Made by a program: the position numbers and the translations under genes
The notes under the pieces: generated by a model
The model's database searches: none
What the model was told of the DNA's origin: nothing
Seen by the model: the letters and a program-made list of their open reading frames with translations, nothing else
Source: a virus
Strand: one strand, 5' to 3'
Length of the DNA: 64,000 nucleotides
Virus record (IMG/VR): IMGVR_UViG_3300028591_000197
In this document: positions 1-64,000 of the stretch, piece after piece
How positions within the stretch are numbered: the first letter of the stretch is position 1
Layout of the letters: the number at the start of each line of letters is the position of its first letter

Positions 1-199
1 ATCTAATTTTTCTGTCCCATTTACTCTTCATCTTAGTTTAGGAAAGAAATCTCCTACATCTTGGATAAAACTTTTTTCTTCATCATTTGTAGCAAGGTCT
101 TCTACAATTTGCTGTGCTAACGGAAGAAGTTCACTATTTTCCCTTCCTTCTTCAGCTAGCTGTGCTAATAAGGTTATGGTGTTATTTATATTGGACATT
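1..199 (-). CDS. hypothetical protein, N-terminal part (gene continues beyond window start)
   Basis: ATG at about 199 on the minus strand with an ORF running off the window edge (MSNINNTITLLAQLAEEGREN...). Read through TGA as sense. Confidence 0.35.
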
Positions 200-1008
200 G
201 GATTTTATTTGTATAAGTGGGTAAAGGTTAATGGAATAGGTTTCAACTTACTCTTGGTTTAGGTTGAGTTTGTTTTCTATATTTATTTGCTCGTATTCAC
301 ATAGTAGGACCAGCTATAGCAGAGTTTAATAAATCAATTTTTTGCTCATCTGTGTCTCGTGTATTTAGTGTAGATATGAAAGCTTTTATTCATTTCTCAG
401 TTTGTTTGTGTAATTTAGTTCATCTTTTTACTTCATCAAAATCCATAATTAATTCAACAACTTTATCACTATATCATTCTTCCTTCATTCTACATCTAAG
501 TTTTTCTATTTGTTGTTCCTTTATTTGTGTCTTACTCAGCTTTACGCTATCAACATTTTTTTCGCTACAATTATTAATGGCGTAGCCATTAGGTGTACTC
601 GAAACGGCGTCAGCCGTTGAGACTTCTTCATCACATTCGCCTTTAGTATTACAAGCATTTATATATTTAGTACTATAAGCATTTGTGACGATTTTTTCCA
701 CTGTTGGTAAAATCAGTCACTTGGATGAGTTTGGCTTATCACCTATACTTTCCCCTAAACCATCTGACTGATTTTCAGTCACTTGGTTATATCCATCTGA
801 CTGGTTTTCAGTCACTTGGTTTATAAAGGCCTCCGTTATCTCTGCTCTTTTACTTTCTCCAAAATAATATTTAACTTTTACATATTGTTTGTCTTCAAAT
901 TTTCATTGTACATTTTTCTTTCTAATTATTTCAATTAATCACATATCCATAAGAATATGTTTTATCCTACGGAATTTATCCCTACCCCACCCAAGAGACT
1001 TAACCATA
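186..1008 (-). CDS. hypothetical protein containing NQVTENQSDG tandem peptide repeats
   Basis: Continuous minus-strand frame once TGA is read as a sense codon. The track ORF 474..701 is an internal fragment of this gene. Start and stop positions are approximate. Confidence 0.35.
720..835. repeat. short tandem direct repeat (about 27-33 bp unit, ...ccatctgactgRttttcagtcacttggtt...), 2-3 copies
   Basis: Seen directly in the sequence. It encodes the NQVTENQSDG peptide repeats of the overlapping minus-strand gene. Confidence 0.6.
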
Positions 1009-1204
1009 AAGCTATCATTTAGCCAAGGCTGGTTAGTCTCCTGAATTTTGCTATGTTTTTGATATGCGATATATAGTAAGACGGCTTCGGCCCCATCTTT
1101 TCAAGCCACTTCTAAAATCTTATCTATTGTATAGAATGAGGTGGCAAATATTTCGTTTATATTGATTGGCTCTTTCATTTTGTTGGTGGGGTGGTGGGGT
1201 AAAG

Positions 1205-1501
1205 CTAATTTATTTTTTGATGGTCAGTTAGAAATTCTAAATCACCATAATCCATCTCATCATTATATATTTTTTCGCGCGATACATAATCTATCAAATC
1301 TGATAATAATAGTTTACCTGGGAATTCAATGTAAGCAATGTTGATTTTATTGATAAGATTATTGTTTACGTCAATGAATGAATGGTCTCTAATATTTTTT
1401 GCTAGATATAGCATTCACTCTACAGATATAAATGTTTTAATTTCTTCTCCAGAAGTTAAATGGAAAACGACCGTCCCCTTTTCTAAATAAATTGTGTCCA
1501 T
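1205..1501 (-). CDS. hypothetical protein (about 98 aa)
   Basis: ATG at 1501 and TAG stop at 1205, with one in-frame TGA read as Gly. The track ORF 1205..1414 is the C-terminal part. Confidence 0.4.
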
Positions 1502-1867
1502 CTCATAGTTTGGTTAAAAAATAAAAATAAGATGAAATAATTAGGTAAACAAAAACCCCGACAGTTGTTTGCCGAGGTACTACACAGTTAACGAGTTATT
1601 TACACAGCCTCGGTTTCCGTGTAGATAACTATCGGGGTAAATGTTTATCATCTGCAAAATAACTGTTGCAGAATAAATTTCAAGAGAAAATTTTCTCTTC
1701 TATCTATAGATTATCAAAAATTGTTAAATTTTTATAACATTAGATAAGTCCAGGTCTTAACTATATAATCATACGCTAATTTTAAAAATGTCAAAACAAT
1801 TTTTTTTATTTTGTCTCAAAAAAATATAATCTATTAGTAGAGAACAATATTTACCCGCCACACCACT
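1502..1867. promoter_or_regulatory. divergent intergenic control region: long imperfect hairpin (about 1556-1650) plus a degenerate copy of the conserved promoter motif (TATAATCTAttagTAGAG, 1825-1842)
   Basis: The outer stem is ccccgacagtt / aactatcgggg enclosing further internal inverted repeats. The motif variant sits about 25 nt upstream of the first plus-strand gene. Confidence 0.35.
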
Positions 1868-2815
1868 ATGTCACTATTCAACGATTTGCAATGAGAGATT
1901 ATAGAAAACCCAGAGAAGACAAGAAATTACCATAAGATTAGAGCTCAAATAAATGAGAAACCACAAGAAAAAACAGAGAAACAAAAGAGGAAAGAAATGA
2001 GAGAAAGACTCTGACCAGTGGAATATAAAAAACGATATGATAAACAGCGCTACAAAAAACAGAGGAATTTGTTTAAACAAAGATATGAAGAACATAGAGA
2101 TGCTTTTAATGAGGATATGCTAAACGAGATTATAGATGAGCTTTGGCCAGGGAATAATATTATTAATCGAGATAAATATTATTTAGAAAAGTTTAGAGAT
2201 GATGATGTGAAAAGTAATTGATATAGATTTGCTTGGCGAAGTTCTAGATTAGTAAGAATTAAATGGAAAGATTTACCGAAACAACTATTACCATTTAAAG
2301 TTGTGAAGGTTAGAGGAATGGAATATTGAATAAAAAATATGAATGAAGTACAGAACAAAGCATATCAATATCTTAAGCCACATATGGAGGAATTCAAAGA
2401 TGTTACCCTTTTTCTTCAAAAGAAACAGAAACCATATGATTATCCTACATATGCAACCACTAGAGAATTTGAGAACTTTGTTAGATGAGGGCCAGTAAAT
2501 CCTTGACATATCTACTTAGTGTTTGATGCTATGCGTAGATGAAAGTATATGGCCTCAGAAACATATCTTTGAAGAAATAGCTTTATCTTTGGAGATGTGG
2601 TAGTAACTCAAACTTGAAAATTATTTAGGATAGCGTTAGAGAATAATCTACCTTGGCTAACTAAAGATACCGTGGAGGAGATACACTCCCTGAAAATGGA
2701 TTGGCGAAAAAACAAATGAGATAAGATGCCACCTATATATATTGTAAATGATGCTTATTTAATAAAAGTTCATATTAATGAACGAGAAGATTTATTTTAT
2801 ATAGTTCCTACCTAA
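1868..2815 (+). CDS. hypothetical basic protein (about 315 aa); positional candidate for terminase small subunit
   Basis: ATG at 1868 lies in the same frame as track ORF 2018..2221 and reads on through several TGA codons. It stops with TAA at 2813-2815, overlapping the TerL ATG in a TAATG arrangement. The N-terminus is Lys/Arg-rich (KRYDKQRYKKQRNLFKQRYEE). Confidence 0.45.
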
Positions 2816-4965
2816 TGTATTGACGACTTTATAAAGATTGGGATAACGATAGAGGGTTGTTCTATGATTGAGACGAAACAAATCTAAAATACACTCTCGA
2901 CCCAAAAGAAGCTAAAGAGCGATTTGAAAAAAACAAAACATTAATGGTTTTGGTTAATATTAAACGTCCGCCTGATTTGGAAATCCCTATTCAGATTCCA
3001 TTAGGAACGGATAAAATTCTGAAACAAGATATAGATACGAAGTTTTTAACCTTTATTACAAAGGGTGCTGTATCTACGAGAATGGAATTTATTCTTTCAA
3101 GATTTATGGATAACTATCATCTTGATAAGGATTGAATATTTCATAGGAGAGAAAAAGAAGATGTGAGCGCTTTAGATAGCACTCGTAATGTCTTGGCACT
3201 ATGTATGATGAAAGATATTATTTTGTGAATATTTAGAGTAACACCTTTGAGAATTCCTGCTTGAAAAAATAAAAAAGATTTTGGAAAGACAGAATATATT
3301 GAGTGGGACATAGGTGAAGACTTTGGAATCGAATACGAAGTTCAAGGACAAAAATTTAAAACAAATTTATTCGGGGTGTATAAGCCAAAATTATTTGAGG
3401 CTATGCTTGCAGATACTTGAAGAACATTTAATTGATTTTGTCTACAGCATTGGCAAATGATGGTTTGGCTCCTTAGTTGATGAGTTACCTATGTTATTTG
3501 ACCTAGGTGATGAGGTAAATCACTCTACATTAACTGAGATAGTGCGGGGTATTTACTAAAGGAAATAACAGATAGCAATGAAAAAATTCAAGAGTTTTCA
3601 GTACTCTATATGGGATTATCGCAAAAACAGAATGCTCCATATATGGTTTACTCACAGCAAATGCTTAATAATCTACTTGATTTGCCGAGCTTTTGTAACA
3701 AGTTACCTGATAGTACAGGTTTATACATCCTTGACTGAGACAAACAAAGAAAGCTTGAATATGTGACAACTAATCAAAATGACCCTACAAGGTCAAGACG
3801 TACAAGAAAGTTTGTGTGAGACGAAGCAGACTATCTTGACTGGGACTATGTAGGTACAGCAATGGCCACAGCAGATAGTCTTGTGACACTTATCTCTACA
3901 ATTGGCCCAGATACACAAGCTTGAAACTTCTATAAAGGTTGGCTTAATGCTTACAAAACCCAAAGGGATTACGAACCTATTGATGTGCTAATACACGATA
4001 TATGGACGAAATATGGAATGCACTTGTGTACATCTAGGAAAGATTATTTGAAGAAGATAAAGAATTGAGACTTCGAAAAAATGAGGGCGGAGTTTATTCA
4101 AAGAAGACCTGAGGTAGCTTTACATTTTACAATGGATGATGTAGAGTTCTTGACACAAGAGCAAAAAGACGCACAGGTTATAAGGGTGCTTAATGCTAGA
4201 GGTTATGACTATATGCTCGCTGAATATTATGGAGAATATTCAACTGACCAGACAATTTTTAATGTGGAGTGAAGACAACTACAATGTCCATCTAGTTGTG
4301 ACTATTGGGTAGTTGGGTATGATGAAGCTGACACATTCGACAATCCTTGATTGTGTATATTGTGATGTAAGGATGGAAAGTACTATATCAAAGAAACTTA
4401 TAACTTAGCTAAGGAAAGTAACGAAAGATTTGCTAAAATGAAAAGTGTAATCCAAGACTTGAAAAACTCTTGAAAGCCTGTGTATTTAGTACTCGATGCG
4501 TCTCGTGGATGGGCTGCAGCTAGAGAGCTTGGAATGCTTGGTATGCCTGTTGATATGCTTATTAAGCGGACTTGAAATGTTACATACCAACCTTGAGCTA
4601 GGCATAACGTTTGAAAGGCTTGGTGTATTGAGATGATAAAGAGTTCTTTCTTTGATACAAACATTCTCTACATTGACCCAGCTTGTTATTGAGAAAATGG
4701 TTTAGTTGAAGAATTAAGCCACTTCAAAAAATACAAATCATCTGCTAGATGAGAGAAAAAGAAACACGATGACCAGGTTTCTTGAATGATGCTTGTACTT
4801 TATTTTGCTTGGTTCCACGACCAATTATGAACGAAAGATGTTGCAAAGATAAGTAATCAAAAGTCAAGTCAGCAAATTGCTGAATGACTTCGAGCAGAGA
4901 GATATCAGAAACCCAAGGAAACAACTTGAGATTTCCTTTCTAATTTGAAAAATAATTTGTTCTAA
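2815..4965 (+). CDS. terL: terminase large subunit (about 716 aa)
   Basis: Walker A reads GPRGGGKS, with three of its four glycines encoded by TGA. Walker B reads KFVGDEADY. The C-terminal nuclease-type region has LVLDASRGWAAARELGM and VVGYDEADTFDNPG. The gene sits at the start of the structural block, and track ORFs 2944.. and 4081.. lie in its frame. Confidence 0.7.
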
Positions 4966-4996
4966 ATTCAAATGTTATAATTTTTTGCCACTTTTT

Positions 4997-5012
4997 TATA
5001 ATCTATATATAG
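4997..5012 (+). promoter_or_regulatory. conserved promoter-like motif copy 1: TATAATCTATATATAG, preceded by a T5 tract; the ATG lies 6 nt downstream
   Basis: Exact 16-mer shared with copies at 19217, 46412 and 59701 (the last on the minus strand). Confidence 0.55.
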
Positions 5013-5017
5013 GAAAA

Positions 5018-5320
5018 ATGTTATTAGAAAAGAAACAAGAAGTCTTAAAGACTTTAGTAGACAATTATGTAATTATTAGAGACGAGGATTGAGAATTCCT
5101 CTGTCTTCTCGGAAGAGATGATGAATGATATTTTATCTATTCCCTTGAGCAGCACAATATTACCAAATCAGACGCAGAGGCTTTGTTAGACAAGGCAGCC
5201 TGAATTGCGCTAACTCCAGTGGTTGATGAGAAGATTAAATTACAATACAAAGAAGAATTGGACGAAGAAGAAGAAAATTTACAAACACAGATTGAGGAAG
5301 ATTACTTCGAGGAGGAATAG
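5018..5320 (+). CDS. small acidic protein (about 100 aa)
   Basis: ATG at 5018 directly after the promoter motif. The frame is continuous through 3 TGA codons and ends with TAG at 5318-5320. Confidence 0.45.
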
Positions 5321-5350
5321 AAAAATATTTATTCGATAAATTTTTGCTAA

Positions 5351-8331
5351 ATGAGTGCAAGTGATGATGTTCTAAATCTATTCAATAATCGTAATAATTT
5401 ATTTAAATTACCATCTCAAAAGACTCTAGCAGAGAAAATAGCAGATGGGTCAATATCACAACCAGTATCAACTACCAATGAAGTACAAGAGGAGCTATTC
5501 ACTCCTAGTGCAATTTCTTCTGTTGTGAAAAATAATTTAAATAATCCAGGTTCACCTATATTAACTAATGGTTGACAGGATGATACCACTACACCTATTA
5601 CGCAATCATCACAAACAGATGTTGTATCGCAAGAACTACAAGAAACTAATGCAAATGATAATCCAGAGACACAATGAATTAGTTGATTCTGGAATAATCT
5701 TAAAACCTCTATGAAGGCTAGTAATGATTACGAAGCCAAGAAAAAACAAATAGCTCTATGATATGATGAAGATTCTGAAGAAGTTCTTTATCTAGACCTA
5801 GATGAGTCTGAATGAATTACAGATTCTCTTTGAGGAATTATATGAACTCGTGAAGCATTTGAACAAGCTTATGAAGACTATCTTTCTGCAGCATCTGACC
5901 CTACATTGTCAGAACAAGAACAGGCTAAATTACTCCTTAAGTTTTATGATGATACAAAATGATTATTTAGACTTAAGTGAGATGATTGGTATAGTGATGC
6001 TATCTTTTTCCAAACGGATGACACAAAAATGTTTTGAAAAAGAAAGGACCAGTATAGTGAGGAAACATTAAAAAATTTATCTGCTAATGGGACAAAGGCT
6101 TGAAAGTTTGAACCAACGTTTAATGAATGGCGAGAGTATATACAGACACAAGCAGAAAATGAGGGAATTCAAAAAGAAATTCTAGAATGATACGGAATTG
6201 CTTCAGATACTACAACTACAGAATTAGACCTAGAGGACTCAGACAAAACCCAATTAAATAGCTTGTTTGATAGGGCTATGGCTTGAGTGTTGCCAGCTAT
6301 TACTGAAAATATTCCTGCTGCCGAAACACATCATAATGTAATTTGAAAACTTAGAATGATGGCTAGAGAGCAGCTTTCGGACGTAGATGAGATAGCACAA
6401 TGAGTTTATAATATTGAAAAACTTGTATTACTTAAGCCAGAAAGTGAGCGAAATGAATACGATAAAGAAGTAGTTACTACAGCAAATGCCTTTAGACAGA
6501 TGGAAAAAGATTTTGCCGATTGATTAAATGATTTCTTCTTGCAAACAATTAAGGGTTGAATTGATGAGAATTGACAATTGACTAATTTGCTAGATATATA
6601 TGAAGACTGAAAAGAGCTTTGGGAAGTTTTATGAGATAAGGTTAGAGAAGACTTACCAGAATGAGTGATTGAATTTGCTCCCTGAAAAACTGCTAAAGAT
6701 GTCTTAGATAAGAATTGGTCTGTAAAGGATATATTCCAAGAACTAAACAATAGGGTTCGTTATCATTACTACAAAAATAATGTGCACGATGATAGTCGAT
6801 GGGGACGTCGTTGGGATGATTTGCAAAGATTTCGATGATTAGCTGAGGAGTCTTGGATGGAGATATGACAAAATGTGTGGCAATCTATTAGTTCATTATG
6901 GGATAACCAAACGGAATATTCTGACCAAGATATAACAAAAGCTAAGCTATTAGACGCAAATTGATTTTTGTATGACTATTTCTGAGGAGATACTATATAT
7001 AAATACATTTATTGATTAGAAGAGCTTTGACCAGAAACTGCTTGAAGCCTTTGAGCTATGTGGCTTGGGTCAAAATGATTTTGAGCGGCAGGTAGATGAA
7101 CAGGGTTCTTTACATCTATATCAAATAATATTTCTAGAAGTAAAAATGCCATCAATGCTATTAAAGCATTAAAGTGATGAACTCTTTTAGAAAGAATGGC
7201 AGCCCTAGATAAAGCTATGGCTTGAGTGTCTACTTGAACGAAGAAGTTGAGTGATATATCAAAAGCACTTACTACAAGCGAGAAGCGATGGATATGAACA
7301 AAATTAGCGGCACAAAAATTAGATAAACTAATTACAGAAGGTATTGTAGACCAGACAATGGATGCCTTATGGTCTCCATTTGATACTGAAGCATATTCTC
7401 CTTTAAGTATGCAATTATCTCTATGGTGAACACTTGGACTTACAATGCTCCCAGAATTAAATAAAGGTAAAGCCCTTACTTGATGGCTAACTAGGTCTGT
7501 TCGTGATACTTGAAACGGAATATGGGATATGGTTGACTTCTTAACATCTTCTAAAGAATGAGCTGAGCAATTCTATCAAGCATTCTGAAAAGATATTAGA
7601 ACAATGTCTCTTACAGACTTAGAAAATTTCAGGAAAAGATTTAAGGAAATGGAGTGAGCTGCAATTAAAGCTTACAATCAGTTACCTGAAGCTTGAAAGG
7701 AGGCGGCCTGACAATGGACGAAAAAAATGATGTATGATTATATTGCTCAGGCATTTGGAAGTAATTCAGAGATAGCAAAGAGTGTTAGAACTATCCTTAT
7801 GAATAAAAAAACCGACCCCGCAGATATAATCAAATATATCGGAAGGAATGCTTGAACAGTTTCATTTGGACCTTATATCTCTACAATTAAATTTAAACAA
7901 TGAACTAGGTGACTCGTATCTTGAGCATATGACCCAAGTCTAGATGCTCTTGGATGAGGATTTGCATCTAGATTAAGTTGAGGATTTACTCAAGATGATA
8001 TAAATAAACTTTCTAAAATATCTCATCTTGATGAAAATTGAAATCCAAAAGATTATGGTGATATAGTTAAGAATCAAGATAAATTATTCTATAAAAGTAA
8101 TTGAAAATTCTATTTAACTGAGGAATGATTAGAGCGTTTCTGATTATCAGCCTCACACGAATCTCTAGAATCTCTAGGTATTAGCTTAGCTAGAGCTGAA
8201 GAGGTTAAGGAGATATTAAGGGAGAAGATGAAATGAATGGGAAAATTATCTGATGATGTAATTGATGATATAGCTGAGACTTGAGCTTATGATGAAGTAT
8301 TAGCTAAAATGAGAGAAATAGTTTGTTAATT
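5351..8331 (+). CDS. giant protein 1 (about 993 aa), unknown function; virion or internal protein candidate
   Basis: The frame is continuous from ATG 5351 to TAA at about 8329 with about 60 in-frame TGA codons. It is Glu/Lys-rich and predicted helical, with recurrent AMAGV and GGF motifs. Track ORFs 5351.. and 6406.. are fragments or shadow ORFs of it. Confidence 0.55.
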
Positions 8332-8352
8332 TTATTTATGAAGTATCTATAA

Positions 8353-11300
8353 ATGGCGAAAGTTAAAAATTGTGAAGATATGGCAAACATATTAGCCGTA
8401 TCTTTGTTCACCTGAGATGAAGAGATGGCTAAAGCCTTAGCGGAGGCTTCATTCCAAAAGAGAGTGGCTATTTCTCGTAGTAAGAATTTGGATGTGTCTA
8501 AGGATAGTAAAGAGATAGATGAGCTTACAAAGCAATCCTGACATCACCTACATTTGAGAGCTGCTTCTGCAGACATACAGATTATGTCTATAATTCAAGC
8601 AAAGATTCTTAAATGAGAAGGTAGAGTTAAGGAAGCTGAGGCTATATTATGAGAAGCTTATCGTAGAATGTGATGAACTATATGATGATGAATTGATTTA
8701 TTAAATATGGTTCAAAACGCAAAGCCATCTGAATTGGATGAAATAGCTAGGCTTCGATGATTGAGTTGAAAAAAAGCCGATGAAGTTCTCGAACAAATAA
8801 ATGACCAGATAGCTAAGTTTGAGTCGTCAAACTATAGTATAAAACAGCACGCGGACTTTGTTCGTGACGATATGGCAAAGATTAAAAGTAAATATAGGAA
8901 GAAAGAGCGAGATGATGAAAAAATAGAGAAGGAAGTTGAAAAGGCATATAGGAAATGATTAAAGGATATTATGGAGGGAAATAACCCTACTGATATAGTA
9001 AAGCTTGATGAGGAATGGGCTCAAATAAAAAGGCTCTATCCTGTCAATTCTTCTATGAAATGAAAGACAAAGGAAAAAATGTTGAAGGCTAGGGCAGAAG
9101 CCTGGAGTCAATATATTATGGCTAGAGAAATTTTGGCTGATTGATGAATTGATGAAGATATATTTAAGGCTTTTAAGAAATCAATTAAAACAAAAAACCT
9201 AGCTAAAAAATTAACAATAGACCAGATTATGGCCTACAAAAAATGAGACTTAGACCTTTTGTTGGCTAGAGCTTATTTAAATACAAAGCAATTATGTGAG
9301 GATTGAGCACTTAGAAAAGCTTTTAGAGATAAGTTAGTTGAGCTTACAACTTGAGAAGATGTAAGTTGACAAACTTCAAAAAGGATTCAATCTATTATAA
9401 ATACATTAAAATTTTCTGAAGAATGAGCATCGTTTGCTACTGTACTTAAATACGATAATCTAGCTAATAGTGTGATTGACCGTGGGTTAACTACACAGAA
9501 GAAAAGATGAAAGAAAATATATGAATCAATTATGAAGTTCTGTAAAGAACTTAGGGAAAATCCAAACCTTCTTGAGGAAGAAATTGTTATCGATTGAATG
9601 AAGATGCAACCTGTAGATGTAATTCAATTGGTTTATGAAATCACTTGAGATAAAAATATTGTAGCTTTGTTAAATATTGGGAAATATGATGATAGTATTG
9701 TGTTAAATGTAGCATCTCAATATTTGCTAGGGAACAATAAAGCGGCTCAAGAATCTATTTTAAAGTTATTGGCTAAATGAAAGAAATGAAGTCAAATAAC
9801 AAATACTCGTAATTTGATATTAAAATCAATTACTTGACAAGATATTGAGGATTGAGCAAAGGTTGCTTTCTATGATTTTAGAGAGTGATTATATAATAAA
9901 AACAAACTAAATAGACGTAGAGCAGACTTTAGAGAAGCTCTTGCTAATAGAAACAGATTGAGGATTGAAGGTAGTGGTATTACAAATCTATCTGAAATTA
10001 AAGATGAAAAGTTATTAGCTAAAGCTTTGGATGAATTTGAATGATGATATTTGGTTGTAAATGATATAGCTTGGAGAGATAATGAAGTATTAAGAAAAGC
10101 AGTTAAAGATAAGAAGATTACAGTTATATTTCCAGAAAGAGGGATGACATCTAATTTTGTTTGGGAGGATAAAAATCTAATCTTTAGGACTAATGATAAT
10201 AAACTCTTTGAAAAAATTGCAGGTAAAATATCTATTCAAACATTATGATGAGCTAGACCTACTGAAGCAATTGAAGAAGCTTGAAAGAAGGTAAAAAGTT
10301 GAGCCACTGAAGCTTGACAAGAGATAAATGTAGTTAGAGAGATTGGAACTATAGATGATGATATAGAAGCTGCGGCAATCAAATATTATTGAGAAATGCT
10401 TTGAGAAACTACCCCAGAGAAATTAGATGATGAGTATGTTCGTAGAATAAAGAATATGCTAGCTGAACATCTATGACTTGATATTAAAGCATTTGATGCA
10501 ATAAAAGATAAAGCTGAGCTTTGGCAGATGATTGATGAGAAATTCTGTATGGAGAAGCTTACAATGTGAAGATATGAAATGGAGATAATTGATATGTGAG
10601 CAGAAATAAAGAGAATTGAGGATATGTCTCCAGAAGAATTGATTAAGGAAATTAAACAACATATCTGAGACTATTATAGTGATGAAGCTATGCTAGAGGC
10701 TTGAGTGTTTAATCAGATTAGAGAAGCATATATAGACTTTAGAACTGCAGAATCCCCAGAAACTATTTTGATGGCTAAGTGAAGAATGATGTCTTTGGCT
10801 GCTTGAGGGCAGGCAAAGAGAATGACTATGGACCAAATCATTTCGATGTTTCAAAAATGAACGATGGCCGATGTCTATAAAGAAATGTTCTTCCCAACTC
10901 AAGATTTAACAAAGGAACAGCTAGATACTTTGATTAATAGTATCAATGATGATTTATTTGATATTATTTGTCTACAAGTAGAGAATAACTTAGTAAAAGC
11001 TTGATATTCATTACCATTGATGAACATAAAATGAATGGTGTATGACTACATTAAGACAGGTGAAATATCTACAGCTTGAGATTTTGTTAGGAGTTTTGCT
11101 CTTAAGAATAACATAAATGACACTGTAGTTGGTGAAACTTTGCTACAGTTTATGCCAAAAGAAATTAAGTTTGACTATGAAGATGCTCTATATAAAGGTA
11201 GAGATTTAACTATAGAGAATGGTCAAAGAAGTGTATTTAGAGAGGCTAAAAATGAATTCTTAGAAGACAGTTATTCTGCTCTTGCTACTATAGAGATGGC

Positions 11301-14300
11301 TAAATCTTGAGATATGCCAGCTGGATATGAAAGAGAAATCTTAGAAAAAATCCTAGATAAATATATAAGCAAGTTTTCAGAAAGATTAGCTGCTTGATGA
11401 TTAGACTTTAGGGAAGCTGCCTGAATAAAACAAGAAGCGTCTTATGCTTTGGATATGTTTGAGCAAGATTTAGTTCTTGCTAGGTTTGGTAGATTAATGT
11501 CTCCGTCGGAAAGACAGTGATTGCTTTGAATGAAATATGAACTTCCTATTGCCGTGTCTTGACAAAATTCAAGCGATGTAATTAAGGAAATGGAAAAAAT
11601 CAAAGCTACTTTATTAGATAGATATGATAGGACATTAAAGAATGTAGCTGAAAATAACAAAATTAATGCCACAATAGCTAAATGAATGGATTGAAAAAAG
11701 TCCTTAAAAAAGAGAATCGAATTAAGAAAACAAAAACTTAAAGAAGACTGAATGGTTATAAAAGAAGTTAACTGACAATATCTTACATTTGATTCTAGAA
11801 CAGCATTACTCAATGAATTAAATAATTTATCTCCTAATATTAGGTGACTTGAATCCATCAAAGCTTTAGGTAAGAGTTGATTGGAGCAATTACCAAATGA
11901 ACAAGTATATGCTATATTAAGATATGTGGAAGCAGCAAAGGCTTTAGAGTCTAAGGCAAATTATGTTACTACATTAATGTATAAGCAAAGCCCAGAGTTG
12001 TTTAATTTACAGTTCTTTAAGAGTTATAAAGTTGTAGATTGATTACCAAGAATTATGCACGGTAATTCTCTACAGAATTTAGATGTACTTAAGAATCTTT
12101 CAAATACTTCTGTAGTTGATAATACAATGAAGAGACAAATCTTCAAAAAAATAAAAGAGGAATTTGGAATAAACTGAAAATTAACAGAGAAAAAGTTAAA
12201 GGCAATTATCAAGGAAGTGGTAGATGATAATGCTCAAGATATACTTTGAACTGCAAAGATATCTGTATATAAGAAGAAGTTGGCTACTGAATTAATGGCA
12301 TTAAAATACAAAAGGTTATTTAATCCATATACCCTTATTAAGGATTTGCCTACACAATGATGAGAAGGTTCAATAAAAAAGAAGGTTGAGGATATAATTA
12401 AAAAGCAATATAATGAAGCAATTCTCGATTTAAAAAATATGGGGATTGATACATTAGATAGCTTGGAAAATAAAATCTCAGTTATCACAACTTCTTGAGA
12501 AGAAAAGACTTTGAAAGAAATAGGGACTGAAAGTATCGATTGATGGAAGAAGGATGTATTTGATGATGAAACTATCTTTGTTAAGTCGGCAGACGAGATA
12601 AAAGATTTTGATACTAGCGATTGACATTGGGGAATACTTAGTAAATGGAGAAAAGATAAGGCAGTAAAAGAACAGAAAGCATATAGGGAAATGATTGCTA
12701 ACGAATATGACTCTACATTACAGACTATGCTTAATGGTTCTGAAGATATTACATCAGCAGAGAGAAAACTTATGACAGCTCTTTGGTTTGATGTGAGGTG
12801 AAAGATGAAAAAATATTCATTAACTAATCAAATTATCGAGACTGCTGATGTACTAGGTTCATTAAATGAAGAAATTGCTAGATGAATGAAAGACTATTTG
12901 ATATGATTTATATGAAATGCTTCATTCTGAAAACTTAATTCTAAAGCAATCACAGATAGATTAAAGGAGGTACAAACAGCATATGAAAAATTTTATACTT
13001 TAGATACGGCTTCTTTAAGTAGGGTTAAGCCTACAACTAAAGCAGAACATCTAGCATTAAACTTAACAAAATATTTTAAAACTATGGAGAATAGTTTATG
13101 AAGTTTTGATTGAGTTACTTGATGTACAACTGTTGCAGATATAAATAAAGCATTCTATCACATCTGAGAAGTGTTTATGAATCTAAAGTGAACTGAATGA
13201 GTATTCTCTTTATTGTCTGCTATTGAGCAAAACCAGATATTAAAATTCTTTAAATTCGCTGAGAAGTGAGATGATGCTTATGTAGATATATTCAAGCATT
13301 GATGACTTAAGGAAGATTGAGCTTTGGGTTGATATAGGGATTATGTAAATGAGGTGTCTCTTACGAGAGAGCAATTTAATCGTATATTTGGTGCAGCATT
13401 TGATAATCGAGATTATAAAGAAATAATGCAGGCTCTTTCTTGATTTACAATAACTTGAAGTTGGTTCTGAAGGCGAGGGCAAAGAATATTAAATTTCTTG
13501 AACTGAAGTACTTGGATGTGAAGATTAATTCTTTCTTATCCATTACAGTTGCTCTCAATACCTTTACAAGGATGAGCATATTTCTTAAAACAAATTTGAT
13601 TTGAAAGAAGATTATGAATTGATAGTTTGCGGGATATAGATGTGGTTAGAGATTGATTGTGAATTTGAAATGGAAGCTATAACGAATTGCTATGAATATG
13701 AAAGAGTTTAGTAAGTCCAGATGATTTGAACTTAAATTCTTACTACAATAGGTACTGAATACCTGATGTAGATAGAATATATAAATGAGCGAATTTTGAA
13801 ACCGCACAAGATTATTTAAGTATGTATGCTAATATAGATAACTATGCTTCTTCTGATGTCAGCTCTGTATCTTGGTGGTTTAGGCAACTTGACCCATATA
13901 AAGATAATGCAAACAATATTATAGACTGAGCATTTGCTAGAAACTTTAAGAATATAGCTTTCTACAAAGCTATGAAGGAGAATAATTTCCTACAGTTTGG
14001 CTCTGTGAGAGAGCTTACTGATTTCTTAAATAATCCAGAAATAAGTGCTGGAATTAAAGATAAGTTGATAAAAAGATTAGAAACAGATTTCGCTAAAAAC
14101 TTTAGAAGTATTCTTTGATTATGATTTGGTTGATTAGATAGACCAGTCGCCTGAAATGCTTTATGAAATATATTTATTTGACTAGCTAACTTATTTAATT
14201 TTAGGTGAAGTTGGTGAAGAAATATAGCTAAGCAAACTTGACAATCAATAATGTCTACTTTAAAATGGATTAAGATGAACCCATTATCAAAGGAGGCAAA

Positions 14301-16656
14301 GGAGGCAATGGCAGACTTCTTAGTAAAAACGCCAGAATTTATGAACTTCATATGAGATTGGTTTAACTGAATGCTTTGGTCTTGGAAGTTAATAAGGTAT
14401 CAAGATAATGGAAAGTGGGAAGACTTAGACCAACCGCATTCAATTATGGACTTCTTAGAGTTCTTAACAGATAACTTTAGTGAGATGGCAGGAATGATAT
14501 TTACAAATGCTAATCTTACATCTCAATGGCTACAAGGTATTGAGTCTTATGGAATTGCTAGACCAGTAATTGAAGCTATTGGTTCTATGTATTTAAGTAG
14601 TCAAAATCCAACTATATATAAAGATACTTGGTGAGTTTGAGCATTGTTTAATTCTATTGGTAAAAACTTTGGAAGACAATGGAAGACTAGAAACTTCATA
14701 TTTAAGCTTCTTTGAGTACGAAGGACTGACTGAGCTTCTTGAGTTGAGGCATTTATTCAAAACGAATTATGGAAATTATCTTGAGGTTCTGTTAGATATA
14801 TGGTAACCGAAGATATGAATTCTTATTGATATACAATGGAAATGACTTGAGAAGAGTGAGGTTGAATCCCTTCTCTATTCTTATGAGAAGCTCCTATTGG
14901 TTCAGATAAGACATTTATGTATGAATTAGATAATACAGAGGTTTGGGAAACTATAAAGTTATTGTTTGATGATGATTTAGCTTGGAGTGATAAAAAAGCT
15001 TATGCAAGTAATCTTACTAGATGATTAGTTAATTCATCTCAATTACTTTCTGCTGGATATAATTCTTGAAAGCTGTGGCATTGAGAAGATTTTACTCATC
15101 CATTTACAGAGAGTGATTTAGCAGGAGTTCTTACAAAGACAGAATATTGAAAAGAATTCTATAGGAAGTGATTAGTAACTCCAAAGAATCCAGATGATGC
15201 TAGAACATTCTATGACCAGCTTACTAAGAATTGACAATATAGGCCTTGAAGTGAAAGCTTTAACACATCCATAGAGAACTTTAACAAGACTTGACATATG
15301 GATGGAAAGGATTGAAAAGAGGCAGACAAGGAAATGGAACTTTGGTTAAATCATATGAAGTATTCAACTAATGAACATTGAGAATATATCCTTAAAAGTT
15401 GAAAGAAAGTTGAAGATAAAGCTTGGACAATGCTTATGCAAGACATTAAATCACATTATTATGACCAAGATTATGTTACAGATTTAGTATATCAATATTC
15501 ACAGAAATGGTTAGATGTACATTCTAGTGACCCTAATTATCCTCTATATCTTAAGATGTTGTGACAATGAGCTGCTTATAGGCTTATTCAAGATTGATTA
15601 AATAGAGAAAAAGAGCTCCTTAATATCTTTGGTGGTAAAAAGGCTAATGAAAAATGGGATTTAAATGAACTTAAAAAGGCTTGATACTTGGATGATTTAA
15701 TCTTTAAAGTTTGAAATAGCAAAATTCTTTGAGGAGATGAAACATATTTCGAGAGATTGCAAGCTCTAGACCAAGATGCAGCAATTGATGCTTCTTTGAT
15801 GCTAGCAGCACAGCAAGTAAAAGATGAAACGGATAAAAAAACTTTGGAAAAGTTCTTTAAGATTGTCGAGGAAGATGATTGAACAGGAGAAAAAATTAAA
15901 TCTATTCAATTTGAAAAACAATATCTTGCACAGCTAAGACAGCTATGAGCTATGGAGATTGCTAAAGATGAATGAAATTTAGAAAGATTTATAGCTGAAG
16001 CTGCAAACATAACTAATATGTTTAGCAACGATGACCCAACTTGAGTTGTAACGGCTAGCTTAATTGATTCTATTTATGAGAGAATTAATTCGTCTAACTT
16101 ATCTTGAGCACAAAAGGTTGAGGCTATGGCGGCTTTATTTCATCATAACAAAGATTTAATTCAGCGTAATCCTGAATTAATGAGAGAATACTTATGAGAT
16201 GATTATGATAAGTATGCTAAATATATGAATACAATTTTGTACTGATGGGATTGACAACTTATCTCTACAATCGATAGTATGATTACAAGTAATGATGATG
16301 ACACAAAGAGCACTTCTTGAAAGTGAGCTTCATTATCTTCAGCATTTAAAAGTACTTGAATGAAGCTTTGAGGAAACAATTATTCACAGTCTGTGACTAC
16401 TTGAAGCTGAGAATACAAACAATGGATTCCTATCACTATTGGTTGAGCAGAATTAGTTAGAGCTCTTTGAGTTAAGTGATATACTCCAGATGTGTCAAAG
16501 GTTAAAGTTAATAGTTATAAACCTCACGTTGACTTCTCTATTAAGAAAGATGTTAACAGAAGTGTTAATTGACCAAAAACACAACAGATATCAAATAAGA
16601 AACAATTAAGCAATCTTACGAAGAAAGCTAAGAAGGCACTTGAAGCAGAAAATTAA
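8353..16656 (+). CDS. giant protein 2 (about 2767 aa), unknown function; candidate ejected or internal virion protein
   Basis: I walked the frame codon by codon from ATG 8353 to TAA 16654-16656 and met no TAA or TAG, but well over 150 TGA codons. Track ORFs 10051.. and 14371.. lie in the same frame. Confidence 0.6.
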
Positions 16657-16660
16657 TAAG

Positions 16661-16730
16661 ACACACAGACATACTCGGGTGGAACAATCCTCCACTCGAG
16701 GTGATGTATGTGTCTTAAAATATTTTTGAT
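16661..16730 (+). terminator. rho-independent terminator after giant ORF 2
   Basis: Long hairpin (gacacacagacatac-tcgggtgga...tccactcgag-gtgatgtatgtgtc) followed by ttaaaatattttt. Confidence 0.5.
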
Positions 16731-16811
16731 GACGGTAGTACCTGATATTTCCTTTTATATTTTATGCCAATAAAAATGTGAATTGATGTAAATCAGATGG
16801 AGGAGGATGTT

Positions 16812-17098
16812 ATGACAGAACACGTTGCTCCAGAAAATGAAAAGGCTAGGGAAATGCTAGACAGAATTGTTCAACAAGAGTTATGAATGTCTGCTCAAGA
16901 GCTTTACCTTAGATGACTTGTACAAGAAATTAAACGTTTACAAGAGACACAAGAGAAGTGATACGAAGAAAAACTTTTAAAGTATTACAAAGAAATTGAC
17001 AATATATGCTGATTTTCTAAGGACAAGAGAGATGTTAAAATCGAAACTAAACTTAGAAGTACAGCTGACATTTTTAATTCTACAACTCTTAACTAATG
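16812..17098 (+). CDS. hypothetical protein (about 95 aa)
   Basis: The ATG is preceded by ggaggagga. Its stop overlaps the next ATG (ctaATGg). Confidence 0.45.
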
Positions 17099-19143
17099 GA
17101 AAATATAGATAGCGAAGTTAAAAAACAAGAGCAGGAGAGAAAAAATAAAATCTACCAAGACAATTCTACCGACTCTGAGCGCACCATCTATGGAAAATTA
17201 AAGAAAATCTTGTATCACTTTAGAGACAACATCTTTCCAGAATGGTTTGATGTAGTTAAAATGGATAAACTTTATTCTAAAGAATATGAGGCTTGACTTA
17301 AAAGACATAATATGCAATACAAATCAGCTAAGATTTATCCACTTATAACTTCTATCCACGATACATTTATGGCTTCATTGTACGACAATGACCTTCGTCC
17401 TAAAGTGTTTCCTATGGAAGAAGTAGACCCACAAATTGTTGATGATGCCCAGTTATTCTTCCAATGGGGTACTGAGATATCAGAGACAGAACAAACTAAT
17501 GAAATTATTAGAAATGAAGCTTCATTGATTTGAGCATCTTATGGTATGCCAGGTTATACTACAAGTATAATGAAGAATGATGACTGAGAAAATGTAGTTA
17601 CATTCATTCCTTGTTTATTCCCTGTGTCTGCATTTGAAATGTTCTATAGTGTTTGAGCAACAGACTTTTATAAGGCCCCAGAGAAATTTAGGAGAAGGTT
17701 TATCCCATTTGATTGATTAAAGGATGCCTTCTATCCTATATGGGATTGAAAAGATTGAATGTGAAAACAATTAGAGAAAAAGAAGTCCGCTATCCTAGAA
17801 GCACCTATGCCACTTAGTAAAGCAGATTTTACGAAGATATATGACATTGATGCATACTCACAAACATATTTATGATACTTGGGTGATGGAACTGCTACGG
17901 GTATGATTTATGATGATACATTTAACATCTTGGATAGCTCTAGTTACTGTGAAGTAATTGACCTATATATAGGCGATAAGCTTATGGTTATGGTGAATGG
18001 TTATTTTGTTTATTCTGGAGAAAGTCCTTTCAAATATTGAGAAGACTTTGCTATTACAGGGAAGGACGGGCCATTTATTGAGCTAACATTTGAGAAATGA
18101 GTTGGATGTATTCCTAGTGGAATTGGTAAGAAAATTATGGGACACCAGAAACAGTGTAATGCTCTATATAATTCTTTAGCAGATGCTATGTATAGACATC
18201 TTAATCCTGTATTAGCAGCTGTTCAGTGAGCGATTACTGACCCTACTACAGGTAATGCCCCTACATCTATTGGATATGATGAGTGAAAAGTTTACTCAAT
18301 CAATCCTTCATATGCAGGAATGAATAATGCAATCACAAAAATAGACTTTACTGATTACAACATTCTTCAGTTAGCTATGAATCACTTTGAGAATATCAAA
18401 GCTGATGCCTATACAATTTGTTGAGTTAACTCATATGTTCTTGGTTGAGAATGAAAAATTGAACGTTCTCGTTACTGAGCAGAACAGAGAGTTAATGCTT
18501 CAAAAGCTAGACTTAGTCCTATGATTAAATCTATAGGTAGATTTTATGCTAAGTTATTCTACCATTGGCTATGACTTGCTAAGCAGAGTTGAGCTAGTGT
18601 AGCTTATGTACAGAACGAAGACGAAGAATATGTAATCAATCTTTCTGAACTAGATAAGAAGTTTAAGATTGTATGTTCTGCAGATATTTGAGTAGAGGAA
18701 ACTAAAGCTTCTAAAGTTCAGTGACTTCTTACTATGATGCAGAATACTTCAGCATTTGCTACAAATCCTATTACAGGATTGCCAGATATTGATAATAAAG
18801 CATTCCTTGAAAGTGTTGCAGATTATGCAGGGCTTAAAGGATTTAAGGCTATGACAACTGATGAGCAGAAGCAATATATTGATGAAAGTTATCAAATTAA
18901 AGATTATATACAAAAGAAAGAAATAGAGGCACAGAAGCAAGTACAAGAAGCTCAGCCTCAACAACAGCAACAACCACAGGCTATGCCAACTACCAATGGT
19001 CAGCCTAGTGAAGAAGAAATAGCTATGATGATGCAACAAGCTCAAGCAGCTAATCCAGAACAATCAACATTACCTTATGTAAATTCACAGTACCCAGAGG
19101 TGGTAGATGAAAGCCAATTAGACTTTGTAATGCCTCAATAATA
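17096..19143 (+). CDS. putative portal protein (about 681 aa)
   Basis: Track ORFs 17096.., 17312.. and 18734.. are one frame once TGA is read through. Size, position (upstream of the scaffold-MCP pair) and a Q-rich acidic C-terminus (QPQQQQQPQAMPTTNGQPSEEE) all fit a portal. Confidence 0.4.
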
Positions 19144-19151
19144 TTAAATAA

Positions 19152-19190
19152 AAGCCCAGGTGTTAGCTTGGGTTTTTTATTTTAATTCAA
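19152..19190 (+). terminator. probable terminator after the portal gene
   Basis: Hairpin aagcccaggtgttagcttgggtt followed by ttttatttt. Confidence 0.35.
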
Positions 19191-19216
19191 AAAGTTATAG
19201 CGAAAAGCCTAAATTT

Positions 19217-19232
19217 TATAATCTATATATAG
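19217..19232 (+). promoter_or_regulatory. conserved promoter-like motif copy 2 (TATAATCTATATATAG), upstream of the scaffold/MCP genes
   Basis: Exact 16-mer preceded by a T-tract, with an immediate downstream hairpin gaaaagg...ccttttc. Confidence 0.55.
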
Positions 19233-19375
19233 AAAAGGTGATAATTGGACGCCTTTTCGTAAGTGATGCGTAGACGCATAATGGTGATGGTGGTTGAATG
19301 GATTAGCTAGCTATGGGATAGTACTTCGAGTTGGTAGGCGAAGGAAGCGACATAGTCTACACATAGCTAGCAATA
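19233..19375 (+). other. structured 5' leader: hairpin 19233-19259; palindrome atgcgt-ag-acgcat; long-range stem tagctagctatg/catagctagc enclosing a tRNA D-arm-like hairpin cttcg-AGTTGGTAGG-cgaag
   Basis: Inverted repeats read directly from the sequence. The loop AGTTGGTAG matches the canonical tRNA D-loop, but I could not build a full cloverleaf. Confidence 0.3.
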
Positions 19376-19408
19376 TCTATTCGTATTTTAATTCATAAAC
19401 TTTTGATT

Positions 19409-20314
19409 ATGAACGGGGAAGAAACCACAACAATTGGACAAGTAGCCGAAAGTCAGGCTAATATATCCAATCCAACTGAAACTGCTCCAGTAGCAGAACA
19501 GCCTGCTCAGCCTGTACAACAACCCGAGCAACCTGCAGTTGAGGAAAACAACTGAACTTGAACTTCAAGTTGAGATGTGCAAACAACTCAAACAGCCGAA
19601 GCTCCTAATCCAGACGATGTCTTAGACCAGGTTAATGCAATACTTAACGAGGATAAAACATTAGAGTCTGTGGCACAGGAGACTGAGGAATCACAAAATC
19701 AGAAGGAGAATGAAGCAGCTCTAGCTGATATTGTTAAAGAACAAACAAAAGACCTTCCATCCGAAGAGCCAAAGGATGTAAATACCGAGGCAACTTCTTC
19801 TACTGAAGAATCAGATAAGCTTGACGAAGAGTTAAAGCAATGACTTGAAGATATCAAAGATAAGAAGTCTGCGGAAGATATGGCTAAGAAAGTTTATCTA
19901 GCTTTCCAAAAAGAACGTAGTATGCACCAGTTCGATAACGAGCAGAATAAAAATACTATAGATATTCTTAAAGGGATGGTTAGAAAATTAAATGAACAAG
20001 TTACTACGGCTGATAATGACCCGAGAGTAACGAAACTTGATGACGAATTCTATACTCTCTGGAGATTAGAACAGTCGTACAAAAAAGATAAGAGCGATGC
20101 TAGTAGAAAGAATTTAACTCGCTACTATGTTGCTAAGTTGGCAGTAATGAATCCTTCATTAAATGCCAATCAAATAATGGATGTTTTTGAAAAACCTTCA
20201 TTAAAATCAAACACTATGTGAGAAGGTAGCCCTACGTCTGCTCCTGTAGCTGAAGTAGTTAAGCCTACTCCAACTCCTATGGGCGTTCCTCTTCGTAAGA
20301 GATGAATGTTCTAG
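19409..20314 (+). CDS. acidic, helical scaffold-like protein (about 301 aa)
   Basis: ATG at 19409, with track ORFs 19577.. and 19880.. in its frame. It is E/D/Q-rich and sits between the portal and MCP. It ends with TAG at about 20312-20314. Confidence 0.45.
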
Positions 20315-20378
20315 AGTTAATTATTTATCTAATTAACGGTGAGCCGCGCTTGGAATAGCGTGAGCTTTTTTCTTTTTA

Positions 20379-20399
20379 TTTTTAATAGGTTAATTAAAT
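20379..20399. repeat. 21-nt exact repeat TTTTTAATAGGTTAATTAAAT abutting the MCP start codon; the second copy at 57498-57518 abuts the SSB start codon in inverted gene-relative orientation
   Basis: Exact match seen in the sequence at both sites. Confidence 0.5.
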
Positions 20400-21945
20400 G
20401 GCAGGAACAACTGTTTGTAATCCTTGCGATGCAGCTGGATTGGCTGCTGACTACAGACCAGATTGTGCTGAAGGACTTTCTGGAAAGAGCATTGAATTAC
20501 AGAAAATTTTGAACCCATTATATGCTAATGGACGTGTTTTGGAAACTTGGGGACAGTATGAAGATTTCCTAAGATATGAAACAATCTTCTTCGATGTAGT
20601 ACCTCAAAAAGACCCTACAACAGGAGAAGTATACGTAACTTATAAATTCAAAGATGGTTTAGCTGCTTCTAGCGAACTAACTTTGGTTGATTGTGAATGT
20701 AAAGTAGGTTGGTATGAACCAAGAATTTGTGGTGACGAAACTAAAGTAGCTGAAGCTGCTGAAGTTGGAGCTACTGCAATCGTTGTTGAATCTTTGGCTC
20801 CATTAGGAGGAGTTGACAGAGATTCTACAATCCTAGTTATGAGACAAGGTGGAAATCCAGTTAATGGACTTTACATCGACCACATTGATAGTGCTACAAA
20901 TACTATCTACTTAAAGAGACCTTTGACAGTTGCTTTAGCTGTTGGAGACAAAGTTCGTAGAGGAGCTTACTTAAGAGACAGAAGTTGTGAAACTGAAATC
21001 TATAATCCAGTAGAATTAGGAGGATTAGATTACTATTCTGCTTTCTTCAGAACTATCTCTATTTCTCACGAATTTAATTGGTGTGATTTGAACAAAGACT
21101 ACCTTATCTCTGGAGGAATCCAAGCTATCGTAGATGCTATGTTCAGAAAAGGAGACATCGAAGCTATTAAAGAATTCTTACACGCTGCTTTCTATGATAG
21201 AAACATCCAAGTTTCTGCTCATAAATGGGAGACTATGGGACTTTTCCCTGCTCTTGCTAGAGCTCAAGCAAATGGATTAAAGATTGCTTTCGACCTAGAA
21301 GGATGCTGCGACGAATCAGCTTCTGAATGTGTAAATGCTAGACATCAAATTCAATCTTTCTTGGATATCGTAATCAATAAAGCTACTGTATCTGGAATGT
21401 ACAAAAACAACGTAACTGTTGCTATGAACAAGAAAGCTATGGAAGGATTACATATGATGCAAGGATATTTCCAAGATTATGGAAATGTTGGATTCTTAGA
21501 TGGAAGCCAATTCGATATCGATGTTGGATTACCAAGAATTAGATATGCTGGTATTACTATCACTTTCAAATACTTGCCAATCCTTAACGATTTCGACTTC
21601 TCTGTAATGTTAACAATCCCTGAAGATAAAGTTGGAGTATTCCAGCCTAAATACACTGTAGTTGACACTAACGGAAAAGTTGTAGCTAATGCTAACATTA
21701 ACGGATACATCTCAAAAGGAACTCCTATGTTGAGATACTTACCAGATAATCCTTACAATATCTGAGCACAGCTTGGAGAATGTAACAAGATTGTTGGAGA
21801 TGTTAAATTCGCTGTAGTATGGATGTGAGTAGATAAAGGAGCTTATAGATTCATTAAGAACTTTGGTTCTTGTGTTCTTAACGCTTGTGATGTATGCTCA
21901 TTAGAAGATGTAGATGTAATTGATGGTGAACTCGATGTAGACTAA
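20398..21945 (+). CDS. putative major capsid protein (about 515 aa)
   Basis: This is the only long standard-code ORF (455 codons with no TGA). TGA codons at 21766 and 21829 are read through to TAA at 21943-21945. A scaffold-like gene lies just upstream and a strong terminator downstream. There is no TGA in 455 codons although TGA is frequent in the other structural genes. Confidence 0.55.
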
Positions 21946-21959
21946 TATAGTCTTTCAAA

Positions 21960-21998
21960 GTGGGAGGGCTTAACTTAGCCTTCCCATTTTCTTTACTT
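21960..21998 (+). terminator. rho-independent terminator after the MCP gene
   Basis: Stem tgggagggct-taact-tagccttccca followed by ttttcttt. Confidence 0.6.
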
Positions 21999-22015
21999 GA
22001 AAAATAACAAAGCTG

Positions 22016-22665
22016 AATGAAGGTAAAAGATATTTACAGCTGAACTAATATAACCGATAGTGGTTGTGAAAGTAAGATAGCGAGATTTAATGATATCCTA
22101 TCCAGCTTTGCAATAGAGGTCTTTGACTTCTACCCTAGAAAAGTTATGGAGAGATTTACTCCTGTTGATGGGACTTATACAACAAAGTATCCTATTGCTA
22201 AAGTGCGAGGGTTCTTTGGTAAAGGTTGTAAAATATGATGTAGTTTAGACCCAAAAGACTGTTGTGCTTGATACAAGAGACTTTTGATGGAGGAATTATA
22301 TTGAGATAGTTTGAGTGATTTGGATGCAAATAGTTATTCTATTGTATTCGATAACGATAAAGAATGAGAACAAGTAATTGATACTATCAACTTTAAGCTG
22401 CCTTGTGGAACAGATGATGTTCTTATTATCTATTCTAAATGATTCCCTAAAGTTACTTCATTAGACCAGGATATCGATATTGATAGATATACTCTTTCTT
22501 TGTTGAGGTTATATATGAAATCTGAATATGCCTTAGAAGGAGAAAGCGACATCAATATGTCCGCTAACTACTATAGTAGGTTCCAGACAAAATTAAAAAG
22601 ATTAAAGGAGATGTTCGACAATAGTCTTAAATACATCGTTCCTTGAGCTTTAAATGCTGCTAATA
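22016..22665 (+). CDS. hypothetical protein (about 216 aa), Cys-containing
   Basis: Continuous frame from ATG 22016 to TAA 22663-22665 with TGA read as sense. Confidence 0.4.
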
Positions 22666-25044
22666 GATAAAATGGCACAACAAGATAAAACAGATTGGTA
22701 TTGGAATGGGGTGCTTGCGGGTGCTGTTAATAATCTATATTATGACTTTATTAATGTAGATGTGGTACATACACCATATGCTACTCACAATAGAAATTCC
22801 TCATTCTTTTTGCAAACTAGAAGAAATTATACTCCATCTTTTAAGTGGGATAAAGTTGCTATGGATAACCACAAAGAGCGAGATGTTATGGATGTAAAAT
22901 ATGTTTGGGATAGTACTTGTTCTAAAGAAAAAGGTAATGTATTTGTTCTTCTAGCTAACAAAGCGAGAAATAGAATTAGAATTCATAGAGCTAAAATAGA
23001 AGACGGATGTGTTCAGGATTTTGATTGGAATAGGCAATGATGACGTGAAATGGTTGTTAGTTGATGTTGAGCTTTCAAACTTTTCACTACAGACTATGTA
23101 AAATGAAAGATGCGTACTCCTTGAGATGTTAAAGATGACACGGGGATTTGAACTCCTGAGTCTACTTGAGGATATGATGGAATTATGATGAATAGGATAG
23201 TAGCTTGAACTACTCGTGGATATTTTACAGATGTGAATGTAAAAAACTGAACAGAAAAATTTATTTCTCGTGGACAAGACGAAGACGACCCAGAAAGATG
23301 ATATGCTGTAGGAGATTATATATTAGTTTACGATTCTCGTAATAGTAATGGAGATTGAATTCCTTGACAAGTAAGAATGATTATTTGAATGGAATGAGGT
23401 AAGCTAATGGTAAGTGAACCTTGGCAATGATTAAAAACTCCAGAAGGAGATGTTGAATGGGTTGAATGAAAATGAGTTAAATATGCTATCTTCCCAGAAT
23501 GGGGAGAGGTCGTATGATTTACTCAATGAAGAAATATATATATAGTAAATGATGCTGATGCGACATCAAATTGGAAACAAGAAGTTTATGACCAATCGTG
23601 ATTAGCTTATACAAGCATATTATCTATAGCTGACATTAGTGATAAAATATTTGTCTTAACTGACAACTGATATATCCACTTTTCTACAGAGGCTTGATTT
23701 GATAAATTCTATATCAATGACACGTCACAATATATATGAGCCGACAAATCTTCTATAGTTGGGTATAAAGATATGATTATTGCTTTCTGAGATAGACATA
23801 TTGCGGTATGAATTATGGACGAAAGTAACGAAAGGCTTAGTGTATATAATCAATCTAATACAGTATGAATATGGAGTAGATATGCTTACACAGAATATGA
23901 TTGAGATTTAATTTTTGTTTCTAACGACAAGAGGTTATTGGCATTATGAAATGCTAGTAATGTTTGAAGATATATGCTTCAATATGAAGATGTGTGAGAT
24001 ATGATAAATTGAAAATTATCTACACTCATTGTTTGAGATGAAGTATTTCTTTGAAGCGATGAAAATGATTTAAAAATATTCCTTCAAACAAAGTCTAGAC
24101 CATTCTATAATATACATTGAGACTTTAGGGCAGACTTAAGTGAATGAGCATATTTATATGAAGACTGAAGTAAGGCTTGAGAAAATAGTTATAGGCAAGA
24201 GAATACGATGACTCGTATTATTAAATTTGATAACCTATTCAAAGTTTGGACAGAGGATTGGGTACAATGAATTCTTCTACAATGAGTAGAATGATGAATC
24301 TATTTCGGAGAAAGTTGATTGTATCAAAGGTCAATGTGAAGATATGATAACAAGTGAAATATAGCTGCTGATTCATATCCATTTAAAACATATATATCTG
24401 CATATTTAATCGAGAATGAAAGTGATTGGGTGTGATGAACAAATAGTTGGTTGGCAAATAGACCTAAATTATACAACTTGTCTAAATTAAATAGGCTTAT
24501 TACAATTCTTTGACCTTGAACATATACTAACTGAAGCATTATTAGAGTTACTTCATATATAAAATGATTATGAACTGTTTATGAATTCCCTATTGATTGA
24601 GATTGAAATGATTGGCTATGACTAATTACAACAAAATATAGTGGAGAAAGATTTGATTGAGATGACGAGAAGAAGCTAGAGTGTATGGCTTCTGTATTAC
24701 AAGATAATAAGAAATCATATCAACCAACTTGTGTGTGAACTCCAAATGCTGCTATACAAAATATAGCACAACAACAGCCTTGGTGTGACAATTATTCAGA
24801 GCTACAAGTGCTAGATAAGTGAGTTTGTATAGACGATAGTTTGTATGAATTTGCACCTACTATGCCTTTAGCTACTGATTTATGAGAAAACCAAGATTAT
24901 GCTACACAAATCAAATTAGAGCTAGTTTGACAAAGTTGAGATAAAATATCTTTTGGAGGTTGGCTTTGAGAGATGTTTGTAGCTCCTTTATTTACAAAGT
25001 GACCAGATTGAGAATATCAATTAAAACCAAATACTAATTGTTAA
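22654..25044 (+). CDS. large structural protein (about 795 aa), unknown function
   Basis: Track ORF 22654..23040 continues through the TGA at 23038 to TAA at 25042-25044. I walked the frame. The real start may be the ATG at 22672. Confidence 0.5.
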
Positions 25045-25087
25045 TCTTATTAGCCCTCTGGTCGTTTTACATTATGTTATAATACAT

Positions 25088-25420
25088 ATGAACGAATTAG
25101 ATGCCATACAACAACAAATGGCCGCTCTAGGTATTGATGTGTCTCCTGAGACACAAGCACAGGCCCCTATGTATGATGAAGCTGCTTGACTTACTCCAGA
25201 AGAGGAAGCGATGTTCGCTCCAGGATGAGAGTTAGCAGTGGAAGAAGTTGTGGAAGAAGTTCCTACAGAGGGAGAGCTTGAAATGCCAGCTTACGATATC
25301 GAAGAGCTTAAAATCGACATTCAACCTATGTTGCAATGACTTCCTAAGGAAGAATTTGCTAACTTGATTATTTGGATGGCGGAACAGTTTAATTTATTAA
25401 ATTCAGAAAACAATGCCTAG
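25088..25420 (+). CDS. small acidic protein (about 110 aa)
   Basis: ATG at 25088 and TAG at 25418-25420. The next gene's ATG overlaps (aATGcctag). Confidence 0.45.
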
Positions 25421-26945
25421 ACAAAGAAAACCACAAAATGGTGGACAAAGAATTTGAACTGGAAGGGTCGCTAATACAACCACTGGTTCAACAACTACAC
25501 AAACTGTATATAGAATTCCTACAGGGAAAAAATATGGCGAATGTGATGTTTTGAACTATGAGGTAGTGTGAACCGCTCCAATTAGAGTAGCTATCGAATG
25601 AAGTAACGTTTATAGAGTTTCATTAGATGAGGCTGCTTTAAAAAACATTATAGAGAACTATGACAATTTAGACTTGTCTAACGTAACTCTACAGACAGTT
25701 AATTGAGATGTAACTTTTGAATGAAAAGTTACTTGAAACGAATTTGAATGAACAGCTATTACTGCAGAGACTATTTCTGCTACAAGTTGAGACATCACAA
25801 ATCTTTCTTCTGAAAATGTAGACGCTGACAATATTGAAGCAGATACATCTAGCCTATGAGCTGCTTCAGCTGATACATTAGAAGCTGGAGTTTTAGCAGT
25901 TGATTGAGCCTCTACATTTGATTGAGCTGTTACTATGAATAATACTTTAGATGTTGTAGGAGATGCTACAATGGCTAAAGCTACTATTACAGAATGAGAT
26001 ATTGCTGCACTAAGTTCAGATAATGCAGAAATTGAAACATTAGCAGTTACTAATGGCTTAACTGTTACAGGATGAGAGCATACAGACACAATTACTGTTG
26101 GTTGAAATGCTTCAGTTTGAGGAGGTTTATCAGTTACTTGACCTTCTTCTCTTTCTACATTAAACACATCTGGTCAAGCTGTTTTAAACTCATTAATAGT
26201 TAATAATAATGCAGTAGTTAGATGAGCTACTTCAACTGAAACATTAAATGTAAATGGAACTTCTTCTTTTGGAGGAAATGCTACATTTGTAGGAAATGTT
26301 TCTGTAGCTTGAAATCAAACAGTTAACGGAAATGGAATATTTAGTAATGATATCTCTGTTGCAGGAGATGCTTCTATAGCAGATGACTTATCTGTAACAG
26401 GATGAACTCATTTATCACACGCAGAAACAACAGGTAGTGTCGCTGTCGGATGAAGTTTAAGAGTTACTTGAGCTATTGATTGAGCAAATTGAGCGTCTAT
26501 TACTGGACAGCTTGAAGCTGACACAGCTAGAGTTTGAGAAATAGTTTCTGATGAAGTTAGAGTTAATGAATGATTATACCTAACTAGCTGAGCAGTAGCT
26601 CCTGATTTCATTCTACAAGATGAAAAAGGTGAAGCAGGTGGAGTTGCTCCATTAAACGCTTGTGGAAAAATTGACACTCAATATTTACCTAACCTTTGGA
26701 CAGCAGCCTGGATGAAGGTTTGATATTGAAGCTTTGATAATTCAAACACAGCTATAATTAATGATGAAGATATAACTAATGACGCTTACGTTGATGTATC
26801 TAACTATCAAGATATCATATGAGATACAGAAGAAATTATATCTGAATGAAAGTTAACTGTAATCAGTAACAAAACAGAAACTGGTTCTTTTAAATATATT
26901 GTAGTTAAGCCATTCAACTGACAAAGTGGATGTGAATGTGCATAA
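25413..26945 (+). CDS. tail fibre protein (about 510 aa), beta-helical repeat type
   Basis: Gly/Thr/Asn/Val-rich repeats (LSVTGG, GNATFVGNVSVAGNQTVNGNG). The C-terminus reads ...GKIDTQYLPN. Frequent TGA codons here mean Gly. The minus-strand track ORFs 25658..26167 and 26408..26677 are shadow ORFs. Confidence 0.65.
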
Positions 26946-26969
26946 TTTAAATCCTAATCTATACACGGT

Positions 26970-27896
26970 ATGCCAAGAGCAAGATTAACATTAAATGGAG
27001 ACTGAGTGTATACAGATAAGGATTGACGCATATATAAACTTACTCAAGAAGCTGTAGATAAAATAAACAGTATCCCTTGAGTAATTGATGACGTAAATTC
27101 TATGAGTACAACAGACGCATTGTCTGCTAATATGGGTAGAGAGCTTCAAGAACAGATTAATAATCTATCTGGAGCTCTCAGATATTTATCTGGATGGAAT
27201 TGTACAACTGGACTCCCAACTACAGACCCAATCCAAGACCCATATCAGTATTCTGCGTGATGTTTTTACATAGTCTCTAATGTGTGAGAAACGAACTATA
27301 AGCCACATTGAGCTTATTATAGACGCTGAGTTGCTAGTTCTGCTATAGAGACTGAAGATGTTCAAGTAAACGATTGGTATATGTATGACTGATTGGTATG
27401 GTCTCTTATTCATAATGCTTGATGAGGAGAAATTGTTGTAGATGATTATCTATCTACAACTTCTACTAATCCAGTACAGAACAGAGTTATTACAAATGCT
27501 ATTAATGGTAAACAAGATACATTAACAGCAGGAACTAATATTACAATTGAGAACAATGTAATTTCAGCAACTTGATGAGGATGATGACCTACATATACAG
27601 CCTGAGAAAATATTCAGATTTCTAATCAGAATGTAATATCAGCTACTGATACTACATATGAAGCTAGCGATTTTGATATAAAAGATTTAAGCGATTCGAC
27701 TCACTTAAAACAAACTTGGGGGAATTGAGCAGCTTTAGCTGCAACTGCATTACAACCTTGAGACAACATTACTGAATTAAACAATAATGCTGAGTTCACT
27801 GTTGATAAAGTTTTAACACAGGCAGAATATGACGCACTTTGACCATCTACGCAAACTGATGGAAAGAGATATTTAATATATTCTACTGTAGAATAA
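26970..27896 (+). CDS. tail fibre protein (about 308 aa)
   Basis: Its N-domain is shared with the N-terminus of the 32305 gene. It carries NITIENNVISAT and ISATDTTYEASDFDIKDLSDSTHLK repeats and ends with the C-terminal module ...GKRYLIYSTVE. Confidence 0.6.
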
Positions 27897-27921
27897 TTTT
27901 AATTTATACACATTTAATTAA

Positions 27922-29103
27922 ATGGCTAAAAAAGTTATTGACAAACTTATGTTAAATGGGCAAGCGTATCAAACTGCCTATGACAATACACTTACTATCC
28001 AGAAGAACTGAACGACTGTAGATAGCGTTAACCTTAATGCTACTGCTGATAAAACTATAAACATTACAGTCCCTACAAACTCTGATTATGTAGATTTAAC
28101 TTCTGCTCAAAGTGTAGGTGGAGTAAAAACTTTCACTAGCGAAATTGTAGTTCCTTCTAAAACTACAGACGCAACAAATACAGGAACTTCTGTTGCTACA
28201 GAAGCTCAGGTTTACAAAAAGCAAGATGCTTTAAGTTTACCTTCAACTCCTACAAGTGGTAACTTAGTTGCTTGGGGAGCTGACAATAAAACTCTTGTAG
28301 ATGGATGAGCTATCCCTACAGGATTCAACCCAGATAATGCTGGTTCTGTTGGACAAGTTTTGAAAAAGACTAACAATGGATACGAATGGTGAACAGATGA
28401 GGGACAGACTTATACAGCTGGTACTAACATCTCAATTGATGCTAACAATGTAATCTCTGCTGTAGATACAACTTATTCTGAAGTATCTAAGTCAGATATG
28501 GACACAGGGACTTCTACAACAGCTGGAGTTGTTTCAGCTAAATCTATCGCTGATTATGTTAGCGGAAGAATTGGAAGTGCTGTTGAATATAAATGACAAG
28601 TAGCTGATTACGCTTCATTGCCAGCAGACCCTGAGGTAGGAGATATGTACAACGTAGTCGCTGCGCATACAACTGCTCCTGAATTCGATGCTTGAACAAA
28701 TGTAGTATGGAATGGAACAGCTTGGGACCCTATGGCAGAGATGGTTGACTTATCTAATCTAGTAGACTTAACTTCTGCTCAAACAATTAGCTGAGCAAAG
28801 ACATTCTCTACAGAACCTATCTTACCTTCTAAAACTTCTGCTGCTACAAATACTTGAACTGCTCCTGCTTCAGAAGCACAGGTATACGCTGTAGCACAAT
28901 CTATTCCTACAGTTAATGATGCTACAATTAGCTTCACACAAGCTGGTAATAGCGTAGGAACATTAACTACAAACCAAGGTACAGCTGGAACATTAGCTTT
29001 TGCTGGAGTTATTCCTGCTACACAAGCTGAATGGGACGACTTACCAAGTTCTAAAATGACAGACAATAATACTTATTTAATATATTCTACTATTAATGAC
29101 TAA
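27922..29103 (+). CDS. tail fibre protein (about 393 aa)
   Basis: It contains a cassette of about 110 aa (SAKSIADYV...GDMYNVVAAH...TAWDPMAEMVDLSNLVDLTSAQTIS) that is near-identical to a segment of the 32305 gene. Its C-terminus is ...NNTYLIYSTIND. Confidence 0.6.
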
Positions 29104-29143
29104 TTTATTTCAAAAGTTTATAAAAAACTGAGTTGAAATTAAT

Positions 29144-32100
29144 ATGCCTGCAATACCTGAAGTTAATACAAAGACGTTCCAGCTATCTGGAGCGTCTGAC
29201 TTAACTACAGCGCAGGCTATTTTAGATTATTATAATGAAGATAACAATCCTGTTATCTATTATGCAGACAATATATATACAATTAGTTACGTTTGGACTG
29301 ACCATATAGATTTTATTGAGAATGAGGTAGAACACGAAACAACATCTTGAACTACATCTGTGTCTCAATGAAAGATAACTATTAATTTTGATAGTTGAGA
29401 AGTTACTACTATAGTAATAGGTAGTGAACCTATTATAAGTATTTGAGAGCAATTCCCTTGAATGACAATTCTTAGCTATTGACATTCTACTTGGCAAAAT
29501 TTTCTTGACGCTTATAATAAAAATGCGATAGTTTATACGAGAGCTTCTTCTAATTCTAATCCGGCTTCTTGAAGTCAGACAAGAATGGCATTTATGGCCT
29601 ATGTAAATAATGCTGAGAACCCTACAGAAGTTGAGTTCCAGTATTATAGAAGTAGAAGTGACCACAATACGCAAGCTAATCAATTAGACCAAGTGTTTGT
29701 TTATAAATTAACAAAAACAGCTTGACGAACAGTAACTACAAGAGACACGGCTGCCAAGCCTACTGCTTGAACTTGAGTAAGTCTTACATATGGTAGTGGT
29801 AATATGGTTATCGCTAATACATTGCCATTTAATCCAGGAAATACTTGAACAACAGGACAGGTTATTAAAAAGACAGCTAGTTGATATGAATGGGCTAATG
29901 AATCTTGATGAGGAAGTTCTTATACGGCAGGTGATTGAATAGATATAACTAATGATGTAATATCTGTTGATACTACAACAATTCAGCCAAAATTAACAGC
30001 TTGAACAAATATATCAATAGCTAATGATTGAACTATTAGTGCAACAGATACAACATATTCAGCTTGAGAATGAATAGAAATCTGAACTATTCAAGACTAC
30101 TCAGCTATGCAGTGACCAGCTCCTGAAGGATTCCACGTACCGCTTCAGAGTGAATGGCAAGCTGTATATGATATATGGACAGCTTTAGGTGGATGAAGTA
30201 GTGATTGACCTAATTTTTGAATAGCGTTGAAGTTGCCTATGGCTGGTTACCGTTTCAGCGCGTCTGCTGATGTTTACAATCAGGGTTCCAACGGAAAATA
30301 TTGGTCCTCTTCGCGTTACACCACTAATAGCGCATACTACCTGAACTTCAGTTCGGCTGCTCTTAGTCCTCAGAATACCAACTACCGTACAGGCGGTTAC
30401 TCTGTACGTTGTTTCAAGGATTTTCCAACTGTGCCTACATCTTCTTGGACAATGTTATATGGAACAAGTATAGAAGCAGGATGAATATTTTGGAATAGCA
30501 CAGATTGATTGATTTCATTAAGTTCTGACTGAGATATTTGGATAACTATCCAAGACAAGAACTTGTGAGCCACTACAGTATGGAATAGTTGAGATACGTT
30601 AAGTGAGGCTAATTGTGGTAAATACTATCAACGATGAAATAACTATGGATTTCCACGAACTTGAAGTGTAACTACTTCTTCAGCACAGGTAGACGCTTCA
30701 GCTTATTGACCTTGAAATTATTATTCTTCAAGCACATTCATAACAAGAAGTGAAAATCCATATAGATGGGATACTACAGATAACTGAAATCTCCGATGAT
30801 GAGAAACCTGAGTAGTAACTCTTGACAATGCTATCACAAACACAGGAGTGCTTAGTGTGAATTGACAAACTTGAGATGTAACTATTCAAGCTGGTTGAAC
30901 TTATACAGCTTGAGACTGAATAGATATAGATGCTAATAATGAAATTTCTGTAGATAGCACTATCGCTAAAGTTGACGATGTGAATACAAAGACATTCTAT
31001 CTATCAAGCACATCAGATTTAACGACTGCTCAGGCTGCTTATGATTGGCACGCTGATTGAAAAAACCCTATCGTAATATATAATAAAGAAGTTTATAATG
31101 TTACGAACTCTTATACTAACTATTTGGAATTGTATGCTATACCTACTTGACAGGAAACGGGAAGTACAGCATCAAGGGTAGATAAGCATAGACTGTCGTT
31201 TTATCATACTAATTGAGTAGTCTCTACTATTTCTTATTCTAATTCAGTTGTTGCTGAATTCTTAGGCTTAGGTTCAAATTATAGTGAGATTTATTATCCA
31301 AAATATGATTGAAGCCCTACTACAAAAAAATATGTAGATGACGCTATCATAAACAATAAGCCAATTGCTGGTAATAATATTACTATTGAAGAAGTATGTA
31401 CGACAGAACAAGATACTAAATGACCTTGTGAATCTGGATTTCATATTCCATTAGTTAGTGAATGGGGTTCAATAATAAACATCCGAACTTCTTTGTGATG
31501 AACTTCATCTGACTGAATATGATTCTCTACTGCGCTTAAATTACCTATTTGTGATTTGCGTTATTGATGAACTTGAAATATGAGTTCTGGTACACCTAAA
31601 ACTATATATTACTGGGCATCGGATTGTTGATGATACAGTAATAATCATAGAAATGTATTAATTCTTCAGAATAGTTCAGTATCAACTAATACAATAGCTT
31701 CAGCGAATTGATGTCCTGTGCGCCCGTTTAAAAATGCTGCAGTTACTCCAACGTCCTCTTGGACTAAATTATATTGAACAAGTATAGAGGCTGGTGGTAT
31801 ATTTTGGAGCAGTACAGACTGATTAATTTCATTAAGTAGCGATTGACAAACTTGGGTAACAATAGCAGACAAAAATATTTGAGCTACAACGACATATAAT
31901 TATTGAGATGCTTTTAGTGAATCAAATTGTTGAAAACTCTTTCAACGATGAAACAACTATGAATTTCCATATTGATGAAATATCACCACAAGTTGAGCTA
32001 CATATGATGACGTTCAGGCGTTTGGTCCTTGAAATTATTTTTATAGAGATAAGTTTATATTAGTATCTAACTGAAACTGGACAAATAATTATTATGCTAG

Positions 32101-32245
32101 AAATCTTTGGTGATGATATAGTAAATGAACTCGACAAGATTGTCGCGATGCTATTTCTTCTACTTGATGATTACCATCTTGATGAACAGTCTGACAAGTA
32201 TTAATGATGACTGCAGATTGACCAGCTTGGGTAACTTTATCATAA
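29144..32245 (+). CDS. tail fibre / adhesin (about 1033 aa) with two Fib_succ_major-like (TIGR02145-type) domains
   Basis: Two copies of the motif set DKNLGATTVWNSGD...CGKYYQRGNNYGF and GFHVPLQSEWQAVYD...LKLPMAGYRF...YWSSS...GGYSVRCFKD. Track ORF 30227.. lies in this frame. Confidence 0.6.
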
Positions 32246-32304
32246 AATATATTTTAGAAACAGAAACAAAATAAAAAACCTTTTTATATATAATCTTTTA
32301 ACTT

Positions 32305-35300
32305 ATGGCAAAAGCACGTCAAGTTTATACCGCTGACGACCTTTCAATCTTTAAAGAGGCGAAAGAGTTCAGCTTGGCTCCAGAAATCACAAGCAAATTG
32401 GATTGAATAGAGCCAGGTGCTCAGGTTAACAAAATTGAGATTGTAAAAGTTAACTGAACACCTTTACCAATTGATGAGTATAAAGCTGTGAATGTGGAAC
32501 TTCCTCTAGTAGAAGACGCATTGAACTCTACTTCAACGGAGAATGCTTTATCGGCGAATCAATGAAGGGTTTTGTATGATTATATACTTAACCTACAGTC
32601 AAGAGGTAGATACCTTTCTAACTGGAATTGTGTCACTTGATTACCTATGACTAACCCTTCTGTAAGTCCTTATGAATATAGGACAGGAGATTACTTTATT
32701 GTAAGTAACGTTTCTGATGGTGGTACTAACTATAGACCTTCTGGTCTTAGATATATCACCTGACAAGCTTCTACTACTCCAGAAGAGGAAGAGGTTAGCG
32801 TAGATGATATTTATCTATTCGATTGAGATAGATGGTTATTGCTAGATAACTCTGGTAAAAGCATAGCTGTTGACCAAGAATTATCTACAACATCTAGAAA
32901 TCCAGTAGAGAATAAAGTTATTACAAACGCTATTAATCTAAAACAAGACACAATCGTAGCGTGAAATAACATTCAAATCTGACAAGATGGAAAGACAATC
33001 TCTGCTACAGATACAACTTATACAGCAGGTGCTTGAATTAGCATTGATGCTAATAATGTTATCTCTAACACACAGACAAACGCTGTATGGTGAAACATTA
33101 CAGGAGTATTATCAAATCAAACAGATTTGCAATCAGCTCTTAACTCAAAGCAAAATAAGCTAACAGCTTGAACAAACATTTCAATTGATTCTAATAATGT
33201 TATATCTGCTACAGATACAACTTATACAGCTTGAGACTTTGATATTAAAGACTTAGCTGATACAACTCATTTAAGAGATACTTGGAATGGAAAACAAGAT
33301 ACAATCGTAGCTTGAAACAATATTCAAATCGCTGCTGACTGAGTTACAATCTCAGCTACTGATACAACATACACAGCGTGAACTAATGTTCAGATTTCTA
33401 ATTCTAATGTAATATCAGCTACAGATACAACATATTCAGCTTGAACAAATGTATCAATTGATTCTAATAATGTTATTTCAGCAGTTGATACAAAATATCA
33501 AGCTTCTGATTTCGATATTAAAGATTTATCAGACAGCACAAATCTTAAAGATAAGTGGAATAACAAGCAAGATACAATCATAGCTTGAAACAATATTACA
33601 ATCAATGCTGATGGTAAGACTATCAACGCTATTGATACTACATATCAAGCAAGTGACTTCGATATTAAAGATTTATCAGATAGTACAAATCTTAGAGATG
33701 AATGGTCTGGTAAACAAGATGCTCTTATCGCAGGAACTAATATTCAAATAGCTGCCGATGGAAAAACAATTTCTGCTACAGATACTACTTATAATGAAGT
33801 AACTACTGCAGATATGAACGCTGGAATAGATACTACTCCAGGTGTTGTAAGTGCTAAATGAATCGCAGATTATGTAAAGAATATGGTTGCTAGCGGTGTT
33901 GTTTATAAAGGACAAGTTGCTGACTATGATAGCCTTCCTGCTAGTCCTTCAGTAGGTGATATGTATAATGTTGTTGCCGCTCATTCTACTGCTCCAACAT
34001 TTGATGCAGGTACTAATGTAGTATGGAGCTGAACAGCCTGGGACCCAATGGCTGAAATGGTAGATTTATCTAACTTGGTAGATTTAACTTCAGCACAGAC
34101 TATCAGTGGTGTAAAAACATTCTCAGCAGAACCTGTTTTGTCAACAGCTAAAACAACTCCAGCTACAAATGACTGAACTAAATTTGCTACTGAGGCACAG
34201 GTTGCTTCTAAGCAAGATACATTAACTGCTGGTGATAATATTACAATTAACAATAATGTTATCTCTGCTTTAGGAGATATGAGATATGCTGACTTCTATC
34301 AAGTAGATGCTGAATGAAGTACAATATCTCTTTCATTAAATACTGCAGTTGAACCAGAAGCAAACTTCACAGTTAATGCTCCTGCTACAATTAAGGATGG
34401 ACAAACGTATATTCTTAGAGTTACTAACTGAGCGACTGCTTACACAATGACTCTTGGACAAAATATAACTAATCCATATGAAGTTAATACTTCATTAACT
34501 GCTGATGGTGTAGACCAGTTTGTATTCTTTGCGGTAGATGGTAACCTTGAATTACAACCTGAAGGAGGAAGCGGAAACTTAAAGGTATTTGAGTTATGAG
34601 ACCAATGGGAAATTAGTGCTTCTGATTTACAAGAAGCTTTAGACTTTCAATTAGGTTGATGAACTGCTATATTACATCACAGAGAAGAATACTATTTCTT
34701 TGCGTCAAATGACGATTGGTGATGTAATTGGGAAGCTACTACAGTTGAATGATGATTAGACTATGTATATTTGCCAACAATAAGATGACAATATGAGACT
34801 TATCAATCTAACGTAATAGAATATGTTAATAGAAATAGTAGCCAAGTATGAAATTATATCTCTAAAGATAATAGTGATTCTAATACCCCATTTATACCTA
34901 ACAAAGATTCTCAACCTACATCTAAGAAATATGTAGACGATAGAGACGACTTATATTTTCAGTGATTAACAGCTTGAACTAATGTGCAAATCGCTAAGAG
35001 TTATACTATAGTGAACGACCAGCAATGACCTTGTTCTACAGGATTCCACATTCCTAACGACAACGAAACGTCTAATTTAGTTTGACTCCTTCAAAATCTT
35101 TGATTAAGCGACACTGATGTAGAGACACACTTACATATGCCTCATACAGGATATATTGACAAAGATTGAGTATATCAAAACGACAATAATTGATATTTCT
35201 GGACTACTTATGCAGATTGTTGGACTGCTCAGCGTTTTGCTACAGGAAATAACTATTGACCATCCTCTTCAGGTTGGGGAGATTTGTCTTATTGACTTCC

Positions 35301-37128
35301 TATTCGTCCATTTAAAGACTCATATGCTTCTCCATCAGGAGCTGCTTGGACGTTAGTTACTTCAAGTGATGCTTTTGAAATGTGGTATAACGCTACAGAT
35401 GGATTAATTTCTATAACAGATGGTGGTAGTTTACATATAACATTAGCAGACAAAAACTTATGAGCCACTACAGTTTATAACTATGGTGACACATTAAGTG
35501 CTGCTAACTGTGGAAACTTATATCAATGGTGAAACAACTATGGATTCACTTGGTGAGTAGACCCATCTAGCACAAGCTCAACACCTGTAGATGCTAGTGG
35601 ATATGGTCCAGGAAATTACTACTCTTCTAGTACATATATTATTGGTAGCGGTAGATGGATGGATGACTGTGCTCAAAACCTTTGGTGATGACAAAGTCAA
35701 GCAATAAATAAGATTCCTTCTGCAGTAATTTCTGCTACAGATACTACTTATACAGCTGGTACAGGTATTGACATTACTAATGGAGTAATCTCTAATACAC
35801 AAACATCTGCTGCTTGGTGAAACATTACTGGAACATTATCTAATCAGACAGATTTACAAAACGCATTAGATGCTAAACAAGATGAATTAATTGCTTGAAC
35901 AAATATTACTATAGCTTCTGATTGAAGAACAATCTCTGCTACAGATACTACATATTCTCAAGCTACTGCTTCAACATTATGACTTGTTAAGTTATGAAGT
36001 AATACTGTACAAGCTGATACAGTTACAACTCCTTCAAGTACTGTTTGAAGAACTTATCCAATCCAGGTTAATGCTGATGGACAAGCTGTTGTAAATGTAC
36101 CTTGGTATGCTTCTAGTTGAGGTGGAGGTTGACACGAATATACTTCTTGAACAGGTATCTCTGTAGATAACACAAATGATATTATATCTAACACTTGAGT
36201 TATTACAGTTAACAGCCAATCAGGTAATGTAACAGTAGATGAATTCAGCCCTTCTAATTCTTGAAGTACTGGACAGGTTTTGAGAAAGACTTCTAGTGGA
36301 TATCGTTGGGATGATGAATGAGGTGCTGTAACATCTGTAAATAATCAAACTTGAGATGTTTATATAGATGAATTTGACCCTAACAACTCTGGTTCTGTAG
36401 GATATGTTCTTACAAAAGTTAACTCTTGAAGTTGATATGAATGGGCTGCTAATGATTCATTCTGACCAGATAATCTATGAACAAGATGACAAGTTCTTAC
36501 AAAAAATGCTAACAACTATTCTTGGGAAGATATAGACTTACCTAGTGGAGATAACAATGTAAAATTCTGGACGTTGAGTTCTGGAAATGGTATGTATAGC
36601 ACTACAGTGACTCAGGAAATCTATGATTGGTTAAATGCAGACCCTAATAACTGAGCTATTATTAATGATACATTCAAGAGAGAAGTGTTTGTATTCTATA
36701 GATTTAATAATACTAACGATGCTGTATTCCTTTGAGTAAAGCGTAACTCAGAATTGCATCCAGTAACTCCAAGTTCTACAAGAGCATTTACAAGTGCTTG
36801 GCAATGGGTATTAACTATCAATCATAGTACTTACTACATTACTGTAGACCAGAACGATGACCAAGATACAGTTACAAATTATATCTCTGCATCTTGAGCT
36901 CCTTACTATGACCCAGTTGATAACCCATCAGGGACATACGAAGCTTTCTTGCCTACTAAAGATTGGCAACCCGCTACAAAATTGTATGTTGACCAAGCTG
37001 TAGCTTGATGAGGATGAGCAAATGACTTAGTTCATAGTTCTTCAATAACAAATATTTGGACTTGAACAGAAAGTCAATATAATAGCCTTCCTAGCCATTC
37101 TGCTAATACACTCTACTTTACATATTAG
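32305..37128 (+). CDS. giant modular tail fibre (about 1607 aa)
   Basis: I walked the frame from ATG 32305 to TAG 37126-37128. It combines the N-domain shared with the 26970 gene, many TAGTNISIDSNNVISATDTTY repeats, the cassette shared with the 27922 gene, and a Fib_succ_major-like domain (GFHIPNDNE...IRPFKD; ADKNLGATTVYNYGD...YQWGNNYGF). Confidence 0.55.
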
Positions 37129-37191
37129 TAAAGATTATATTGTCTAGGAGGGGCAACCCTCTTAGACATTTTAATATATATAACGATATAA

Positions 37192-37950
37192 ATGGCAATT
37201 TATATTTGGACAGATAATCACGTAGGTGCTTGAATATACCATAACCCTTCTCAGGGATTAATTTCTTTAAGTAGAGACTGAGTGAATTGGACTACTATAG
37301 CTGACAAAAATTTATGAGCTACGCAGGTGTATAATGAATGAGATACATTTAGTGCAGCTAATGTTTGAAATTGGTATCAACGATGAAATAATTATGCGTT
37401 TCCATATTCTATTTGAAGTACGTGACCTAGTTCATCAAGTTCTACACAAGTAGACGCGTCTACATATGGTCCAGGAAATTATTATTCTTCTTCTACACGA
37501 ATAGACCCATATGTAGTAACTCAAAGTTCTTACCGAGACTCTAGTATAAATACTGACTTATGGTGAGGTGATACTAATACGCTTTCTGCTTTACAATGAC
37601 CTTGTCTAAGTGGGCGACATATTCCAACACATAGTGAAGCTGTAGGTATATGTAATAACTTTACACAGATTTCAAATTCTGGTCTATGAACCTATTTAAA
37701 AATGTGAAATCGGTGAGTCTTAAATAATGCCTGAACTGTTTCAGCTGAGGGATTATGGTGAAACTTACATACTGCTACATTAGAAGAAACCGAACCAGGG
37801 TTTTATACTCTTCGACAAATTACTACTTCAGATGGAGGTTTTTATACGTGAGGAGCTTGAGGAACTGATGGATGAGCCCCAATTCGTCCGTTTAAAAATG
37901 TTTGAGTAGCACCAGATAACTCACGAACCGTTTTATATCAACCTTCATAA
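37192..37950 (+). CDS. stand-alone Fib_succ_major-like domain protein (about 252 aa)
   Basis: Carries ADKNLGATQVYNEGD...GNWYQRGNNYAF, GPCLSGRHIPTHSE and ...GGAPIRPFKN. Confidence 0.5.
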
Positions 37951-37953
37951 AAA

Positions 37954-39606
37954 ATGACAGCAACACAACAAACAATATCTGGAATTCATTTAGGAGACCA
38001 AACTGTCAGGAAGGTTTTTAAATGAGGCGACCAGGTTCGGCCAACAAGTACTCCACCAGCTCCATCTGGTGAGTATATTGAATATAAGATGAGAGCTGAT
38101 AATAGTGGTAATCTATATGTGCCTACTGGTTGATATAGTTCAAGTTGACAATGTAATTGTCCTTATGATTGGAAAGTAAGCATAGACTGATGAACAGAGT
38201 TGCCAGTTTCGTGAACGTGAGGTAATAATACTTATGAAACATTTTGATGATATTCTGCTTGAACATCCCATACAATAAAAATTACTCCAAACATAGAAGA
38301 TTACTGATGGGCAAAAGCTTATTGACGATATATAAATAAACGTTCATTTTTAAGAGAAGTTATATACGATGGTAGCTATATGTGATACGCTGTAAGCGCG
38401 ACTGATACTGGTAACTACTTTAGATATTATCAATATTATGGATGTACAAATCTAACATTAGCTCCTAATGAAGTATTGCCTGATACAGTTACTACAATAT
38501 GAACTTCTTTTAGAGAAAACCAATATGGAAGTTGTACGTCTTTATCTTTAGTTCCTAATGAAGTTATCCCTAATTCTGTAACTTCTATATGAGGTAATTT
38601 TAGATGCGCTCAATATGATGGTTGTAGTTCGTTAACTACTGCTGCGAATGAGGTATTACCAAATTCTGTAACAACGATAGATTCTAATTTTAGAACTAGA
38701 CAATATAGTAATTGTTCAAATTTAACTACTGCTGCGAATGAGGTATTGCCAAATTCTGTAACATCTATATGATATAACTTTAGAACTTATCAATATTCTA
38801 GGTGTACATCATTAACTACAGCTCCAGCTGAAGTTTATTCTAGTTCAGAAACAGATATATGAGATAGCTTTAGATATTATCAATATTATGGATGCACTAG
38901 CTTAACTACAGCAGCCACTGAGGCGCTTCCAGCTTCTATAACTACGATATGAGTATGATTTAGAGAAGCACAGTATGAATGATGTACGTCCTTATTAACT
39001 ACGGCAACAGAAGTATTTACTAACTCAGTTACAAGAATTGAGAGCTCATTTAGAAGGCATCAATATTATTGATGTACGTCATTAACTACAGCATCGCCTG
39101 AGGCAATGTCTAATCAAGTGACACGGGTTTGAAGTTATTTTAGGTCTTATCAATACGATTGATGTAGCTCTTTAGTTACGGCACCACAAGCAAATAATGG
39201 TTCTATACCTTGAATTGGTATGGTATATAACTTTAGATATTATCAATTTGCAAATTGTACTTCATTGGAGATTTGAGCTGAAGAGGATTTGCCAACTTGA
39301 GATTCTTGAGTTTATGGAAGTAGCGAATTAAGTTGTCAATATAGATGATGTCCTTCGCTAAGATATATTATTCTTCACGCTTGGCCAATCTCTCATTCTG
39401 ATATTTACTTTAGAATTAATCAATTTAAAGATTCTTGAAATAACTTAACAATAAAAATAGTTTGAAATTCTGTGGACTGAGCCTATAATAGTGCCTGATT
39501 AAATCCTGATAATGTTAACGAGATTCAAGTTCCTAGTGCGCTTCTTTCCGCATATCAGAGTGCTTCTAACTGGAGTGCTGTAAGCTCTAAATTCGTATGA
39601 TATTAA
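37954..39606 (+). CDS. BspA-like leucine-rich-repeat protein (about 550 aa)
   Basis: About 12 tandem 23-aa units of the form FRxYQYxGCTSLTTAxNEVLPNSVTSIGxN. Its N-terminus shares the KVFKGGDQVRPT module with the fibre paralogs. Confidence 0.55.
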
Positions 39607-39633
39607 TTTTAAATAAATAACATAAAGATAATT

Positions 39634-40317
39634 ATGTCTTTAATAGCACATTACCCTCTAATAGCTAATTGAAACGATACAGAGGGAAATTATAATTTAA
39701 CCAACTCTAACGTGGTACCTTTTACTCAAGTACAATGAGTAACTTGTGCGAAGTTTAGTGGTATTGACTACCAATACCTTCACGTAAGCCAATTCCCATT
39801 TTCAGGAGATATAGAACTCTATGTTAACTTTTGGATGTGTAGCACAACGAATAATTATTCTAACTATCCATCTGTCATATGATTAGGTACTACACAACAA
39901 TGAAATGAAAATTTCTGTGTACGAATTAGTCCTGATTATGGTAGTATATTATGTACTTGATGATGGGATTGTGACGCTCATTCAAACTATGTAGTTCCTA
40001 CAAATAAATGGATTAATGTAGCTGTAGCATATAAAGACTGAGCTATAAAAATGTATGTAAATGGAGAGAATAAAATAGATGCAACTATCCCTTCATATAA
40101 TATTACTTGATGAGAATTCAGCGTTTGAGGTCAACCAACTTGAGGTTCAATATTTACGTGATGAGTAAGTGATTTGTATGTCTATGATGCAATTCCAGCT
40201 AATCTAGAAACAGAAATAGTCGACCATTATAACGCTACAAAATGAACATATATAAAACCTAAATTTAATCTTCATTCTATATTTGGGACCTTTCATAAAA
40301 AAACTTCCACTATTTAA
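39634..40317 (+). CDS. LamG / concanavalin-A-like lectin domain protein (about 227 aa)
   Basis: Carries WINVAVAYKDGAIKMYVNGENKIDAT...GGEFSVGGQPTGG, the typical Laminin_G_3 pattern. Confidence 0.45.
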
Positions 40318-40337
40318 TTAATAATGAACAATTAAAT

Positions 40338-41711
40338 ATGACACAAATATTTAAATGAGATGCGTCTATAAGAAATGTTCGTTTATGAGGGCAGACCATT
40401 TGAAAGGTGTTTAAATGAGATGGACAAATCCGACCAACATACATTCCTCCAATAGATTATCACGTAATATGAGATTTTACACAATGAAGTGCTCCTAGTT
40501 GATGGGACTGTTCTGGTGTATCATTTACTGCCGATTGAATAACTGTCGGTAGTTGAGAGCCTTATTGAATGGTAGTCAATTCTTCAAGCTCTGCACAAAA
40601 TCCTTTCCCATCTCTTAGTAATGCTAAATTAGTTGTAATGGATGTTTCATATGAGTGTTTATGAAATTCTTGAGATAGGATACAGGCTCAGTTTATAAAC
40701 TGATGACAAACTGTTGTAGTATGATTATTAGATAGTAATTGAGTTTGAGCCAATATGGATGGCGACCCTTTTATTCAAAACGAAGATTGAGCAATTACCG
40801 TATACACAGAAGATGTATTTAAAGTAACGTTATCTTTAAAACAGCAGACTTATGATTATGAACAATATCTACAAGGCGTTTATTCACACGTATGACAATA
40901 CTGAACGGGAGATACGATAACAACAGCTGATGTGTGAGCGATTAGGGGAATAAACTGATTAGCTATTTCGTTCAACTGAAGTGTTTGCATAAAATCTATA
41001 GATGTATATGTTTATATTGACGATGAACCTGTTGTAGTAACTACTCCTTGAATATATCATAATGCCTCTTTAGGATTAATCTCTTTATCAGATGCTAATT
41101 GAGAGAACCGAGTAACAATAGCTGATAAGAACCTATGAGCTTCTAAAGTCTATGACCCAGACGACCCAAATCCTGATTTATGATATTGCTATCAGTGGTG
41201 AAACAATTGTCCAGATTATTCAAGGACTTGATGGACTGACGCACTTAGAGATGCTTCTAGTTATTGACCAAATCAACCTTTCTATAGTACAACTTGGACT
41301 AATCCAAATTGGTGAAATTGGGACAACCCTGCTAATAATAACCTTTGGTGATGAGAAACTTGAACAAAGGAAGCGATGAAATGACCTTGTCCTATTTGAT
41401 TTAATATATGAGATAATAGCGTAAATCAATGAGCTCCAAATGGTTCTCAATGGACAAGAATAGGATATAACTTTAATAGTTTATATGCCAATAGTTCAAA
41501 TTATTTACTTGCAGATGAAAATGATAATCGATGGTCTGCGACTGCAAATATTGATACTCACGCATACGTTATCTGTTTTGGCGCTAATTGACGTTTAGAT
41601 ACAAATACTTGAATGTATAAAACATATACAAGTTATCATATTCGTCCTATAAAAAATACTTCAGTAATTCCAGATTCATCTTGGACTCCTTTATATCAAC
41701 TTAGTAATTAA
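40338..41711 (+). CDS. tail fibre / adhesin (about 457 aa) with the conserved N-module and a Fib_succ-like C-domain
   Basis: N-terminus MTQIFKGDASIRNVRLGGQTIGKVFKGDGQIRPT. Also ADKNLGASKVYD...GYCYQWGNN, GPCPIGFNIG and ...IRPIKN. Confidence 0.5.
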
Positions 41712-41712
41712 A

Positions 41713-43137
41713 ATGTGAGAAATAATTATTGATTCAAATTATATCTCTAAAGTAAAACTAGGAGATACAAACGTAGGGAAAGTCTATAAAGGTGATAATC
41801 AAATCTGGCCAAGGATACAAGTAGCAAATTATCATATGATGCGGGACTTCACAAATTGAAGCGCTCCTAGTTGATGGAGTTGTACATCTACTTCATTTAC
41901 TTCTGAATGAGTAAAAGCAACTGGTAGCAATGTATGAGTAATGGAATTTAGTCTTCCTTCTGCCGCATTAAATTCACTTAGGAATGCTCAATATGTAGAA
42001 TTTCTTGTACATTATTTTTGAGAGACAACCAGTTCTCAAATAAGAGTGCAATTATTGAATCCTAATGAAGTATATCCTGTATTATGATTTAATTTTGGTA
42101 GTGATTGATGAGATGTGCGTTATAGAGTTGCTAGCCAAAGTTTCGGCTCTTATGACTCTTGGGTATATGGACATAATGTTTCTAGAATAGCTCTTGACTT
42201 AATCCATCCTTACCAGTGATATAGTGATGGAAGAAAGCTTTTATATCAATGTATCTATAATGTATGATGACGATGAGAGCGTGCTACATATGAAGATGCA
42301 GTAAAGCTTAGATGAGCCACAACACTTGAAGCAAGAATAAAATGAGATTGTTATATAAAGTCTATAGAATTAATCTCCATAAGTACAAATCCTGCTATAG
42401 CTCCTTGAATATATTGGAATGATAGTATGTTATGATGAATGCTCTCTATGTCAGATAATTGATATCAGTGGATTTCTATAGCAGATAAGAATTTATGAGC
42501 TAGTAGTGTATATCGTAGTTGAACTCCTAGAGATTCTACCGCTTGATATTTTTATCAGTGGTGAAATAACTATTGACATTCTCATTGATGAGTCGATAAT
42601 CCTACTGATAAATTAATATGATATGCTGCAGACATACCAAGCCACTGACCAGGAAATTATTTTAGATACCCAGCATTTAGTTGAGTAGGACAATGTACTT
42701 GGTCTAAAGAATATAATTATAATCTTTGGTGAGATACTACGGATACAAATGCTTGAAGGCAATGACCTTGTGATAGTTGATTCCATATTCCATCTGTATA
42801 TGAAGCAATGAAATTTAGATTTTATTGGCGAAGTTTAATATATCGACGGCAATGACACTCTGGCTTATCATTGGACGATTTGTTTGCCCCTACGTGATAT
42901 TATGAAGGTGGCGATTGAAGTTATAGAAGCAGTTCAACATTTTGGCGAACGTCTACGCCATTTAAGCAAATCGATTACCCTTATAGCTGAGATGCTCGGG
43001 GTTTTTCGCTTGGTAATGATTCTGTAACTCGAGAAAGGCTATGTAACAACAGCGGTGTACATATTCGTCCATTCGCAAATGCTTCATACTATCCAAATGC
43101 TTCCTATTGGACTCCTTTATATCAAGCAAGTTATTAA
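41713..43137 (+). CDS. tail fibre / adhesin paralog (about 474 aa)
   Basis: N-terminus MGEIIIDSNYISKVKLGDTNVGKVYKGDNQIWP. Also ADKNLGASSVYRSG...GYFYQWGNNYG, GPCDSGFHIPSVYEA and ...IRPFAN. Confidence 0.5.
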
Positions 43138-43139
43138 AA

Positions 43140-44009
43140 ATGTGACAAATACGTAAATGAGATAATCTTATAAGTGGGGTAAAGCTAGGAGGACAAACTA
43201 TCAGAAAAGCATTTAAGTGAGACGCTCAGATTTGGCCTGTATATGTTCCACCTGTTGTATGAAATATAATTAGTTGTGATTTTACAAATGAAACTGACCA
43301 AAGCCTTATAAGCCAATGATTTCAAAGCGTTTGAGAATCTTATTGATTAACTGTCTCTTGAGACTGAAGTTGACTTAATTGGGTAACTTATGAAACAGAT
43401 ACAGCAAGTGGTATAGAATTCCCATACTCTGCAAGTCTAGTTTGAAAGCAAATATCTTGGACAGCATATGTACATAAACAAGATTTTGACTTATGGTGAG
43501 GACCTAAGTTGACACTACATATGAACCCCACACAAACTGGTCGTAATAAATATAGCAACATATCTTATATACCTTTAGCTTGGGTTGTATGAGAATATGA
43601 TTCAGGCTGGCCTACATATTCTAATGTAGACGCTTGATTTATATCTATATATGGATGAAATAGATACGATTGAAATAAATCTTGAAGTGGACTATATCGG
43701 TGAAGTTTATATGCCCCATCTTGATATGAAAATCTTTGATTCGGAGCTGACGTTTGAACGTATAAAATGGAATGATTTATTGATTTTGATACTTGGGCCT
43801 ATCAAAACACGCGAACTAATCCAAATTGAGACACGTATACTTTTGAAAGATACTTCACTCCATCTGACACATCACAAGAAGCTAAAGCTATAATTAATAA
43901 TAGTTTAGCGTCGTCTAATAAACATTTTTCTATAGAACTTTCTAGATGACGGTGATATCACTGAAGAGATGTTGATAGACGACTGTCTTTATATGTAGAT
44001 GTATATTAA
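43140..44009 (+). CDS. tail fibre paralog (about 289 aa)
   Basis: N-terminus MGQIRKGDNLISGVKLGGQTIRKAFKGDAQIWP. It is very TGA(Gly)-rich. Track ORF 43651.. lies in another frame and is rejected. Confidence 0.4.
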
Positions 44010-44234
44010 TATTTACTCCATTACACAATAATAATTTTTACCTTTTACCAACACCAAAACCAATGACAAATGATAATTCAAAAAGAACTCCTTGTCAAGT
44101 TTACACAAGAGTTATGTGATATATAAGACCTGTAGAATGATACAATCTTTGAAAGAAAAGTGAGTTCTATTGAAGAAAATACTTTGACGAAAATAAAATA
44201 GATAATTCAGATTTTATTAGAAAATATTCAACAC

Positions 44235-44456
44235 AATGTGAACAATCAAAATAATTACGGGGGAATTTTGTTCCCGTTGCCATATGATATCTCCTATGCT
44301 AAAGAAATATGCGGAGGAGAATGGATTATCTTTCATAGAGAAAGATATTAAAAATGCTAATCCAGATGAAATTGAAGGGGCTTCTATGTTACCTGTAATT
44401 TATTTCTGAGATGAAAGAATTGAATACGATGATGCTCTTGCTAAGGTTATGAAATA
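44235..44456 (+). CDS. glutaredoxin / NrdH-like small redox protein (about 73 aa)
   Basis: Active-site-like CSRC within MGTIKIITGEFCSRCHMISPMLKKYAEENGLSFIEKDI. Confidence 0.45.
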
Positions 44457-44558
44457 GCAGGTAATACCGTAGTCAAAAATATTTTAAGACACACAAATAA
44501 TACGATGTGGATAAATTACTTACTTCAAATTATTTTATCTAAAATAAACATTTTAAGA

Positions 44559-45503
44559 ATGGTAGATACTGATAAAACTCCAGAATTAACGGAGGAGAAA
44601 TTAAGAGCATTTGAATGAGCTCTTACATTACCTGAAGATATGGCAGAAGCTACAGACTTTGAAGCAGAGGAAGCTATCAATATAGACTACTCTGTAAAGC
44701 TACCAGATTTCTTTTCTCTATGAGAGTGGATTTATAAGACTTCAAATCAAGGTAGTCTATGAAGCTGTACTTCTATGTGAACAACTCACTGAACTCAAAT
44801 CCTTATGGTAAAGAAAGGGTGAGTAAAGCCTACTAATTCAAATATTGTCACTCCAGATTGGAAAGACTTATGGAGTAAAATGGGACATAGCACAACTAAA
44901 TATGACGGTTGAGACTATGTAGAAACTGCAGTAAAAACTGCACTAAAACAATGAATAAAAACAATAGAAAAATGAGACGAAGTTAAATTTGATTGATATG
45001 CTACATCTGCTTGGGATATGACAGATAAATGTATTGACACTATGAAGAGATACATTTATCAATGATGTCCTATTGTACGATGTGTAAGATGAGATAAAAA
45101 TACTTGGACACAGATGACTAAATGAGAAGTTAAAACTGTGCCTACAACTCCTACGGGATGACATTGTATAGCGCTTGTCGGTTGGGACGCTAACTGATTC
45201 TGGTTTATTAATAGCTGGAGCGCTAACGATGGTAAAAAACTAAAATCAAGATTCCATATTTCATATAAAGTAATGAAGGATTTTGGTTTGAAATTCAACT
45301 ATAGATATTGGGTTCTCTATGTTAAAGAAGATGCAAAGAAAGACCCAGAGTATCTAAAAAGAAAGAATATAGCTTTAATAGTATTACAGGTTCTAAAGAA
45401 ACAATATAACTGAGAATCAGCTGATGTACAGAAAGCTATAGTATCTCTGAGTCAAGCATTAAGAAAAGCTTACCCAGAAATAAATGAAGATTTACCTCTA
45501 TAA
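44559..45503 (+). CDS. papain-like (C1-type) cysteine peptidase; candidate endolysin (about 314 aa)
   Basis: NQGSLGSCTS, GGHCIALVGWDANG and FWFINSWSANDG resemble the C1 catalytic Cys, His and NSWG motifs. The gene sits immediately upstream of the holin. Confidence 0.45.
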
Positions 45504-45537
45504 TAATTTATTTATGTGAGAAGTTTCAACAGGGGGA

Positions 45538-45987
45538 ATGGTTGCCTCAATAGCTTGAGGTGTCTGCTTAGCTTGAATATTAGAATATTTTCAAGTTAGT
45601 TGTGAGACAGTAATAATCCTCTTTGTTATGCTTGCGCTAGATTATATATTTTGAATACTAGATGCCTACTTAAGAGATAGGAATAGTGTTACAAGTGACC
45701 AAATGCGAAGATGATTCTGGAGAAAGATGACTAGATGGATGTTGCCTTTGATAGTTATAGCTATACTTAGATGAGTTGGAGCGGGGGATTTACAAATGGC
45801 TTCAACTGTAATCTATTCTATTCTAATTATAACTGAAGGGTATTCTATTATAGGACATTTCTTCTCTATTAATACAGGTAAAGAATTACCAGAGATAGAT
45901 GCGTTTGAAATGTTAATCAAATTTATTACAAATCTATTAAAAGGTAAATTGCCTGAAGTTAAAGATAAAGATTTAGATGAAGAATAA
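45538..45987 (+). CDS. holin, Phage_holin_4_1 (LL-H / TcdE-like) family (about 149 aa)
   Basis: Carries LALDYIFGILDAYL followed by hydrophobic helices and a charged C-terminus. Track ORF 45796..45987 is its 3' part. Confidence 0.55.
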
Positions 45988-46048
45988 TAATATGGGGACC
46001 AACAAGCATAGGATAACAATTAATTGACAAGAGTATCATTTAAATAAA

Positions 46049-46387
46049 GTGATACCTGCCGATGCCAAAAGCGAGCACCACATTATTGGTAGAATGAATC
46101 GCTTACAATATAACACAAATGAAAAAATAAACAAGGTGCTAATGCTAGATAGGCAACACCAAGCTCTTAATAGATTCTACAACCAAGCACAAAGCCCACA
46201 CGAACAGCTAAAGACTATGCTAGAAATATGGGAACCTGTATTAAGCGACGTGGTGAGAGAAGAATTATATGCTATTCTCTCTCTGCCTAGATGAGCATTT
46301 TATAAAGAAGAATTAGTAAAGAGAAAATACAAAGATAAAGAGTTATTCTCTGATGAAATGAGTCACTTTTATAAGAAAAACTTATAA
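46049..46387 (+). CDS. hypothetical protein (about 112 aa)
   Basis: Track ORF 46049..46294 read through its TGA to TAA at 46385-46387. Confidence 0.4.
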
Positions 46388-46411
46388 AGTTATAGTAAAA
46401 ACCTTGAAAAA

Positions 46412-46427
46412 TATAATCTATATATAG
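46412..46427 (+). promoter_or_regulatory. conserved promoter-like motif copy 3 (TATAATCTATATATAG) followed by two hairpins (atagagaaa-cca-tttctctat; cccctag...ctagggg + T-run) at 46428-46495
   Basis: Exact 16-mer preceded by an A5 tract. Confidence 0.55.
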
Positions 46428-46505
46428 AGAAACCATTTCTCTATAGCCCCTAGTTATTCCCCCGATAGCTAGGGGTTTAATTTTTAATAGTTAATTTTAA
46501 TTGCT

Positions 46506-46799
46506 ATGAGAGCACTTAAAAATTTTATGAGAGACCGTAAAAAGGATATGCTAGGTTGCGGAGATTGTAAATGTAGAACTTTACAATGCTGGAGACTAGC
46601 TGATGAATATTGTGATTGTTGAGATTACAGCACTGAAGAAAACGTTACTCCTGTAGAGCCTGTAGAGCCAGTAAATCCTGATATTCCAGACGAACCTATT
46701 AATGATGACGATAATGACGATAATAACAATAACGAAAATAACGAAGAAGATAACAACGAAGAACCAGATATTTTAGATTTAAATGAATTAAATAGTTAA
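46506..46799 (+). CDS. small Cys-rich N-terminus / poly-acidic C-terminus protein (about 97 aa)
   Basis: CGDCKCRTLQCW...YCDCGDY followed by a D/E/N-rich tail. Confidence 0.4.
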
Positions 46800-46801
46800 T
46801 T

Positions 46802-47557
46802 ATGGCTATATTATGAATAGATGTAGCTAGGAATAATCTGCAAATAGCTTGAAGAAAGTATGCAGAAATTCAAAGGCAGTTAGATAGATATAATAAAGTA
46901 TTTGAAGCATATTCTAATGCTAGCCCAGAAACACAGATAAGAGCTGAATCTGTAATTAGATATGCTCTAGATGTTTACACTGGATTAAAGAAACAGCAAG
47001 AAGAAAATGCTATGAAAATGTATGAAGCACAGCAATGGGTTAATTATTATAGACAAAATACCCCACAGACAACACAAACAATTCAGGGTGATTTACAGAA
47101 TACCCCATCGCAAGACCCTATAGTCGATAGAACTGAGGCGGCTCCTGTGGAAACGGTACCTGTAATAGCAACAACAACTCCTTGAGCATTAAACAATAAT
47201 GCTCCAACAACAAATGTTGATACTACTACTTTGAATAACACTTCTGTGGCAACTTCTAATGTACAAGTTAATCCGACAGCTTCAGTTTGAACTACAAATA
47301 TAATTAAATCTCAAACTCCTAAATATCCTAACACAACAATAAGTCCTGTACAGACAACTACTCCAAGTAATGTTAATTGGCCTAACTATTGACCAGGTAG
47401 TGTGGCACAAATGCCAGGTACTTGAAATGTTCTTTCATTTAATACTACAATGCCTTATTCTACTTGAAGAAAGACGACTACTAGCAATTTATGAAAGACG
47501 GTTAATGAATTGTTTAGGAAATGAGCTACATATTTATATAATTATTTAAGAAAATAA
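46802..47557 (+). CDS. hypothetical Thr/Asn-rich protein (about 251 aa)
   Basis: Continuous frame with TGA read as Gly. Its stop overlaps the next ATG (TAATG). Confidence 0.4.
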
Positions 47558-48435
47558 TGCTTACACAAGAACAAGCAAATGCTTTAAATCTTGAGCAACA
47601 CGCTTTAGAGGCAGCAGAGCTTAGACAGATGGATGCGCAGAAGGAGATAGACAAATATGAAAAACTCCTTACTGATATTAGAGATAATATCAATTCCTAT
47701 ACTCCAGAGCAAAGAGAAAAAATTGCCGATATGTTACCTAGATTAACTGAGGGATATAATTCAGCAAAAGATAAAAGGGCTAAAGCTGAGGATGATTATT
47801 GGCAAAGAATTAATAAAATAAACGAGTACAAAGCATTAGATGCCCAACAAACTGCTCCTGCTCCACAACAAACAAGGAGAAGAAAAGTAGAAACTCCTAA
47901 TAATTATTTTGGTGGAGAGTGATGGTCTACATTACAAGATGGAACTTTAATCTCTCCAGATGGAATGACTATAGTTTATCCTGATTGAAGTATATCTTTT
48001 GGAGAAGCTGGAATGAGCTCTATTAATGATGCAACAGGATGGATATCTACTCCAGAAGGACCTAGATATGGCTGAGGTATTAAAACAGTTATTCATCCAT
48101 CTACACAACAAGAACAATATATGACTCCTATTACAGAATGAATAGGATGGATGTCTACTCCAGAGGGACCTAGATATGGTTGAGGTATTAAAACTGTAAC
48201 ACAAGAACAACCACAACAATATATGACTCCTATTACAGAATGAATTGGTTGGGGGTCAACAGCTAACTGACCAGCTTATTTAGGATGAGTTAGAACAGTT
48301 AAAGAAACTCCACAAGTGGTAAACTCTGGTAGTGCAGTTAGAGCTCCTCAATTAAAATGAGTTGACCCTAACTTTGTATATACTCCTTGAATGAAATTAA
48401 GAACTTGGGGTAATGGTACAGGTACTTTAATTTAA
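47557..48435 (+). CDS. hypothetical protein with internal tandem repeats (about 292 aa)
   Basis: Track ORF 47557..47922 read through its TGA. The repeat TGWISTPEGPRYGGGIKTV...QYMTPITEG occurs 2-3 times. Confidence 0.45.
48030..48260. repeat. tandem DNA repeat of about 100 bp, about 2.3 copies, inside the 47557 gene
   Basis: Seen directly. Minus-strand track ORF 47947..48219 is a shadow ORF of it. Confidence 0.6.
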
Positions 48436-48447
48436 TAATTTAGAATA

Positions 48448-49434
48448 ATGGCAACAAGAGACCCAGACTACATACTAAAGCAAATTAATAGTTTGCTAGA
48501 CTGAAGTAAGACTCCTAGCCAAGTTAGAATAGAGGATTGAATTAGTAGAGGTAGTGATGCAGCTCCTACTTACACAGTGCCTACTAATGTACCTGAATGA
48601 TTAGGTAGTGCGGCTCCATATTATCACTCTAATACTTTCACTCCTTCCGAAACATATAAGCTTCGTTCAGAATGATATTACGACCAATGAGATACTGCCT
48701 TATGAGATGCTTATAAGGCTTTATGGAATTGAAGTAATATTTATTCTAACACAGCGAATCAAATTACTGACTTCTATAGCCAATTAGCTAGTGATGTAGC
48801 AAAAAGAGAAATGGCTTTAGCTTGAGTAAAAGAAGGTGTGGCTAATAAACTCTTTAATGGTATTGAAGAAAGTAAAGCTTATGTTAATAGTATGTTCTGA
48901 CCTAATGGGACATTAACTAGAGAAGTAAATAAATATTACGACGACTTAGGGAATTATCTATCTACAGATGCCTGAAGACAAGCTGCTACAATAGCTGCAC
49001 AGTGAGCCCACACTTGAGCTTCTTTAGGTTCTATTAGAGCACAGCAAAATGAAGCATATAATCAAAGCTTCCAAAGATATATTCAAGCTAAAGAACAAGA
49101 AATTAATGCAAAACAAGCTATTGCTAGTAATCTAATTAATTTTATGTCAACTCTCAGAAAAGAATATTGAGATACAACAAATACATATATTATTTCTCAA
49201 TATCAAAGAGCTAATGATTTATTAGAAGCTATTAGTCAAAGTATTGCTGATGCTAATAAAGAAGTTGCTTGAGCAAGGTTAACGAATGCTACAAAATCTA
49301 GTTCTTCTAGCAGTAATAGTATGGGAGATGCTTTATGATGGTTAAGTAAATTACTTACATTATGAGCAGAAGAAGAAACAACAACTGATGAGTGAAGTAA
49401 TGAAGAAGATGAAAGATTTAGAGTTGTATCATAA
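48448..49434 (+). CDS. hypothetical structural protein (about 328 aa)
   Basis: Continuous frame from ATG 48448 to TAA 49432-49434. Confidence 0.4.
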
Positions 49435-49439
49435 TTAAA

Positions 49440-49694
49440 ATGGCACGTAATATATTTAGTAGGCAAGTGTGGAAACTTCAGCAAAGAGGTTTCCCACTAG
49501 CCGATGCTAAACGTATAGCATATAAACAGCAAGTAAAGAATGGGAACATTCAGCTGTGAACATATCAACTTACCGACCAGGGTAAGGAATATTCTAATTT
49601 ATTCTCTGAAAAGAGAGCTATAATTAGAAAGAATAGGGCTAGGCAAAATCAACTAGCCAAAAAACAAAATGCTTTAGATTGAGTTTTAGACTAA
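49440..49694 (+). CDS. small basic protein (about 84 aa)
   Basis: ATG at 49440 and TAA at 49692-49694. Confidence 0.35.
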
Positions 49695-49695
49695 A

Positions 49696-50139
49696 ATGGC
49701 ACACTGTAATTTATGTAACAAAAATACAAGATGTAGCTGCAAAGGGGGATGATGTCCTAATTGTAACTCAACAAATAAACAGATATCTTTCTTGAACGAC
49801 TTGCTCAAATTCTGAGTTAGCAAAGAAAGTATTCTAGCAGACCTAAATAATATTAGGAGATATGAATGACAAATAGATAGTTTCACTATGTATGAACATC
49901 TTACTAATGCGATAACTGAAGAAGAATTTGAACAGGCTGTTAAGGATTATCTTCCAAACAAACACAAGAAAGCGAAACCTGTTATTCAAAACGAAGTTGT
50001 AGATGTGTCTAATAGAGTAAATCCAGATACAAAACATAAATTCCCTAGCTCATCTGCTTGGAGTAGATGTGAATATTGTTGGGGAATTAGAAAATATGTA
50101 GAATGAAAAGAATGTCCTGCCCACAAGAAGGACGAATAA
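49696..50139 (+). CDS. Cys-rich (zinc-ribbon-like) protein (about 147 aa)
   Basis: N-terminus CNLCNKNTRCSCKGGGCPNC and C-terminus CEYCWGIRKYVEGKECPAH. Track ORF 49888.. is its 3' part. Confidence 0.4.
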
Positions 50140-50163
50140 TTTTAAATTAAACAATTAACTTAA

Positions 50164-51378
50164 ATGACAACAACAGCAAATCCTTTGTTAGAAAACTGCT
50201 GTAATCCTTGCTGCTGAGATAGCGGATGCAAAGGTAAGTGAGCTATTAACATTGTCTCTACAAATCCAGATTGCCTTAGAGTGGACACATCTGAGTGTTG
50301 AGTTGTAAAGCTCGAGCCGACTTGTCCTTCAGAGGTTATAGCTTGAGATAATGTCACAGTCGAAACTATTGAATGTGAAGAGTGAGCTAGTTGTAGCAAA
50401 AAGTATAAAGTTTCTGCTAACTGCGAAGACACAAAAGTAAAGGCCTGTCCTAGTGATACAAAAGCTTGAACCTTAACACAAAAGTTAGAAGCTTGACACG
50501 CAATTACACTTACACTAAATTGATGTGATTGAGAAACGGATAGTAAAATTCGTATCGATGTAGATGATGATAAGGTTAAAGTAGATATCCCAAAAATTAA
50601 AGTCATTAACAATTCTAATGTCGCTATGCTAGCAGTCAGTTGAGATGATTGACACACAATAACAATCTACGATAAAGAACAAAGCACATATGATAATATG
50701 TGTTGTTTGTGATTTGAATCATCAAAAGATTATACTGATGTAGAAACAGATGGTAGTGCAAACTCAAAAAGACCTCGCTTCATTTGAGAAGAAGGAAAGA
50801 ATTGGGATTTGTTCACTTGAAATAGAGAAATGGCTACAGCTCAATGAATTAAAATATTAGCCGATTGATACTACAGAGTTTTCTGACAGATTACCGTAGT
50901 AAACAATATTAAAAATGACCCATATTTTAATTTATGAAGATGATTATTGAGAATTGATTGAAATACTACAATCAGGCCAGAACTAGGTAATCGATATTTA
51001 TCTACAGCAAAGCACTGAGCATATGCTAGACAAATATTACTAGATGCTTGAACTTGAATAGATGTAGATAATGATTGAGTTATCTCTACAGGTAGCTGAC
51101 AGTGACAGACAGGATGAGATTTTGACTGACCTTGGATGACATTCAATATCGATACTCTAGTAGATTTAAGAGAATGAGATATTGTAACTGTGTGATATCG
51201 TCCACAGTCAAATATGGATAGAGCAAAGAATATAACTTGAAGCTTTAGATTTGTAGGAAAAGACGATAGCTCAACACATTTCCAAGCTTTATTCTGAGGA
51301 ACTGTAATTTGAGTTCATCAATTAGCTCCAAAGTTATTCCAAGATTGAGCTCCAAACAAAGTTTATGAAAGATTTTAA
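50164..51378 (+). CDS. Cys-rich N-terminus / C1q(TNF)-like C-terminus protein (about 404 aa); candidate receptor-binding protein
   Basis: CCNPCCGDSGCKGKG at the N-terminus. The C-terminus YYRVFGQITVVNNIKNDPYFNLGRGLLRIDGNTTIR...GAYARQILLDAG resembles a C1q-type jelly roll. Track ORF 50160..50657 on the minus strand is a shadow ORF. Confidence 0.4.
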
Positions 51379-51382
51379 TAAT

Positions 51383-51416
51383 AAAAAAAGTCCCACATTT
51401 AGTGGGGCTTTTTTAT
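51383..51416. terminator. bidirectional rho-independent terminator at the convergence of the plus- and minus-strand gene blocks
   Basis: Stem agtcccac-attt-agtggggct flanked by an A-run on one side and a T-run on the other. Confidence 0.6.
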
Positions 51417-51606
51417 AAAGTGAATATTAGGAATACAGCACTTAACGATACTATGAGTGTTATACATAATATAGTGAAGTTAAGTTCCATCTCCTTCATC
51501 CTCTTTTCAAGTTTGCTATTTTTTGAAATGAGAGTTTCAATTAACCTATTACAACTCTTTATCTGCTCATCCACAGATGTTTTCTCTTGGGTCATAGGTT
51601 GGCTCG
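51413..51606 (-). CDS. small tail-anchored membrane protein (about 64-96 aa); start uncertain
   Basis: Track ORF 51413..51703 ends in a C-terminal TM helix (LNFTILCITLIVSLSAVFLIFTL). Its 5' portion overlaps the 3' end of the upstream gene in another frame. Confidence 0.35.
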
Positions 51607-52235
51607 CAACAGATGTTGCTACAGCATTCGACTTCGTGAACATTTTCTCTATCTGGTTGATAAAAAGATTTCTCCTCCTCTGGCCAACCATACCACATTT
51701 CAATTTTACCGTCCCTATAACTTATTAGAGGGAAGTTACAGAATTCATCTGATTCTACAGCACGACAGAAAGCCTGAAAGAAATCCCATCTTTTTCTTAA
51801 CTTGTAGAAGTTTTGGTCAGCTGAACCGAAAGCTATACTAGCTCAATCTTTTGGTTCTGTTATACTATATTCATCAGCTATCCATAAGGTATCGGTCTTT
51901 GGCTCAAGGAATACAAATGCAGCCTGTGGGTCGCTTGTAAGCTCCTTAAGTTCTTTGTGGGCATCGGCGAGGACTTCCTGGAGAAAGAACTTTAATTCAT
52001 TTGTAGTTTTAAATTTCTTATTTGCAAGTCTATTTTCTACAATGTTTAAAACATAGTCGATGTCTTTAATTGTCCCACATCCTGCAGCAATAAGAGTTAC
52101 ATTTTTTCCTACAATTTCCCTTATCTTAGGGCGATATCAATCTTTAGCACTAGACATTACTTGTCCGATAGTTACAGCATCATCTACAACTAATGTCCAT
52201 CTGTCTCTTACTTTTGTTGCTCAAATAAGTGTCAT
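51549..52235 (-). CDS. hypothetical protein (about 228 aa)
   Basis: Continuous frame from ATG at 52235 to TAA at about 51549 with TGA read as sense. The Cys-rich last 40 aa overlap the previous feature. Confidence 0.35.
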
Positions 52236-52259
52236 TTTGTTTTTGTTTAAGAAAATAAA

Positions 52260-52769
52260 TTAGAAACCACAATATCCTCCGATGAGTTTATATTCTTCTT
52301 CGTTCAAGAAGAAGGCAGGCTGTTTCTCTTCGTTAATTCTTTTTTCTTTGAATTCATTTAACTCAGCATTAGCTTCATCTGTTACTTTCTGATATTTATC
52401 AGACAATTCAGATAGCTGTTTATCTAAGTTAACAAGCTCCTCTTCCTTTTCATTATCCCAATTTCATCCAGCTTTTTCTTTTGCTAACTCGTTTCTTTTG
52501 TCTCCGATAGGTTTCATCTCTTCTGAAATTTTATCCCATTCAGGTTTACATTTTGTTTCAACCAACTCGTGAGCTTTAGCTTCAATCTCTGCTCCTATAG
52601 CTTTGTAGGTATCAGAGGCTTCTAATAGTTCTATAATTTTACTGATTTTCTTTAGGTCGTTGCTAAAGAGATTTACCAAATCTCCGAATGTTACAGAGGC
52701 AATGGTTGTGTGAAGCCACTGGTCAATAAGTCTAGCTTCTTTAATGCTTATAGCAGTTTGTTTTGCCAT
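52260..52769 (-). CDS. helical hypothetical protein (about 169 aa)
   Basis: Track ORF 52464..52769 read through its TGA to TAA at about 52260. Confidence 0.45.
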
Positions 52770-52776
52770 TTTTTTG

Positions 52777-53298
52777 TTAATAATTAGATAAATAGTTTTT
52801 ACATTTTTTTAAATCTTTACTTTTGTGGTCTTCATCTTCATCCCACATCCAATCATTCGAGTTAGTAATTATAACTCTAGTTATAGGGCAATTCCTAATG
52901 TACCCCACATTCTTTGCAAACAATTCAGACACAACAAATTTGTTGTCGTCGGGGATTAATCCTACATCTGTGAATAAATCAAATAGTGAAGTAGCCATAT
53001 TGTCTACATCTCATTTCATTTTATTCCAAGCAATAGAATAGATAAGTATCTTGCACGGAAAATATTCTAGCTTCCAATCAATACCACTTAATTTATCGAC
53101 CATAATTTTATGTCGTTTCATATAGTTCTCGCTAGGCAATACTGTGTGTCAAAACACTCTTTTGCTGTTCTTCTTTGGGAAGATGTTTCAGTAGAAATAT
53201 AGTTCAACTCTATCCTTGCTGTTGTCCGTTACTTCTACATCCATTATATCCCATTTCCATTGTTCGCTAGGACTTAATTCTTTTTTCTTTTTAGGCAT
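52777..53298 (-). CDS. rusA: RusA-like Holliday-junction resolvase (about 173 aa)
   Basis: Carries ...GDVDNMATSLFDLFTDVGLIPDDNKFVVSELFAKNVGY...ITRVIIT. The D-x-DN...D...DD pattern fits RusA. Track ORF 52777..52998 is its C-terminal part. Confidence 0.5.
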
Positions 53299-53614
53299 CT
53301 AGTCAATATTGTAGACGTAAAACGTTTCTTGTATAATTCTTTAGCCAATTGATTATGGATTGTAGGTCAGCAATATCTACATCAAGTATATATCAATGAG
53401 AGAATTCTCATTCAGAAGTTTTTACGTGAACATAGATTATTCAATCTCAATCTGTATGTAGGTCAAAGAATTTTTCTAGCTTCTTAATAGGTTCTTCTAG
53501 CGCATAAAAGGCGCAATCAAATTCTTCTAAGAAGTTTTGTAAAGTTTCAATAATAGCTAAGTCTTGTTTCTCCATTATTCTATTTTTTTGAATAAATTCG
53601 GCAACTCCTCACAT
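53291..53614 (-). CDS. hypothetical protein (about 107 aa)
   Basis: ATG at 53614, with a stop overlapping the rusA start. Confidence 0.35.
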
Positions 53615-53615
53615 T

Positions 53616-54003
53616 TAATTACATACATTTCTGCTCTGTATCAATCTCATCATTTCGTCGTACGTTTTTCTGTGTCAATAAGCCTGAGTATTAATTCTCA
53701 CCTTTCTTGAACTCGCCACTCTCATTTGACATTATATACTATATAGTCTGCTTTGCTAGAATAAATACCTGAAGCTATTCAGCTACATCTTGTTTCTATC
53801 ACAAAGTTTCAAGTGTTCGATGCCATAGTGTCGAATTTAACCTCATAGGTTTCTTCTCAGTCTGGGGTAGTTATTTTAATATCCCAATCTTTAAACTTAC
53901 CTTGAGCGATTTCTAATTTAGAAATCCTTTTAGTGGTAAGTAGAACTTTAGCAAATTCAATTTGTGCATCTTCCCCAATTTTTAAATCGTTTACGAATGT
54001 CAT
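53616..54003 (-). CDS. hypothetical protein (about 128 aa)
   Basis: ATG at 54003. Its TAA stop is immediately followed by the next ATG. Confidence 0.35.
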
Positions 54004-54024
54004 ATTTTTGTTTTTGTTTATAAA

Positions 54025-54468
54025 TTAATTCCAAGAGGTTTTTTTCTTTCTACCTCTTTTCTTTTTAGGAGTTTCTTCTACAGGAGTAGCCTCTATAGTT
54101 TCAAATACAACCTCCTGTTTCTTTTCTTTTTCAGTAATTTTTTCCGTTACCTTAATATCCAATTGCACCATATCACCATCTAGAATAGCATTATTTATTT
54201 GTGATGTTTCTTTGTAGGTGAAAGCATATTGGGTAAAGATTTCAGTAACATCTTCTGGAGATACCAACACAAAGCTAGCTTCGTAAGGTAGCTCTACTTC
54301 ATTTCATAGAAAGAAAGAATAATCTTTTACTTCTCTTTCTACTACAATATGCACAAGCTCTTTCTTTTCTTGTGCTTTATCTATCAACCAATTGATAGCA
54401 TCTACTAATCTATTATAGTCCCCAATACCTGGGGCCCTTCTAATGTAATCTAATTTGAACATCCCCAT
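54025..54468 (-). CDS. hypothetical protein with Lys/Arg-rich (KKKRGRKKK) C-terminus; possible DNA-binding (about 147 aa)
   Basis: Track ORF 54025..54270 extends upstream through a TGA to the ATG at about 54468. Confidence 0.4.
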
Positions 54469-55049
54469 TAGTATGAAGGTAAAACAAAATTGTCTATTGC
54501 TAAAGCATCGGTATTCCTAGTTCCCCTTTTTTTCTTCTTAGGAAGGGGGGCTTGGGACCCCAAGTACTCGGGTTCAGAAATTTTGGCCGGTATTTCGGGT
54601 TCCGCCTCAACAATGACTTTTTTCTCCTTTTGCTCCTTTTTTCTTACGAGAATTTCCTTGTCCAAGGTATCATTCTCAGTTTTAATTCTTTCTAGAGCTT
54701 CTCTTTTAGATTTATTAGCCTCAAGATATTCTTTCACTAAAGTTTTACTTTCTTTAGCAATTACCTTAAATGGCTCTGGTAGTTCTGAGATAGTCTGTGT
54801 ATATAAATCCATAACTATTGTGGCTAGTTGAAACTTGTCCAACTCTATATTGTGATTGTCTAGATACTCTTCACATACCTCAATTAGCTTAGCATTTATA
54901 TCGTCAAGCATATCATCTGGGTCAGCTTTGTTGTGCTTGATGATTACCTCCAATCATACCTTCTCCAAAGAGAACTCTAGTATTCATTGGTACACAGTTA
55001 TAAACTGCTTTAACTCTTTACGAGTTCATTTAGCGGTTGTCTGCATCTT
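54468..55049 (-). CDS. hypothetical acidic protein (about 193 aa)
   Basis: The track ORF uses a TTG start. The frame continues upstream to an ATG at about 55049 that overlaps the end of the sigma-like gene. Confidence 0.35.
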
Positions 55050-55590
55050 CTAAATCATTTTGCTCGATAAATCTTTTTACTTTAGTAGCAATTGTATCTA
55101 CTATATCTCTCACATTATAATATGTGGTTTTCATTAGTCTAGCTATTTCGTACTTTCATCTACCTTCTCATAGATATTGTAGGACTTTAGCCTCAAGTGG
55201 GGTAATCACATTGTTTACGACTAATACATATTGTAGCATATCGACATCCATATCATAGCTCCAGTGTTCGCTATCTCTAATGTCGTCGATAGTATAACTT
55301 TCTGGTCCGAATTGATTGAGTTTGTTATATAACACTCAACCTCATCTATTAAATAGATACCATAGCTTACTGATTTTCTTTTCGTTAGCAACATCTTCTC
55401 TAAGAAGAATGTTGTCTGCGATTAGAAAGCTCTCAGAAAGAATATCATCTTTGGTGTAGGTATAGTTTTTGTGACGTAATAGAGGGTTCTTCCTCATAAG
55501 TAGTTCCATATTCTCGTATAGGAATATTCTACCTTGTTCAATGTCTTTTTTATATAAATCTAATACCCTTTCATAGATATTCTTTTGCAT
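55030..55590 (-). CDS. sigma-factor-like protein with region-4 helix-turn-helix (about 186 aa)
   Basis: The C-terminus LEAKVLQYLGEGRGKYEIARLMKTTYYNVRDIVDTIATKVKRF matches the sigma-70 region 4 / LuxR-type HTH pattern. Track ORF 55342..55623 is its N-terminal part. Confidence 0.4.
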
Positions 55591-55600
55591 TTTTTTGTTT

Positions 55601-56811
55601 TTATTTTGGTAAATTGAGTTCATCTTCTAGGCACCTAGCACAGGTTACCAATGTAACTCATAGGAATTTACTTACACATTCATACATATATTGGTAAGCA
55701 GTTTCAGCCAAGTGGATATAATCTAAATCATCCATCTTTGTATTTAGAACTTCTTGGCTAAATTGATAAATGGCTATAGAATGCTTAACCAAACACCACA
55801 TATGGTCGTCACACTCTATAGCCATTTCCTTTAATTTTCTCATAGCTAATCTTCTCTCCTCCAAGAGGCTTTCCATTTTCATCTCGTGCCATACACTTTC
55901 CTCTTCCAAGTCAGCAGCTTCATCTTCTGAGAAGACTTTTCTGTTGTTTAAATCTACTTGTAGAGAATTGTATAATTCATAATGATGAGAATAGCTAGCA
56001 ATAAGATTAGCAATGAGTTCAATGAGCTCTGTTGCAGCTCAGCGTTGACTATCTTTATTCATTACATTCTATCGAGTGAGCCTTCCGTGGTTTCTATATG
56101 TCCCTCGTGTACTCACACTAAATAATCGTAGAGCTTTTCTTTTACGAATTGCTCTGCTTCATCTCTCTTAACAATATGAGTGATGTTTTGGTGCTGCATT
56201 TTCTTTTGCTTTGTGAATACAAGATAGCTAAACGAAATTGCATCTATATCTGGATGCTGTAGGAATTGGAACCAAGGGTAAAACCTTCATTGATAACATC
56301 AGAAATCTCGTTTCTCTGTTTCGTTCCATTTTTTCTTAGCCGTCTTGCAATCAAACAACATAGCACCATTCATTCACCAATCTATTTCCCCCGTCAATAT
56401 AATCTTATAACCACTAAAGTCTACCTCAACTGCACTCCTAAGGTTTCTTATATCATACATACCAATAGCTTCGTACTGCTCAGATAGAGGTATTAGTTGT
56501 TCTAGTCAGTCGTATAGCCAAGTGAATTGCTTGTCTTCTTCTCAACTAGAAGAATAATATCTCATTCTCTCTGGGTTCATCATACTTCTTGCTATCTCAA
56601 TCTGATGTTGGGCTGCCTCAACTCATTGATTAATTCTAGCAAAAACTATATTCTCCACTAAGTTTCAAACCCAATATGTATTGGCTTTTTTCTTAGGTTC
56701 CAACTCTCCAACGAATGGAGGTGTAGGAACAAGAGCTTTTTCTATCTCAGTAACTGAGACTATGATAGTTTTATAATCTTCCTTAAGAGGTGCAAATTGG
56801 TGATAGAGCAT
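55601..56811 (-). CDS. hypothetical protein adjacent to SSB (about 403 aa); possible recombination or replication function
   Basis: Continuous frame with TGA read as sense. Track ORF 55658..55909 is its C-terminal part. Confidence 0.4.
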
Positions 56812-56827
56812 TAGTAATTATTTTGTG

Positions 56828-57495
56828 AACTAAAACGGAAGTTCATCCGTATCATATTTATTTACAGGAGTTTCTTCTACATCTTCACTGTCACTAACTT
56901 CATTCTTGTAAGTAAGTAACTTAGCACCCCATTCCTGTTGTAGAACTCTTTGTTCTGGAGTTAGAGGTTTAACTGTAGTGAATGATGGGTAAGTGTATTT
57001 AACACTTCAAGTCTTTCCATCTTTAACTTCTTTCAAAGTTACAGTGTTGTTAGCTTCAGCATTTCTGTTCTCATTACTAAATGAGTTCATCCATTCTTGT
57101 GAAGCTGCTCATTTGATACAGAATGTTCTAAGTACATCTGTTTCTTTAGGGTCAATGTAATGTACATTAGTTGTAATCTTTAACCCTAAAGCCTTTACCT
57201 TGTCTTTGATATCCTTCCAAAGTCCTTCATAAAGGATTTCTCAATTGTTACTTCTAACTGTAAATGGGTCATTAGCAAATGAATAGATTTCATTTGACCA
57301 TACTCCACCTTTATCAGCTAAGTATCATTTAATGCTATAACTTTCTGCTATAACAACAAACTCTTTAGGTAAAGTAATTTCTTCTTCTTCTTGTTTGTCT
57401 CTATTCCAAGCGAAGAATTTTCAGTTCTTCCAGTTAGCCCAGGAAGATGAGGGATGTCTAGGCTTATCGCTAGTAGGTTGTCCAAAGATTGGCAT
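56828..57495 (-). CDS. ssb: single-stranded DNA-binding protein (about 222 aa)
   Basis: The C-terminal tail ...EETPVNKYDTDELPF* matches the SSB acidic tip (D-D-D-I-P-F type). The 21-nt repeat abuts its ATG. Confidence 0.6.
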
Positions 57496-57568
57496 CTTTT
57501 TTAATAGGTTAATTAAATAAAGGTAACCCTTTTTTAACGATTTAATTTTCTAAGTCAAGAGGAATTTT

Positions 57569-57853
57569 TTATTTTGTCATATAATATAGATTTTTCAGAG
57601 TCAAGAACCCTGTTTTTTCGTCTGGTGAAAAACATATAGCATCAATCAAACATCACACCTCTTCATTAAGTGATAACACAGACGCTTGTAATGGTGAAGG
57701 TAGGTCTTGTTCTAGAATGAATTGTATCAAAGACTTTGGTAGGTATACAACTCATTCCATTACATCTAGCTTGTCTCTAGTTATAATCTTAATGGTTCAG
57801 TGGTCGTAAACTACGGTGTAACCATTTACTGCTTTATATGGATTTAGTCCCAT
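57569..57853 (-). CDS. hypothetical protein (about 94 aa)
   Basis: ATG at about 57853 and TAA at about 57569. Confidence 0.3.
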
Positions 57854-57866
57854 AGTTGTTTGAATA

Positions 57867-58154
57867 CTAATGTAAAAGTTTTTCTTTCGCAAGTGCGATG
57901 AAACTTTCAGGCTTTGACCTCTCGTAGTCTTTCTCCCCTACAAGTCTAAATCTAATAGTGTAAGGATAATCTTTCCTCATATGGCAAAGGAGCCATCGGC
58001 CCTTTAGACCGAGAAGAAATTCTACTTCGGTAGAGAAGTCTCAGTCGAGTTCATCCGTCCATTCCATTTTGTTTGCTATAGCCTCACGGTATAGCCCCTG
58101 TTTGGTTTCGTTGAATGTCATAGATTTTCGCTTGCTAGATGCTGTGTTTTTCAT
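57867..58154 (-). CDS. hypothetical protein (about 95 aa)
   Basis: ATG at about 58154 and TAG at about 57867. Confidence 0.3.
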
Positions 58155-58229
58155 TACATAATATATTTTTTAAATTCCCCTTGACTTCGAATTGCTAATC
58201 TGTATAAAATACCTCGCTGTCAATATCTG

Positions 58230-58514
58230 CTAGTTGACATTTTCTAATTTTCTATTCCAACTAGCAACTCCGAGGTATCGGCAGACTTTAAATCATTTTG
58301 TTTGGGCTCTTTTCAAGCTCATTCAAACACCTTTGTATTTGTGGGTAAAGGATACATTGGTAATACGATATTGTAGATTGGCTTCTATTTTTAGCCATTC
58401 TCAATTATCATCGGCTATTAAGTAACTCCAACCTTTCTTGTCGGTTGGGGTTGCTACTATTAGCTCATTAGTTAACTGTCTAGTTAAACGCGATAGTGTG
58501 TAATAATTGTTCAT
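58230..58514 (-). CDS. hypothetical protein (about 94 aa)
   Basis: ATG at about 58514 and TAG at about 58230. Plus-strand track ORF 58234..58425 is a shadow ORF. Confidence 0.3.
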
Positions 58515-58546
58515 CAACTCTCAACTAATATAATTTAAAATAGTTT

Positions 58547-58575
58547 GTGATACGAAAGTGGTAATATTACCACTT
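58547..58575. promoter_or_regulatory. perfect 18-bp palindrome AGTGGTAATATTACCACT followed by a T-run, in a gene-poor stretch of about 280 bp (58515-58801)
   Basis: Seen directly in the sequence. It could be a terminator, an operator or an origin element. Confidence 0.4.
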
Positions 58576-58801
58576 TTTTATCTAATCAAATGATTAGAAA
58601 CACTAGGTAGTACCGTTCTGAAAAAACAAAAGACGGTCGGCAAAATATCTAATCGATAAATTGTCCACCGTCTATGTTTAATTCCAGGCATTTCATTTTT
58701 TGTTTTTGTTTTTGGGTAAAGTTTTGATACCAACTACCTTATACTGAATTTAATATTAATTGCAAATGTTTTTTTATAAAGAGGATATAGTCTGTTCTGA
58801 G

Positions 58802-59398
58802 CTAGTCTAGCTCAAGTTTTTTGATTGCACTAGAATAGTTTTTCGTTCGTCACTTACACTCGCTAGTACAATAGTGGCCATTGAGCCAATCTTGCCCAGT
58901 GGTTCTATTCTCTCGTCATTTCTCTACATAGAGATTTACTCGATACTTGATGCTGTCTTCTATAGAAGAAAACTTTCTTTTAATGTATCCATTCGTGGTT
59001 TTCTGCATCAATCAAAAGCCGTTGTTACTAGGATACATCCCCTTCTGGAAGATAGAGCTTTCAGCATTGCTGACCCCTATTACATCCTGAATGCACTTTT
59101 TATAGTTCTTTACTTTCGAAGAGCATTCGTGTACGATAGTATAACTTACATCGTAATTCCCCACAAGCTTGTCAACTTGTTCTGCAAGTTTCTGCTCAGT
59201 CATTTCCCAAGTGTAGATGATTTGTTCCTCTTCCACTTTGGGAGTTGTAGGAACGACTTCTTCTACGGTTTCCCCCGTTAAAACAGATACTTGCATTTCG
59301 TTAATGATATCCTCGGTATGTCCTTGGTTGTATCATAATATGAAGACTAATATAATTACCATAACGGCAATTAAAATCTTCAATCGTTTGTTGGTCAT
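58802..59398 (-). CDS. N-terminally membrane-anchored protein (about 198 aa)
   Basis: Signal-anchor MTNKRLKILIAVMVIILVFILGYNQG. Track ORF 59012..59296 is an internal part. Plus-strand ORF 58874..59281 is a shadow ORF. Confidence 0.45.
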
Positions 59399-59528
59399 TC
59401 GATTTATTAAGAATTAAATCTTCCCAATGTATACTATGTATACAAAGGTGCCGACCATATCCTCTTGCCCTCTTTAGAGTAGCTCCAGATGATTGAGCTC
59501 AATCTCCGAGAACCGTTGCGAACAACTA

Positions 59529-59684
59529 CTACTCTTGGCTGAGGCTTCCACCTCTTCGTACTTTATTTCTCTCACACATTTCTTCATAGCCACACAATGT
59601 TTGGAATAAACATTGACGGCAGCTTTCAATTTGTATTCAATGTTTACAAATTGGGGTCTTTTCTTTTTCTTGGTCTTTTTCCAT
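59529..59684 (-). CDS. small Cys-rich protein (about 51 aa)
   Basis: ATG about 17-26 nt downstream of promoter motif copy 4. Sequence MEKDQEKEKTPICKHGIQIESCRQCLFQTLCGYEEMCERNK... Confidence 0.35.
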
Positions 59685-59700
59685 ATAATCCGTATAAGAA

Positions 59701-59716
59701 ATAAAAGTCTCTATAT
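59701..59716 (-). promoter_or_regulatory. conserved promoter-like motif copy 4 (TATAATCTATATATAG on the minus strand), preceded by an A6 tract
   Basis: Exact 16-mer. This is the only copy in the minus-strand early/replication-type block. Confidence 0.55.
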
Positions 59717-59725
59717 ATAGATTAT

Positions 59726-59949
59726 ATTTTTTAGGCTAATCAGTATAACGCATTATATTAAAAAGTCTATTAGGGAGCTCCTCGCTGTGCTTATTTTGTC
59801 TAAGCTTTTTTATTATCTTCCTATATTGATATGGACGAAGACTTCACCGATATGAAGACTTCTTATTCGTTTTCCATTTGCCCCTTTTATCTTTTCGTAC
59901 GTGACGACAATATGGGCAATGGCAACAACCAAAGCCCATACTTATAAAA
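59726..59949 (-). CDS. small basic zinc-ribbon-like protein (about 74 aa)
   Basis: N-terminus MGFGCCHCPYCRH... Confidence 0.35.
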
Positions 59950-60375
59950 TTAGAAGAATACATTGTAAGTTAAGATTAAATTCCAAATTAAAAAGATTAT
60001 GAATAATACTAATATTGTAGCATCGTGGAAATCAAACTTCCCCTCTAAATCTTTAATCTGTTCATCTTGTCTAACAATTATATCAAGCATCAACTTATCT
60101 ACCTTTTGTAGGTTCGCTATAATATCAATAGCATCTGATAGGTTCTCTGCATCTGTGATTTGGTTTTCCTTTATTGTCTCTATTGCTTTCTTGAATCCTC
60201 ATTCTCAATCAACTCAGAAACAAGCTTCTTCTGTAGAATAGATTCTTTCTGCATACAAATCTAAAACCCTTCCGTGCTCAATAATATCCTTAGCTACTCA
60301 GAAAACTGCTTCATTTAAGAAGTCTAAGTTTTCTCTTGTACTTTCACAAGTACATTCTTTTTTAGGCTGTCTCAT
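59950..60375 (-). CDS. C-terminally tail-anchored membrane protein (about 141 aa)
   Basis: Cys-containing N-terminus and the C-terminal helix ILVLFIIFLIWNLILTYNVFF. Confidence 0.35.
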
Positions 60376-60377
60376 AA

Positions 60378-61052
60378 TTAATTACCATTAAAAACTAAAT
60401 ATACGGTATTTGGATTCAATTCACCGTCTGCTTTCTTCCTCTCATATTCTTCAGAGGTCAAGTAGTTGACACAGTCAGCTATTCCTGCTGTAGGAGTGGC
60501 TCAAGCCGAAATGGCTCAAGCTCTAACCACAGGAGCGTGGTCATAGAGATATTCTCTTTCCCTATAGAATTCATCAATATTACCCATAGTTATTCTATTT
60601 GCATTACCTATCGTGGTTGTGGTTATTGTAGGGTGTAATCTACTTCATTTCTCTATCTCTATTAATTGTAACTCCTCTCTAAAGTATTCTCTAGGTGGAA
60701 ACTGTATTTGTGTTACATTAGGTAAGATAGTACCTTCTCTAATTGGTGACAATTCCATCTGAAGGGCTCTTAAAGTTTCGTTAAATCGCTCACCCAAAGC
60801 CTCATAAATAACTTCCGCTACATCTTGGTTCATATCTCTAGCAAGGTCTGTTAGTATAGAATACAGGTCTGGTCAAGGGACAGTCCAATTAAAATTTGTT
60901 CCATCTCTACTTTGAAACCTTATAACTCAAATAAACTCGTTTGGCTGGAGAGAGGTAGGAGTATTAGGCCACACTGTAATCACAACCCTTCAATGCATAA
61001 ATGTTTTTGAGAGTCTATTTCCCGTATCAATAATGTCGTCTTGCAGTCTCAT
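60378..61052 (-). CDS. hypothetical protein (about 224 aa)
   Basis: Track ORF 60645..60833 extends in both directions through TGA codons. The TAA/ATG junction is contiguous with the next gene. Confidence 0.4.
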
Positions 61053-61056
61053 TTTG

Positions 61057-62043
61057 CTACTTTAAGTAACTAAATATGTGGGCAATTACATCCACAGTTC
61101 GCCCATTCCCCAATTGAATATACCTTTGCGTATCGCTTACAGCACTTGTATAATTATCTGGTAGTGTCTGAAGCCTTTCGCATTCAACAGGCGTGAGCTT
61201 TCTAATTATGTCGCCATTTAACACCACATTCTTCTGGTCTCCACTAGCACAGGTTGTAGTAAGAGTAGGACATTTATCTATATAGCTTGTATACTTTAAT
61301 CTCCTATGTCCAGGTTCATATGGCATTATAGGTCTTCATCTTATTAGTTTAATTCAATTAGACATTTTACCACAGTGTGTAGTAAGAGTTCCCATCTTAT
61401 CATCTGGTCATTTAATGTTAGCAATAGGGTCTTCAAAACCTCACCAATTTGCTATCATATCAACCTGCTTTTGAGATAAGATATATTTCTCATCTACCTC
61501 CTCTAGCAAAACATCTTTCAAAGTTATTCACTTATCCTCTGGTAGTTGTATCTCTACCTTAGCATAAGTCCCATCGTCTTGTAGTTTACCTACCCAATAC
61601 AATCTCTTTCTATTCTGGGCACTAACTAAACTAGAGTTTATCTCTATTGGTGTTATTCACCAGAGTTGCTCGTTGATAATGTTAATGAAATCTTTCTTCA
61701 TTTTTACATTCTCGAGCAAGAAATATTTAGGTTTGTAATACTTGACAATGTCTACAAATTTAAAGAACAATGCACTCCTTGGGTCATTAAAGTTTAGCAT
61801 CTTACCAGCCATACTAAATCACTGACAAGGGCTACCCCCAAAGATTAAATCAATTCAATCTAATGGCCAAGTTTGCCAATCATTAACATCACCCATCTCT
61901 ATAATGTCTGGATGGTTTGTGGTCGCAACTGTAATTGCGTGTTTATCTATCTCACTAGCATAGTAATGAGTGAAGGATATTCAAGCTCTTTTTAATGCTT
62001 CATATCCACAAGCTATTCCGTCGAATAGTGAAAGTACTTTCAT
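61057..62043 (-). CDS. dcm: DNA (cytosine-5)-methyltransferase, orphan (about 328 aa)
   Basis: Motif I LSLFDGIACG, motif IV GGSPCQGFSMAGK, ENV, and the C-terminal QLGNGRTVDVIAHIF. Track ORF 61057..61326 is its C-terminal part. No restriction enzyme partner is seen. Confidence 0.65.
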
Positions 62044-62069
62044 TTTTATTTTTGTTTAAGAATAAAGGG

Positions 62070-62100
62070 TTTTTGTTAGAACAGGGTCAATTCAGGGTCA
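62070..62100. repeat. tandem direct repeat CAGGGTCAATT x2 (= TTGACCCTG x2 on the minus strand), about 35 nt upstream of the methyltransferase ATG
   Basis: Seen directly in the sequence. It is a candidate regulator-binding site. Confidence 0.4.
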
Positions 62101-62257
62101 ATTTTTTATTTATTGATACTGTTTCAAGTATTTATTAGTTCGGACCTAATATATACATTATCGGGTAACTGTGCTACCCCTTTTCAATATTCTATTTCTA
62201 GATATACCCACACACAGAAGATTAATAACTCTATCCCGAGTATGTAAACGAGGTATA

Positions 62258-62626
62258 TCAACCACTTCTGTCGTTTCTCTTTCTCCATCGAGTGATAATC
62301 TTTTCAAGTAAAATAGTTATCTTGTCCCCTATTAGACAGGGAAGACAGAGGTGAATAACCCAACTGTCTTCGTGTGTCCAATATTGTTTACAATGTCTGT
62401 TGCAATACATACAACTCTCTTCACTAATAGCTTCATAATCTTCCATTGTCTCTTCCAATAATTCACTAGCATTACTATCCAATGTAGCATCCATCCTTCA
62501 ATATTTTTCTTTCAAGTCTACCGTCCCCCAATTTATTTCTGCTAGCTCCTTCATTGTGTTATATCGATAGTCGACCCACTTAGCTTTCTTATCTACACTA
62601 GGAGTGAATGGTTTAAATCGTTTCAT
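62258..62626 (-). CDS. small C4 zinc-finger protein (about 122 aa)
   Basis: CMYCNRHC...CLPC. The track ORF extends upstream through a TGA. Confidence 0.4.
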
Positions 62627-62814
62627 TATCCTTTTACTAACTCAATAAAATCATCTAACTCTTTATCAATCATTTCTCTTATGGTATTCTTCAATTCCTC
62701 ATATTGAGTAATTTCTGGGTTATCAAAAGATGGTTCTCATAGGTGGTCTAGATTAGCATAGGAATCAACCACATCCATTATTTCATTAGCTAATTTTTCT
62801 GCTATACTTATCAT
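62627..62814 (-). CDS. small acidic protein (about 61 aa)
   Basis: ATG at about 62814. Its TAA stop overlaps the next ATG. Confidence 0.3.
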
Positions 62815-62816
62815 TT

Positions 62817-63608
62817 TTATTGCATCATCATTATAAATGAGCTATCTTCTCAAGCCATAGTTACAGGTAATTTACCATCCCATCTTTCAATCCATTTTAA
62901 TTTTACATATTCAGCACCTCATTGGTTTTGAATAGCTTTAGCTTGAATTTCAATAGCCTTAGCTTGTGCTTCAGCTGCAACAACTTTCTGCTCAGCTTCA
63001 TACTTCACCTGTTCTAGCTTATTCTTTTCAGCTAATGCATTCTGTTCAGCTGTTACCTTAGCTTCAATAGCATCGTTGAATGATTTAGAGAAGTTGAAGT
63101 TTACAATGTTAAATGATTGAATTTGAATTCCATAAGCATCTAACTTCTTGTTTAAAGCATCTTCAATTTCTTTAGATACAACACTTCTTTCTGTGATTAA
63201 TTGTTCAGCAGAGAACTTAGCTACAACAGATTTAAACACTTCTTGGATAGCTGGTTCTAGAACTTTCTCTTGTACTTTTTCTTCCCTACCTACATTTTTG
63301 TATAGGTTAACTACCTCACTTTCTTTGAATTTGTAATTCACTACAATTGTAGCATCAACAGTCTGCAAATCCTTTGAGCTAGCTTCAGTAACTCATTCAG
63401 CTTTTTGTGTCTGTATATTATATTTTACAGACTTAGTAATGAATGGAGTTTTAAAATGTAACCCATCCGTGTAAACAGTACTGTTAACTTTTCCTAGTGT
63501 AACAGTAAATCAATTGTATCCAGGTTCAACTACAAACCAAGAGTTAAAACCACAGATAACTAGGAGTAAAACGATGATACTCCAACATCAAACCATAAAG
63601 TTTTTCAT
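62817..63608 (-). CDS. SPFH / band-7 (prohibitin / HflC / stomatin-like) membrane protein (about 263 aa)
   Basis: An N-terminal TM helix is followed by EPGYNGFTVTLGKV...GLHFKTPFITKSVKYNIQTQ...TVDATIVVNYKF... and a coiled-coil AEQNALAEKNKLEQVKYEAEQKVVAAEAQAKA. Track ORF 62919..63368 is an internal part. Confidence 0.6.
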
Positions 63609-63641
63609 AACATATATGAATAAAAAAATAAAAACTAATTT

Positions 63642-63797
63642 TTATGGACGAGGTAATTTCCTTATCCAACTTTTAAGCCAATCGCTTATCCAATCACCCA
63701 GTTCACCATCTGTAGCAAGGTCAATCACAACAAATAAGAATAGCAATCAAACAATTATAATCCCTATTATAGGTCCAGTTCACCAAACTTCGTTCAT
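63642..63797 (-). CDS. mini membrane protein B (about 51 aa), paralog of the next gene
   Basis: MNEVWGTGPIIGIIIVGLLFLFVVIDLATDGELGDWISDWLKSWIRKLPRP. Confidence 0.4.
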
Positions 63798-63821
63798 AGT
63801 AATACAAACAAGAAATAAAAG

Positions 63822-63992
63822 TTATTCTTTATCTAATTTTTTATGTAGCCATTCTTTAGCCCTATCCTGTATGAGTTCTGACAACTCCCCATCAAAAAGT
63901 CATAAATCAACTATCATAAATATCACAGAGAGAAGTCCTCCAATAAGGATTATTGCTACTATAGTAAGAAAAATTCAAAGTATTAGTCACAT
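63822..63992 (-). CDS. mini membrane protein A (about 56 aa), paralog of the previous gene
   Basis: MGLILGIFLTIVAIILIGGLLSVIFMIVDLGLFDGELSELIQDRAKEWLHKKLDKE. It shares the TM + DGEL motif architecture with gene B. Confidence 0.4.
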
Positions 63993-64000
63993 AGTAATAT

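Follow-up and report, generated by a model that had tools for sequence, protein, structure and literature searches.

A tailed-phage genome segment written throughout in genetic code 25 and probably decoded by a code-25 host

The 64-kb stretch of DNA analysed here (64,000 nucleotides, hereafter the window) very likely derives from a tailed phage whose genes are all written in genetic code 25 and decoded by a host that uses the same code, i.e. a member of Absconditabacteria or, less likely, Gracilibacteria. TGA is read as Gly in every gene, and termination occurs at TAA and TAG only.

When TGA was treated as a stop, the longest stop-to-stop ORF of the window was 455 aa and the ORFs of at least 100 aa totaled 4,741 aa, whereas with only TAA and TAG as stops the corresponding values were 2,767 aa and 27,305 aa; in 100 dinucleotide shuffles, the longest ORF averaged 177 aa (maximum 249) and the total averaged 3,730 aa. 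The ORFs did not become longer when TAG or TAA was the codon read as sense (maximum 455–458 aa), and both codons retain their stop function. The resulting gene map comprises 63 non-overlapping, tightly packed ORFs, with 48 ending at TAA and 14 at TAG, and in-frame TGA was present in 61 of the 63 (97%) and on both strands, the two ORFs lacking it being the spurious g63 and g1, a partial gene truncated by the window boundary. These data bear out what a preliminary description of this DNA had stated, namely near-universal in-frame TGA with gene ends at TAA or TAG. With TGA as sense, the coding density is 96.7%. Gene lengths are also kept among relatives; the large terminase subunit (TerL) measures 716 aa in dozens of them, so the genes stop at identical TAA or TAG codons.

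TGA accounts for 4.62% of the codons of all genes (944 codons), compared with 3.27% for GGN and 1.42% for TGG, and makes up 59% of all Gly codons. For the giant ORFs, shares of 6.5% TGA, 2.7% GGN and 2% TGG had been proposed; the five largest ORFs gave 5.9%, 2.8% and 1.6%, respectively. In-frame TGA-TGA dicodons, which had been called common, were counted as 43 pairs. TGA is a sense codon throughout the window.

The predicted gene content shows a tailed-phage genome segment with terminase, portal, holin and fibre/lectin proteins, and the main features are as follows.
1..64000, whole window: phage genome segment with TGA as Gly, 63 ORFs, 96.7% coding
2815..4965, + strand: g5, predicted large terminase subunit, 716 aa with 30 TGA, linked by profiles to remote homologues
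3499..3522, + strand: Walker A box TGA-CCT-AGG-TGA-TGA-GGT-AAA-TCA, read as GPRGGGKS, in frame with the 716-aa ORF
5351..16656, + strand: g7 (992 aa) and g8 (2767 aa), giant proteins encoded between the terminase and portal genes and also kept in relatives
17096..19141, + strand: g10, portal protein (phrog_156, E=2.3e-9, residues 299-655)
20398..21945, + strand: g12, probable major capsid protein (assigned solely by position and size)
25413..26945, + strand: g16, tail/baseplate-like protein with Gly-rich beta-helix-like repeats (phrog_1469, phrog_7964)
26970..44009, + strand: g17-g26, block of paralogous fibre/adhesin genes
about 30116-30421, + strand: FISUMP-like domain in g19 (TIGR02145, below cut-off)
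within 26970..44009, + strand: 30-aa tandem repeats in g22
39634-40317, + strand: concanavalin-like lectin domain in g23
44505..45987, + strand: lysis cassette of g29, C39-like cysteine peptidase, and g30, holin
51549..63608, − strand: g39-g62, small, presumably early/replication genes
61057..62043, − strand: g58, C5 cytosine DNA methyltransferase with 9 TGA (PF00145)
62817..63608, − strand: g62, SPFH/Band 7 membrane protein (PF01145, E=1.4e-31)

Virion and tail proteins, portal and holin matched PHROGs, including g30 with the holin family phrog_13191 (E=3e-10). The terminase was reached less directly: g5 itself gave weak matches (Terminase_6C, E=0.11; herpes simplex virus terminase ATPase, E=0.27), a direct sequence search of TerL against the PDB gave no match, and the TerL family profiles returned the herpesvirus terminase alone from the PDB (E=0.27–0.62). 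The TerL family profile nevertheless found the standard-code proteins P0411, P0467, P0387 and P0389 (E from 5e-31 to 1e-5), which pass the Pfam Terminase_6N/6C cut-offs, and the g5 Walker A box aligns with G/A-x-R-R-x-GK[ST] in remote standard-code terminases. Invariant residues of the family include D336/E337, D503/E504 and D652/D653; the Walker A and Walker B motifs and the acidic residues of the nuclease do not vary. Via these remote homologues, g5 was shown to be the large terminase subunit, with an ATPase and an RNase H-like nuclease domain. Nearly all of the terminase clade appears recoded.

Of the two giant proteins, g7 had its sole match in a PHROG family of unknown function and g8 had none in Pfam. 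Within the fibre block, residues 341-442 of g19 matched TIGR02145 with 31.8 bits (E=2e-7) when TGA was translated as Gly, below the NCBIfam cut-off of 41.65 bits, and the remaining fibre paralogues had no match to this family; membership of the paralogues in TIGR02145 was rejected on that score, and the g19 domain is, by its profile match, FISUMP-like but falls short of membership at the curated cut-off. No single-stranded DNA-binding protein (SSB) was found among the window proteins, g49 matching a PHROG family of unknown function alone, and Pfam and PHROGs were empty for most proteins (g2, g4, g8, g13, g14, g17, g18, g22, g26, g34, g35, g37-g41, g43, g46, g48 and g57). The viral gene content claimed earlier stood for terminase, portal, fibres and holin, while the capsid had no profile or structure support; of the profile searches that had been suggested, portal and, via remote homologues, TerL were recovered, the capsid-like g12 matched no profile, TIGR02145 stayed below its cut-off and SSB gave no match.

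The same phage was present on public contigs of 67–69 kb, among them ENA ERZ27256846:k141_683088 and a 69,054-bp JGI contig, with about 5 kb of the phage genome beyond the window, in keeping with the earlier view of a largely complete genome segment; relatives reach 84 kb. The relative L001 is syntenic, carries entirely structural phage genes and lies in a Candidatus Absconditabacterales metagenome-assembled genome (MAG); another relative (76 kb) was filed in a Methanobrevibacter MAG. That the element is instead a prophage inserted in the chromosome of a code-25 bacterium, or some other island of that chromosome, is unlikely. Code-25 prophages do occur in Absconditabacteria and Gracilibacteria (Liu et al., PMC10746230), and L001 belongs to a bacterial MAG, but this relative bears structural phage genes exclusively, no integrase or cellular housekeeping gene was found among the proteins scanned, and independent assemblies yield phage-only contigs of like size (65–84 kb).

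To assign the amino acid, codon-level alignments were made between the window and six related contigs (L001, L002, L004, L009, L014 and L015), in which the partners of TGA were TGA (379), GGN (135), Ser (37), Ala (32) and TGG (1); TGG was the partner in 1 of 391 non-identical codon pairs and GGN in 135. This exchange of TGA between close relatives is annotation-free and splits code 25 from code 4 decisively. With a BLOSUM likelihood, Gly was the best assignment for TGA, Ser falling 107 nats and Trp 480 nats behind, and the two codons have different substitution partners, i.e. G, S, A and N for TGA versus R, Y, L and F for TGG. In the capsid-like gene, all 13 non-identical partners of L001 TGA codons were GGA or GGT, and paralogues within the window paired TGA with GGN 53 times and with TGG twice.

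Comparison with standard-code proteins yielded the same assignment. The methyltransferase g58, which also matched M.HhaI in the PDB (E=1e-18), has TGA at conserved positions 21, 75, 129 and 172, and low-Trp, standard-code homologues carry Gly at all four, in line with the proposal that TGA should coincide with conserved Gly in alignments. Gly translations outscored Trp translations in Pfam and NCBIfam profiles, the opposite of what had been named as refuting Gly: PF00145 gave 168.4 bits for g58 as Gly and 161.3 as Trp, Peptidase_C39_2 gave 24.6 bits for g29 as Gly and no match as Trp, and the Terminase_6C and TIGR02145 matches also disappeared with Trp. In composition, TGA as Gly results in 7.9% Gly and 1.4% Trp. 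On these sequence comparisons, TGA encodes Gly, not Trp, as the preliminary description had it, although part of its own reasoning was less informative. The Walker A codons are in frame with TerL as it stated, but the invariant G-K-S is encoded by GGT-AAA-TCA rather than TGA, and the TGA codons stand for the initial Gly of GxxxxGK[ST] and for two positions that vary. Four fibre motifs had also been quoted in favor of Gly; VGGGLSV and YQWGNNYGF hold one TGA each, whereas SFGGNATFVGN and GGYSVRCFKD are uninformative on TGA because they have no TGA codon within.

The leftward, presumably early genes are recoded as well, with in-frame TGA in all of g39-g62, and TGA constitutes 43% of their Gly codons versus 62% in the structural genes. 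This lower share bears a faint likeness to phages whose code switch comes late in infection. TGA as a mark of late genes only was rejected, since every leftward gene has TGA and the TGA-poorest gene is the late g12.

As for decoding, no tRNA or Rfam element was detected in the 64-kb window, nor any tRNA across the relatives (L001-L016, about 100 kb), and no phage-borne decoding machinery (suppressor tRNA, RF1 or TrpRS) was found in the window, which argues for reliance on a host already using code 25. The phage would then most likely depend on the host tRNA-Gly(UCA) and on the host's lack of TGA termination. The genome is fully code-adapted, with 97% of ORFs recoded, including all leftward genes, and no code-switch machinery in the window; code-25 phages have about 90% of their genes recoded, compared with 26–71% in phages whose code mismatches that of the host (Borges et al., 10.1101/2021.08.26.457843). 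Since early and late genes alike are recoded, no tRNA was detected and L001 lies in an Absconditabacterales MAG, we infer host-side decoding and a host that would be a member of Absconditabacteria, or less likely Gracilibacteria. MAG binning is weak evidence for the host, another relative having been binned with Methanobrevibacter.

It is very improbable that a phage with TGA as Gly infects a standard-code host and imposes the reassignment itself during infection, through a suppressor tRNA-Gly that lies beyond the window or is too aberrant for detection. About 5 kb of the genome does extend past the window, suppressor tRNAs are detected in just 35–40% of recoded phages (Borges et al., 10.1101/2021.08.26.457843), the leftward genes use TGA less and one relative was binned with a Methanobrevibacter MAG. 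However, every gene of the early block already requires TGA read-through, so that none of them could be expressed in a standard-code cell when infection begins; moreover, no tRNA was found in the 64-kb window or in L001-L016, host-mismatched phages show Trp and Gln reassignments only (Borges et al., 10.1101/2021.08.26.457843), and L001 sits in an Absconditabacterales MAG. More specifically, that the phage itself imposes TGA-to-Gly on a rumen Firmicute or on the relative's methanogen, by machinery beyond the window or an undetected tRNA, is most improbable; if true, it would be the first phage-driven switch from stop to Gly, known switches being to Trp and Gln only. Better supported than this phage-imposed change is a deep-branching terminase clade that occurs in code-25 hosts only, with a top-expressed gene purged of TGA.

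In Absconditabacteria (SR1) and Gracilibacteria, UGA encodes Gly, UAA and UAG are stops and TGA is heavily used for Gly, the cellular components being tRNA-Gly(UCA) and loss of RF2 (PMC10746230, PMC8629427); the window shares the UGA assignment, the two stops and the TGA-rich Gly (59% of Gly codons) with the cellular system, but it is viral and does not encode tRNA-Gly(UCA). Code-25 phages of Absconditabacteria have already been published (Borges et al., 10.1101/2021.08.26.457843, Nat Microbiol 2022; Liu et al. 2023, mBio, PMC10746230), and the present phage adds one genome to this described class. Like those phages, it has dense in-frame TGA in about 90% or more of its genes, early and late, TGA aligned with Gly in terminase alignments, a coding density that rises greatly when code 25 replaces code 11, and a code common to phage and presumed host; as differences, none of 50,697 GenBank phage records matches its capsid-like protein, and the sample names of its relatives suggest the ruminant gut, not the human mouth. 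It is a clean, well-supported case of a virus and its presumed host sharing a rare genetic code.

The window also resembles the Jade and Agate code-4 gut phages (Borges et al.) in its in-frame TGA, low GC, mostly TAA stops and animal-gut setting; it differs in that the amino acid is Gly here and Trp there, that recoding extends to all its genes, whereas there it mainly concerns structural and lysis genes, and that neither a suppressor tRNA nor RF1 or TrpRS was detected in the window. The code-4 reading itself, with TGA as Trp in a phage of Mycoplasmatota or a recoded gut phage of standard-code Firmicutes or Bacteroidota, has a negligible probability: public gene callers translate all relatives in this way, placing W at TGA in database proteins, and TGA-to-Trp is the common phage recoding (Borges et al., 10.1101/2021.08.26.457843), but it is refuted by the codon exchange (TGG 1 versus GGN 135 among 391 pairs), by the distinct substitution partners of TGG and TGA, by the 6.0% Trp it would produce, and by the lost C39, Terminase_6C and TIGR02145 matches and the 7 bits lost in PF00145.

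Public databases mistranslate this phage family, either placing Trp at TGA or truncating genes there, and they list one relative under the methanogen Methanobrevibacter. Such mistranslated and misfiled records lead to systematic errors in the homology searches, structure predictions and host statistics derived from them, and the practical value of this work lies in these side findings on large public protein and virome resources.

The capsid-like gene g12 gave no Pfam or PHROG match, a PDB search with its family profile was empty, an AlphaFold2 (AF2) model of its TGA-free 455 aa had a pLDDT of 52 and was unusable, and neither an IMG/VR scan nor tblastn against the 50,697 GenBank phage records retrieved a relative; by gene order, position and size only, it is the probable major capsid protein. 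This gene avoids TGA, which makes up 2 of its 45 Gly codons. If the most highly expressed gene of the phage is purged of TGA, that would be a hint that reading UGA as Gly carries a cost even for cells with code 25.

Under the standard bacterial code the window (64,000 bp, GC 33.9%) looks nearly non-coding, with a longest stop-to-stop ORF of 455 aa and ORFs of ≥100 aa totaling 4,741 aa over six frames. Treating TGA as sense raised these figures to 2,767 aa and 27,305 aa; the longest ORF stayed at 455–458 aa when TAG or TAA was freed instead, and in 100 dinucleotide-preserving shuffles, scored with TAA and TAG as the sole stops, it averaged 177 aa (maximum 249) and the total averaged 3,730 aa. 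Simple longest-first selection of ORFs ending at TAA/TAG produced a map of 63 non-overlapping ORFs (g1–g63), covering 96.7% of the window and organized as follows.

Gene blocks in the map
1.9–51.4 kb, + strand: rightward structural block, g4–g38
51.5–63.6 kb, − strand: leftward block of small genes, g39–g62
Left end of the window, leftward: short pair of genes

The sign changes of GC skew coincide with the strand switches, and the ORFs terminate at TAA (48) or TAG (14). In-frame TGA was counted 944 times (4.62% of codons) and in 61 of the 63 ORFs, bearing out the preliminary description, which had placed it in nearly every gene. Both TGA-free ORFs are explained: g1 is truncated where the window begins or ends, and g63 (63574–63999, +), the sole complete-looking one, is an ORF-caller artefact, the true genes there being small membrane-protein ORFs on the opposite strand that extend the leftward block. 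The five largest ORFs contain 5.9% TGA, 2.8% GGN and 1.6% TGG, near the 6.5, 2.7 and 2% first given though not equal to them, and 43 in-frame TGA-TGA pairs agree with the claim that such dicodons are common.

The amino acid at TGA was assessed by an annotation-free test, namely which codons TGA swaps with in related DNA. A search of GTDB species, each represented by one genome, with the TGA-poor, capsid-like protein of g12 identified L001. This contig of 9,978 bp belongs to a Candidatus Absconditabacterales MAG and is syntenic with g12–g17. In the g12 comparison (74% identical), two of the 15 L001 TGA codons stand opposite TGA and 13 opposite GGA/GGT; over six gene pairs, TGA stood opposite GGN 45 times and never opposite TGG, while TGG stood opposite TGG 11 times and never opposite TGA. 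Counts were then pooled over L001 and five further loci, reached via terminase, capsid-like and methyltransferase homologues.

Pooled codon partners of TGA
TGA: 379
GGN (Gly): 135
Ser: 37
Ala: 32
Asn: 23
Glu: 23
TGG (Trp): 1

By BLOSUM62 likelihood over the 391 non-identical partners, Gly was best, ahead of Ser by 107 nats and of Trp by 480 nats. Within the window, using no outside data, the paralogous fibre genes pair TGA with GGN 53 times and with TGG twice, and copies of the repeat motif L-T-A-G-T-N-I (repeat families D4 and D7) spell its A-G pair either GCA GGA (one copy) or GCT TGA (the others cited).

Of the 120 top-ranking relatives of g58, a methyltransferase, six show the normal Trp content of standard-code proteins, and in these Gly occupies TGA positions 21 (5/6), 75 (in the PCQ-G-FS motif, 5/6), 129 (4/4) and 172 (4/6). 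PF00145 scored 168.4 bits with TGA as Gly and 161.3 as Trp, and matches to Peptidase_C39_2 (24.6 bits), Terminase_6C and TIGR02145 (31.8 bits, under the family cut-off) appeared in the Gly translation only. Reading TGA as Gly gives a proteome with 7.9% Gly and 1.4% Trp, and reading it as Trp gives 6.0% Trp. Codon exchange, profiles and standard-code proteins thus concur on Gly rather than Trp, as had been proposed, though two of the original arguments need revision. The Walker A codons of the terminase gene g5 (GPRGGGKS) were found at 3499–3522 as quoted; TGA encodes the first Gly of GxxxxGK[ST] plus two variable positions, and the invariant G-K-S is GGT-AAA-TCA. The motifs SFGGNATFVGN and GGYSVRCFKD have no TGA codon and therefore say nothing about it.

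That the element is a phage was substantiated by PHROG matches to portal, holin and virion/tail proteins, and by a terminase recognized through remote homologues.

Annotated phage genes
g10: portal (PHROG profile, E=2.3e-9)
g16: tail or baseplate-like protein (PHROG profile)
g23: virion structural protein (PHROG) with a concanavalin-like lectin domain
g29: C39-like cysteine peptidase, adjoining the holin g30
g30: holin (PHROG profile, E=3e-10)

Direct matches of g5 were weak (Terminase_6C, E=0.11; herpesvirus terminase ATPase, E=0.27–0.62), and this terminase is too divergent for direct recognition. Its family profile found 157 matches among 1.84 billion representative proteins, and the few whose Trp content is normal, namely P0411, P0467, P0387 and P0389, lie above the Pfam gathering scores of Terminase_6N or Terminase_6C; across the family, the Walker A and Walker B (D336-E337) motifs and the acidic residues of the nuclease do not vary. 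From gene order only, g12 would be the capsid, as it follows the portal and an acidic, scaffold-like protein; profile and PDB searches gave no match to it, and no structural support was obtained. One C5 DNA methyltransferase and one SPFH protein were the only recognizable members of the leftward block, and the window proteins scanned included neither an integrase nor any product of a cellular housekeeping gene.

Further features of the structural block
5351–16656: giant genes g7 and g8 (992 and 2,767 aa), between terminase and portal
26970–44009: g17–g26, at least eight paralogous fibre/adhesin genes sharing shuffled modules
38412–39266: g22, a 90-nt (30-aa) unit repeated about eight times in tandem, its pattern resembling leucine-rich repeats
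47997–48306: g34, three ~105-nt repeats encoding GW-STPEGPRYGGGIKTV (g22 and g34 repeats together: families D1, D10 and D11)

The location of g7/g8 is unusual; neither has a recognizable domain, and their counterparts in relatives measure 995–1,118 aa and ~2,900–3,200 aa. The g17–g26 modules, comprising ISATDTTY repeats, a FISUMP-like domain and a conserved N-terminal 'KVxLG-QxIxKVFKGD' segment, look like a diversified receptor-binding arsenal.

Public resources mistranslate this phage family (related proteins P0001–P0092 and P0093–P0167; locus L016). A large protein collection places W at every TGA, TerL relatives show 3–9% Trp in database translation with columns alternating between W and G only, the JGI copy of g12 (P0093) ends at residue 455, the first TGA, and the NCBI record of L016 is 29% coding as annotated but 95% coding once TGA counts as sense. 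In VIRE, 'code 4' is assigned to 7.5% of Patescibacteria viruses. In the terminase clade (family representatives P0335–P0481), 63 of the 71 full-length members combine >3% Trp with low Gly when taken as translated in the database, so nearly the whole clade seems tied to TGA-recoded genomes, suggesting that this phage lineage has long been restricted to hosts using such a code.

In g12 (20398–21945) TGA accounts for 2 of 45 Gly codons, compared with a 62% share in the structural genes around it (binomial p=3e-16), and its 71 database homologues are nearly TGA-free too, except L001 with 15 TGA. Such avoidance suggests that TGA is selected against at the translation level in g12, presumably the gene with the highest expression.

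Neither the window nor any of 16 related loci yielded a tRNA, and an Rfam search of the window gave no hit at or above threshold. All genes of the leftward block, presumably early, need TGA read-through, so in a standard-code cell an incoming phage could express none of them as infection begins. Phages with a code unlike their host's have 26–71% of genes recoded, mostly late ones, with frequent suppressor tRNAs and reassignments only to Trp or Gln, while code-25 phages, with predicted Absconditabacteria hosts, average ~90% recoded genes (Borges et al., 10.1101/2021.08.26.457843), compared with 97% of ORFs here. Together with L001 in an Absconditabacterales MAG, these points make passive use of the tRNA-Gly(UCA) of a code-25 CPR host the best explanation, as we infer; the preliminary observation is confirmed and its interpretation supported. 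MAG binning is weak host evidence, and the 76-kb relative L016 (GCA_017652345.1, JAGCBE010000101.1) was deposited in a Methanobrevibacter sp. MAG. The names of the relatives' sample labels TONG22-1 and XIEF21-1 may point to ruminant gut studies.

Code-25 Absconditabacteria phages were described before (Borges et al., 10.1101/2021.08.26.457843; Liu et al. 2023, PMC10746230), 44 of 50 spacer-linked ones being clearly code 25 (Liu et al. 2023, PMC10746230), so this kind of phage is already known. No relative was found among 50,697 GenBank phage records with the capsid-like protein as query; ENA and JGI already hold near-identical, unannotated contigs. Over a stretch of 3,548 bp, ENA contig ERZ27256846:k141_683088 (67,086 bp) matches the window at 100% identity, and a 69,054-bp JGI/ENA contig encodes apparently the window's own capsid-like and methyltransferase proteins, by which the window represents ~93% of the assembled phage; relatives' contigs span 65–84 kb.

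A conserved intergenic motif, TATAATCTATATATAGA, lies inside a ~53-nt conserved block beginning GTTATAG.

Copies of the motif
4997–5013, +
19217–19233, +
46412–46428, +
59710–59726, −
1699–1715, −: weaker copy
1825–1841, +: weaker copy

Every copy falls in a between-gene gap and is oriented toward downstream genes, and eight matches with ≤3 mismatches were found where 1.8 would be expected. The motif probably serves as a phage promoter; related loci contain no exact copy. Separately, a 48-nt sequence occurs in opposite orientations at 16704–16751 and 44451–44498 (pair I2, 88% complementary), in two distant gaps, one before g9 and the other between g28 and the lysis peptidase g29.

Follow-up and report, generated by a model that had tools for sequence, protein, structure and literature searches.

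The Bacillus phage SPO1 transcribes its genes in a cascade, in which host sigma-A serves the early genes, phage gp28 the middle genes, and gp34 together with gp33 the late genes (PMC13401047). The phage whose 64-kb stretch of DNA was analysed here (the whole stretch is called the window below) seems to be similar to SPO1 in using the host core polymerase, host-type early promoters, and a small phage sigma factor that would redirect the polymerase to phage-specific bipartite promoters of later genes. It differs in that only one sigma gene was found, whose product shows no detectable similarity in sequence to gp28 or gp34, in that the −10 box is the housekeeping consensus, and in that the host is a TGA=Gly bacterium and not a Firmicute; moreover, we infer the timing in this phage, as we do the start site and the pairing of sigma factor and promoter. 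In phage T4, the late factor gp55 lacks domain 4 and acts at promoters without a −35 box, whereas this phage has a sigma4-like domain and a box fixed at the −35 position. Neither a sliding-clamp coactivator nor a MotA/AsiA homologue was seen in this phage. Our element shares some features with the promoters of T7, SP6, and K11, which are likewise specific to their phage, vary little between copies, recur several times within a genome, and have TATAG and a purine at their end. But theirs are continuous recognition sequences of 17–23 bp, without a spaced −35/−10 pair, and they need a phage RNA polymerase gene.

The window belongs to a rumen phage with genetic code 25 (TGA=Gly). The standard code was rejected, because ORF calling with it gave no gene longer than 455 aa; TGA is read as a sense codon. 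TGA=Trp was rejected in favour of Gly on the terminase P-loop (the Walker A motif of the large terminase reads GPRGGGKS with TGA as Gly), on the share of Gly plus TGA (7.8% of codons), and on homologue columns that alternate between W and G. ARAGORN found no tRNA in the window.

A bipartite element at six intergenic sites

Search of the window revealed four exact copies of TATAATCTATATATAG, against 0 matches in 100 dinucleotide-preserving shuffles. Three lie where the preliminary description had placed them, at 4997–5012 (+), 19217–19232 (+), and 46412–46427 (+), but the minus-strand copy is at 59711–59726 (−) and not at 59701–59716. The variant given there as 1825–1842 is present with three mismatches, although it occupies 1825–1840 (+). 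One further copy, GATAATCTATAGATAG at 1700–1715 (−), had been overlooked; it points away from the 1825 variant in a shared intergenic region. The 3′ half of the 16-mer had rightly been called palindromic, CTATATATAG being its own reverse complement.

The same description had found no consistently spaced −35 box. This is wrong, since GTTATA lies exactly 17 nt upstream of TATAAT or GATAAT in five of the six copies. TATAATCTATATATAG is the downstream half of a 39-base bipartite promoter of bacterial type, six copies of which (P1 to P6) each head a transcription unit, and the layout GTTATA-N17-TATAAT-CTATATATAG has the geometry of a sigma-70-family promoter. Hexamers 16–18 bp apart with a downstream TAnnnT, as in that family, were found at 5/6 sites in the window and at 16/21 across relatives, and all six sites (6/6) lie upstream of a transcription unit in the same orientation, with P4 following a terminator-like hairpin. 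GTTATA-N17-TATAAT, searched for in the window with at most one mismatch, gave exactly five sites, all intergenic and none in coding sequence. The earlier statement that the copies are intergenic and face the next gene on their own strand is true of all of them when TGA is read as a sense codon. Frequent occurrence of the motif within coding regions, which had been named as evidence that would speak against a promoter, was also checked, and the 16-mer matches with three mismatches inside genes (17963, 18531, 43645) are at chance level, with nine found and 4.6 expected. GTTATA is nearly the inverted repeat of TATAAT, A-tracts lie upstream of GTTATA, and the 17-bp spacer ends in an A/T run. The phage also has a second palindromic repeated motif, ACGGTAnTACCT.

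The element had been likened to single-subunit RNA polymerase promoters. That it is the promoter of a phage-encoded T7/SP6-like single-subunit or N4-like hairpin-dependent polymerase has by now hardly any probability and is already largely refuted, despite the TATAG-plus-purine ending and the unusual uniformity of the copies. The bipartite arrangement of a −35 box, a 17-bp spacer, and a −10 box is the layout for a multisubunit RNA polymerase with a sigma factor, and a variable 17-bp spacer between two conserved boxes takes the place of a continuous sequence from about −17 to +6. No cognate single-subunit polymerase gene was found among the large proteins of the window or in the gene tables of relatives. 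Pfam and PDB sequence searches returned nothing for the giant 2767-aa and 992-aa proteins, which have neither a polymerase match nor a DxDGD-type motif. No RNA polymerase family appears in the relatives' gene tables, which represent the remainder of the genome, and outside the structural module the relatives have no unexplained gene above 600 aa. The proposed check for a T7- or N4-like polymerase gene thus revealed none, nor a crAss-like one, either in the window or in those regions of the relatives that stand for the missing part of the genome. The analogy with N4 does not hold either. N4 virion polymerase uses a hairpin upstream of the start site, at −17 to −9, and is itself a giant virion protein, while here the hairpins lie in the transcribed leader, 3′ of the −10 box and of the start region, and the giant proteins carry no polymerase signature.

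Transcription units and their leaders

P1 (1700–1738, −) reads GTTATA-N17-GATAAT-CTATAGATAG and faces the gene at 1205–1501, followed by replication genes; its homologues in the relatives L127–L129 retain GTTATA-N17-TATAAT. P2 (1803–1840, +) is the variant TATAAT-CTATTAGTAG without GTTATA, which faces the gene at 1868–2815 and the large terminase gene (2815–4965), and a conserved AAAATGTCAAA is found upstream of it at 1785–1795. P3 (4974–5012, +) is a perfect GTTATA-N17-TATAAT-CTATATATAG located 5 nt before the ATG of 5018–5320. It heads the genes of the 992-aa and 2767-aa proteins and the portal, and is kept in L127, L128, L129, and several JGI contigs. The other three sites are also perfect copies. 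P4 (19194–19232, +) is directly preceded by an intrinsic-terminator-like hairpin (19151–19178) and heads the scaffold and major capsid genes. P5 (46389–46427, +) lies downstream of endolysin-like and holin genes and heads the region 46506–51378. P6 (59711–59749, −) heads a small Cys-rich ORF (59529–59684) and the gene at 58802–59398, and has homologues in L131 and L130. The suggestion that the element marks transcription units is upheld, these being the terminase unit, the giant gene to portal unit, the scaffold/capsid unit, the post-lysis unit, and two on the minus strand.

This placement bears on whether the element is a promoter at all. The palindromic content and the near inverted repeats of the two boxes would also suit an operator for a regulator, a signal for recombination or packaging, or a repeat that a mobile element has spread. 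Such an origin is very unlikely, as every copy is strictly oriented toward its downstream gene, all copies lie just before genes, with P4 just 3′ of a terminator, and conservation reaches its maxima at −35 and −10.

The RNA predicted to start at P4 has a structured leader (19232–19408, +), which opens with a hairpin (19232–19258) and shows compensatory changes in 13 of 25 predicted pairs among five relatives. The Rfam scan found no family in the window, this leader included. The P5 leader (46424–46475, +) has one hairpin at its predicted 5′ end (46424–46444) and a second one (46447–46475) with a CCCCC loop and T-rich sequence after it; its stems differ in sequence in L154, L131, and L140 with the pairing kept. 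Folding agreed with the earlier observation of stable hairpins directly after the second and third copies (−10.5 and −7.5 kcal/mol, z about −3.5). The predicted transcripts of P1, P4, and P5 carry a hairpin 0–4 nt from the 5′ end, and the P1 and P5 leaders have terminator-like hairpins ahead of the first gene. The conserved 5′ hairpins on several element-driven transcripts probably stabilise or regulate the RNA. In opening with a hairpin, the predicted P1, P4, and P5 RNAs resemble the ompA 5′ stem-loop, the HK022 put RNA, and lambda PR′-tR′, but they have no sequence similarity to these, no Q- or N-like protein was identified, and their role is putative.

Conservation and promoters of host type

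The element was found at syntenic sites in many relatives of 65–82 kb from rumen metagenomes. Among 21 non-identical sites from the window and these relatives, GTTATA was kept in 16 and the exact TATAAT in 18, CTA was kept, and the spacers vary; conservation across the sites peaks at the −35 and −10 positions. The exact 39-nt pattern was present in 19 stretches among JGI metagenome contigs, and all of them (19/19) were on phage relatives, at P3, P4, or P5 positions. In IMG/VR, the 39-nt pattern gave 0 matches, and the 16-mer alone gave more than 120 single, unrelated matches, which are uninformative because the 16-mer is AT-rich. No relative of the major capsid protein was found in IMG/VR, and megablast of 25 kb of the window against GenBank phages gave no match. 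Sequence comparison supports the view that the element is a promoter specific to this phage family. Two homologues depart from the pattern. The L130 homologue of P6 is without GTTATA, like P2, and in the L121-type homologue of P4 TATAAT is replaced by TCTATT, with GTTATA and CTATATATAG kept. Overlapping tandem −10 boxes (TATAAT, then TATATA) were considered for the L121 variant and rejected, because no −35 box supports them.

Our analysis also showed canonical promoters. TTGACT-N16-TAAAAA at 57531–57558 (−) lies upstream of genes for 221-aa, 249-aa, and 153-aa proteins and of the putative sigma gene described below, and TTGACA-N16-TATAAA occupies the matching site in L130 and L131. The second one, TTGCAA-N16-TATAAG at 58738–58765 (−), is conserved in L130 and L131 too. 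The canonical promoters upstream of the sigma gene are thus conserved in three phages, and we called them on their conservation in L130 and L131; a generic sigma-70 consensus scan of 51–64 kb showed no enrichment (34 sites against 49 expected) and therefore cannot alone identify them. A cellular TGA-recoded contig, L158, which carries ClpB, UDG, GltX, and a tRNA, has a Band-7 gene 75% identical to that of the phage. Seven canonical TTGAxx-N16-18-TAnnnT sites, of TTGAAA/TTGACT type, were found in 2.3 kb of its intergenic DNA. The −35 boxes of L158 and of the phage's conserved canonical promoters are TTGAAA, TTGACT, or TTGCAA.

The host sigma-A class has a −35 box of TTGACA type, and GTTATA has no TTG. 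The six sites might nevertheless be strong host sigma-A promoters, owing their strength to a perfect TATAAT and A/T-rich upstream DNA; GTTATA would then be a weak variant of the −35 box, and the phage sigma would serve another class. This is a serious rival, though we consider it rather unlikely. The perfect −10 box, the 17-bp spacer, and the A-tracts are what it would lead one to expect; the sites head replication-type and structural units alike, with no obvious temporal restriction; P2 and the L130 homologue of P6 would function, if at all, without GTTATA; and the second repeated motif is available as a possible sigma target. But the TTG which GTTATA lacks is present in every canonical promoter of L158 and of the phage's own conserved set. 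Furthermore, no GTTATA-N17-TAnnnT site (0) was found in L158, a single 20.8-kb cellular stretch from a candidate host-like organism, and GTTATA has stayed the same in 16 of 21 diverged sites where the adjoining bases drift, which points to a reader with a preference other than TTGACA.

The candidate sigma factor and the reading of the element

A divergent sigma-70-family protein of 197 aa, with sigma2-like and sigma4-like domains, is predicted from 55030–55623 (−) and is the candidate reader of the element. Its ORF is conserved across the phage family and has the C-terminal sigma4-type helix-turn-helix of sigma-70 proteins. It may be a very divergent factor of SigH-like type. The search against NCBIfam gave scores below the cut-offs (best NF006147, E 1.2e-3; TIGR02937, E 3.7e-3), and Pfam gave nothing for this protein or for most minus-strand proteins. 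A structure model of a 55%-identical homologue had a mean pLDDT of 73. Judged from the sub-threshold scores and this model, the ORF probably encodes a divergent two-domain sigma factor. The preliminary description had proposed that a sigma-like protein may read the element; its sigma-family identity is supported, and its recognition of the element would be the best explanation of the data.

We give a probability of about 0.5 to the reading that the element is a class of middle/late promoters specific to the phage, which host core RNA polymerase reads with the phage sigma. The enzyme would be the host multisubunit RNA polymerase and the specificity subunit most likely the product of 55030–55623, while the 16-mer would form the −10 box and start-site region of the 39-bp promoter. 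The probable start of transcription is the A that follows TATAAT by about 7 nt, so that the RNAs would begin with AUAG. At first, host sigma-A would fire the TTGACx-N16-TAnAAn promoters of the minus-strand region, so that the phage sigma is expressed. The phage sigma would then send the polymerase to the six GTTATA-class promoters, for replication, terminase, giant protein/portal, scaffold/capsid, and post-lysis genes. P6, which lies upstream of the sigma gene, could provide positive feedback. Because of this position, a sigma made only from P6 could not be a strict requirement of the class, and we infer that the canonical promoters downstream of P6 resolve the circularity. The late promoters of SPO1 have the consensus CGTTAGA ... 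GATATT, which resembles aGTTATA ... TATAAT of this phage.

Several observations count against reading by the phage sigma. The −10 box matches the sigma-A consensus exactly and the spacer has the length optimal for sigma-A, so host sigma-A could use these promoters via the −10 box alone; the −10 boxes of small alternative sigma factors usually have another sequence. GTTATA is missing from P2 and from the L130 homologue of P6, the L121-type P4 with TCTATT for TATAAT fits no simple sigma model, and ACGGTAnTACCT could be the real target of the phage sigma.

A perfect sigma-A −10 box, together with an upstream box at about −35 that is invariant but non-canonical, also recalls sigma appropriation or activation, in which sigma-A would act on TATAAT and a separate phage protein on GTTATA, as MotA/AsiA do at T4 middle promoters, or in which CTATATATAG would be an operator. 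This perfect palindrome overlaps the predicted start site, and the L121-type P4 keeps both flanking boxes despite its decayed −10 box. We regard such an arrangement as distinctly improbable, since neither a MotA/AsiA-like protein nor another candidate for a regulator was found, the phage has a conserved sigma-family protein, and the exact 17-bp distance of GTTATA is that of a contact by domain 4 of a sigma factor.

To our knowledge, transcription has hardly been described in phages of uncultured TGA=Gly bacteria, and just as little in the bacteria themselves. We tentatively suggest that lytic phages of TGA=Gly rumen bacteria (of the Absconditabacteria/Gracilibacteria type) may use a SigH-like sigma that has adopted the housekeeping-type TATAAT, has shifted its −35 specificity to GTTATA, and is coupled to leader RNAs. 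Equally tentative, as part of the same proposal, is that the 5′ hairpins, the terminator-like stems, and the covarying capsid leader of 175 nt may add control at the RNA level, for example antitermination or stabilisation. The strategy is of the SPO1/T4 style and not a new principle; what is new is the phage group in which this known type of system would occur. The locus supplies a testable promoter consensus, a candidate sigma factor, and contrasting canonical promoters of host type. The sigma–promoter pair is a possible orthogonal expression part, and the consensus would allow transcription units and temporal classes to be annotated across this rumen phage family. If the proposal is true, phages of candidate-phyla-radiation bacteria would have their first defined promoter–sigma pair and, in the leaders, their first defined cis-regulatory RNAs.

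Genetic code and copies of the element

Under the standard bacterial code no ORF in the window exceeds 455 aa, and ORF calling with this code was set aside. With TGA as sense, the summed ORFs of at least 150 aa rise from 6.5 kb to 68 kb, giving a tidy phage gene map with a complete structural module that includes a 2767-aa protein (8353-16656). The P-loop of the terminase reads GPRGGGKS only if TGA encodes glycine; TGA (4.6%) and GGN (3.2%) codons together give a normal glycine content, with TGG already at 1.4%; and database homologues translated with TGA as Trp carry W exactly at the G positions of other members. These three features show that TGA is glycine (code 25) across the whole window. 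No tRNA gene was found in the window, and tRNA-Gly(UCA) was not seen; beyond the window's right end, related contigs carry genes for tRNA-Ser(UGA), tRNA-Cys(GCA) and tRNA-Gly(GCC) (L131, 734-822 and 1205-1280; L130, 3172-3245).

The window contains four exact copies of the 16-mer TATAATCTATATATAG, as the preliminary description had reported, and none was present in any of 100 dinucleotide-preserving shuffles. These copies stand before the unit that runs from the giant genes to the portal (P3, 4997-5012, +), the scaffold and capsid genes (P4, 19217-19232, +), the genes 3′ of the endolysin-like and holin genes (P5, 46412-46427, +) and a minus-strand unit (P6, 59711-59726, −). The three plus-strand positions agree with the earlier list, but the minus-strand copy had been placed ten bases too low. 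A variant with 3 mismatches at 1825-1840 (+; P2) is also real, while a closer one, GATAATCTATAGATAG at 1700-1715 (−; P1), had been overlooked. These two share an intergenic region at 1.7-1.8 kb and diverge toward replication-type genes (P1) and the terminase (P2). On the TGA-sense map each of the six elements lies between genes and points toward the next one, as described earlier. In coding regions, 3-mismatch matches are at chance level (9 observed versus 4.6 expected).

Directly downstream of P6 lies a small Cys-rich ORF (59529-59684, −; about 51 aa, CxH...CxxC...C), overlapped by a spurious ORF on the plus strand; L130 and L131 have the Cys-rich ORF too. Several large tail-fibre-like proteins at 29096-44009 (+) share the repeats GLISLS.DG..W.TIADKNLGA...YYQ.GNN, which suggests a paralogous receptor-binding family.

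Promoter architecture, conservation and leader RNAs

Alignment of the flanks revealed GTTATA exactly 17 nt 5′ of TATAAT in five of the six copies, contrary to the earlier statement that there is no consistently spaced −35 box. A search of the 64 kb for GTTATA-N17-TATAAT with at most 1 mismatch returned those five sites and no others. The full unit is therefore GTTATA-N17-TATAAT-CTATATATAG, with an A-rich stretch 5′ of GTTATA and a spacer that ends in an A/T run. Such a layout is read by a multisubunit RNA polymerase that carries a sigma factor of the sigma-70 family, and is not a T7-like continuous recognition sequence.

Querying with the capsid, terminase and sigma-like proteins brought up a large family of relatives (contigs of 65-82 kb, mainly from ruminant gut metagenomes), and in 20-kb stretches sampled from a dozen of them the element occupies syntenic positions. 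Among 21 non-identical sites, information is highest at GTTATA, TATAAT and the CTA after it, then at ATAG, and the spacers are variable. The JGI metagenome collection has the exact 39-nt pattern in 19 stretches, all of them from this phage's relatives (64-87% nucleotide identity) and at P3, P4 or P5 positions. GTTATA is missing from P2, the terminase promoter, in all four phages examined and from the P6 homologue in L130; more distant relatives (terminase 39-50% identical) have other repeated motifs. In the L121-L123 lineage (three independent samples), P4 has TCTATT for TATAAT with GTTATA and CTATATATAG intact (L121, 8795-8833), which fits no simple −10 model.

The preliminary description had likened the element to promoters of single-subunit RNA polymerases, named a phage-encoded RNA polymerase as one possible reader and advised looking for a T7-like or N4-like polymerase gene elsewhere in the genome. 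No phage RNA polymerase was found among the window's giant proteins or in the relatives' gene tables. Neither Pfam nor PDB sequence searches gave a match for the 2767-aa and 992-aa proteins, which also lack DxDGD-type and D-x-D-x-D motifs, and the relatives' giant protein bears an ART-PolyVal domain; for the part of the genome beyond the window, the gene tables contain ThiF, DnaB and small genes, and no polymerase family. T7-like enzymes use a continuous recognition sequence, whereas this element is bipartite with a 17-nt spacer. The hairpins earlier compared with N4 promoters lie downstream of the −10 box, and by their position they are leader RNA structure, unlike an N4-type promoter hairpin. 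Since the defining features of the T7 and N4 promoter families are absent, membership in either was rejected.

With a transcription start about 7 nt past TATAAT, the predicted RNAs of P1, P4 and P5 would carry a hairpin (z −2 to −4.6) 0-4 nt from the 5′ end; in relatives its stem is kept and the loop differs. The leader from P4 to the scaffold gene (19233-19408, +; about 175 nt) is a conserved structured RNA with compensatory changes at 13 of 25 predicted pairs (five relatives), a conserved hairpin loop AGTTGGTAGG and no counterpart in Rfam; it may be a new cis-regulatory RNA that controls expression of the capsid genes. The P5 leader (46424-46475, +) has two adjacent hairpins, the second with a conserved CCCCC loop and a covarying stem followed by T-rich sequence, which could act as an attenuator or terminator, or bind a protein, just after the promoter. 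Over 1547-1699 (−), the P1 transcript would begin with a hairpin (1682-1699) and, ahead of the first gene, pass through a long terminator-like hairpin (1547-1637) ending in TTTTTGTTT; L127-L129 conserve the region, which may represent a small RNA or a leader controlled by antitermination. A conserved AAAATGTCAAA lies at 1785-1795 (+), about 35-45 nt 5′ of P2, and its complement TTTGACATTTT lies inside the P1 spacer in the divergent regions of L127-L129 (window counterpart 1719-1731). The pair looks like regulator binding sites forming a P1/P2 switch.

Sigma-like protein and host-type promoters

The sigma-like protein of the preliminary description, whose ORF spans 55030-55623 (−), is conserved across the phage family (49-96% identity). 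It matched the PHROG "RNA polymerase sigma factor" (E 8e-4), its top PDB sequence match was a SigH structure (E 0.019), and 12 of 29 family members hit an NCBIfam model of the SigH type (best E 1.2e-3). For a homologue, AlphaFold predicts two helical domains with a disordered linker between them (pLDDT 73), and the Foldseek matches of this model were almost all sigma factors (top probability 0.99). Curated family thresholds were not reached in any case, so the agreement of several independent weak signals identifies it with moderate confidence as a divergent sigma-family protein.

Upstream of this gene lie two canonical promoters, both conserved in three phage genomes: TTGACT/TTGACA-N16-TAAAAA/TATAAA at 57531-57558 (−) and TTGCAA/TTGAAA-N16-TATAAG at 58738-58765 (−). 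Their position suggests a cascade from host to phage sigma: host sigma-A would act first at the canonical promoters, and the phage sigma would then read the GTTATA class.

A reference-genome search with the phage Band-7 protein found L158 (CAMVNG010000003.1), a cellular, TGA-recoded contig of 92.7 kb with 30% GC. Its SPFH/Band-7 gene (10001-10777) is 75% identical in protein and 74.6% in DNA to that of the window (62817-63608, −), which indicates recent gene exchange and gives a lead to the host lineage. Other genes on the contig encode ClpB, uracil-DNA glycosylase, Glu/Gln-tRNA synthetase, FemAB and a tRNA. In the one 20.8-kb stretch analysed, seven TTGAxx-N16-18-TAnnnT sites lie between genes, all gene-facing and at about three times the coding-region density, and no GTTATA-N17-TAnnnT site was found; that its organism is the host is not proven. 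Together with the conserved TTG-type phage promoters, this argues that the element is not a generic host promoter class.

Host sigma-A alone is a real but less likely reader of the element: the −10 box is an exact housekeeping consensus and the host-like sample is small, but GTTATA is strictly conserved yet lacks the TTG of all these canonical promoters, which points to recognition by something other than sigma-A domain 4. Recognition by sigma-A with another phage factor appears still less probable. We put the probability that the phage sigma reads the GTTATA class at about one half. The true target of the phage sigma could instead be ACGGTAnTACCT, a second palindromic motif with three copies.

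ACGGTAnTACCT (palindromic core GGTAnTACC) occurs at 16732-16743 (+), 44459-44470 (−) and 58605-58616 (−), and also in L124, L127, L128 and L130. Two of the window's copies, in opposite orientations, have about 45 nt in common (GTGTCTTAAAATATTTTTGA..ACGGTAnTACCTG.TATTTC), and two stand after terminator-like hairpins; the motif could serve as an operator or define a second class of promoter.

In SPO1, host sigma-A serves early genes and phage sigmas later ones (PMC13401047). The proposed system would work in this way, with the order running from host sigma-A to phage sigma; there is also a resemblance to late and middle transcription in T4. What makes it of interest is not a new mechanism but the host group (TGA=Gly, candidate-phyla-radiation-type bacteria), together with the clean promoter consensus and its associated conserved leader RNAs.

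Follow-up and report, generated by a model that had tools for sequence, protein, structure and literature searches.

The window, that is, the whole 64-kb stretch of DNA analysed here, represents the greater part of a tailed-phage genome, and the host of this phage is probably a bacterium that uses genetic code 25. In-frame TGA codons are dense throughout, and long open reading frames (ORFs) emerge only when TGA is read as sense: ORF coverage, summed over six frames, rises from 10% under the standard code to 106% once TGA counts as a sense codon. The features on which our analysis is based are listed below, with the number of TGA and GGN codons of each gene and, in parentheses, the fraction TGA/(TGA+GGN).

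5351..8329, plus strand: giant ORF 1, 992 aa; 58 TGA, 26 GGN (0.69)
8353..16656, plus strand: giant ORF 2, 2767 aa; 158 TGA, 53 GGN (0.75)
17096..19141, plus strand: portal protein (phrog_156 portal, E = 2.3e-9); 21 TGA, 25 GGN (0.46)
19150..19177, plus strand: terminator-like hairpin 3' of the portal gene, made of a 12-bp stem and a subsequent T run
19409..20314, plus strand: putative acidic scaffold-like protein, 301 aa; 6 TGA, 5 GGN
20345..20362, plus strand: small hairpin shortly 5' of the major capsid protein (MCP) gene
20398..21945, plus strand: predicted MCP of HK97 fold, 515 aa; 2 TGA, 43 GGN (36 GGA, 7 GGT)
21957..21990, plus strand: strong terminator-like hairpin with a 14-bp stem, immediately 3' of the MCP stop codon
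27922..29103, plus strand: second most TGA-depleted large gene, 393 aa; 7 TGA, 24 GGN (0.23, p = 4e-5)
47557..48435, plus strand: TGA-poor gene whose product, of 292 aa, holds the repeat 'GW.STPEGPRYGGGIKTV' three times; 10 TGA, 22 GGN (0.31)
51549..63608, minus strand: gene block, presumed early or replication, holding a C5 DNA methylase and an SPFH protein
56830..57495, minus strand: SSB-like ORF, 221 aa, with the acidic C-terminal tail ...DTDELPF; 5 TGA, 7 GGN (0.42)

Searches of PHROGs and Pfam were uninformative for the giant ORFs, the first giving a weak PHROG match of unknown function and nothing else, and the second no Pfam match. Giant ORF 1 has a partial homologue in the relatives L011 and L013, and a giant gene 5' of the portal gene is kept in all relatives (2662-3602 aa). 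The scaffold-like protein, which has no family match, owes its putative assignment to its composition and to the position of its gene between those of the portal and the MCP, an arrangement also kept in relatives. The Thr/Ser-rich product of 27922..29103, with internal repeats and no clear family match, is probably a fibre or surface protein. As for the SSB of the earlier note, its five TGA codons in 222 were found again, but its identity gained no support, since phrog_6706, of unknown function, was the only match and Pfam gave none.

The gene at 20398..21945, located 3' of the portal and scaffold genes, is assigned to the MCP from its predicted structure, a model of HK97 fold built on P0001, a protein 98% identical to that of the window. 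No PHROG or Pfam match was obtained at E <= 0.01. Thirteen cysteines are invariant in the family, among them those of an N-terminal CxxC and a C-terminal CxxxxCxxC. Within its block no protein is more conserved than the MCP, whose gene has hairpins on both sides. IMG/VR yielded no confirmed relatives and the GenBank phages (INPHARED collection) no match; all known members of the family come from metagenome assemblies.

TGA is a valid glycine codon in this phage

TGA is present in all 56 genes of the window, on both strands, and accounts for 937 of 1584 glycine codons (59%, window pooled) and for 4.7% of all codons. When the MCP homologues are translated with code 4, W is confined to Gly-conserved columns, apart from the true Trp columns, which hold W and nothing else; moreover, in neighbouring genes TGA makes up 65% of the codons in columns where Gly is invariant. 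On these grounds TGA means glycine in the phage of the window, as the earlier note had read it. Among the alignment partners of TGA, 55% are Gly. An Akashi-type test of eight neighbouring genes gave TGA fractions of 0.65 at invariant and 0.675 at variable Gly positions (Mantel-Haenszel odds ratio 0.93, p = 0.31), and thus TGA is not avoided at invariant Gly. This equal use at conserved and variable sites indicates that TGA is a valid glycine codon, which would be disfavoured only under very high expression.

The host is most likely an Absconditabacterium. First, a related contig of 10 kb belongs to the bin of an Absconditabacterales metagenome-assembled genome. Second, the phage shares the CGA/CGG = Trp change that has been predicted for Absconditabacteria (PMC8629427). 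As a side observation, CGA and CGG behave as tryptophan codons in the phage family of the window, and therefore table 25 mistranslates about 75 window codons.

Use of TGA differs between genes and is lowest in the capsid gene

The fraction of TGA among glycine codons was compared gene by gene, as the earlier note had proposed, and a uniform fraction can be ruled out: the 35 genes that have 10 or more glycine codons are markedly heterogeneous (chi2 = 185, p = 1e-22), and still significantly so when the MCP is left out (chi2 = 128, p = 4e-13). The split noted between the giant ORFs and the MCP is real, with fractions of 0.69 and 0.75 against 2 of 45 glycine codons, and the estimate of about 60 TGA among roughly 90 glycines of giant ORF 1 is close to the counts given above. 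A second contrast is found between strands, as the minus-strand genes (the block and two genes at 228-1501) have a TGA fraction of 0.43, versus 0.64 for the plus strand without the MCP (Fisher p = 2.6e-8).

Against the pooled fraction of 0.59, the two TGA codons of the MCP have a binomial p of 7e-15, and at the TGA frequency of the window, 4.7%, the chance of 455 successive TGA-free codons is 3.5e-10. All glycines of these first 455 codons are GGN, as previously stated, and the only TGA codons in frame are the following:

21763..21765, plus strand: first in-frame TGA of the MCP gene, codon 456
21826..21828, plus strand: second in-frame TGA, codon 477, an invariant Gly that is TGA in 46 of 64 homologues (72%)

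An error in the reading frame, a concern of the earlier note, can be set aside, as the alignment with 72 homologues spans the whole protein and the model has an HK97 fold. With code 11, gene callers cut the protein at codon 456, an example being P0008, of 455 aa. We also considered, and rejected, a short and a long MCP product generated by termination at this codon, because distant relatives have neither Gly nor TGA at this position, and because the C-terminal segment shows conservation and is in part modelled well.

The depletion is restricted to the reading frame. In-frame TGA occurs 3.9 times per 1000 codons in the MCP and 47.9 times elsewhere, whereas TGA in the two other frames occurs 13.6 and 46.5 times in the MCP, versus 12.0 and 44.8 elsewhere. 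Since out-of-frame TGA is normal, the effect must come about via translation rather than via a DNA or RNA motif. This contradicts avoidance of TGA at the nucleotide level, for instance as a nuclease or restriction target, and the broader proposal to which it belongs, which includes fitting the MCP to an alternative host with the standard code, has almost no probability in our view. Code-11-compatible phages of code-25 hosts do exist (PMC10746230); however, all the other essential genes of this phage need UGA as sense, so that a single compatible gene would bring no host-range benefit.

Depletion is conserved among orthologous capsid genes

In five orthologous MCPs the proportion of TGA among glycine codons is 2/44, 3/35, 2/39, 0/43 and 0/38, versus 0.5-0.88 in neighbouring genes, and the depletion persists over the whole range of identity from 81% to 51%; expressed as percentages, the contrast is 4% for the MCP versus 59-77%. 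The MCP of lineage L001, with 15/40, is much less depleted. All 72 homologues belong to one TGA-recoded family with conserved synteny, and TGA, shown as W, is sporadic at their N-terminal Gly columns.

These observations speak against a recent transfer of the MCP gene from a standard-code lineage, an option raised in the earlier note, after which TGA would still have to accumulate. The low TGA count could by itself be taken as a sign of such a transfer. However, each of the 72 homologues comes from the recoded family, with synteny; the depletion reaches down to 51% identity; the rare TGA codons of the MCP fall at Gly columns; GC3 (0.25) is like that of the neighbouring genes; and neither GenBank phages (INPHARED collection) nor IMG/VR provided relatives. 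We therefore regard a transfer from a standard-code lineage as refuted by the family, the Gly-column TGA and the depth of the depletion, and give it next to no credence.

In all relatives, both codon bias and TGA avoidance are relaxed in the last ~80 codons of the MCP. The 3' end of the gene shows no added synonymous conservation, which rules out an overlapping element at this position.

Depletion of TGA is part of a wider codon bias

Overall codon bias is stronger in the MCP than in any other gene of the window. Compared with the rest of the genes, it uses TTC (91% vs 37%), ATC (59% vs 16%), TAC (52% vs 20%), GCT (88% vs 59%) and GAA (96% vs 71%) more often, and it prefers AGA; ATA, with 38% elsewhere, is absent (0%), as are AGG, CGA and CGG. 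The bias reaches p < 0.01 for each of Ala, Glu, Phe, Gly, Ile and Tyr, and is weaker for Val and Thr (p = 0.02-0.05). Thus, the comparison with neighbouring genes proposed in the earlier note reveals a bias of many codon families together with a shared GC3.

This bias is graded across genes, with the MCP at the extreme. With the MCP left out, the TGA fraction correlates negatively with a bias index of the non-Gly codons (rho = -0.43, p = 0.011), an index defined from the preferences of the MCP itself, such that leaving this gene out only partly removes circularity. Likewise, the fraction of C-ending codons of Phe, Tyr, Asn and Ile, again without the MCP, correlates negatively with the TGA fraction (rho = -0.46, p = 0.006). 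The SSB-like ORF has the third-highest non-Gly codon bias.

Decoding of UGA

No tRNA was found by ARAGORN in the 64-kb window, nor in the 334 nt past its end that are available from a 2.8-kb JGI contig, which matches the last 61 nt exactly. In L014, the closest of the relatives that reach past the right end of the window, a cluster of eight tRNAs lies 1-4 kb beyond the position of the right end of the window, and includes a tRNA(UCA) of glycine type at 5328-5404. Its G1:C72, C2:G71, G3:C70 and U73, read from the sequence, are those of a tRNA-Gly by the criterion of Shulgina and Eddy 2021 and Giege 1998 (PMC8629427), and it scores 60.4 bits with the standard tRNA model and is not Sec-like. L014 also carries a tRNA-Trp(CCA), and its cluster adjoins a tRNA-repair-like gene encoding a kinase/phosphatase/RNA ligase. 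By analogy with this relative, the genome of the window may itself carry a tRNA cluster. An exact search of IMG/VR with the 3' half of the L014 tRNA(UCA) gave no match, and in other relatives, whose genes are equally rich in TGA, the stretches covered, the region of the L014 cluster among them, hold no tRNA. It follows that the host must supply the decoding of UGA, and that a phage tRNA is at most a supplement. Hence, the tRNA-Gly(UCA) that the earlier note placed outside the window, and proposed to look for with ARAGORN, does exist in L014, but dependence of TGA-rich genes on it is not borne out by the other relatives.

The same data bear on a control by timing or tRNA supply, in which TGA-rich genes would need a phage tRNA-Gly(UCA) that accumulates during infection, with the MCP insulated from this need, for example against a host defence that targets tRNAs. 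The L014 cluster, with its tRNA(UCA) next to a tRNA-repair-like gene, and the higher TGA fraction of the late plus-strand genes are as this proposal would have it. Nonetheless, we judge it improbable. TGA is found in every gene, the presumed early ones included, and thus UGA is decoded from the start of infection; the MCP is itself a late gene among TGA-rich late genes; TGA-rich relatives lack tRNAs in the stretches covered; and the MCP makes use of codons with phage-supplied tRNAs (ATC, GAA and AGA). The timing control offered as one option in the earlier note is not supported, given the first two of these points.

Interpretation

Overall, the effect is real yet largely ordinary. We consider it likely that TGA is depleted in the MCP because the codons of the most heavily translated gene are optimised, and not because of a foreign origin or a code switch. 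In the host, UGA would stand for glycine in the ordinary way, with a dedicated tRNA-Gly(UCA) to read it, and because TGA is the most A+T-rich glycine codon, mutation bias would have made it the default in a genome with a G+C content of 34%. The MCP is the protein made most abundantly by a tailed phage, and its gene is presumably the most highly expressed. Selection for efficient translation would hold this gene to preferred codons, with GGA and GGT instead of TGA, and the same selection would favour TTC for Phe, ATC for Ile, TAC for Tyr, GCT for Ala, GAA for Glu and AGA for Arg. TGA would be decoded correctly yet be non-optimal, the capacity for UGA being the limiting or slower route. Compared with tRNA-Gly(UCC), the tRNA-Gly(UCA) of the host would be in shorter supply or decode more slowly, and a possible reason is that a tRNA(UCA) with U34 risks misreading UGG (PMC8629427, Shulgina and Eddy 2021). 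The suggestion of the earlier note that the MCP is purged of a poorly decoded codon agrees with the bias of several codon families, the correlation with TGA and the conservation among orthologues.

Accuracy, rather than speed, could be what is selected. UGA would be ambiguous, owing to near-cognate tRNA-Trp, drop-off or residual termination, and would be purged as error-prone from a protein made in hundreds of copies that have to assemble. Rare non-Gly peptides at UGA have been found by proteomics of a code-25 bacterium (PMC4032931), U34 wobble makes UGA and UGG ambiguous (PMC8629427), and L014 has both tRNA(UCA) and tRNA-Trp(CCA). However, TGA is not avoided at the invariant Gly columns of the eight neighbouring genes (odds ratio 0.93, p = 0.31), the invariant Gly at MCP codon 477 is TGA in 72% of homologues, and the bias extends to codon families free of this ambiguity. 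We thus find accuracy an unlikely driver.

The relaxed bias of the last ~80 MCP codons is not predicted by simple efficiency models. It is tempting to speculate, as an outside chance, that UGA has remained second-class in code-25 systems long after it was reassigned, with its decoding capacity purposely held low, for instance to limit UGG wobble, and that phages manage the bottleneck in two ways. TGA, together with CGA and CGG, would be purged from the capsid gene, and some lineages would import tRNA-Gly(UCA), tRNA-Trp(CCA) and a tRNA-repair enzyme. TGA at Gly 477 and the relaxed last ~80 codons could then represent a selected pause, during which the capsid fold is completed.

Under codon optimisation, the reading that we prefer, a fully reassigned UGA is still selected against where the demand for translation is highest, and since the depletion is kept across the capsid family, sequence by itself is enough to reveal what a reassigned codon costs in fitness. 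Practical implications follow as well: a TGA-free capsid ORF in a recoded genome can mimic standard coding or foreign origin, and code-11 gene callers truncate the capsid protein.

Comparison with known systems

From known HK97-fold MCPs, such as those of Vibrio phage VP1 (9in6), SU10 (7z45) and phicrAss001 (7qof), the MCP of the window is set apart by the lack of a sequence-family match in Pfam or PHROGs and by the 13 invariant cysteines of its family. As in the code-25 phages of Absconditabacteria and Gracilibacteria (10.1101/2021.08.26.457843; PMC10746230), TGA is dense in nearly all genes, ORFs collapse under code 11 and TGA aligns with Gly. The searchable text of Borges et al. 2021 and Liu et al. 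2023 describes genome-wide TGA, with ~90% of genes recoded; the word 'capsid' occurs 0 times in it, and it reports neither a purge of TGA from the capsid gene nor CGA/CGG = Trp in phages. For code-25 hosts, an argument in the opposite direction comes from Liu et al. 2023 (PMC10746230), in whose view TGA-dense phages are the codon-optimised ones.

The stop-recoded crAss-like and Lak phages (Borges et al.), whose hosts use the standard code and which switch code in mid-infection, resemble L014 in that a phage tRNA reads the recoded stop codon, and resemble the phage of the window in the higher density of the recoded codon in the late module. In contrast to them, early genes are not TGA-free here (56/56 genes carry TGA, and every minus-strand gene has at least one), the recoded codon is Gly rather than Trp, the capsid gene is the least recoded gene rather than one of the most recoded, and the host most likely shares the code.

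A parallel to selection against a valid codon comes from Blastocrithidia, whose highly expressed genes are depleted of reassigned stop codons (PMC12153298). In both cases the reassigned codon is valid and under-used where the demand for translation is highest, and depletion accompanies a general axis of codon adaptation. Our case differs in that it concerns a bacteriophage, a bacterial UGA = Gly code and a dedicated cognate tRNA, with expression levels that are deduced; and in that the contrast, 4% versus 59-77%, is extreme and is accompanied by a depletion kept across the whole capsid family.

Genome layout and the meaning of TGA

The window has a G+C content of 34%, and under the standard code only 10% of it lies in ORFs of 150 codons or more. 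When TGA is read as sense, ORF coverage at the same threshold rises to 106% over six frames, a far larger gain than that obtained by recoding TAG or TAA. From ORFs bounded by TAA or TAG we defined 56 genes; these and other features used below are as follows.

228-1501, minus strand, genes
1868-51378, plus strand, gene block with virion structural genes in at least part of it (portal, scaffold-like protein, major capsid protein [MCP], and, by weak PHROG hits, a fibre- or baseplate-like protein)
5351-8329, plus strand, giant ORF 1
8353-16656, plus strand, giant ORF 2
17096-19141, plus strand, portal (phrog_156), followed by an acidic scaffold-like gene on the same strand and then the MCP gene
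19150-19177, terminator-like hairpin after the portal gene
20345-20362, terminator-like hairpin upstream of the MCP gene
20398-21945, plus strand, MCP gene
21957-21990, terminator-like hairpin after the MCP gene (14-bp stem)
27922-29103, plus strand, low-TGA gene (TGA fraction 0.23)
47557-48435, plus strand, low-TGA gene (TGA fraction 0.31)
51549-63608, minus strand, genes including those for an SPFH protein and a C5 DNA methylase
62817-63608, minus strand, SPFH/Band-7 protein (Pfam E = 1e-31)

Many MCP homologues in the databases carry a code 4 translation, so that TGA appears as W. In these sequences W turns up sporadically at 33 columns; most of these columns hold conserved Gly in the remaining sequences, and true Trp columns contain nothing but W. 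With nine neighbouring genes aligned to five relatives, Gly makes up 55% of the residues found opposite a TGA codon, and at invariant Gly columns of the eight non-MCP genes 65% of codons are TGA. Judging from these alignments, TGA encodes glycine in this phage. Code-25 phages of Absconditabacteria, with genome-wide use of TGA, are already described in the searchable text of two papers (10.1101/2021.08.26.457843; PMC10746230).

Other features of the gene set were also recorded. TTTA begins 20-30 nt upstream of the ATG in 47 of the 56 genes (peak at -23; background 10%), and a Shine-Dalgarno-like GGAG, GAGG or AGGA precedes the start of only one, which suggests an unusual promoter or initiation signal. 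The protein of 228-1178 (minus strand) contains the peptide NQVTENQSDG twice, and that of 47557-48435 an internal repeat, GW.STPEGPRYGGGIKTV, three times. The SPFH/Band-7 protein has more than 2000 close homologues, and the longest contigs carrying one (about 30-84 kb) resemble phage genomes.

TGA is depleted from the MCP gene

Pooled over all genes, TGA accounts for 937 of 1584 Gly codons (0.59). The earlier note had described TGA as dominant in the giant ORFs and nearly missing from the MCP, and the counts bear this out: 58 TGA to 26 GGN in giant ORF 1 and 158 to 53 in giant ORF 2, as against 2 to 43 (36 GGA, 7 GGT) in the MCP gene (binomial p = 7e-15), where the two TGA codons are numbers 456 and 477. 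Nor is the TGA fraction uniform with TAA/TAG-bounded genes (chi2 = 185 over the 35 genes that have 10 or more Gly codons). This heterogeneity survives removal of the MCP (chi2 = 128, p = 4e-13), which is thus the extreme end of a continuum that includes the two low-TGA plus-strand genes; several minus-strand genes are likewise low in TGA.

The depletion is restricted to the reading frame. In-frame TGA occurs at 3.9 per 1000 codons in the MCP gene versus 47.9 in other genes, whereas in the other two frames the MCP is normal (13.6 and 46.5, versus 12.0 and 44.8 elsewhere). Therefore, the depletion acts at the codon level, and a motif avoided in DNA or RNA is ruled out as its cause.

To place the MCP in its family, we used MCP neighbourhoods from five relatives, with MCPs at 51-81% identity to the window copy. 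TGA contributes 2/44, 3/35, 2/39, 0/43 and 0/38 of their MCP Gly codons, with GGA dominant in all five, versus fractions of 0.5-0.88 in the genes beside them. In one lineage, whose contig was binned with an Absconditabacterales MAG, the MCP is relaxed (15/40 TGA), yet still below its neighbours. Recent import of the MCP from a standard-code lineage, which the earlier note had offered as an alternative, is refuted by this conserved depletion, by the common synteny and by the fact that 72 of 72 homologues fall in one recoded family; the GC3 of the gene (0.25) is unremarkable.

Codon bias of the MCP extends beyond glycine

Comparison of the MCP with the other 55 genes revealed a general codon bias, including zero AGG, CGA and CGG codons in the MCP.

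Codon usage in the MCP gene and in the other 55 genes.
Codon, MCP, other genes
TTC (Phe), 91%, 37%
ATC (Ile), 59%, 16%
ATA (Ile), 0%, 38%
TAC (Tyr), 52%, 20%
GCT (Ala), 88%, 59%
GAA (Glu), 96%, 71%
AGA (Arg), 90%, 61%

Across genes with the MCP excluded, TGA fraction falls as an index of the non-Gly preferences rises (rho = -0.43, p = 0.011), and likewise as the C-ending fraction of Phe, Tyr, Asn and Ile codons rises (rho = -0.46, p = 0.006). After the MCP, codon bias is strongest in the SPFH protein, followed by an SSB-like protein and the protein of 27922-29103. As read from codon usage, the MCP pattern is the classical signature of translational selection in highly expressed genes. Hairpins on either side of the MCP gene, above all that at 21957-21990, would fit a separately abundant transcript, but are only suggestive.

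Low-level mistranslation at UGA has been reported in a code-25 bacterium (PMC4032931). TGA makes up 0.65 of the codons at invariant and 0.675 at variable Gly columns of the eight non-MCP genes (Mantel-Haenszel odds ratio 0.93, p = 0.31), and so shows no avoidance at the positions where an error would be most harmful. Avoidance belongs to the gene, not the site, and points to speed or supply rather than accuracy. Under the mechanism that we propose, AT-biased mutation would push Gly codons to TGA, and selection for efficient translation of the capsid protein would keep those of the MCP at GGA or GGT, the strength of such selection rising with expression. UGA may be the poorer codon because one dedicated tRNA would read it, and the abundance of tRNA-Gly(UCA) may be limited, since its U34 anticodon could also read UGG (PMC8629427).

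Over the last ~80 MCP codons (about 21703-21945) the bias is relaxed in all relatives, affecting TGA, ATA, GCT and AAA. Toward this end the TGA share of Gly climbs from 4% to 26% and the ATA share of Ile from 3% to 21%, and the GCT share of Ala drops from 77% to 53%. Of 64 homologues, 46 have TGA at codon 477, an invariant Gly. No extra synonymous conservation was found in these codons, and their relaxation is not what simple models of translational efficiency would predict.

Thirteen Cys are invariant in the aligned MCP homologues (27 and 34 sequences), at positions 7, 10, 101, 111, 197, 229, 303, 304, 311, 462, 492, 497 and 500, including an N-terminal CxxC and a C-terminal CxxxxCxxC. They are unusual among HK97-fold capsid proteins and suggest that the protein binds metal or is cross-linked by disulfides.

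CGA and CGG behave as tryptophan codons

The window holds 65 CGA and 10 CGG codons, for instance CGA in the adaptor gene at 22017-22670. We aligned its genes with relatives among loci L002-L017. Where the other sequences have a clear majority residue, this is W at 22 of 47 CGA columns (R at 4) and at 10 of 17 CGG columns (R at 1), while partners of the control codons CGT and AGG are mainly R and K. By this comparison, CGA and CGG behave as Trp, not Arg, codons in the phage family, so table 25 is not fully correct for the window. The match to the CGA/CGG reassignment to Trp predicted for Absconditabacteria (PMC8629427) supports Absconditabacteria as the probable host; among the texts searchable, that paper was the only one in which CGA, CGG, tryptophan, Absconditabacteria and phage all occur.

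tRNA supply

ARAGORN found no tRNA in the whole 64 kb, nor in the relatives' structural-region loci. The unsampled part of related genomes was reached via homologues of the window's end genes. L014, an 83-kb contig from the closest relative extending past the right end, shares 93% identity with the window across the SPFH gene and runs collinear with 54001-63999. It carries eight tRNAs, 1.2-4.2 kb past the point matching the window's right end, in this order:

L014 5155-5643, tRNA run: Ser(GCU), Gln(UUG), tRNA(UCA), Ile(GAU), Glu(UUC), Arg(UCU)
L014, after the run, 752-aa kinase/phosphatase/RNA-ligase gene (AAA_33, Metallophos, T4-type RNA ligase)
L014 7958-8122, beyond the RNA-ligase gene, an odd tRNA, then Trp(CCA)

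The 752-aa protein looks like a tRNA repair enzyme. The odd tRNA-like gene, at L014 7958-8031, scores 52 bits to RF00005; its anticodon loop (AACGGA) has 6 nt, which leaves it without an assignable normal anticodon. The tRNA(UCA) has G1:C72, C2:G71, G3:C70 and U73, the acceptor elements that Shulgina and Eddy take as the criterion for tRNA-Gly(UCA) (PMC8629427).

The earlier note had suggested a tRNA-Gly(UCA) beyond the window, as something on which TGA-rich late genes may rely. The first part gains support from L014, and such a gene is plausible in the window's own genome, whose first 334 nt past the window hold no tRNA. A phage tRNA would be at most a supplement: loci of a less similar lineage (L011 and L017), partly overlapping across the same stretch, have no tRNA there, and a phage tRNA-Gly(UCA) thus appears dispensable within the family. 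Moreover, TGA is present in 56 of 56 genes, presumed early ones included, so host decoding of UGA must suffice.

The TGA fraction is 0.43 in minus-strand, presumed early, genes versus 0.64 in plus-strand genes other than the MCP (Fisher p = 2.6e-8), and Gly content is 5.3% versus 8.5% (the latter including the MCP). The lower minus-strand fraction is compatible with late genes gaining from a phage tRNA. However, the MCP is itself a late gene, and such a benefit is no explanation for its depletion.

Comparison with known systems

The searchable text of the code-25 phage papers makes no mention of a capsid-specific purge of TGA (10.1101/2021.08.26.457843; PMC10746230). In Blastocrithidia, reassigned stop codons are depleted in highly expressed genes (PMC12153298). 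The MCP depletion is thus a further case of an already known effect, unusually clean and conserved.

Follow-up and report, generated by a model that had tools for sequence, protein, structure and literature searches.

Two consecutive giant genes, giant1 and giant2, lie among the head and packaging genes of the window, a 64,000-nucleotide stretch of viral DNA (IMG/VR record IMGVR_UViG_3300028591_000197). On balance, they appear to encode a virion-internal cargo or ejection pair of a podovirus-like phage whose host reads TGA as glycine. Most relatives of giant2 carry a host-modifying enzyme, and the two genes are located in the head block; the pair is therefore probably carried inside the capsid and injected along with the DNA.

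Reading frames and genetic code

Giant1 (positions 5351-8329; all features described here are on the plus strand) encodes 992 amino acids followed by a stop codon. The protein has an acidic, low-complexity N-terminus and a conserved C-terminal region of about 200 amino acids. The gene is 2,979 nt long, and the length of 7.3 kb first given for this frame was mistaken. Giant2 (8353-16656) consists of 2767 codons and a stop. Its product is non-repetitive, with no internal repeats found, is predicted to be all-helical, and appears to be a cassette-less member of a giant polyvalent-type family. The two proteins are not paralogues of each other.

Both frames run from stop to stop with TAA and TAG as the sole stops. 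The original observation that they are unbroken by either codon holds: with TGA read as glycine both are intact, and the missed stops or frameshifts that might have divided them into ordinary-sized genes are absent, the stop-to-stop frames being the full ORFs. The Lys/Glu-rich composition and high TGA content noted at the outset are also borne out. Giant2 is 9.8% K, 9.6% L and 7.6% E. TGA occurs 58 times in giant1 and 158 times in giant2 (approximately 5.8% of codons), and GGN codons make up 2.6% and 1.9% of the two genes, respectively.

TGA encodes glycine, not tryptophan, in this phage. The first P-loop glycine in the Walker A motif of terL ('xPRxxGKS') is specified by TGA. In codon-aligned homologues, the columns with TGA in the window contain GGN in 14.1% of cells and TGG in only 0.3%, and those with GGN in the window contain TGA in 41.5%. 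As expected for genetic code 25, TGA is found at conserved glycines and exchanges with GGN codons, not with TGG. Pfam ART-PolyVal scores of the relatives rise from 20-52 bits when TGA is translated as W to 32-74 bits when it is translated as G. No tRNA genes were found in the 64-kb window, and TGA decoding must therefore be supplied by the host. One giant2 relative has been binned in a Candidatus Absconditabacterales metagenome-assembled genome (MAG), and the host is probably a member of the Absconditabacterales that uses TGA for glycine.

Giant1 and giant2 are real genes, and both evolve under strong purifying selection. Compared with a contig that is 95.5% identical to the window (L007), giant1 has a dN/dS of 0.077 and giant2 one of 0.066, with uniform values (0.04-0.08) across the four quarters of giant2. 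The ratios in two out-of-frame controls are 1.4 and 2.3. There is practically no chance that the long frames are artefacts, whether chance open frames that appear in AT-rich DNA when TGA is ignored or a chain of smaller genes. Such a view could appeal to table 11, under which the longest ORF in this stretch is 197 aa, but it is contradicted by dN/dS ratios of about 0.07 in frame versus more than 1 out of frame, by full-length homologues with 20-50% identity, and by the exchange of TGA and GGN at aligned codons. Moreover, the entire 64-kb window is coding only if TGA is a sense codon. The codon exchange and dN/dS evidence refutes the artefact explanation.

Gene order at the locus

The gene at 2815-4965 encodes a probable large terminase subunit (TerL, 716 aa), assigned from its Walker A (GPRGGGKS) and Walker B (VGDEAD) motifs and its position. 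It has no Pfam or PHROGs match, and the best matches in a PDB profile search, to herpesvirus terminase, are not significant (E=0.43). An orthologue is found upstream of the giants in every related locus that extends this far (L001, L002, L005, L007, L008, L010, L012 and L013); the one in L008 is 32% identical to that of the window.

Two small conserved ORFs flank the giants. The ORF between terL and giant1 (5018-5320; 100 aa in code-25 translation) has a very acidic C-terminal tail and no family match. Its orthologues in L001, L003 and L005 are 96-100 aa long and share the N-terminus 'ML(I/L)E(R/K)KQEVL'. The ORF between giant2 and the portal gene (16764-17096; 110 aa in code-25 translation) has orthologues of 99-141 aa at the equivalent position in ten loci (L001, L003-L006, L008, L010-L013), and its sole match is a weak one to phrog_3395 (E=0.003). 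The original placement of the giants between terL and portal is thus correct for the block as a whole but not as direct contact, because these small ORFs intervene.

The portal protein (17096-19141, 681 aa) matches phrog_156 at 2.3e-9, and its orthologues in L008 and L011 match PF16510 (P22_portal). It is 32% identical to the L008 portal and 69% identical to a portal fragment on the contig of the Absconditabacterales MAG. Fibre-like tail genes begin beyond 22.6 kb in the window. From the portal type and the lack of recognizable tube, sheath or tape-measure genes, we infer a podovirus tail morphology.

In all 13 related loci (L001-L014 minus the partial L006), a giant1-like gene occurs immediately upstream of a giant2-like gene. 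Wherever the contigs are long enough, terL is found upstream and a gene of about 100 aa and the portal gene are found downstream. The fixed order is terL, a gene of about 100 aa, giant1, giant2, a second gene of about 100 aa, portal, a scaffold-like gene and the major capsid protein (MCP) gene. This order is still kept in L008, whose core genes are 29-32% identical to those of the window.

A conserved long hairpin lies directly 3' of the giant2 stop codon (16657-16717; -29.3 kcal/mol, z = -4.72) and is followed by a U-rich run to approximately 16727. A strong terminator had been predicted at 16661-16730, and the hairpin proves to be real. It is kept in six loci (the window, L001 and L003-L006), where 5 of its 19 consensus pairs show compensatory changes. 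A simple terminator scan did not pick it up. The hairpin appears to separate the terL-giant genes from the portal-MCP genes as a terminator-like boundary, and it would probably end a lower-expression terL-giant transcription unit ahead of the latter.

The giant1 and giant2 families

Neither giant has a match in Pfam, PHROGs, NCBIfam, PDB sequences or GenBank phages. Positional homologues of giant1, 993-1092 aa in length, are present in 13 of 13 loci. Those in L001 and L003-L005 are 33-39% identical to giant1 and a closer one, P0006, is 91% identical, but no search returned an informative homologue. For giant2, a full HMMER scan of 1.84 billion representatives found 47 matches to the family. 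Approximately 23 relatives are full-length (2552-3965 aa), and all relatives come from TGA-recoded contigs. Five of them (P0001-P0005) are about 50% identical to giant2 over its whole length. By sequence comparison, giant2 is a member of an uncatalogued family of 2,500-4,000-residue proteins.

The conservation profile is highest in a core at giant2 residues ~1560-2215 (13030-14997). This core holds most of the invariant columns in alignments of 24 and 27 sequences, and it is the part that can still be detected in the most distant relatives. Its motifs include LDPYKDNANNIIDG, NFRG.GG.N, QDNG and KLS.GSLRYM. Among the family's invariant columns, N, R, K, Y and F predominate and just two residues are acidic. 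The AF2 model of the core is all-alpha but has a mean pLDDT of 50.7 and was built from a translation with TGA read as Trp. A Foldseek search of PDB with this poor model gave no match. Because the predictions are of low confidence (pLDDT 33.9 and 50.7) and their inputs read TGA as Trp, fold comparison carries no information. Segments of homologues are predicted, with low confidence, to be almost all helix, in agreement with the helical character first proposed. The giant2 family profile has no match among all PDB sequences at E<=5.

Fourteen giant2 relatives have an inserted cassette with ART-PolyVal (PF18760), an ADP-ribosyltransferase of the kind found in polyvalent proteins, usually together with a zincin-like HExxH module. 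Insertions recur at three places, corresponding to giant2 residues ~640-653, residues ~940-990 and the N-terminus. The first, site A (residues ~641-653; 10273-10311), is defined by BLAST breakpoints, alignment gaps and Pfam matches on the inserts. Relatives have 137-919 extra residues here that include ART-PolyVal and usually the HExxH module, and the alignment has gaps of 636 and 322 columns at window residues 650-652. The second hot spot (residues ~940-990; 11170-11322, from BLAST breakpoints) is filled in P0017, P0018, P0023 and P0026. ART-PolyVal is present in three of these four inserts, scoring above the Pfam cut-off of 31.2 bits in P0018 and P0023 and below it in P0017 (25.6 bits). Both sites are empty in the window.

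ART-PolyVal scores range from 30.8 to 108.7 bits in the inserts of thirteen relatives (P0003-5, P0008, P0010-15, P0018, P0023 and P0024). Exact code-25 translation of three inserts gives 32-74 bits for PF18760, and nine of ten further inserts are at or above the cut-off. The HExxH motifs of the relatives are of the HELFH type and reside in conserved 'STAPHELFHA' modules. DUF5700 matches to these modules are sub-threshold (19 bits versus a cut-off of 25 bits), and LPD23 matches are weak. In polyvalent proteins, zincin-like MPTase domains serve in processing.

The alignment of the window's giant2 runs straight through residues 641-653, where the site is empty, and the protein lacks ART-PolyVal. 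A Pfam search at E<=1 gives nothing above noise for it, and it has no DxD motif. HExxH, Walker, DxDGD and T7-like motifs are absent from both giants. The initial impression that the window proteins have no obvious enzymatic motif therefore agrees with the negative motif and Pfam searches. What this enzyme-free copy hides is the key fact that in most relatives an enzyme occupies a fixed insertion site. In a neighbor-joining tree of the core, members without a cassette branch within groups of ART-bearing ones, a pattern that suggests repeated loss of the cassette within the family.

A pattern of terminal cysteines in the two families is newly described here. The sole cysteine of giant1, Cys992 (TGT, 8324-8326), is its C-terminal residue. 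All giant1 family members examined have a cysteine as their last, penultimate or fifth-from-last residue, with few or no others in the protein; cysteine content in giant1 is 0.10%, versus a background of 1.23% (P=6e-5). Giant2 has a conserved N-terminal cysteine, Cys7 (TGT, 8371-8373), in a nearly invariant alignment column (C6). Every full-length family member has a cysteine at residue 3-8, and in P0022, P0030 and P0038 (2552-2881 aa) it is the sole cysteine. These single conserved cysteines, at the end of giant1 and near the start of giant2, suggest an end-to-end link and may join the two proteins.

Packaging, rival roles and known systems

In phages, the genes for polyvalent proteins accompany portal-terminase packaging genes, and their products are predicted to be packed in the capsid and injected (Iyer et al. 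2017, PMC5512222). ART is the commonest protein-modifying domain of phage polyvalent proteins (PMC5512222), and ART-PolyVal with HExxH, as in the cassettes of the giant2 relatives, is their hallmark. Giant2 of the window lacks the defining domains, and its membership of this group therefore rests on homology of its scaffold to domain-bearing proteins. The crAss001 capsid stores giant, mostly helical cargo proteins of 60-277 kDa, for which exit in a partly unfolded state has been proposed (PMC10172136). Like these cargo proteins, other phage polyvalent proteins, T4 Alt and the P1 Dar proteins, giant1 and giant2 would enter the procapsid, close to the portal. They would leave in a partly unfolded state by way of the portal and tail channel, either before the DNA or together with it. 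The conserved scaffold would supply the packaging and ejection function and might also act at the cell envelope or on the incoming DNA, with the enzyme cassette as an optional payload that has been lost in this phage. Through indirect support from the relatives' cassettes and the fixed head block, the original, general proposal of packaged and ejected giants is the best supported reading. The specific analogies offered with it are not supported, and nothing was found that connects these genes to the phage promoter motif.

The maximum 19-residue Kyte-Doolittle mean is 0.90 in giant1 and 1.22 in giant2, neither of which is transmembrane-grade, and only some giant1 homologues reach 1.4-1.6. Several known ejection proteins do have transmembrane segments, and their lack here counts against ejection.

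It is unlikely that both proteins stay unpackaged and act in the infected cell, for example by assisting head morphogenesis as a giant platform or chaperone or by taking over the host at a late stage, with the ART of relatives acting within the producing cell. In line with such a role, Pfam searches of giant1 (E<=0.01) and giant2 (E<=1) detected neither the Phage_Mu_F domain of MuF/SPP1 gp7 head proteins, which targets many phage effectors to the capsid, nor any other domain known for this. The giants are also co-oriented with terL, which encodes a non-virion protein, and are separated from portal-MCP by the terminator-like hairpin. However, ART-PolyVal was defined as a family from proteins that, by prediction, enter the cell along with invading DNA (PMC5512222). 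A takeover enzyme made only late, beside terL, would come too late unless it were carried to the next cell, and the head-block position is strictly kept in 13 loci.

A role for giant2 as a tape-measure-like or other external structural protein (a ruler or fibre), with giant1 as its partner, is less probable still. Its great length, non-repetitive sequence and predicted helicity would suit such a protein, but giant2 lies between terL and portal, not in a tail module between chaperone and distal-tail genes, and tail genes start beyond 22 kb. Orthologous loci combine a P22-type portal with no recognizable tube, sheath or chaperone genes. At ~1.5 Å per helical residue, 2767 aa acting as a ruler would correspond to a tail of ~400 nm. 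Tape-measure proteins can carry enzymatic domains, but ART-PolyVal cassettes are not known among their features. Least probable of these roles, and very doubtful, is the virion RNA polymerase to which giant2 was first likened, either N4-like single-subunit or crAss-like two-barrel. Its 2767 aa are comparable to N4 gp50 and crAss001 gp47/gp50 (PMC10172136; PMC11445570 and PMC13434306), and ART and MPTase domains occur as fusions to some N4-like polymerases (PMC5512222). Nevertheless, DxDGD, NADFDGD and T7-like motifs are absent, and Pfam has no RNA_pol match even at E<=1. The paucity of invariant acidic residues, the failure of the family profile to match any PDB sequence, and an all-alpha, low-confidence model without beta-barrels point the same way. 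The motif, Pfam and PDB-profile negatives disfavor this candidate.

A packaged, injected giant1-giant2 pair can be compared with several known systems. P22 gp7/gp16/gp20 and T7 gp14/gp15/gp16 are podovirus capsid-internal proteins that leave before the DNA (PMC10172136), and loci orthologous to that of the giants have a P22-type portal. The giants are far larger, have no sequence similarity to these proteins, and show neither the hydrophobic segments nor the homology of membrane-inserting ejection proteins. Gene position differs as well. In P22, the genes for the ejection proteins follow those of the head and the tail accessories.

N4-like gp50 (Schitoviridae) is an encapsidated protein of ~3,500 aa that is expelled with two other ejection proteins (PMC11445570 and PMC13434306), and some members carry fused ART and MPTase domains (PMC5512222). 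Unlike gp50, the giants have no polymerase motifs, show no similarity to it, and occupy another genomic position. The PhicrAss001 cargo proteins (gp45, gp46, gp47, gp49 and gp50) are large (60-277 kDa), mostly alpha-helical proteins that a podovirus carries in its capsid or tail (Bayfield et al. 2023, PMC10172136). The giants resemble them in size, predicted helicity and podovirus-like context. However, a PDB profile search finds no sequence similarity, and three of the cargo proteins are RNA-polymerase-related, whereas the giants have no polymerase motif. The genes for the crAss001 cargo are not known to lie between terL and portal.

T4 Alt and P1 DarB/DdrB are head-packed enzymes (an ART; methylase/helicase) that are injected to modify the host or protect DNA (PMC5512222). 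They provide a functional model for the ART-bearing giant2 relatives. Alt is small and belongs to another ART clade (R-S-E), and these enzymes are unlike the giant scaffold, which in the window has no enzyme domain.

The giant2 relatives resemble polyvalent proteins in combining ART-PolyVal, above the Pfam cut-off, and HExxH modules in one giant polypeptide, in domain content that varies among orthologues, and in residing beside portal-terminase packaging genes. That virion-gene setting is shared by the window and the related loci. At least two unrelated effector domains, characteristic of polyvalent proteins, occur in the homologues (ART-PolyVal and HExxH). The window's giant2 has neither these nor the signature ART-PolyVal domain (PF18760). 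The giant2 family also differs in being seen only in TGA-recoded contigs and in having an obligate upstream partner of ~1000 aa. Its body is a conserved, non-repetitive scaffold of ~2,700 residues with no Pfam or LPD domain, into which the effector cassette is inserted at fixed hot spots rather than added as a bead on a string.

Two constrained giant genes in the head-morphogenesis block

Reading only TAA and TAG as stop codons reveals a dense row of long ORFs across the window. Two of these, giant1 (5351-8329, 992 codons) and giant2 (8353-16656, 2767 codons), are consecutive and intact as originally predicted, although the first measures 2,979 nt and not the 7.3 kb it had been assigned. Under the standard bacterial code the longest open frame in this region is 197 aa. 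The frames are indeed rich in TGA, which makes up 5.8% of codons in giant1 and 5.7% in giant2, versus 2.6% and 1.9% for GGN glycine codons. The two-gene module takes up ~18% of the 64-kb window.

Comparison with the related contig L007, which is 95.5% identical, gives Nei-Gojobori dN/dS ratios of 0.077 in giant1 and, over its first 7.8 kb, 0.066 in giant2, with values of 0.04-0.08 in each of the four quarters of giant2. Out-of-frame controls on the same DNA yield 1.4 and 2.3. In addition, giant2 aligns with five homologues end to end at ~50% identity, and conservation is even throughout. Low in-frame ratios and end-to-end homologues demonstrate that both frames are translated genes that are strongly constrained over their whole length, and these two real genes reside in the head-morphogenesis block.

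The giants lie between terL (2815-4965) and the portal gene (17096-19141), as had been noted, but do not directly abut either one. Small ORFs that are kept in relatives intervene at 5018-5320 and 16764-17096. A ~1000-aa gene is found directly upstream of the giant2 homologue in all 13 related loci recovered for synteny. Wherever these contigs extend, a ~700-aa terL-like gene is located upstream, and a ~100-140-aa gene, a portal gene, a scaffold-like gene and a major capsid protein (MCP) gene follow downstream in that order. Locus L008 keeps this arrangement at identities to the window of only 32% for terL, 32% for portal, 29% for MCP and 23% for giant2. The portals of L008 and L011 match P22_portal (PF16510), and the window portal matches phrog_156. 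The terL call relies on Walker A/B motifs, size and position; neither Pfam nor PHROGs recognises this protein, and PDB sequences queried with terL and the portal return non-significant matches only. In locus L005, an extra 307-aa gene (17540-18463) with an N-terminal CxxC…CxxxC zinc-finger-like motif separates the ~100-aa gene from the portal; it may have arrived as a homing-endonuclease-like mobile insertion.

A strong terminator had been proposed immediately after the giants. A hairpin is located there (16657-16717, -29.3 kcal/mol, z = -4.7), followed by a U-rich run, and it is kept in six loci, where 5 of its 19 pairs show compensatory changes. Presumably it acts as a terminator, and it fits a transcription boundary between the terL-giant1-giant2 and the portal-MCP genes. 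Shine-Dalgarno-like sequences are absent upstream of the starts of the giants and their neighbours (5320-5351, 8329-8353 and the equivalent segments of loci L001-L005). In several loci, an AT-rich 'TTTATTT' element recurs ~12-22 nt before the start codons of both giants.

Other late genes have features of their own. At least five tail-fibre-like genes (29096-32245, 32305-37128, 37192-37950, 40338-41711 and 41713-43137) share a repeated C-terminal module (…GLISLS.DG..W.TIADKNLGAT.VYN.GD..S.AN.G..YQ.GNNYGF…GPGNY…LWGG…GPC..G.H.P…IRPFKN), which two of them contain twice. A 252-aa solo copy has no match in Pfam, and the module may represent a diversified family of receptor-binding domains. The 332-aa product of 44505-45503, a candidate lysis or processing peptidase, has a papain-like Cys/His pattern and a marginal Peptidase_C39_2 match (24.6 bits, cut-off 24). 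Cysteine-rich late proteins (2.7-3.7% Cys, the giants being nearly Cys-free) are encoded by the MCP gene (20398-21945), 37954-39606 and 50164-51378. They carry motifs such as CNPC, DCEC, GCC and NACDVC, and are possibly disulfide- or metal-stabilised virion parts. Near 51.4-51.5 kb the genes flip from the plus to the minus strand, and GC and AT skew reverse sign. At this position (~51.4 kb) the late structural module gives way to a block of small genes on the minus strand.

Glycine decoding of TGA and the probable host

Three independent lines of evidence establish that TGA encodes glycine (code 25) and not tryptophan. The first Walker A glycine (xPRxxGKS) of the upstream terL-like gene is a TGA codon. 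When giant2 is aligned codon by codon with five homologues whose DNA was recovered, 14.1% of cells opposite window TGA columns are GGN and 0.3% are TGG; conversely, TGA stands opposite 41.5% of cells in window GGN columns and 1.9% in window TGG columns. Reading TGA as Gly also raises the ART-PolyVal Pfam scores of three relatives from 20-52 to 32-74 bits.

A search for a phage-borne TGA decoder finds no tRNA gene in the window, so decoding must come from the host, which is probably an Absconditabacterales-like bacterium. An 11.8-kb, 28% GC contig (L009, JAZUKX010000019.1) in a Candidatus Absconditabacterales MAG is made up of the last part of a giant1 homologue, a giant2 homologue that bears ART (P0012) and the first part of a portal gene that is 69% identical to the window portal. 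It probably derives from a phage that was binned together with its host, and not from the chromosome. Phages of this host group that use code 25 have been reported earlier (PMC10746230). The words 'giant', 'polyvalent' and 'large protein' are absent from that paper, and our literature search found no published description of the giant1/giant2 gene pair.

Phages of Absconditabacteria and Gracilibacteria are represented almost solely by metagenomic contigs whose genes are routinely mistranslated. Every public translation of the giant2-family database proteins (P0001-P0038) puts Trp at TGA (3-8% W), and Gly-rich motifs such as ILGLGFGGLDR show up as ILWLGFWWLDR. These substitutions lower domain scores and degrade structure prediction. 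For example, the ART-PolyVal domain of P0004 scores 72.1 bits with TGA as Gly and 51.9 bits with TGA as Trp. Annotation of such phages needs code-25 translation, which lifted domain scores by ~12-22 bits.

The MCP gene is nearly TGA-free (2 of 516 codons, with 43 GGN), and its L008 orthologue (21049-22554) has no TGA among 502 codons. In most other late genes, TGA makes up 3-8% of codons. This avoidance looks like codon selection against TGA=Gly that is related to expression level or timing.

A giant2 family with recurrent cassette sites

Neither giant has a meaningful match in Pfam, PHROGs or NCBIfam, and profiles of giant1 and the giant2 family match no PDB sequence. Among 50,697 GenBank phages, neither megablast nor tblastn finds a match to the DNA, the portal or a 732-aa giant2 core. 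As originally judged by eye, the giants lack enzymatic motifs: scans of both for DxDGD, T7-like RNAP, HExxH/zincin and Walker motifs are negative. They show no polymerase or membrane features, including transmembrane-grade segments. The suggested analogies to virion RNA polymerases and to the T7 core find no support. Comparisons with hhalign detect neither internal repeats in giant2 nor paralogy between the giants. Models of two database homologues carrying Trp at every TGA are nearly pure helix, as predicted for the giants, but their mean pLDDT values of only 33.9 and 50.7 make this helical character a low-confidence assignment. A Foldseek search of PDB with the better model (pLDDT 50.7) yields no match below E=0.5.

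Single-sequence and profile searches for giant1 homologues recover one near-identical copy only, and a local giant1 HMM did not even pick up the positional homologue in L008. Scanning IMG/VR with the core alignment, whose patterns carried W at TGA positions, gave no confirmed relative. An exhaustive HMMER scan of 1.84 billion cluster representatives, in which the query profile covered the C-terminal 1,129 residues of giant2, returns 47 proteins, of which about 23 span the full length (2552-3965 aa). Their Trp content is 3-8% and their Gly content never exceeds 4.7%, a composition that identifies them as products of TGA-recoded genes translated with an incorrect code. The scan returned no member from a genome that uses the standard code.

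BLAST comparisons with giant2 reveal that longer members consist of giant2 plus additional blocks at three recurrent places. These are residues ~640-653 (site A, eleven proteins), residues ~940-990 (site B, four proteins) and the N-terminus (P0024, with a long N-terminal extension in P0029). ART-PolyVal (PF18760) is present in 14 of the 16 blocks scanned with Pfam, scoring 30.8-108.7 bits in 13 and 25.6 bits in P0017 against a cut-off of 31.2 bits. Most blocks also carry one or two conserved HExxH modules ('STAPHELFHA') with only sub-threshold scores to the DUF5700 zinc peptidases, and one block weakly matches LPD23. The giant2 in the window aligns straight through site A and has no cassette.

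A neighbour-joining tree built on the conserved core nests cassette-less members next to ART-bearing sisters in several clades. P0001 and P0002 fall inside the site-A clade, P0016 pairs with P0014, P0019 with P0018 and P0022 with P0023. Cassette-less P0027 pairs with P0026, whose insert at site B lacks a recognisable domain. This nesting implies repeated loss, or gain, of cassettes. Because the scaffold of ~2,700 residues persists under purifying selection despite this turnover, it must have a function of its own. The giant2 proteins are a lineage-specific family with recurrent sites for ART/HExxH cassettes, represented in the window by a cassette-less copy. They provide a natural experiment in which one and the same scaffold of 2,700 residues is found both with an ADP-ribosyltransferase, placed at defined insertion sites, and without one, such that carrier and payload roles become separable questions.

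Terminal cysteines and the role of the giants

Cysteine makes up 0.10% of giant1 (P = 6e-5) and 0.22% of giant2 (P = 4e-9), compared to 1.23% of the rest of the window proteome. In all giant1-family proteins examined, the lone Cys is the last residue, apart from L013 and L014, where it is penultimate, and L010, where it is fifth from the end; L001/L002 and L011 have two cysteines rather than one. The pattern extends to the giant1s of L008 and L012, which otherwise can hardly or not at all be aligned with the window protein. It was predicted from eight loci and confirmed in five further distant ones. Every full-length giant2-family member has a Cys at residue 3-8, and this is the sole Cys of P0022, P0030 and P0038 (2552-2881 residues). 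The terminal cysteines of giant1 and giant2 are a co-conserved pair. A nucleotide-level TGT-TAA signal is an unlikely cause, because the giant1-giant2 spacer ranges between -1 and 166 nt and the Cys codon does not always come last.

The simplest reading of these sequence patterns is that the giant1 C-terminus may meet the giant2 N-terminus via a disulfide or a shared metal. The two would then be joined end to end, in the one geometry that is compatible with threading both through a portal channel. A parallel is the adenovirus protease, which is activated inside the virion by a disulfide to a Cys near the C-terminus of the pVI peptide.

Packaging of both giants in the capsid and their ejection, as originally proposed, remains the best reading of their role. 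It is suggested by the polyvalent-type ART/HExxH cassettes of relatives and by the fixed position of the gene pair beside packaging genes. The scaffold would then be the vehicle and ART an optional payload, and the virion is probably podovirus-like. A late cytoplasmic function of non-packaged giants and a tail or tape-measure role are both less likely than packaging, given these cassettes and this gene order.

If the packaged giants were covalently or metal-bridged inside the virion, they would form one linear thread of about 3,760 residues (~425 kDa). Joined in this way, they could pass the portal channel as a single strand before coming apart again in the reducing host cytoplasm. The family might then serve as a purpose-built carrier for protein delivery that accepts effector cassettes such as ART at plug-in sites and is specific to phages of TGA=Gly Patescibacteria. 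Taken as a whole, this scheme is improbable. The cysteine pair offers a concrete, testable hypothesis for the ordered threading of two giant proteins through a portal.

In the terms of Iyer et al., a giant phage protein that combines ART with a zincin and whose gene lies next to packaging genes is a 'polyvalent protein', a type predicted to travel in the capsid and to be injected together with the DNA (PMC5512222). The giant2 relatives match this pattern in their ART domains and gene position, with HExxH modules as putative zincins, which ties these phages to a strategy of injecting enzymes with DNA. Neither polyvalent proteins nor giant virion cargo are new in themselves. New here are a conserved ~2,700-residue scaffold without a catalogued domain, fixed hot spots at which cassettes insert, an obligatory partner of ~1000 aa, the terminal-cysteine pair and a family that is so far restricted to TGA=Gly phages.

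Follow-up and report, generated by a model that had tools for sequence, protein, structure and literature searches.

A new, conserved and structured 5' RNA of about 150 nt, made from a dedicated phage promoter, leads the mRNA of the scaffold-like and major capsid protein (MCP) genes in the genome dealt with here, and the segments that its stems leave exposed have, at the level of sequence, a non-random and lineage-specific complementarity to the mRNA of a distant conserved ORF, ORF94. The reading preferred for it, tentatively and at a little short of an even chance, is that the leader of the late structural-gene mRNA contains a trans-antisense riboregulator. With this comes the suggestion that replication genes and capsid production are linked, RNA to RNA, in a way not described before. 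The leader, as the term is used here, is 19232-19382 of the window, between a repeated promoter and the scaffold start codon, the window being the whole stretch of 64,000 nt that was analysed.

The window is a phage-like genome, A/T-rich (34% G+C), in which long ORFs are found only when TGA is taken as a sense codon. The in-frame TGA codons of the capsid gene are aligned to Gly in 66 of the 87 homologue residues that are not themselves TGA, and to Trp in none, so the code is table 25 and not table 4. Decoding of TGA as Gly points to a host of the Absconditabacteria type, and the phage probably infects such (CPR) bacteria; one contig with an MCP relative is binned in a 'Candidatus Absconditabacterales' MAG. 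Phages of Absconditabacteria/Gracilibacteria that use the TGA = Gly code of their host have already been described (PMC10746230). Queries of the INPHARED GenBank phage set with DNA or protein gave no relative, a leader-pattern search of genome contigs gave no match, and IMG/VR gave none for the MCP, the leader patterns or ORF94, the first protein scan there having read TGA as Trp. The features of the window that frame the leader are as follows.

17096-19141, upstream of the leader: portal gene, by a PHROG portal match
19150..19177, plus strand: intrinsic terminator after the portal gene, from the terminator scan (12 bp and a T run), the 5' boundary of the leader module
19194..19232, plus strand: phage promoter copy, with GTTATA (19194-19199), a 17-nt spacer, TATAAT (19217-19222) and the conserved CTATATATAG
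19409..20314, plus strand: scaffold-like gene, 301 aa, acidic, TGA = Gly, between the portal and MCP genes
20341..20372, plus strand: terminator-like hairpin in the scaffold-MCP gap, with a conserved loop (U)UGGA(A/U)
20398..21945, plus strand: MCP gene, 515 aa, 72 homologues

The scaffold-like protein has no family match, and its presumptive label reflects gene order and composition only. For the MCP, the best Foldseek matches in the PDB are phage capsid proteins, the AlphaFold model being poor (pLDDT 54) and used for a coarse capsid-fold call only. The gap of about 270 nt between portal and scaffold is conserved in relatives, as is the promoter motif upstream of the leader. What an earlier note on this DNA had termed promoter copy 2 is indeed a repeat: the 16-mer TATAATCTATATATAG is present in exactly four copies in the window (4997+, 19217+, 46412+ and 59726-), each with GTTATA at the 17-nt spacing upstream. 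After the other three copies come leaders of about 5, 27 and 80 nt; a long structured one is thus confined to the scaffold-MCP unit.

All four motifs singled out in the earlier note are in place: the hairpin gaaaagg-N13-ccttttc (19232-19238/19252-19258), the palindrome atgcgt-ag-acgcat (19266-19279), the 10-bp long-range stem gctagctatg/catagctagc (19306-19315/19362-19371; a 12-bp version has one mismatch) and the hairpin cttcg-AGTTGGTAGG-cgaag (19324-19343), the last being the sole copy in the window even when three mismatches are permitted. The RNAfold calculation that had been proposed gives -50.1 kcal/mol for 19225-19415, with z = -2.84 against dinucleotide shuffles, 2 of 200 of which are as good; alone, this is modest evidence for structure. 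The strong evidence, drawn from sequence comparison, argues for the following parts.

19232..19258, plus strand: P1, an 8-bp hairpin at or near the 5' end, loop UGAUAAUUGGACG
19259..19265, plus strand: J1/2, a single-stranded joiner, within the block TAAGTGAT (19260-19267) that recurs at 57667
19266..19279, plus strand: P2, a 5-bp hairpin, the palindrome of the earlier note
19280..19295, plus strand: single-stranded linker AAUGGUGAUGGUGGUU, the most conserved segment, nearly invariant across clades
19296..19382, plus strand: P3 domain, with outer stem, inner stem, P3a and P3b (RNAalifold)
19296-19303/19375-19382, plus strand: P3 outer stem, only 73% paired
19306-19315/19362-19371, plus strand: P3 inner stem, 10 bp, 100% paired, 10/10 pairs compensatory
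19324-19328/19339-19343, plus strand: P3a (the 'D-arm'), loop AGUUGGUAGG, 98.5% paired
19349-19351/19355-19357, plus strand: P3b, a 3-bp hairpin, 95% paired
19383..19408, plus strand: A/U-rich unstructured spacer before the start codon, with no Shine-Dalgarno sequence

Homologous loci were collected via MCP homologues, together with one metagenome pattern scan (14 true matches and 7 chance matches), and the element is present in more than 20 related metagenomic phages. For the 13 distinct leaders of the window clade, RNAalifold predicts six helices, 19 of whose 36 pairs have compensatory changes. In a MAFFT alignment of 13 distinct leaders, built without reference to structure, 89.7% of cells pair as against 37-42% with slid partners, and 20 of 39 pairs change on both sides as against 2-5 when slid, a count that none of 500 shuffles equals. 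A covariance model (CM) alignment of 20 sequences, distant clades included, has 92.6% pairing and 33 of 39 pairs compensatory; such an alignment leans toward its model, and the MAFFT result is therefore the independent check. Among individual helices, P1 is paired in 95-96% of cells with 4-5 compensatory pairs, and P2 in 97-98%, all five of its pairs being compensatory in the 20-sequence alignment. Covariation, on which the earlier note had made the structure depend, is thus strong, and its suggestion of a regulatory ncRNA or leader is borne out: a dedicated promoter is followed, ahead of the scaffold-MCP genes, by a leader that is structured, conserved and non-coding.

The covariance model finds exactly one leader copy in the window (182 bits) and also detects distant clades, whose MCPs are 56-60% identical, at E values of 5e-6 to 4e-4. 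There the architecture is simpler. A single hairpin replaces the three-way junction in the L009, L041 and L044 clades (and, by eye, in L010 and L043), and relatives at 54-60% MCP identity have, with no junction, a simple hairpin with a UUGGUAG loop. The order of parts is kept, namely P1, P2, a AAUGGUGAUGGU-type linker and P3 with UUGGUAG in its apical loop, and from the 'D-loop' hairpin it is only the loop, UUGGUAG(G), that is conserved. In L010/L043 the linker is a variant, GGUUGACGGU, the linker reading GGUUGACGG. A different type of case is L016, in which terminator, promoter, leader and scaffold-MCP hairpin are all missing, and with them the module as a whole.

The tRNA D-arm-like hairpin that the earlier note had remarked on does exist, as P3a, and its stem covaries, but the tRNA-like or decayed-tRNA reading attached to it fares badly. 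ARAGORN reports no tRNA gene in the 64-kb window, and Rfam 15 gives no family at the gathering threshold over the window as a whole; at E<=10 no tRNA, T-box or other family matches the leader within 19100-19500, the weak matches in that interval being in the terminator-promoter stretch (19100-19217), upstream of it. The consensus fold is a three-way junction and not a cloverleaf, without T arm or anticodon arm, and since this junction, dispensable in distant clades, collapses to one hairpin in distant relatives, the RNA is not a tRNA, whether intact or decayed. By itself, a hairpin of the D-arm type with a G18G19-type loop is insufficient to define the tRNA family. Here the resemblance is of eight loop nucleotides only: P3a has the same 8-nt loop sequence as the canonical D-loop, AGUUGGUA, and differs from a D arm in its 5-bp stem, its 10-nt loop and its not being part of a cloverleaf. 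With TGA a sense codon and the window devoid of tRNA genes, a substrate for RNase P, or a tRNA mimic connected with the recoding of TGA, might have been entertained. However, the likely host itself uses TGA = Gly, which leaves no need for a suppressor tRNA, and a tRNA-related role of any kind is barely credible.

Several other identities were considered and found wanting. A T-box leader has against it the Rfam result and the folds, in which there is no alternative terminator/antiterminator pairing, and a riboswitch with a junction conserved in all members is contradicted by the plain hairpin of the L009, L041 and L044 clades. The earlier note's thought of an attenuator is unlikely to be right. 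P3 is not flagged by the terminator scan, its stem base is A/U-rich and the U tract after it, within GUAUUUUAAUU, is interrupted, making P3 and its U-rich tail a weak terminator at best. The leader has no match to the C4 model of Rfam. A small leader ORF (MVMVVEWIS*) has its frame broken in close relatives, where linker indels of 1-3 nt and a 1-nt deletion at TTGA-TGG mean that no small ORF is conserved. GGUGAU as a Shine-Dalgarno or standby site is set aside, with no Shine-Dalgarno sequence found for the phage's genes and GGUGAU lost in the L010/L043 variant. For a ring like that of phi29 pRNA, there is no Rfam match, and the two loops are alike rather than complementary; for a box C/D or K-turn, CUGA is not conserved; for a G-quadruplex, distant clades fail to keep the GG runs.

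A linker and a P3 loop that are conserved though unpaired invite another type of explanation, and for this reason their reverse complements were searched for in the window. Both match at one place, inside ORF94.

57569..57853, minus strand: ORF94, a conserved 94-aa ORF, in a minus-strand operon from the promoter copy at 59726(-)
57667-57674, in ORF94 mRNA: site complementary to J1/2
57689-57704, in ORF94 mRNA: site complementary to the linker
57736-57743, in ORF94 mRNA: site complementary to the P3a loop

The sequences TAATGGTGA and TTGGTAGG are present, on either strand, only in the leader and ORF94, and TAAGTGAT is in both with two further plus-strand copies. The three blocks are in the same order and at similar spacing (19260/19279/19331 in the leader, 57667/57689/57736 in ORF94), and with the shared blocks on the plus strand and ORF94 on the minus, ORF94 mRNA is antisense to the three leader segments in collinear fashion. 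The leader segments that match are those that the fold leaves unpaired, namely J1/2, the linker AAUGGUGAUGGU and the P3a loop UUGGUAGG, the last of which complements the ORF94 codons CUA CCA A for Leu-Pro-Lys. ORF94 has 51 homologues, and its target sites encode LPK, invariant in 51/51, and LPSPL, found in 35/50. In L048, the gene for a DnaB-type helicase is two genes downstream of ORF94. A second structured copy antisense to ORF94 is not a contender, with a CM score of just 5.2 bits.

Several comparisons bear on whether this is more than chance. A bipartite motif defined a priori, consisting of the linker with <=3 mismatches and an exact TTGGTAGG 20-90 nt on, is seen once as against 0.001 expected, with P about 0.001, or 0.035-0.04 at looser thresholds, the thresholds being partly post hoc. 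Among 25,502 windows on both strands, the best duplex of the linker is with the ORF94 site. RNAcofold predicts 45 intermolecular bp between leader and ORF94 mRNA with a ddG of -33.3 kcal/mol, the 396 random genome segments used as control having a mean of -8.5 (sd 3.6) and a minimum of -21.9. The blastn match of leader to ORF94, 47 nt at 74% with E = 0.077, is marginal. A k-mer chain test with the whole leader is not significant (24/300 shuffles), as the 3' part of the leader is A/T-rich and so finds chance matches in a genome of like composition. On the side of the target, two of three lineages have the P3a-loop site in a predicted hairpin loop of ORF94 mRNA. At the paired positions all three lineages retain minor codons, CTA (16% of Leu) and TCA (19% of Ser), and identical codons amount to 9 of 15 in the target region as against 9 of 36 elsewhere.

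At the DNA level leader and ORF94 are a direct repeat of about 47-85 nt and about 74% identity, and it reaches beyond the unpaired parts into the 3' arm of P1 and into P2. Such a repeat is what a non-functional relic would leave, the leader then deriving from an old duplication of an ORF94 fragment with no RNA-pairing role for the similarity, and a variant has the same DNA-level protein-binding motif at both loci. Unselected non-coding similarity, though, should be lost at 54-60% MCP identity, and the blocks of exact identity fall on segments left unpaired in a fold that covariation supports. As to the variant, some 2 kb separate the ORF94 site from the closest copy of the 16-mer promoter (59726-), a distance that speaks against the site being an operator for that promoter. 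The relic, its variant included, is distinctly improbable.

A further point against a relic is that cognate leader and ORF94 stay matched while lineages differ. ORF94 DNA was available from two further lineages, L048/L049 and L046/47, and leader and ORF94 were both obtained for two lineages, L045 and L049 being linked by the same sample and not by contig. The ORF94 sites of L048/L049 are UUACCAUCACCACU and GCUACCAA, to which the L044/L045 linker AGUGGUGAUGGUAA and loop UUGGUAGC are perfectly complementary (14/14 and 8/8). At all four positions where the L044/L045 leader departs from that of the window, the target has a compensating change (A-U to G-C, G.U to A-U, G-C to A-U and G-C to C-G), this being a comparison of two lineages. 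For the same two, the cognate pairs have ddG values of -33.3 and -24.3, and the crossed pairs -20.9 and -12.9. The third ORF94 lineage, L046/47, has CUACCUUCACCACU, which fits the GUGGUGAUGGUAG linker of the L002/L007 type, a match across phages. The relation being a direct repeat, shared ancestry or a common DNA-binding factor could also be the source of concordant changes. For phages of the L010/L043 type, the antisense model predicts a changed ORF94 target, ACCGUCAACC and not CCAUCACCA.

In the antisense reading, which is the one preferred, the stems would serve to keep J1/2, the linker and the P3a loop exposed and unpaired. Pairing would be nucleated by loop-loop contact, of the P3a loop with CCUACCAA in the predicted hairpin loop of ORF94 mRNA, and would then spread via the linker to P2 and on to the 3' arm of P1, to give a duplex of 28-45 bp, for completion of which P1 and P2 would have to melt. 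The duplex would be expected to block translation, or to make one or both mRNAs a substrate for a double-strand RNase, and expression of the ORF94 operon would thereby be coupled to the level of the scaffold/MCP transcript. The favoured direction is for the abundant leader to silence ORF94. That the linker is the most conserved segment though unpaired would follow from its having to match the codons CCA UCA CCA for invariant residues. Possible, though doubtful, is a more symmetrical arrangement in which the two phage mRNAs regulate each other, the leader having evolved as an antisense copy of a stretch inside ORF94, in the replication-side operon. With both mRNAs coming from identical promoters, a loop-nucleated duplex of 28-45 bp could act as a stoichiometric switch, and might balance expression of the replication and assembly modules.

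Known antisense systems provide partial parallels. The c4 RNA of phages P1/P7 acts in ant repression (PMC8198154). Like it (Rfam C4), the leader is a phage-encoded structured RNA that is not a gene of its own. In c4, which is made from a longer transcript, two separate exposed segments pair with two sites on the target mRNA, and the targets are downstream on the same transcript and cover the ribosome-binding site. The predicted target of the leader is instead inside a coding region, in another and oppositely oriented operon about 38 kb away. Lambda OOP, P22 sar, CopA/CopT and RNA I/RNA II are antisense RNAs transcribed opposite their targets and perfectly complementary to them. An extended duplex nucleated at a hairpin loop, as in these, is proposed for the leader, which has in common with kissing-loop antisense systems the showing of complementary bases in a loop together with a single-stranded stretch. 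Unlike OOP, sar, CopA and RNA I, it is trans-encoded, and its complementarity is interrupted and apparently kept by co-evolution. The Listeria riboswitch-derived sRNAs SreA/SreB are 5'-UTR elements that act also in trans, and the prediction here is similarly of an mRNA leader doubling as a base-pairing regulator of another mRNA; the differences are that the leader has no ligand-sensing aptamer and only putative release as a short RNA.

What is gained irrespective of the partner is a new covariation-supported RNA family, in phages probably of Absconditabacteria-type (CPR) bacteria, whose gene regulation is at present open to study from sequence alone. To our knowledge, no phage riboregulation has been described for code-25 CPR bacteria. 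If the antisense reading is true, the leader of the most abundant late mRNA would double as a trans regulator of another operon, capsid production would be compactly coupled to the replication module, and the top conservation of an unpaired segment, matching codons of invariant amino acids, would be explained.

One recurrent motif does not fit. The linker has UGG(A/U) twice, and the loops of P3, of the scaffold-MCP terminator and, in most lineages, of P1 have it as well. Its occurrence in the P1 and terminator loops is unexplained by the antisense model, and this keeps alive an operator for a protein. Complements of these two loops elsewhere in the window were looked for, and nothing stood out. 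An oligomeric RNA-binding protein, from the phage (possibly the scaffold itself) or the host, would read the repeated UGG(A/U) and tune translation or stability of the scaffold message. The motif-bearing hairpins bracket the scaffold gene, and in 13 distinct relatives the stem of the terminator hairpin covaries while its loop stays (U)UGGA(A/U). Autoregulation, or post-transcriptional modulation, of the P22 scaffolding gene is a precedent, reportedly from work by Wyckoff and Casjens (1985) and by Casjens and Adams (1985), both cited in PMC5529062. In P22 the regulator is the protein, and no RNA element is known to have been defined. Post-transcriptional control aimed at the scaffold gene would be shared with P22, whereas with the leader it is the RNA element that is defined and the protein partner that is not. 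Against a protein operator, a Pfam scan of 34 small phage ORFs gave no RNA-binding family and the scaffold-like protein, as above, belongs to none that could be matched; the motif is short, and G/U-rich loops could have other causes. The collinear complementarity to ORF94 and its lineage-specific covariation would go unexplained, and control by such a protein is unlikely.

The position of the element, directly after a promoter, with terminator-like hairpins downstream at 20345, 21957 and 37141 and no further promoter copy before 46412, is that of processive antitermination elements of the HK022 put or lambda nut type, for which promoter-proximal structured RNA with terminators downstream is the positional hallmark. 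The leader RNA, by itself or with a bound factor, would then alter RNA polymerase such that it reads through the terminators of the structural operon. In combining a conserved linear segment with conserved hairpin loops the leader is reminiscent of boxA and boxB, and L016 is without both the leader and the scaffold-MCP terminator. L016 also being without the promoter and the upstream terminator, this co-absence is not specific. Other copies of the same promoter, however, drive long operons with no such leader, no Rfam family is similar, and the ORF94 complementarity is again left aside, so it is very unlikely that antitermination is the main function.

Protection is the remaining consideration. 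In its passive form, stems guard the structural mRNA from 5'-end-dependent decay with no partner in trans, and in an alternative form they make a site for a double-strand RNase. The P1 hairpin begins in the last bases of the promoter motif, at the predicted 5' end, and hairpins of the GAGAAA...UUUCUC type are found directly after two of the other promoter copies. Stabilisation needs stems and not sequence, yet the unpaired linker and P3 loop are what is most conserved, and for it the elaborate P3 domain would be unnecessary. As the whole explanation, stabilisation or processing has little to recommend it, though P1 probably does protect the 5' end as well, and passive stabilisation, like antitermination, may be a minor or additional role. 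Protective 5' stem-loops are known from the highly expressed mRNAs of ompA and T7 gene 10, and with these the leader would share a hairpin, P1, predicted at the very 5' end of the capsid-cluster transcript, while differing in being much larger and in the conservation in sequence of its unpaired parts.

Alignment of the major capsid protein (MCP) gene (20398-21945) with its homologues indicates that the phage uses genetic code 25 rather than code 4, because in-frame TGA aligns with Gly and never with Trp: of the 87 non-TGA residues that line up with these codons, 66 are Gly and none is Trp. In public protein databases these phage genes are translated with TGA as Trp. No tRNA gene is present within the 64-kb window. 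Near the start of the scaffold-like gene (19409-20314), at 19550-19575, three of nine successive codons are TGA (Gly) (AAC AAC TGA ACT TGA ACT TCA AGT TGA), and at about codons 5-10 of the same gene several relatives have TGA where the window has GGA.

With regard to the host, a 9978-nt contig (L050, JAZUKX010000100.1) carries an MCP relative with 73% identity; binning placed this contig in a MAG named 'Candidatus Absconditabacterales bacterium', consistent with a host that uses code 25. A further homologue, P0042, is located in a MAG labelled Methanobrevibacter, where mis-binning probably put it.

The 16-mer TATAATCTATATATAG, of which the window holds four exact copies, each with GTTATA 17 nt upstream, is together with that hexamer probably the main promoter type of the phage. 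Its copies, and the hairpins that follow the third, are:

4997-5012, + strand: exact copy
19217-19232, + strand: exact copy (copy 2, preceding the leader)
46412-46427, + strand: exact copy (copy 3)
59711-59726, - strand: exact copy
1700-1715, - strand: degenerate copy
1825-1840, + strand: degenerate copy
within 46412-46505: 5' hairpin AGAGAAACCAUUUCUCU, directly 3' of copy 3
46445-46477: strong terminator-like hairpin, 14 bp and a T run, between copy 3 and the next gene (46506)

By analogy, the arrangement of the copy 3 region (46412-46505) recalls lambda PR'-tR': it would yield a short RNA that ends at the terminator, or act as a checkpoint for antitermination. Judged by eye, 55030-55623 on the - strand is a candidate gene that may encode a sigma-like HTH protein.

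Between the scaffold and MCP genes, at 20341-20372, lies a terminator-like hairpin that recurs at the equivalent site among the related phage loci L001-L044; its stem covaries, but its loop (U)UGGA(A/U) is kept among 13 distinct relatives. P1, the first hairpin of the conserved leader RNA (19232-19258), has UGG(A/U) loops resembling it. The P1 loop sequence AATTGGAC (19243-19250) recurs on the same strand some 190 nt downstream, at 19432-19439, as scaffold codons 8-10; the whole window contains five copies.

In a clade of relatives typified by L009, about 900 nt of non-coding DNA separates the portal and scaffold genes (L009:2170-3075; L038:2297-3138), with repeated blocks 5' of the leader, e.g. 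...CTTTCACGG.AGAGACATTAGTCTCGGCTCAAAAC.CC.TATATAGAG..., that may be additional promoters or RNAs. A DUF7487 gene of 515-519 aa, whose insertion site varies among relatives, may be a mobile cassette:

L007, 520-2663: reversed, between portal and leader, with a 197-aa partner
L010, 5657-7216: 3' of the MCP gene

Immediately 5' of the portal module in the window is a single ORF of 2767 aa (8353-16656), for which no Pfam match is on record and of which relatives carry homologues of 2662-3602 aa. The terminator scan also revealed near-identical tandem hairpins at 765-781 (TGACTGATTTTCAGTCA) and 798-814 (TGACTGGTTTTCAGTCA), each followed by CTTGGTT.
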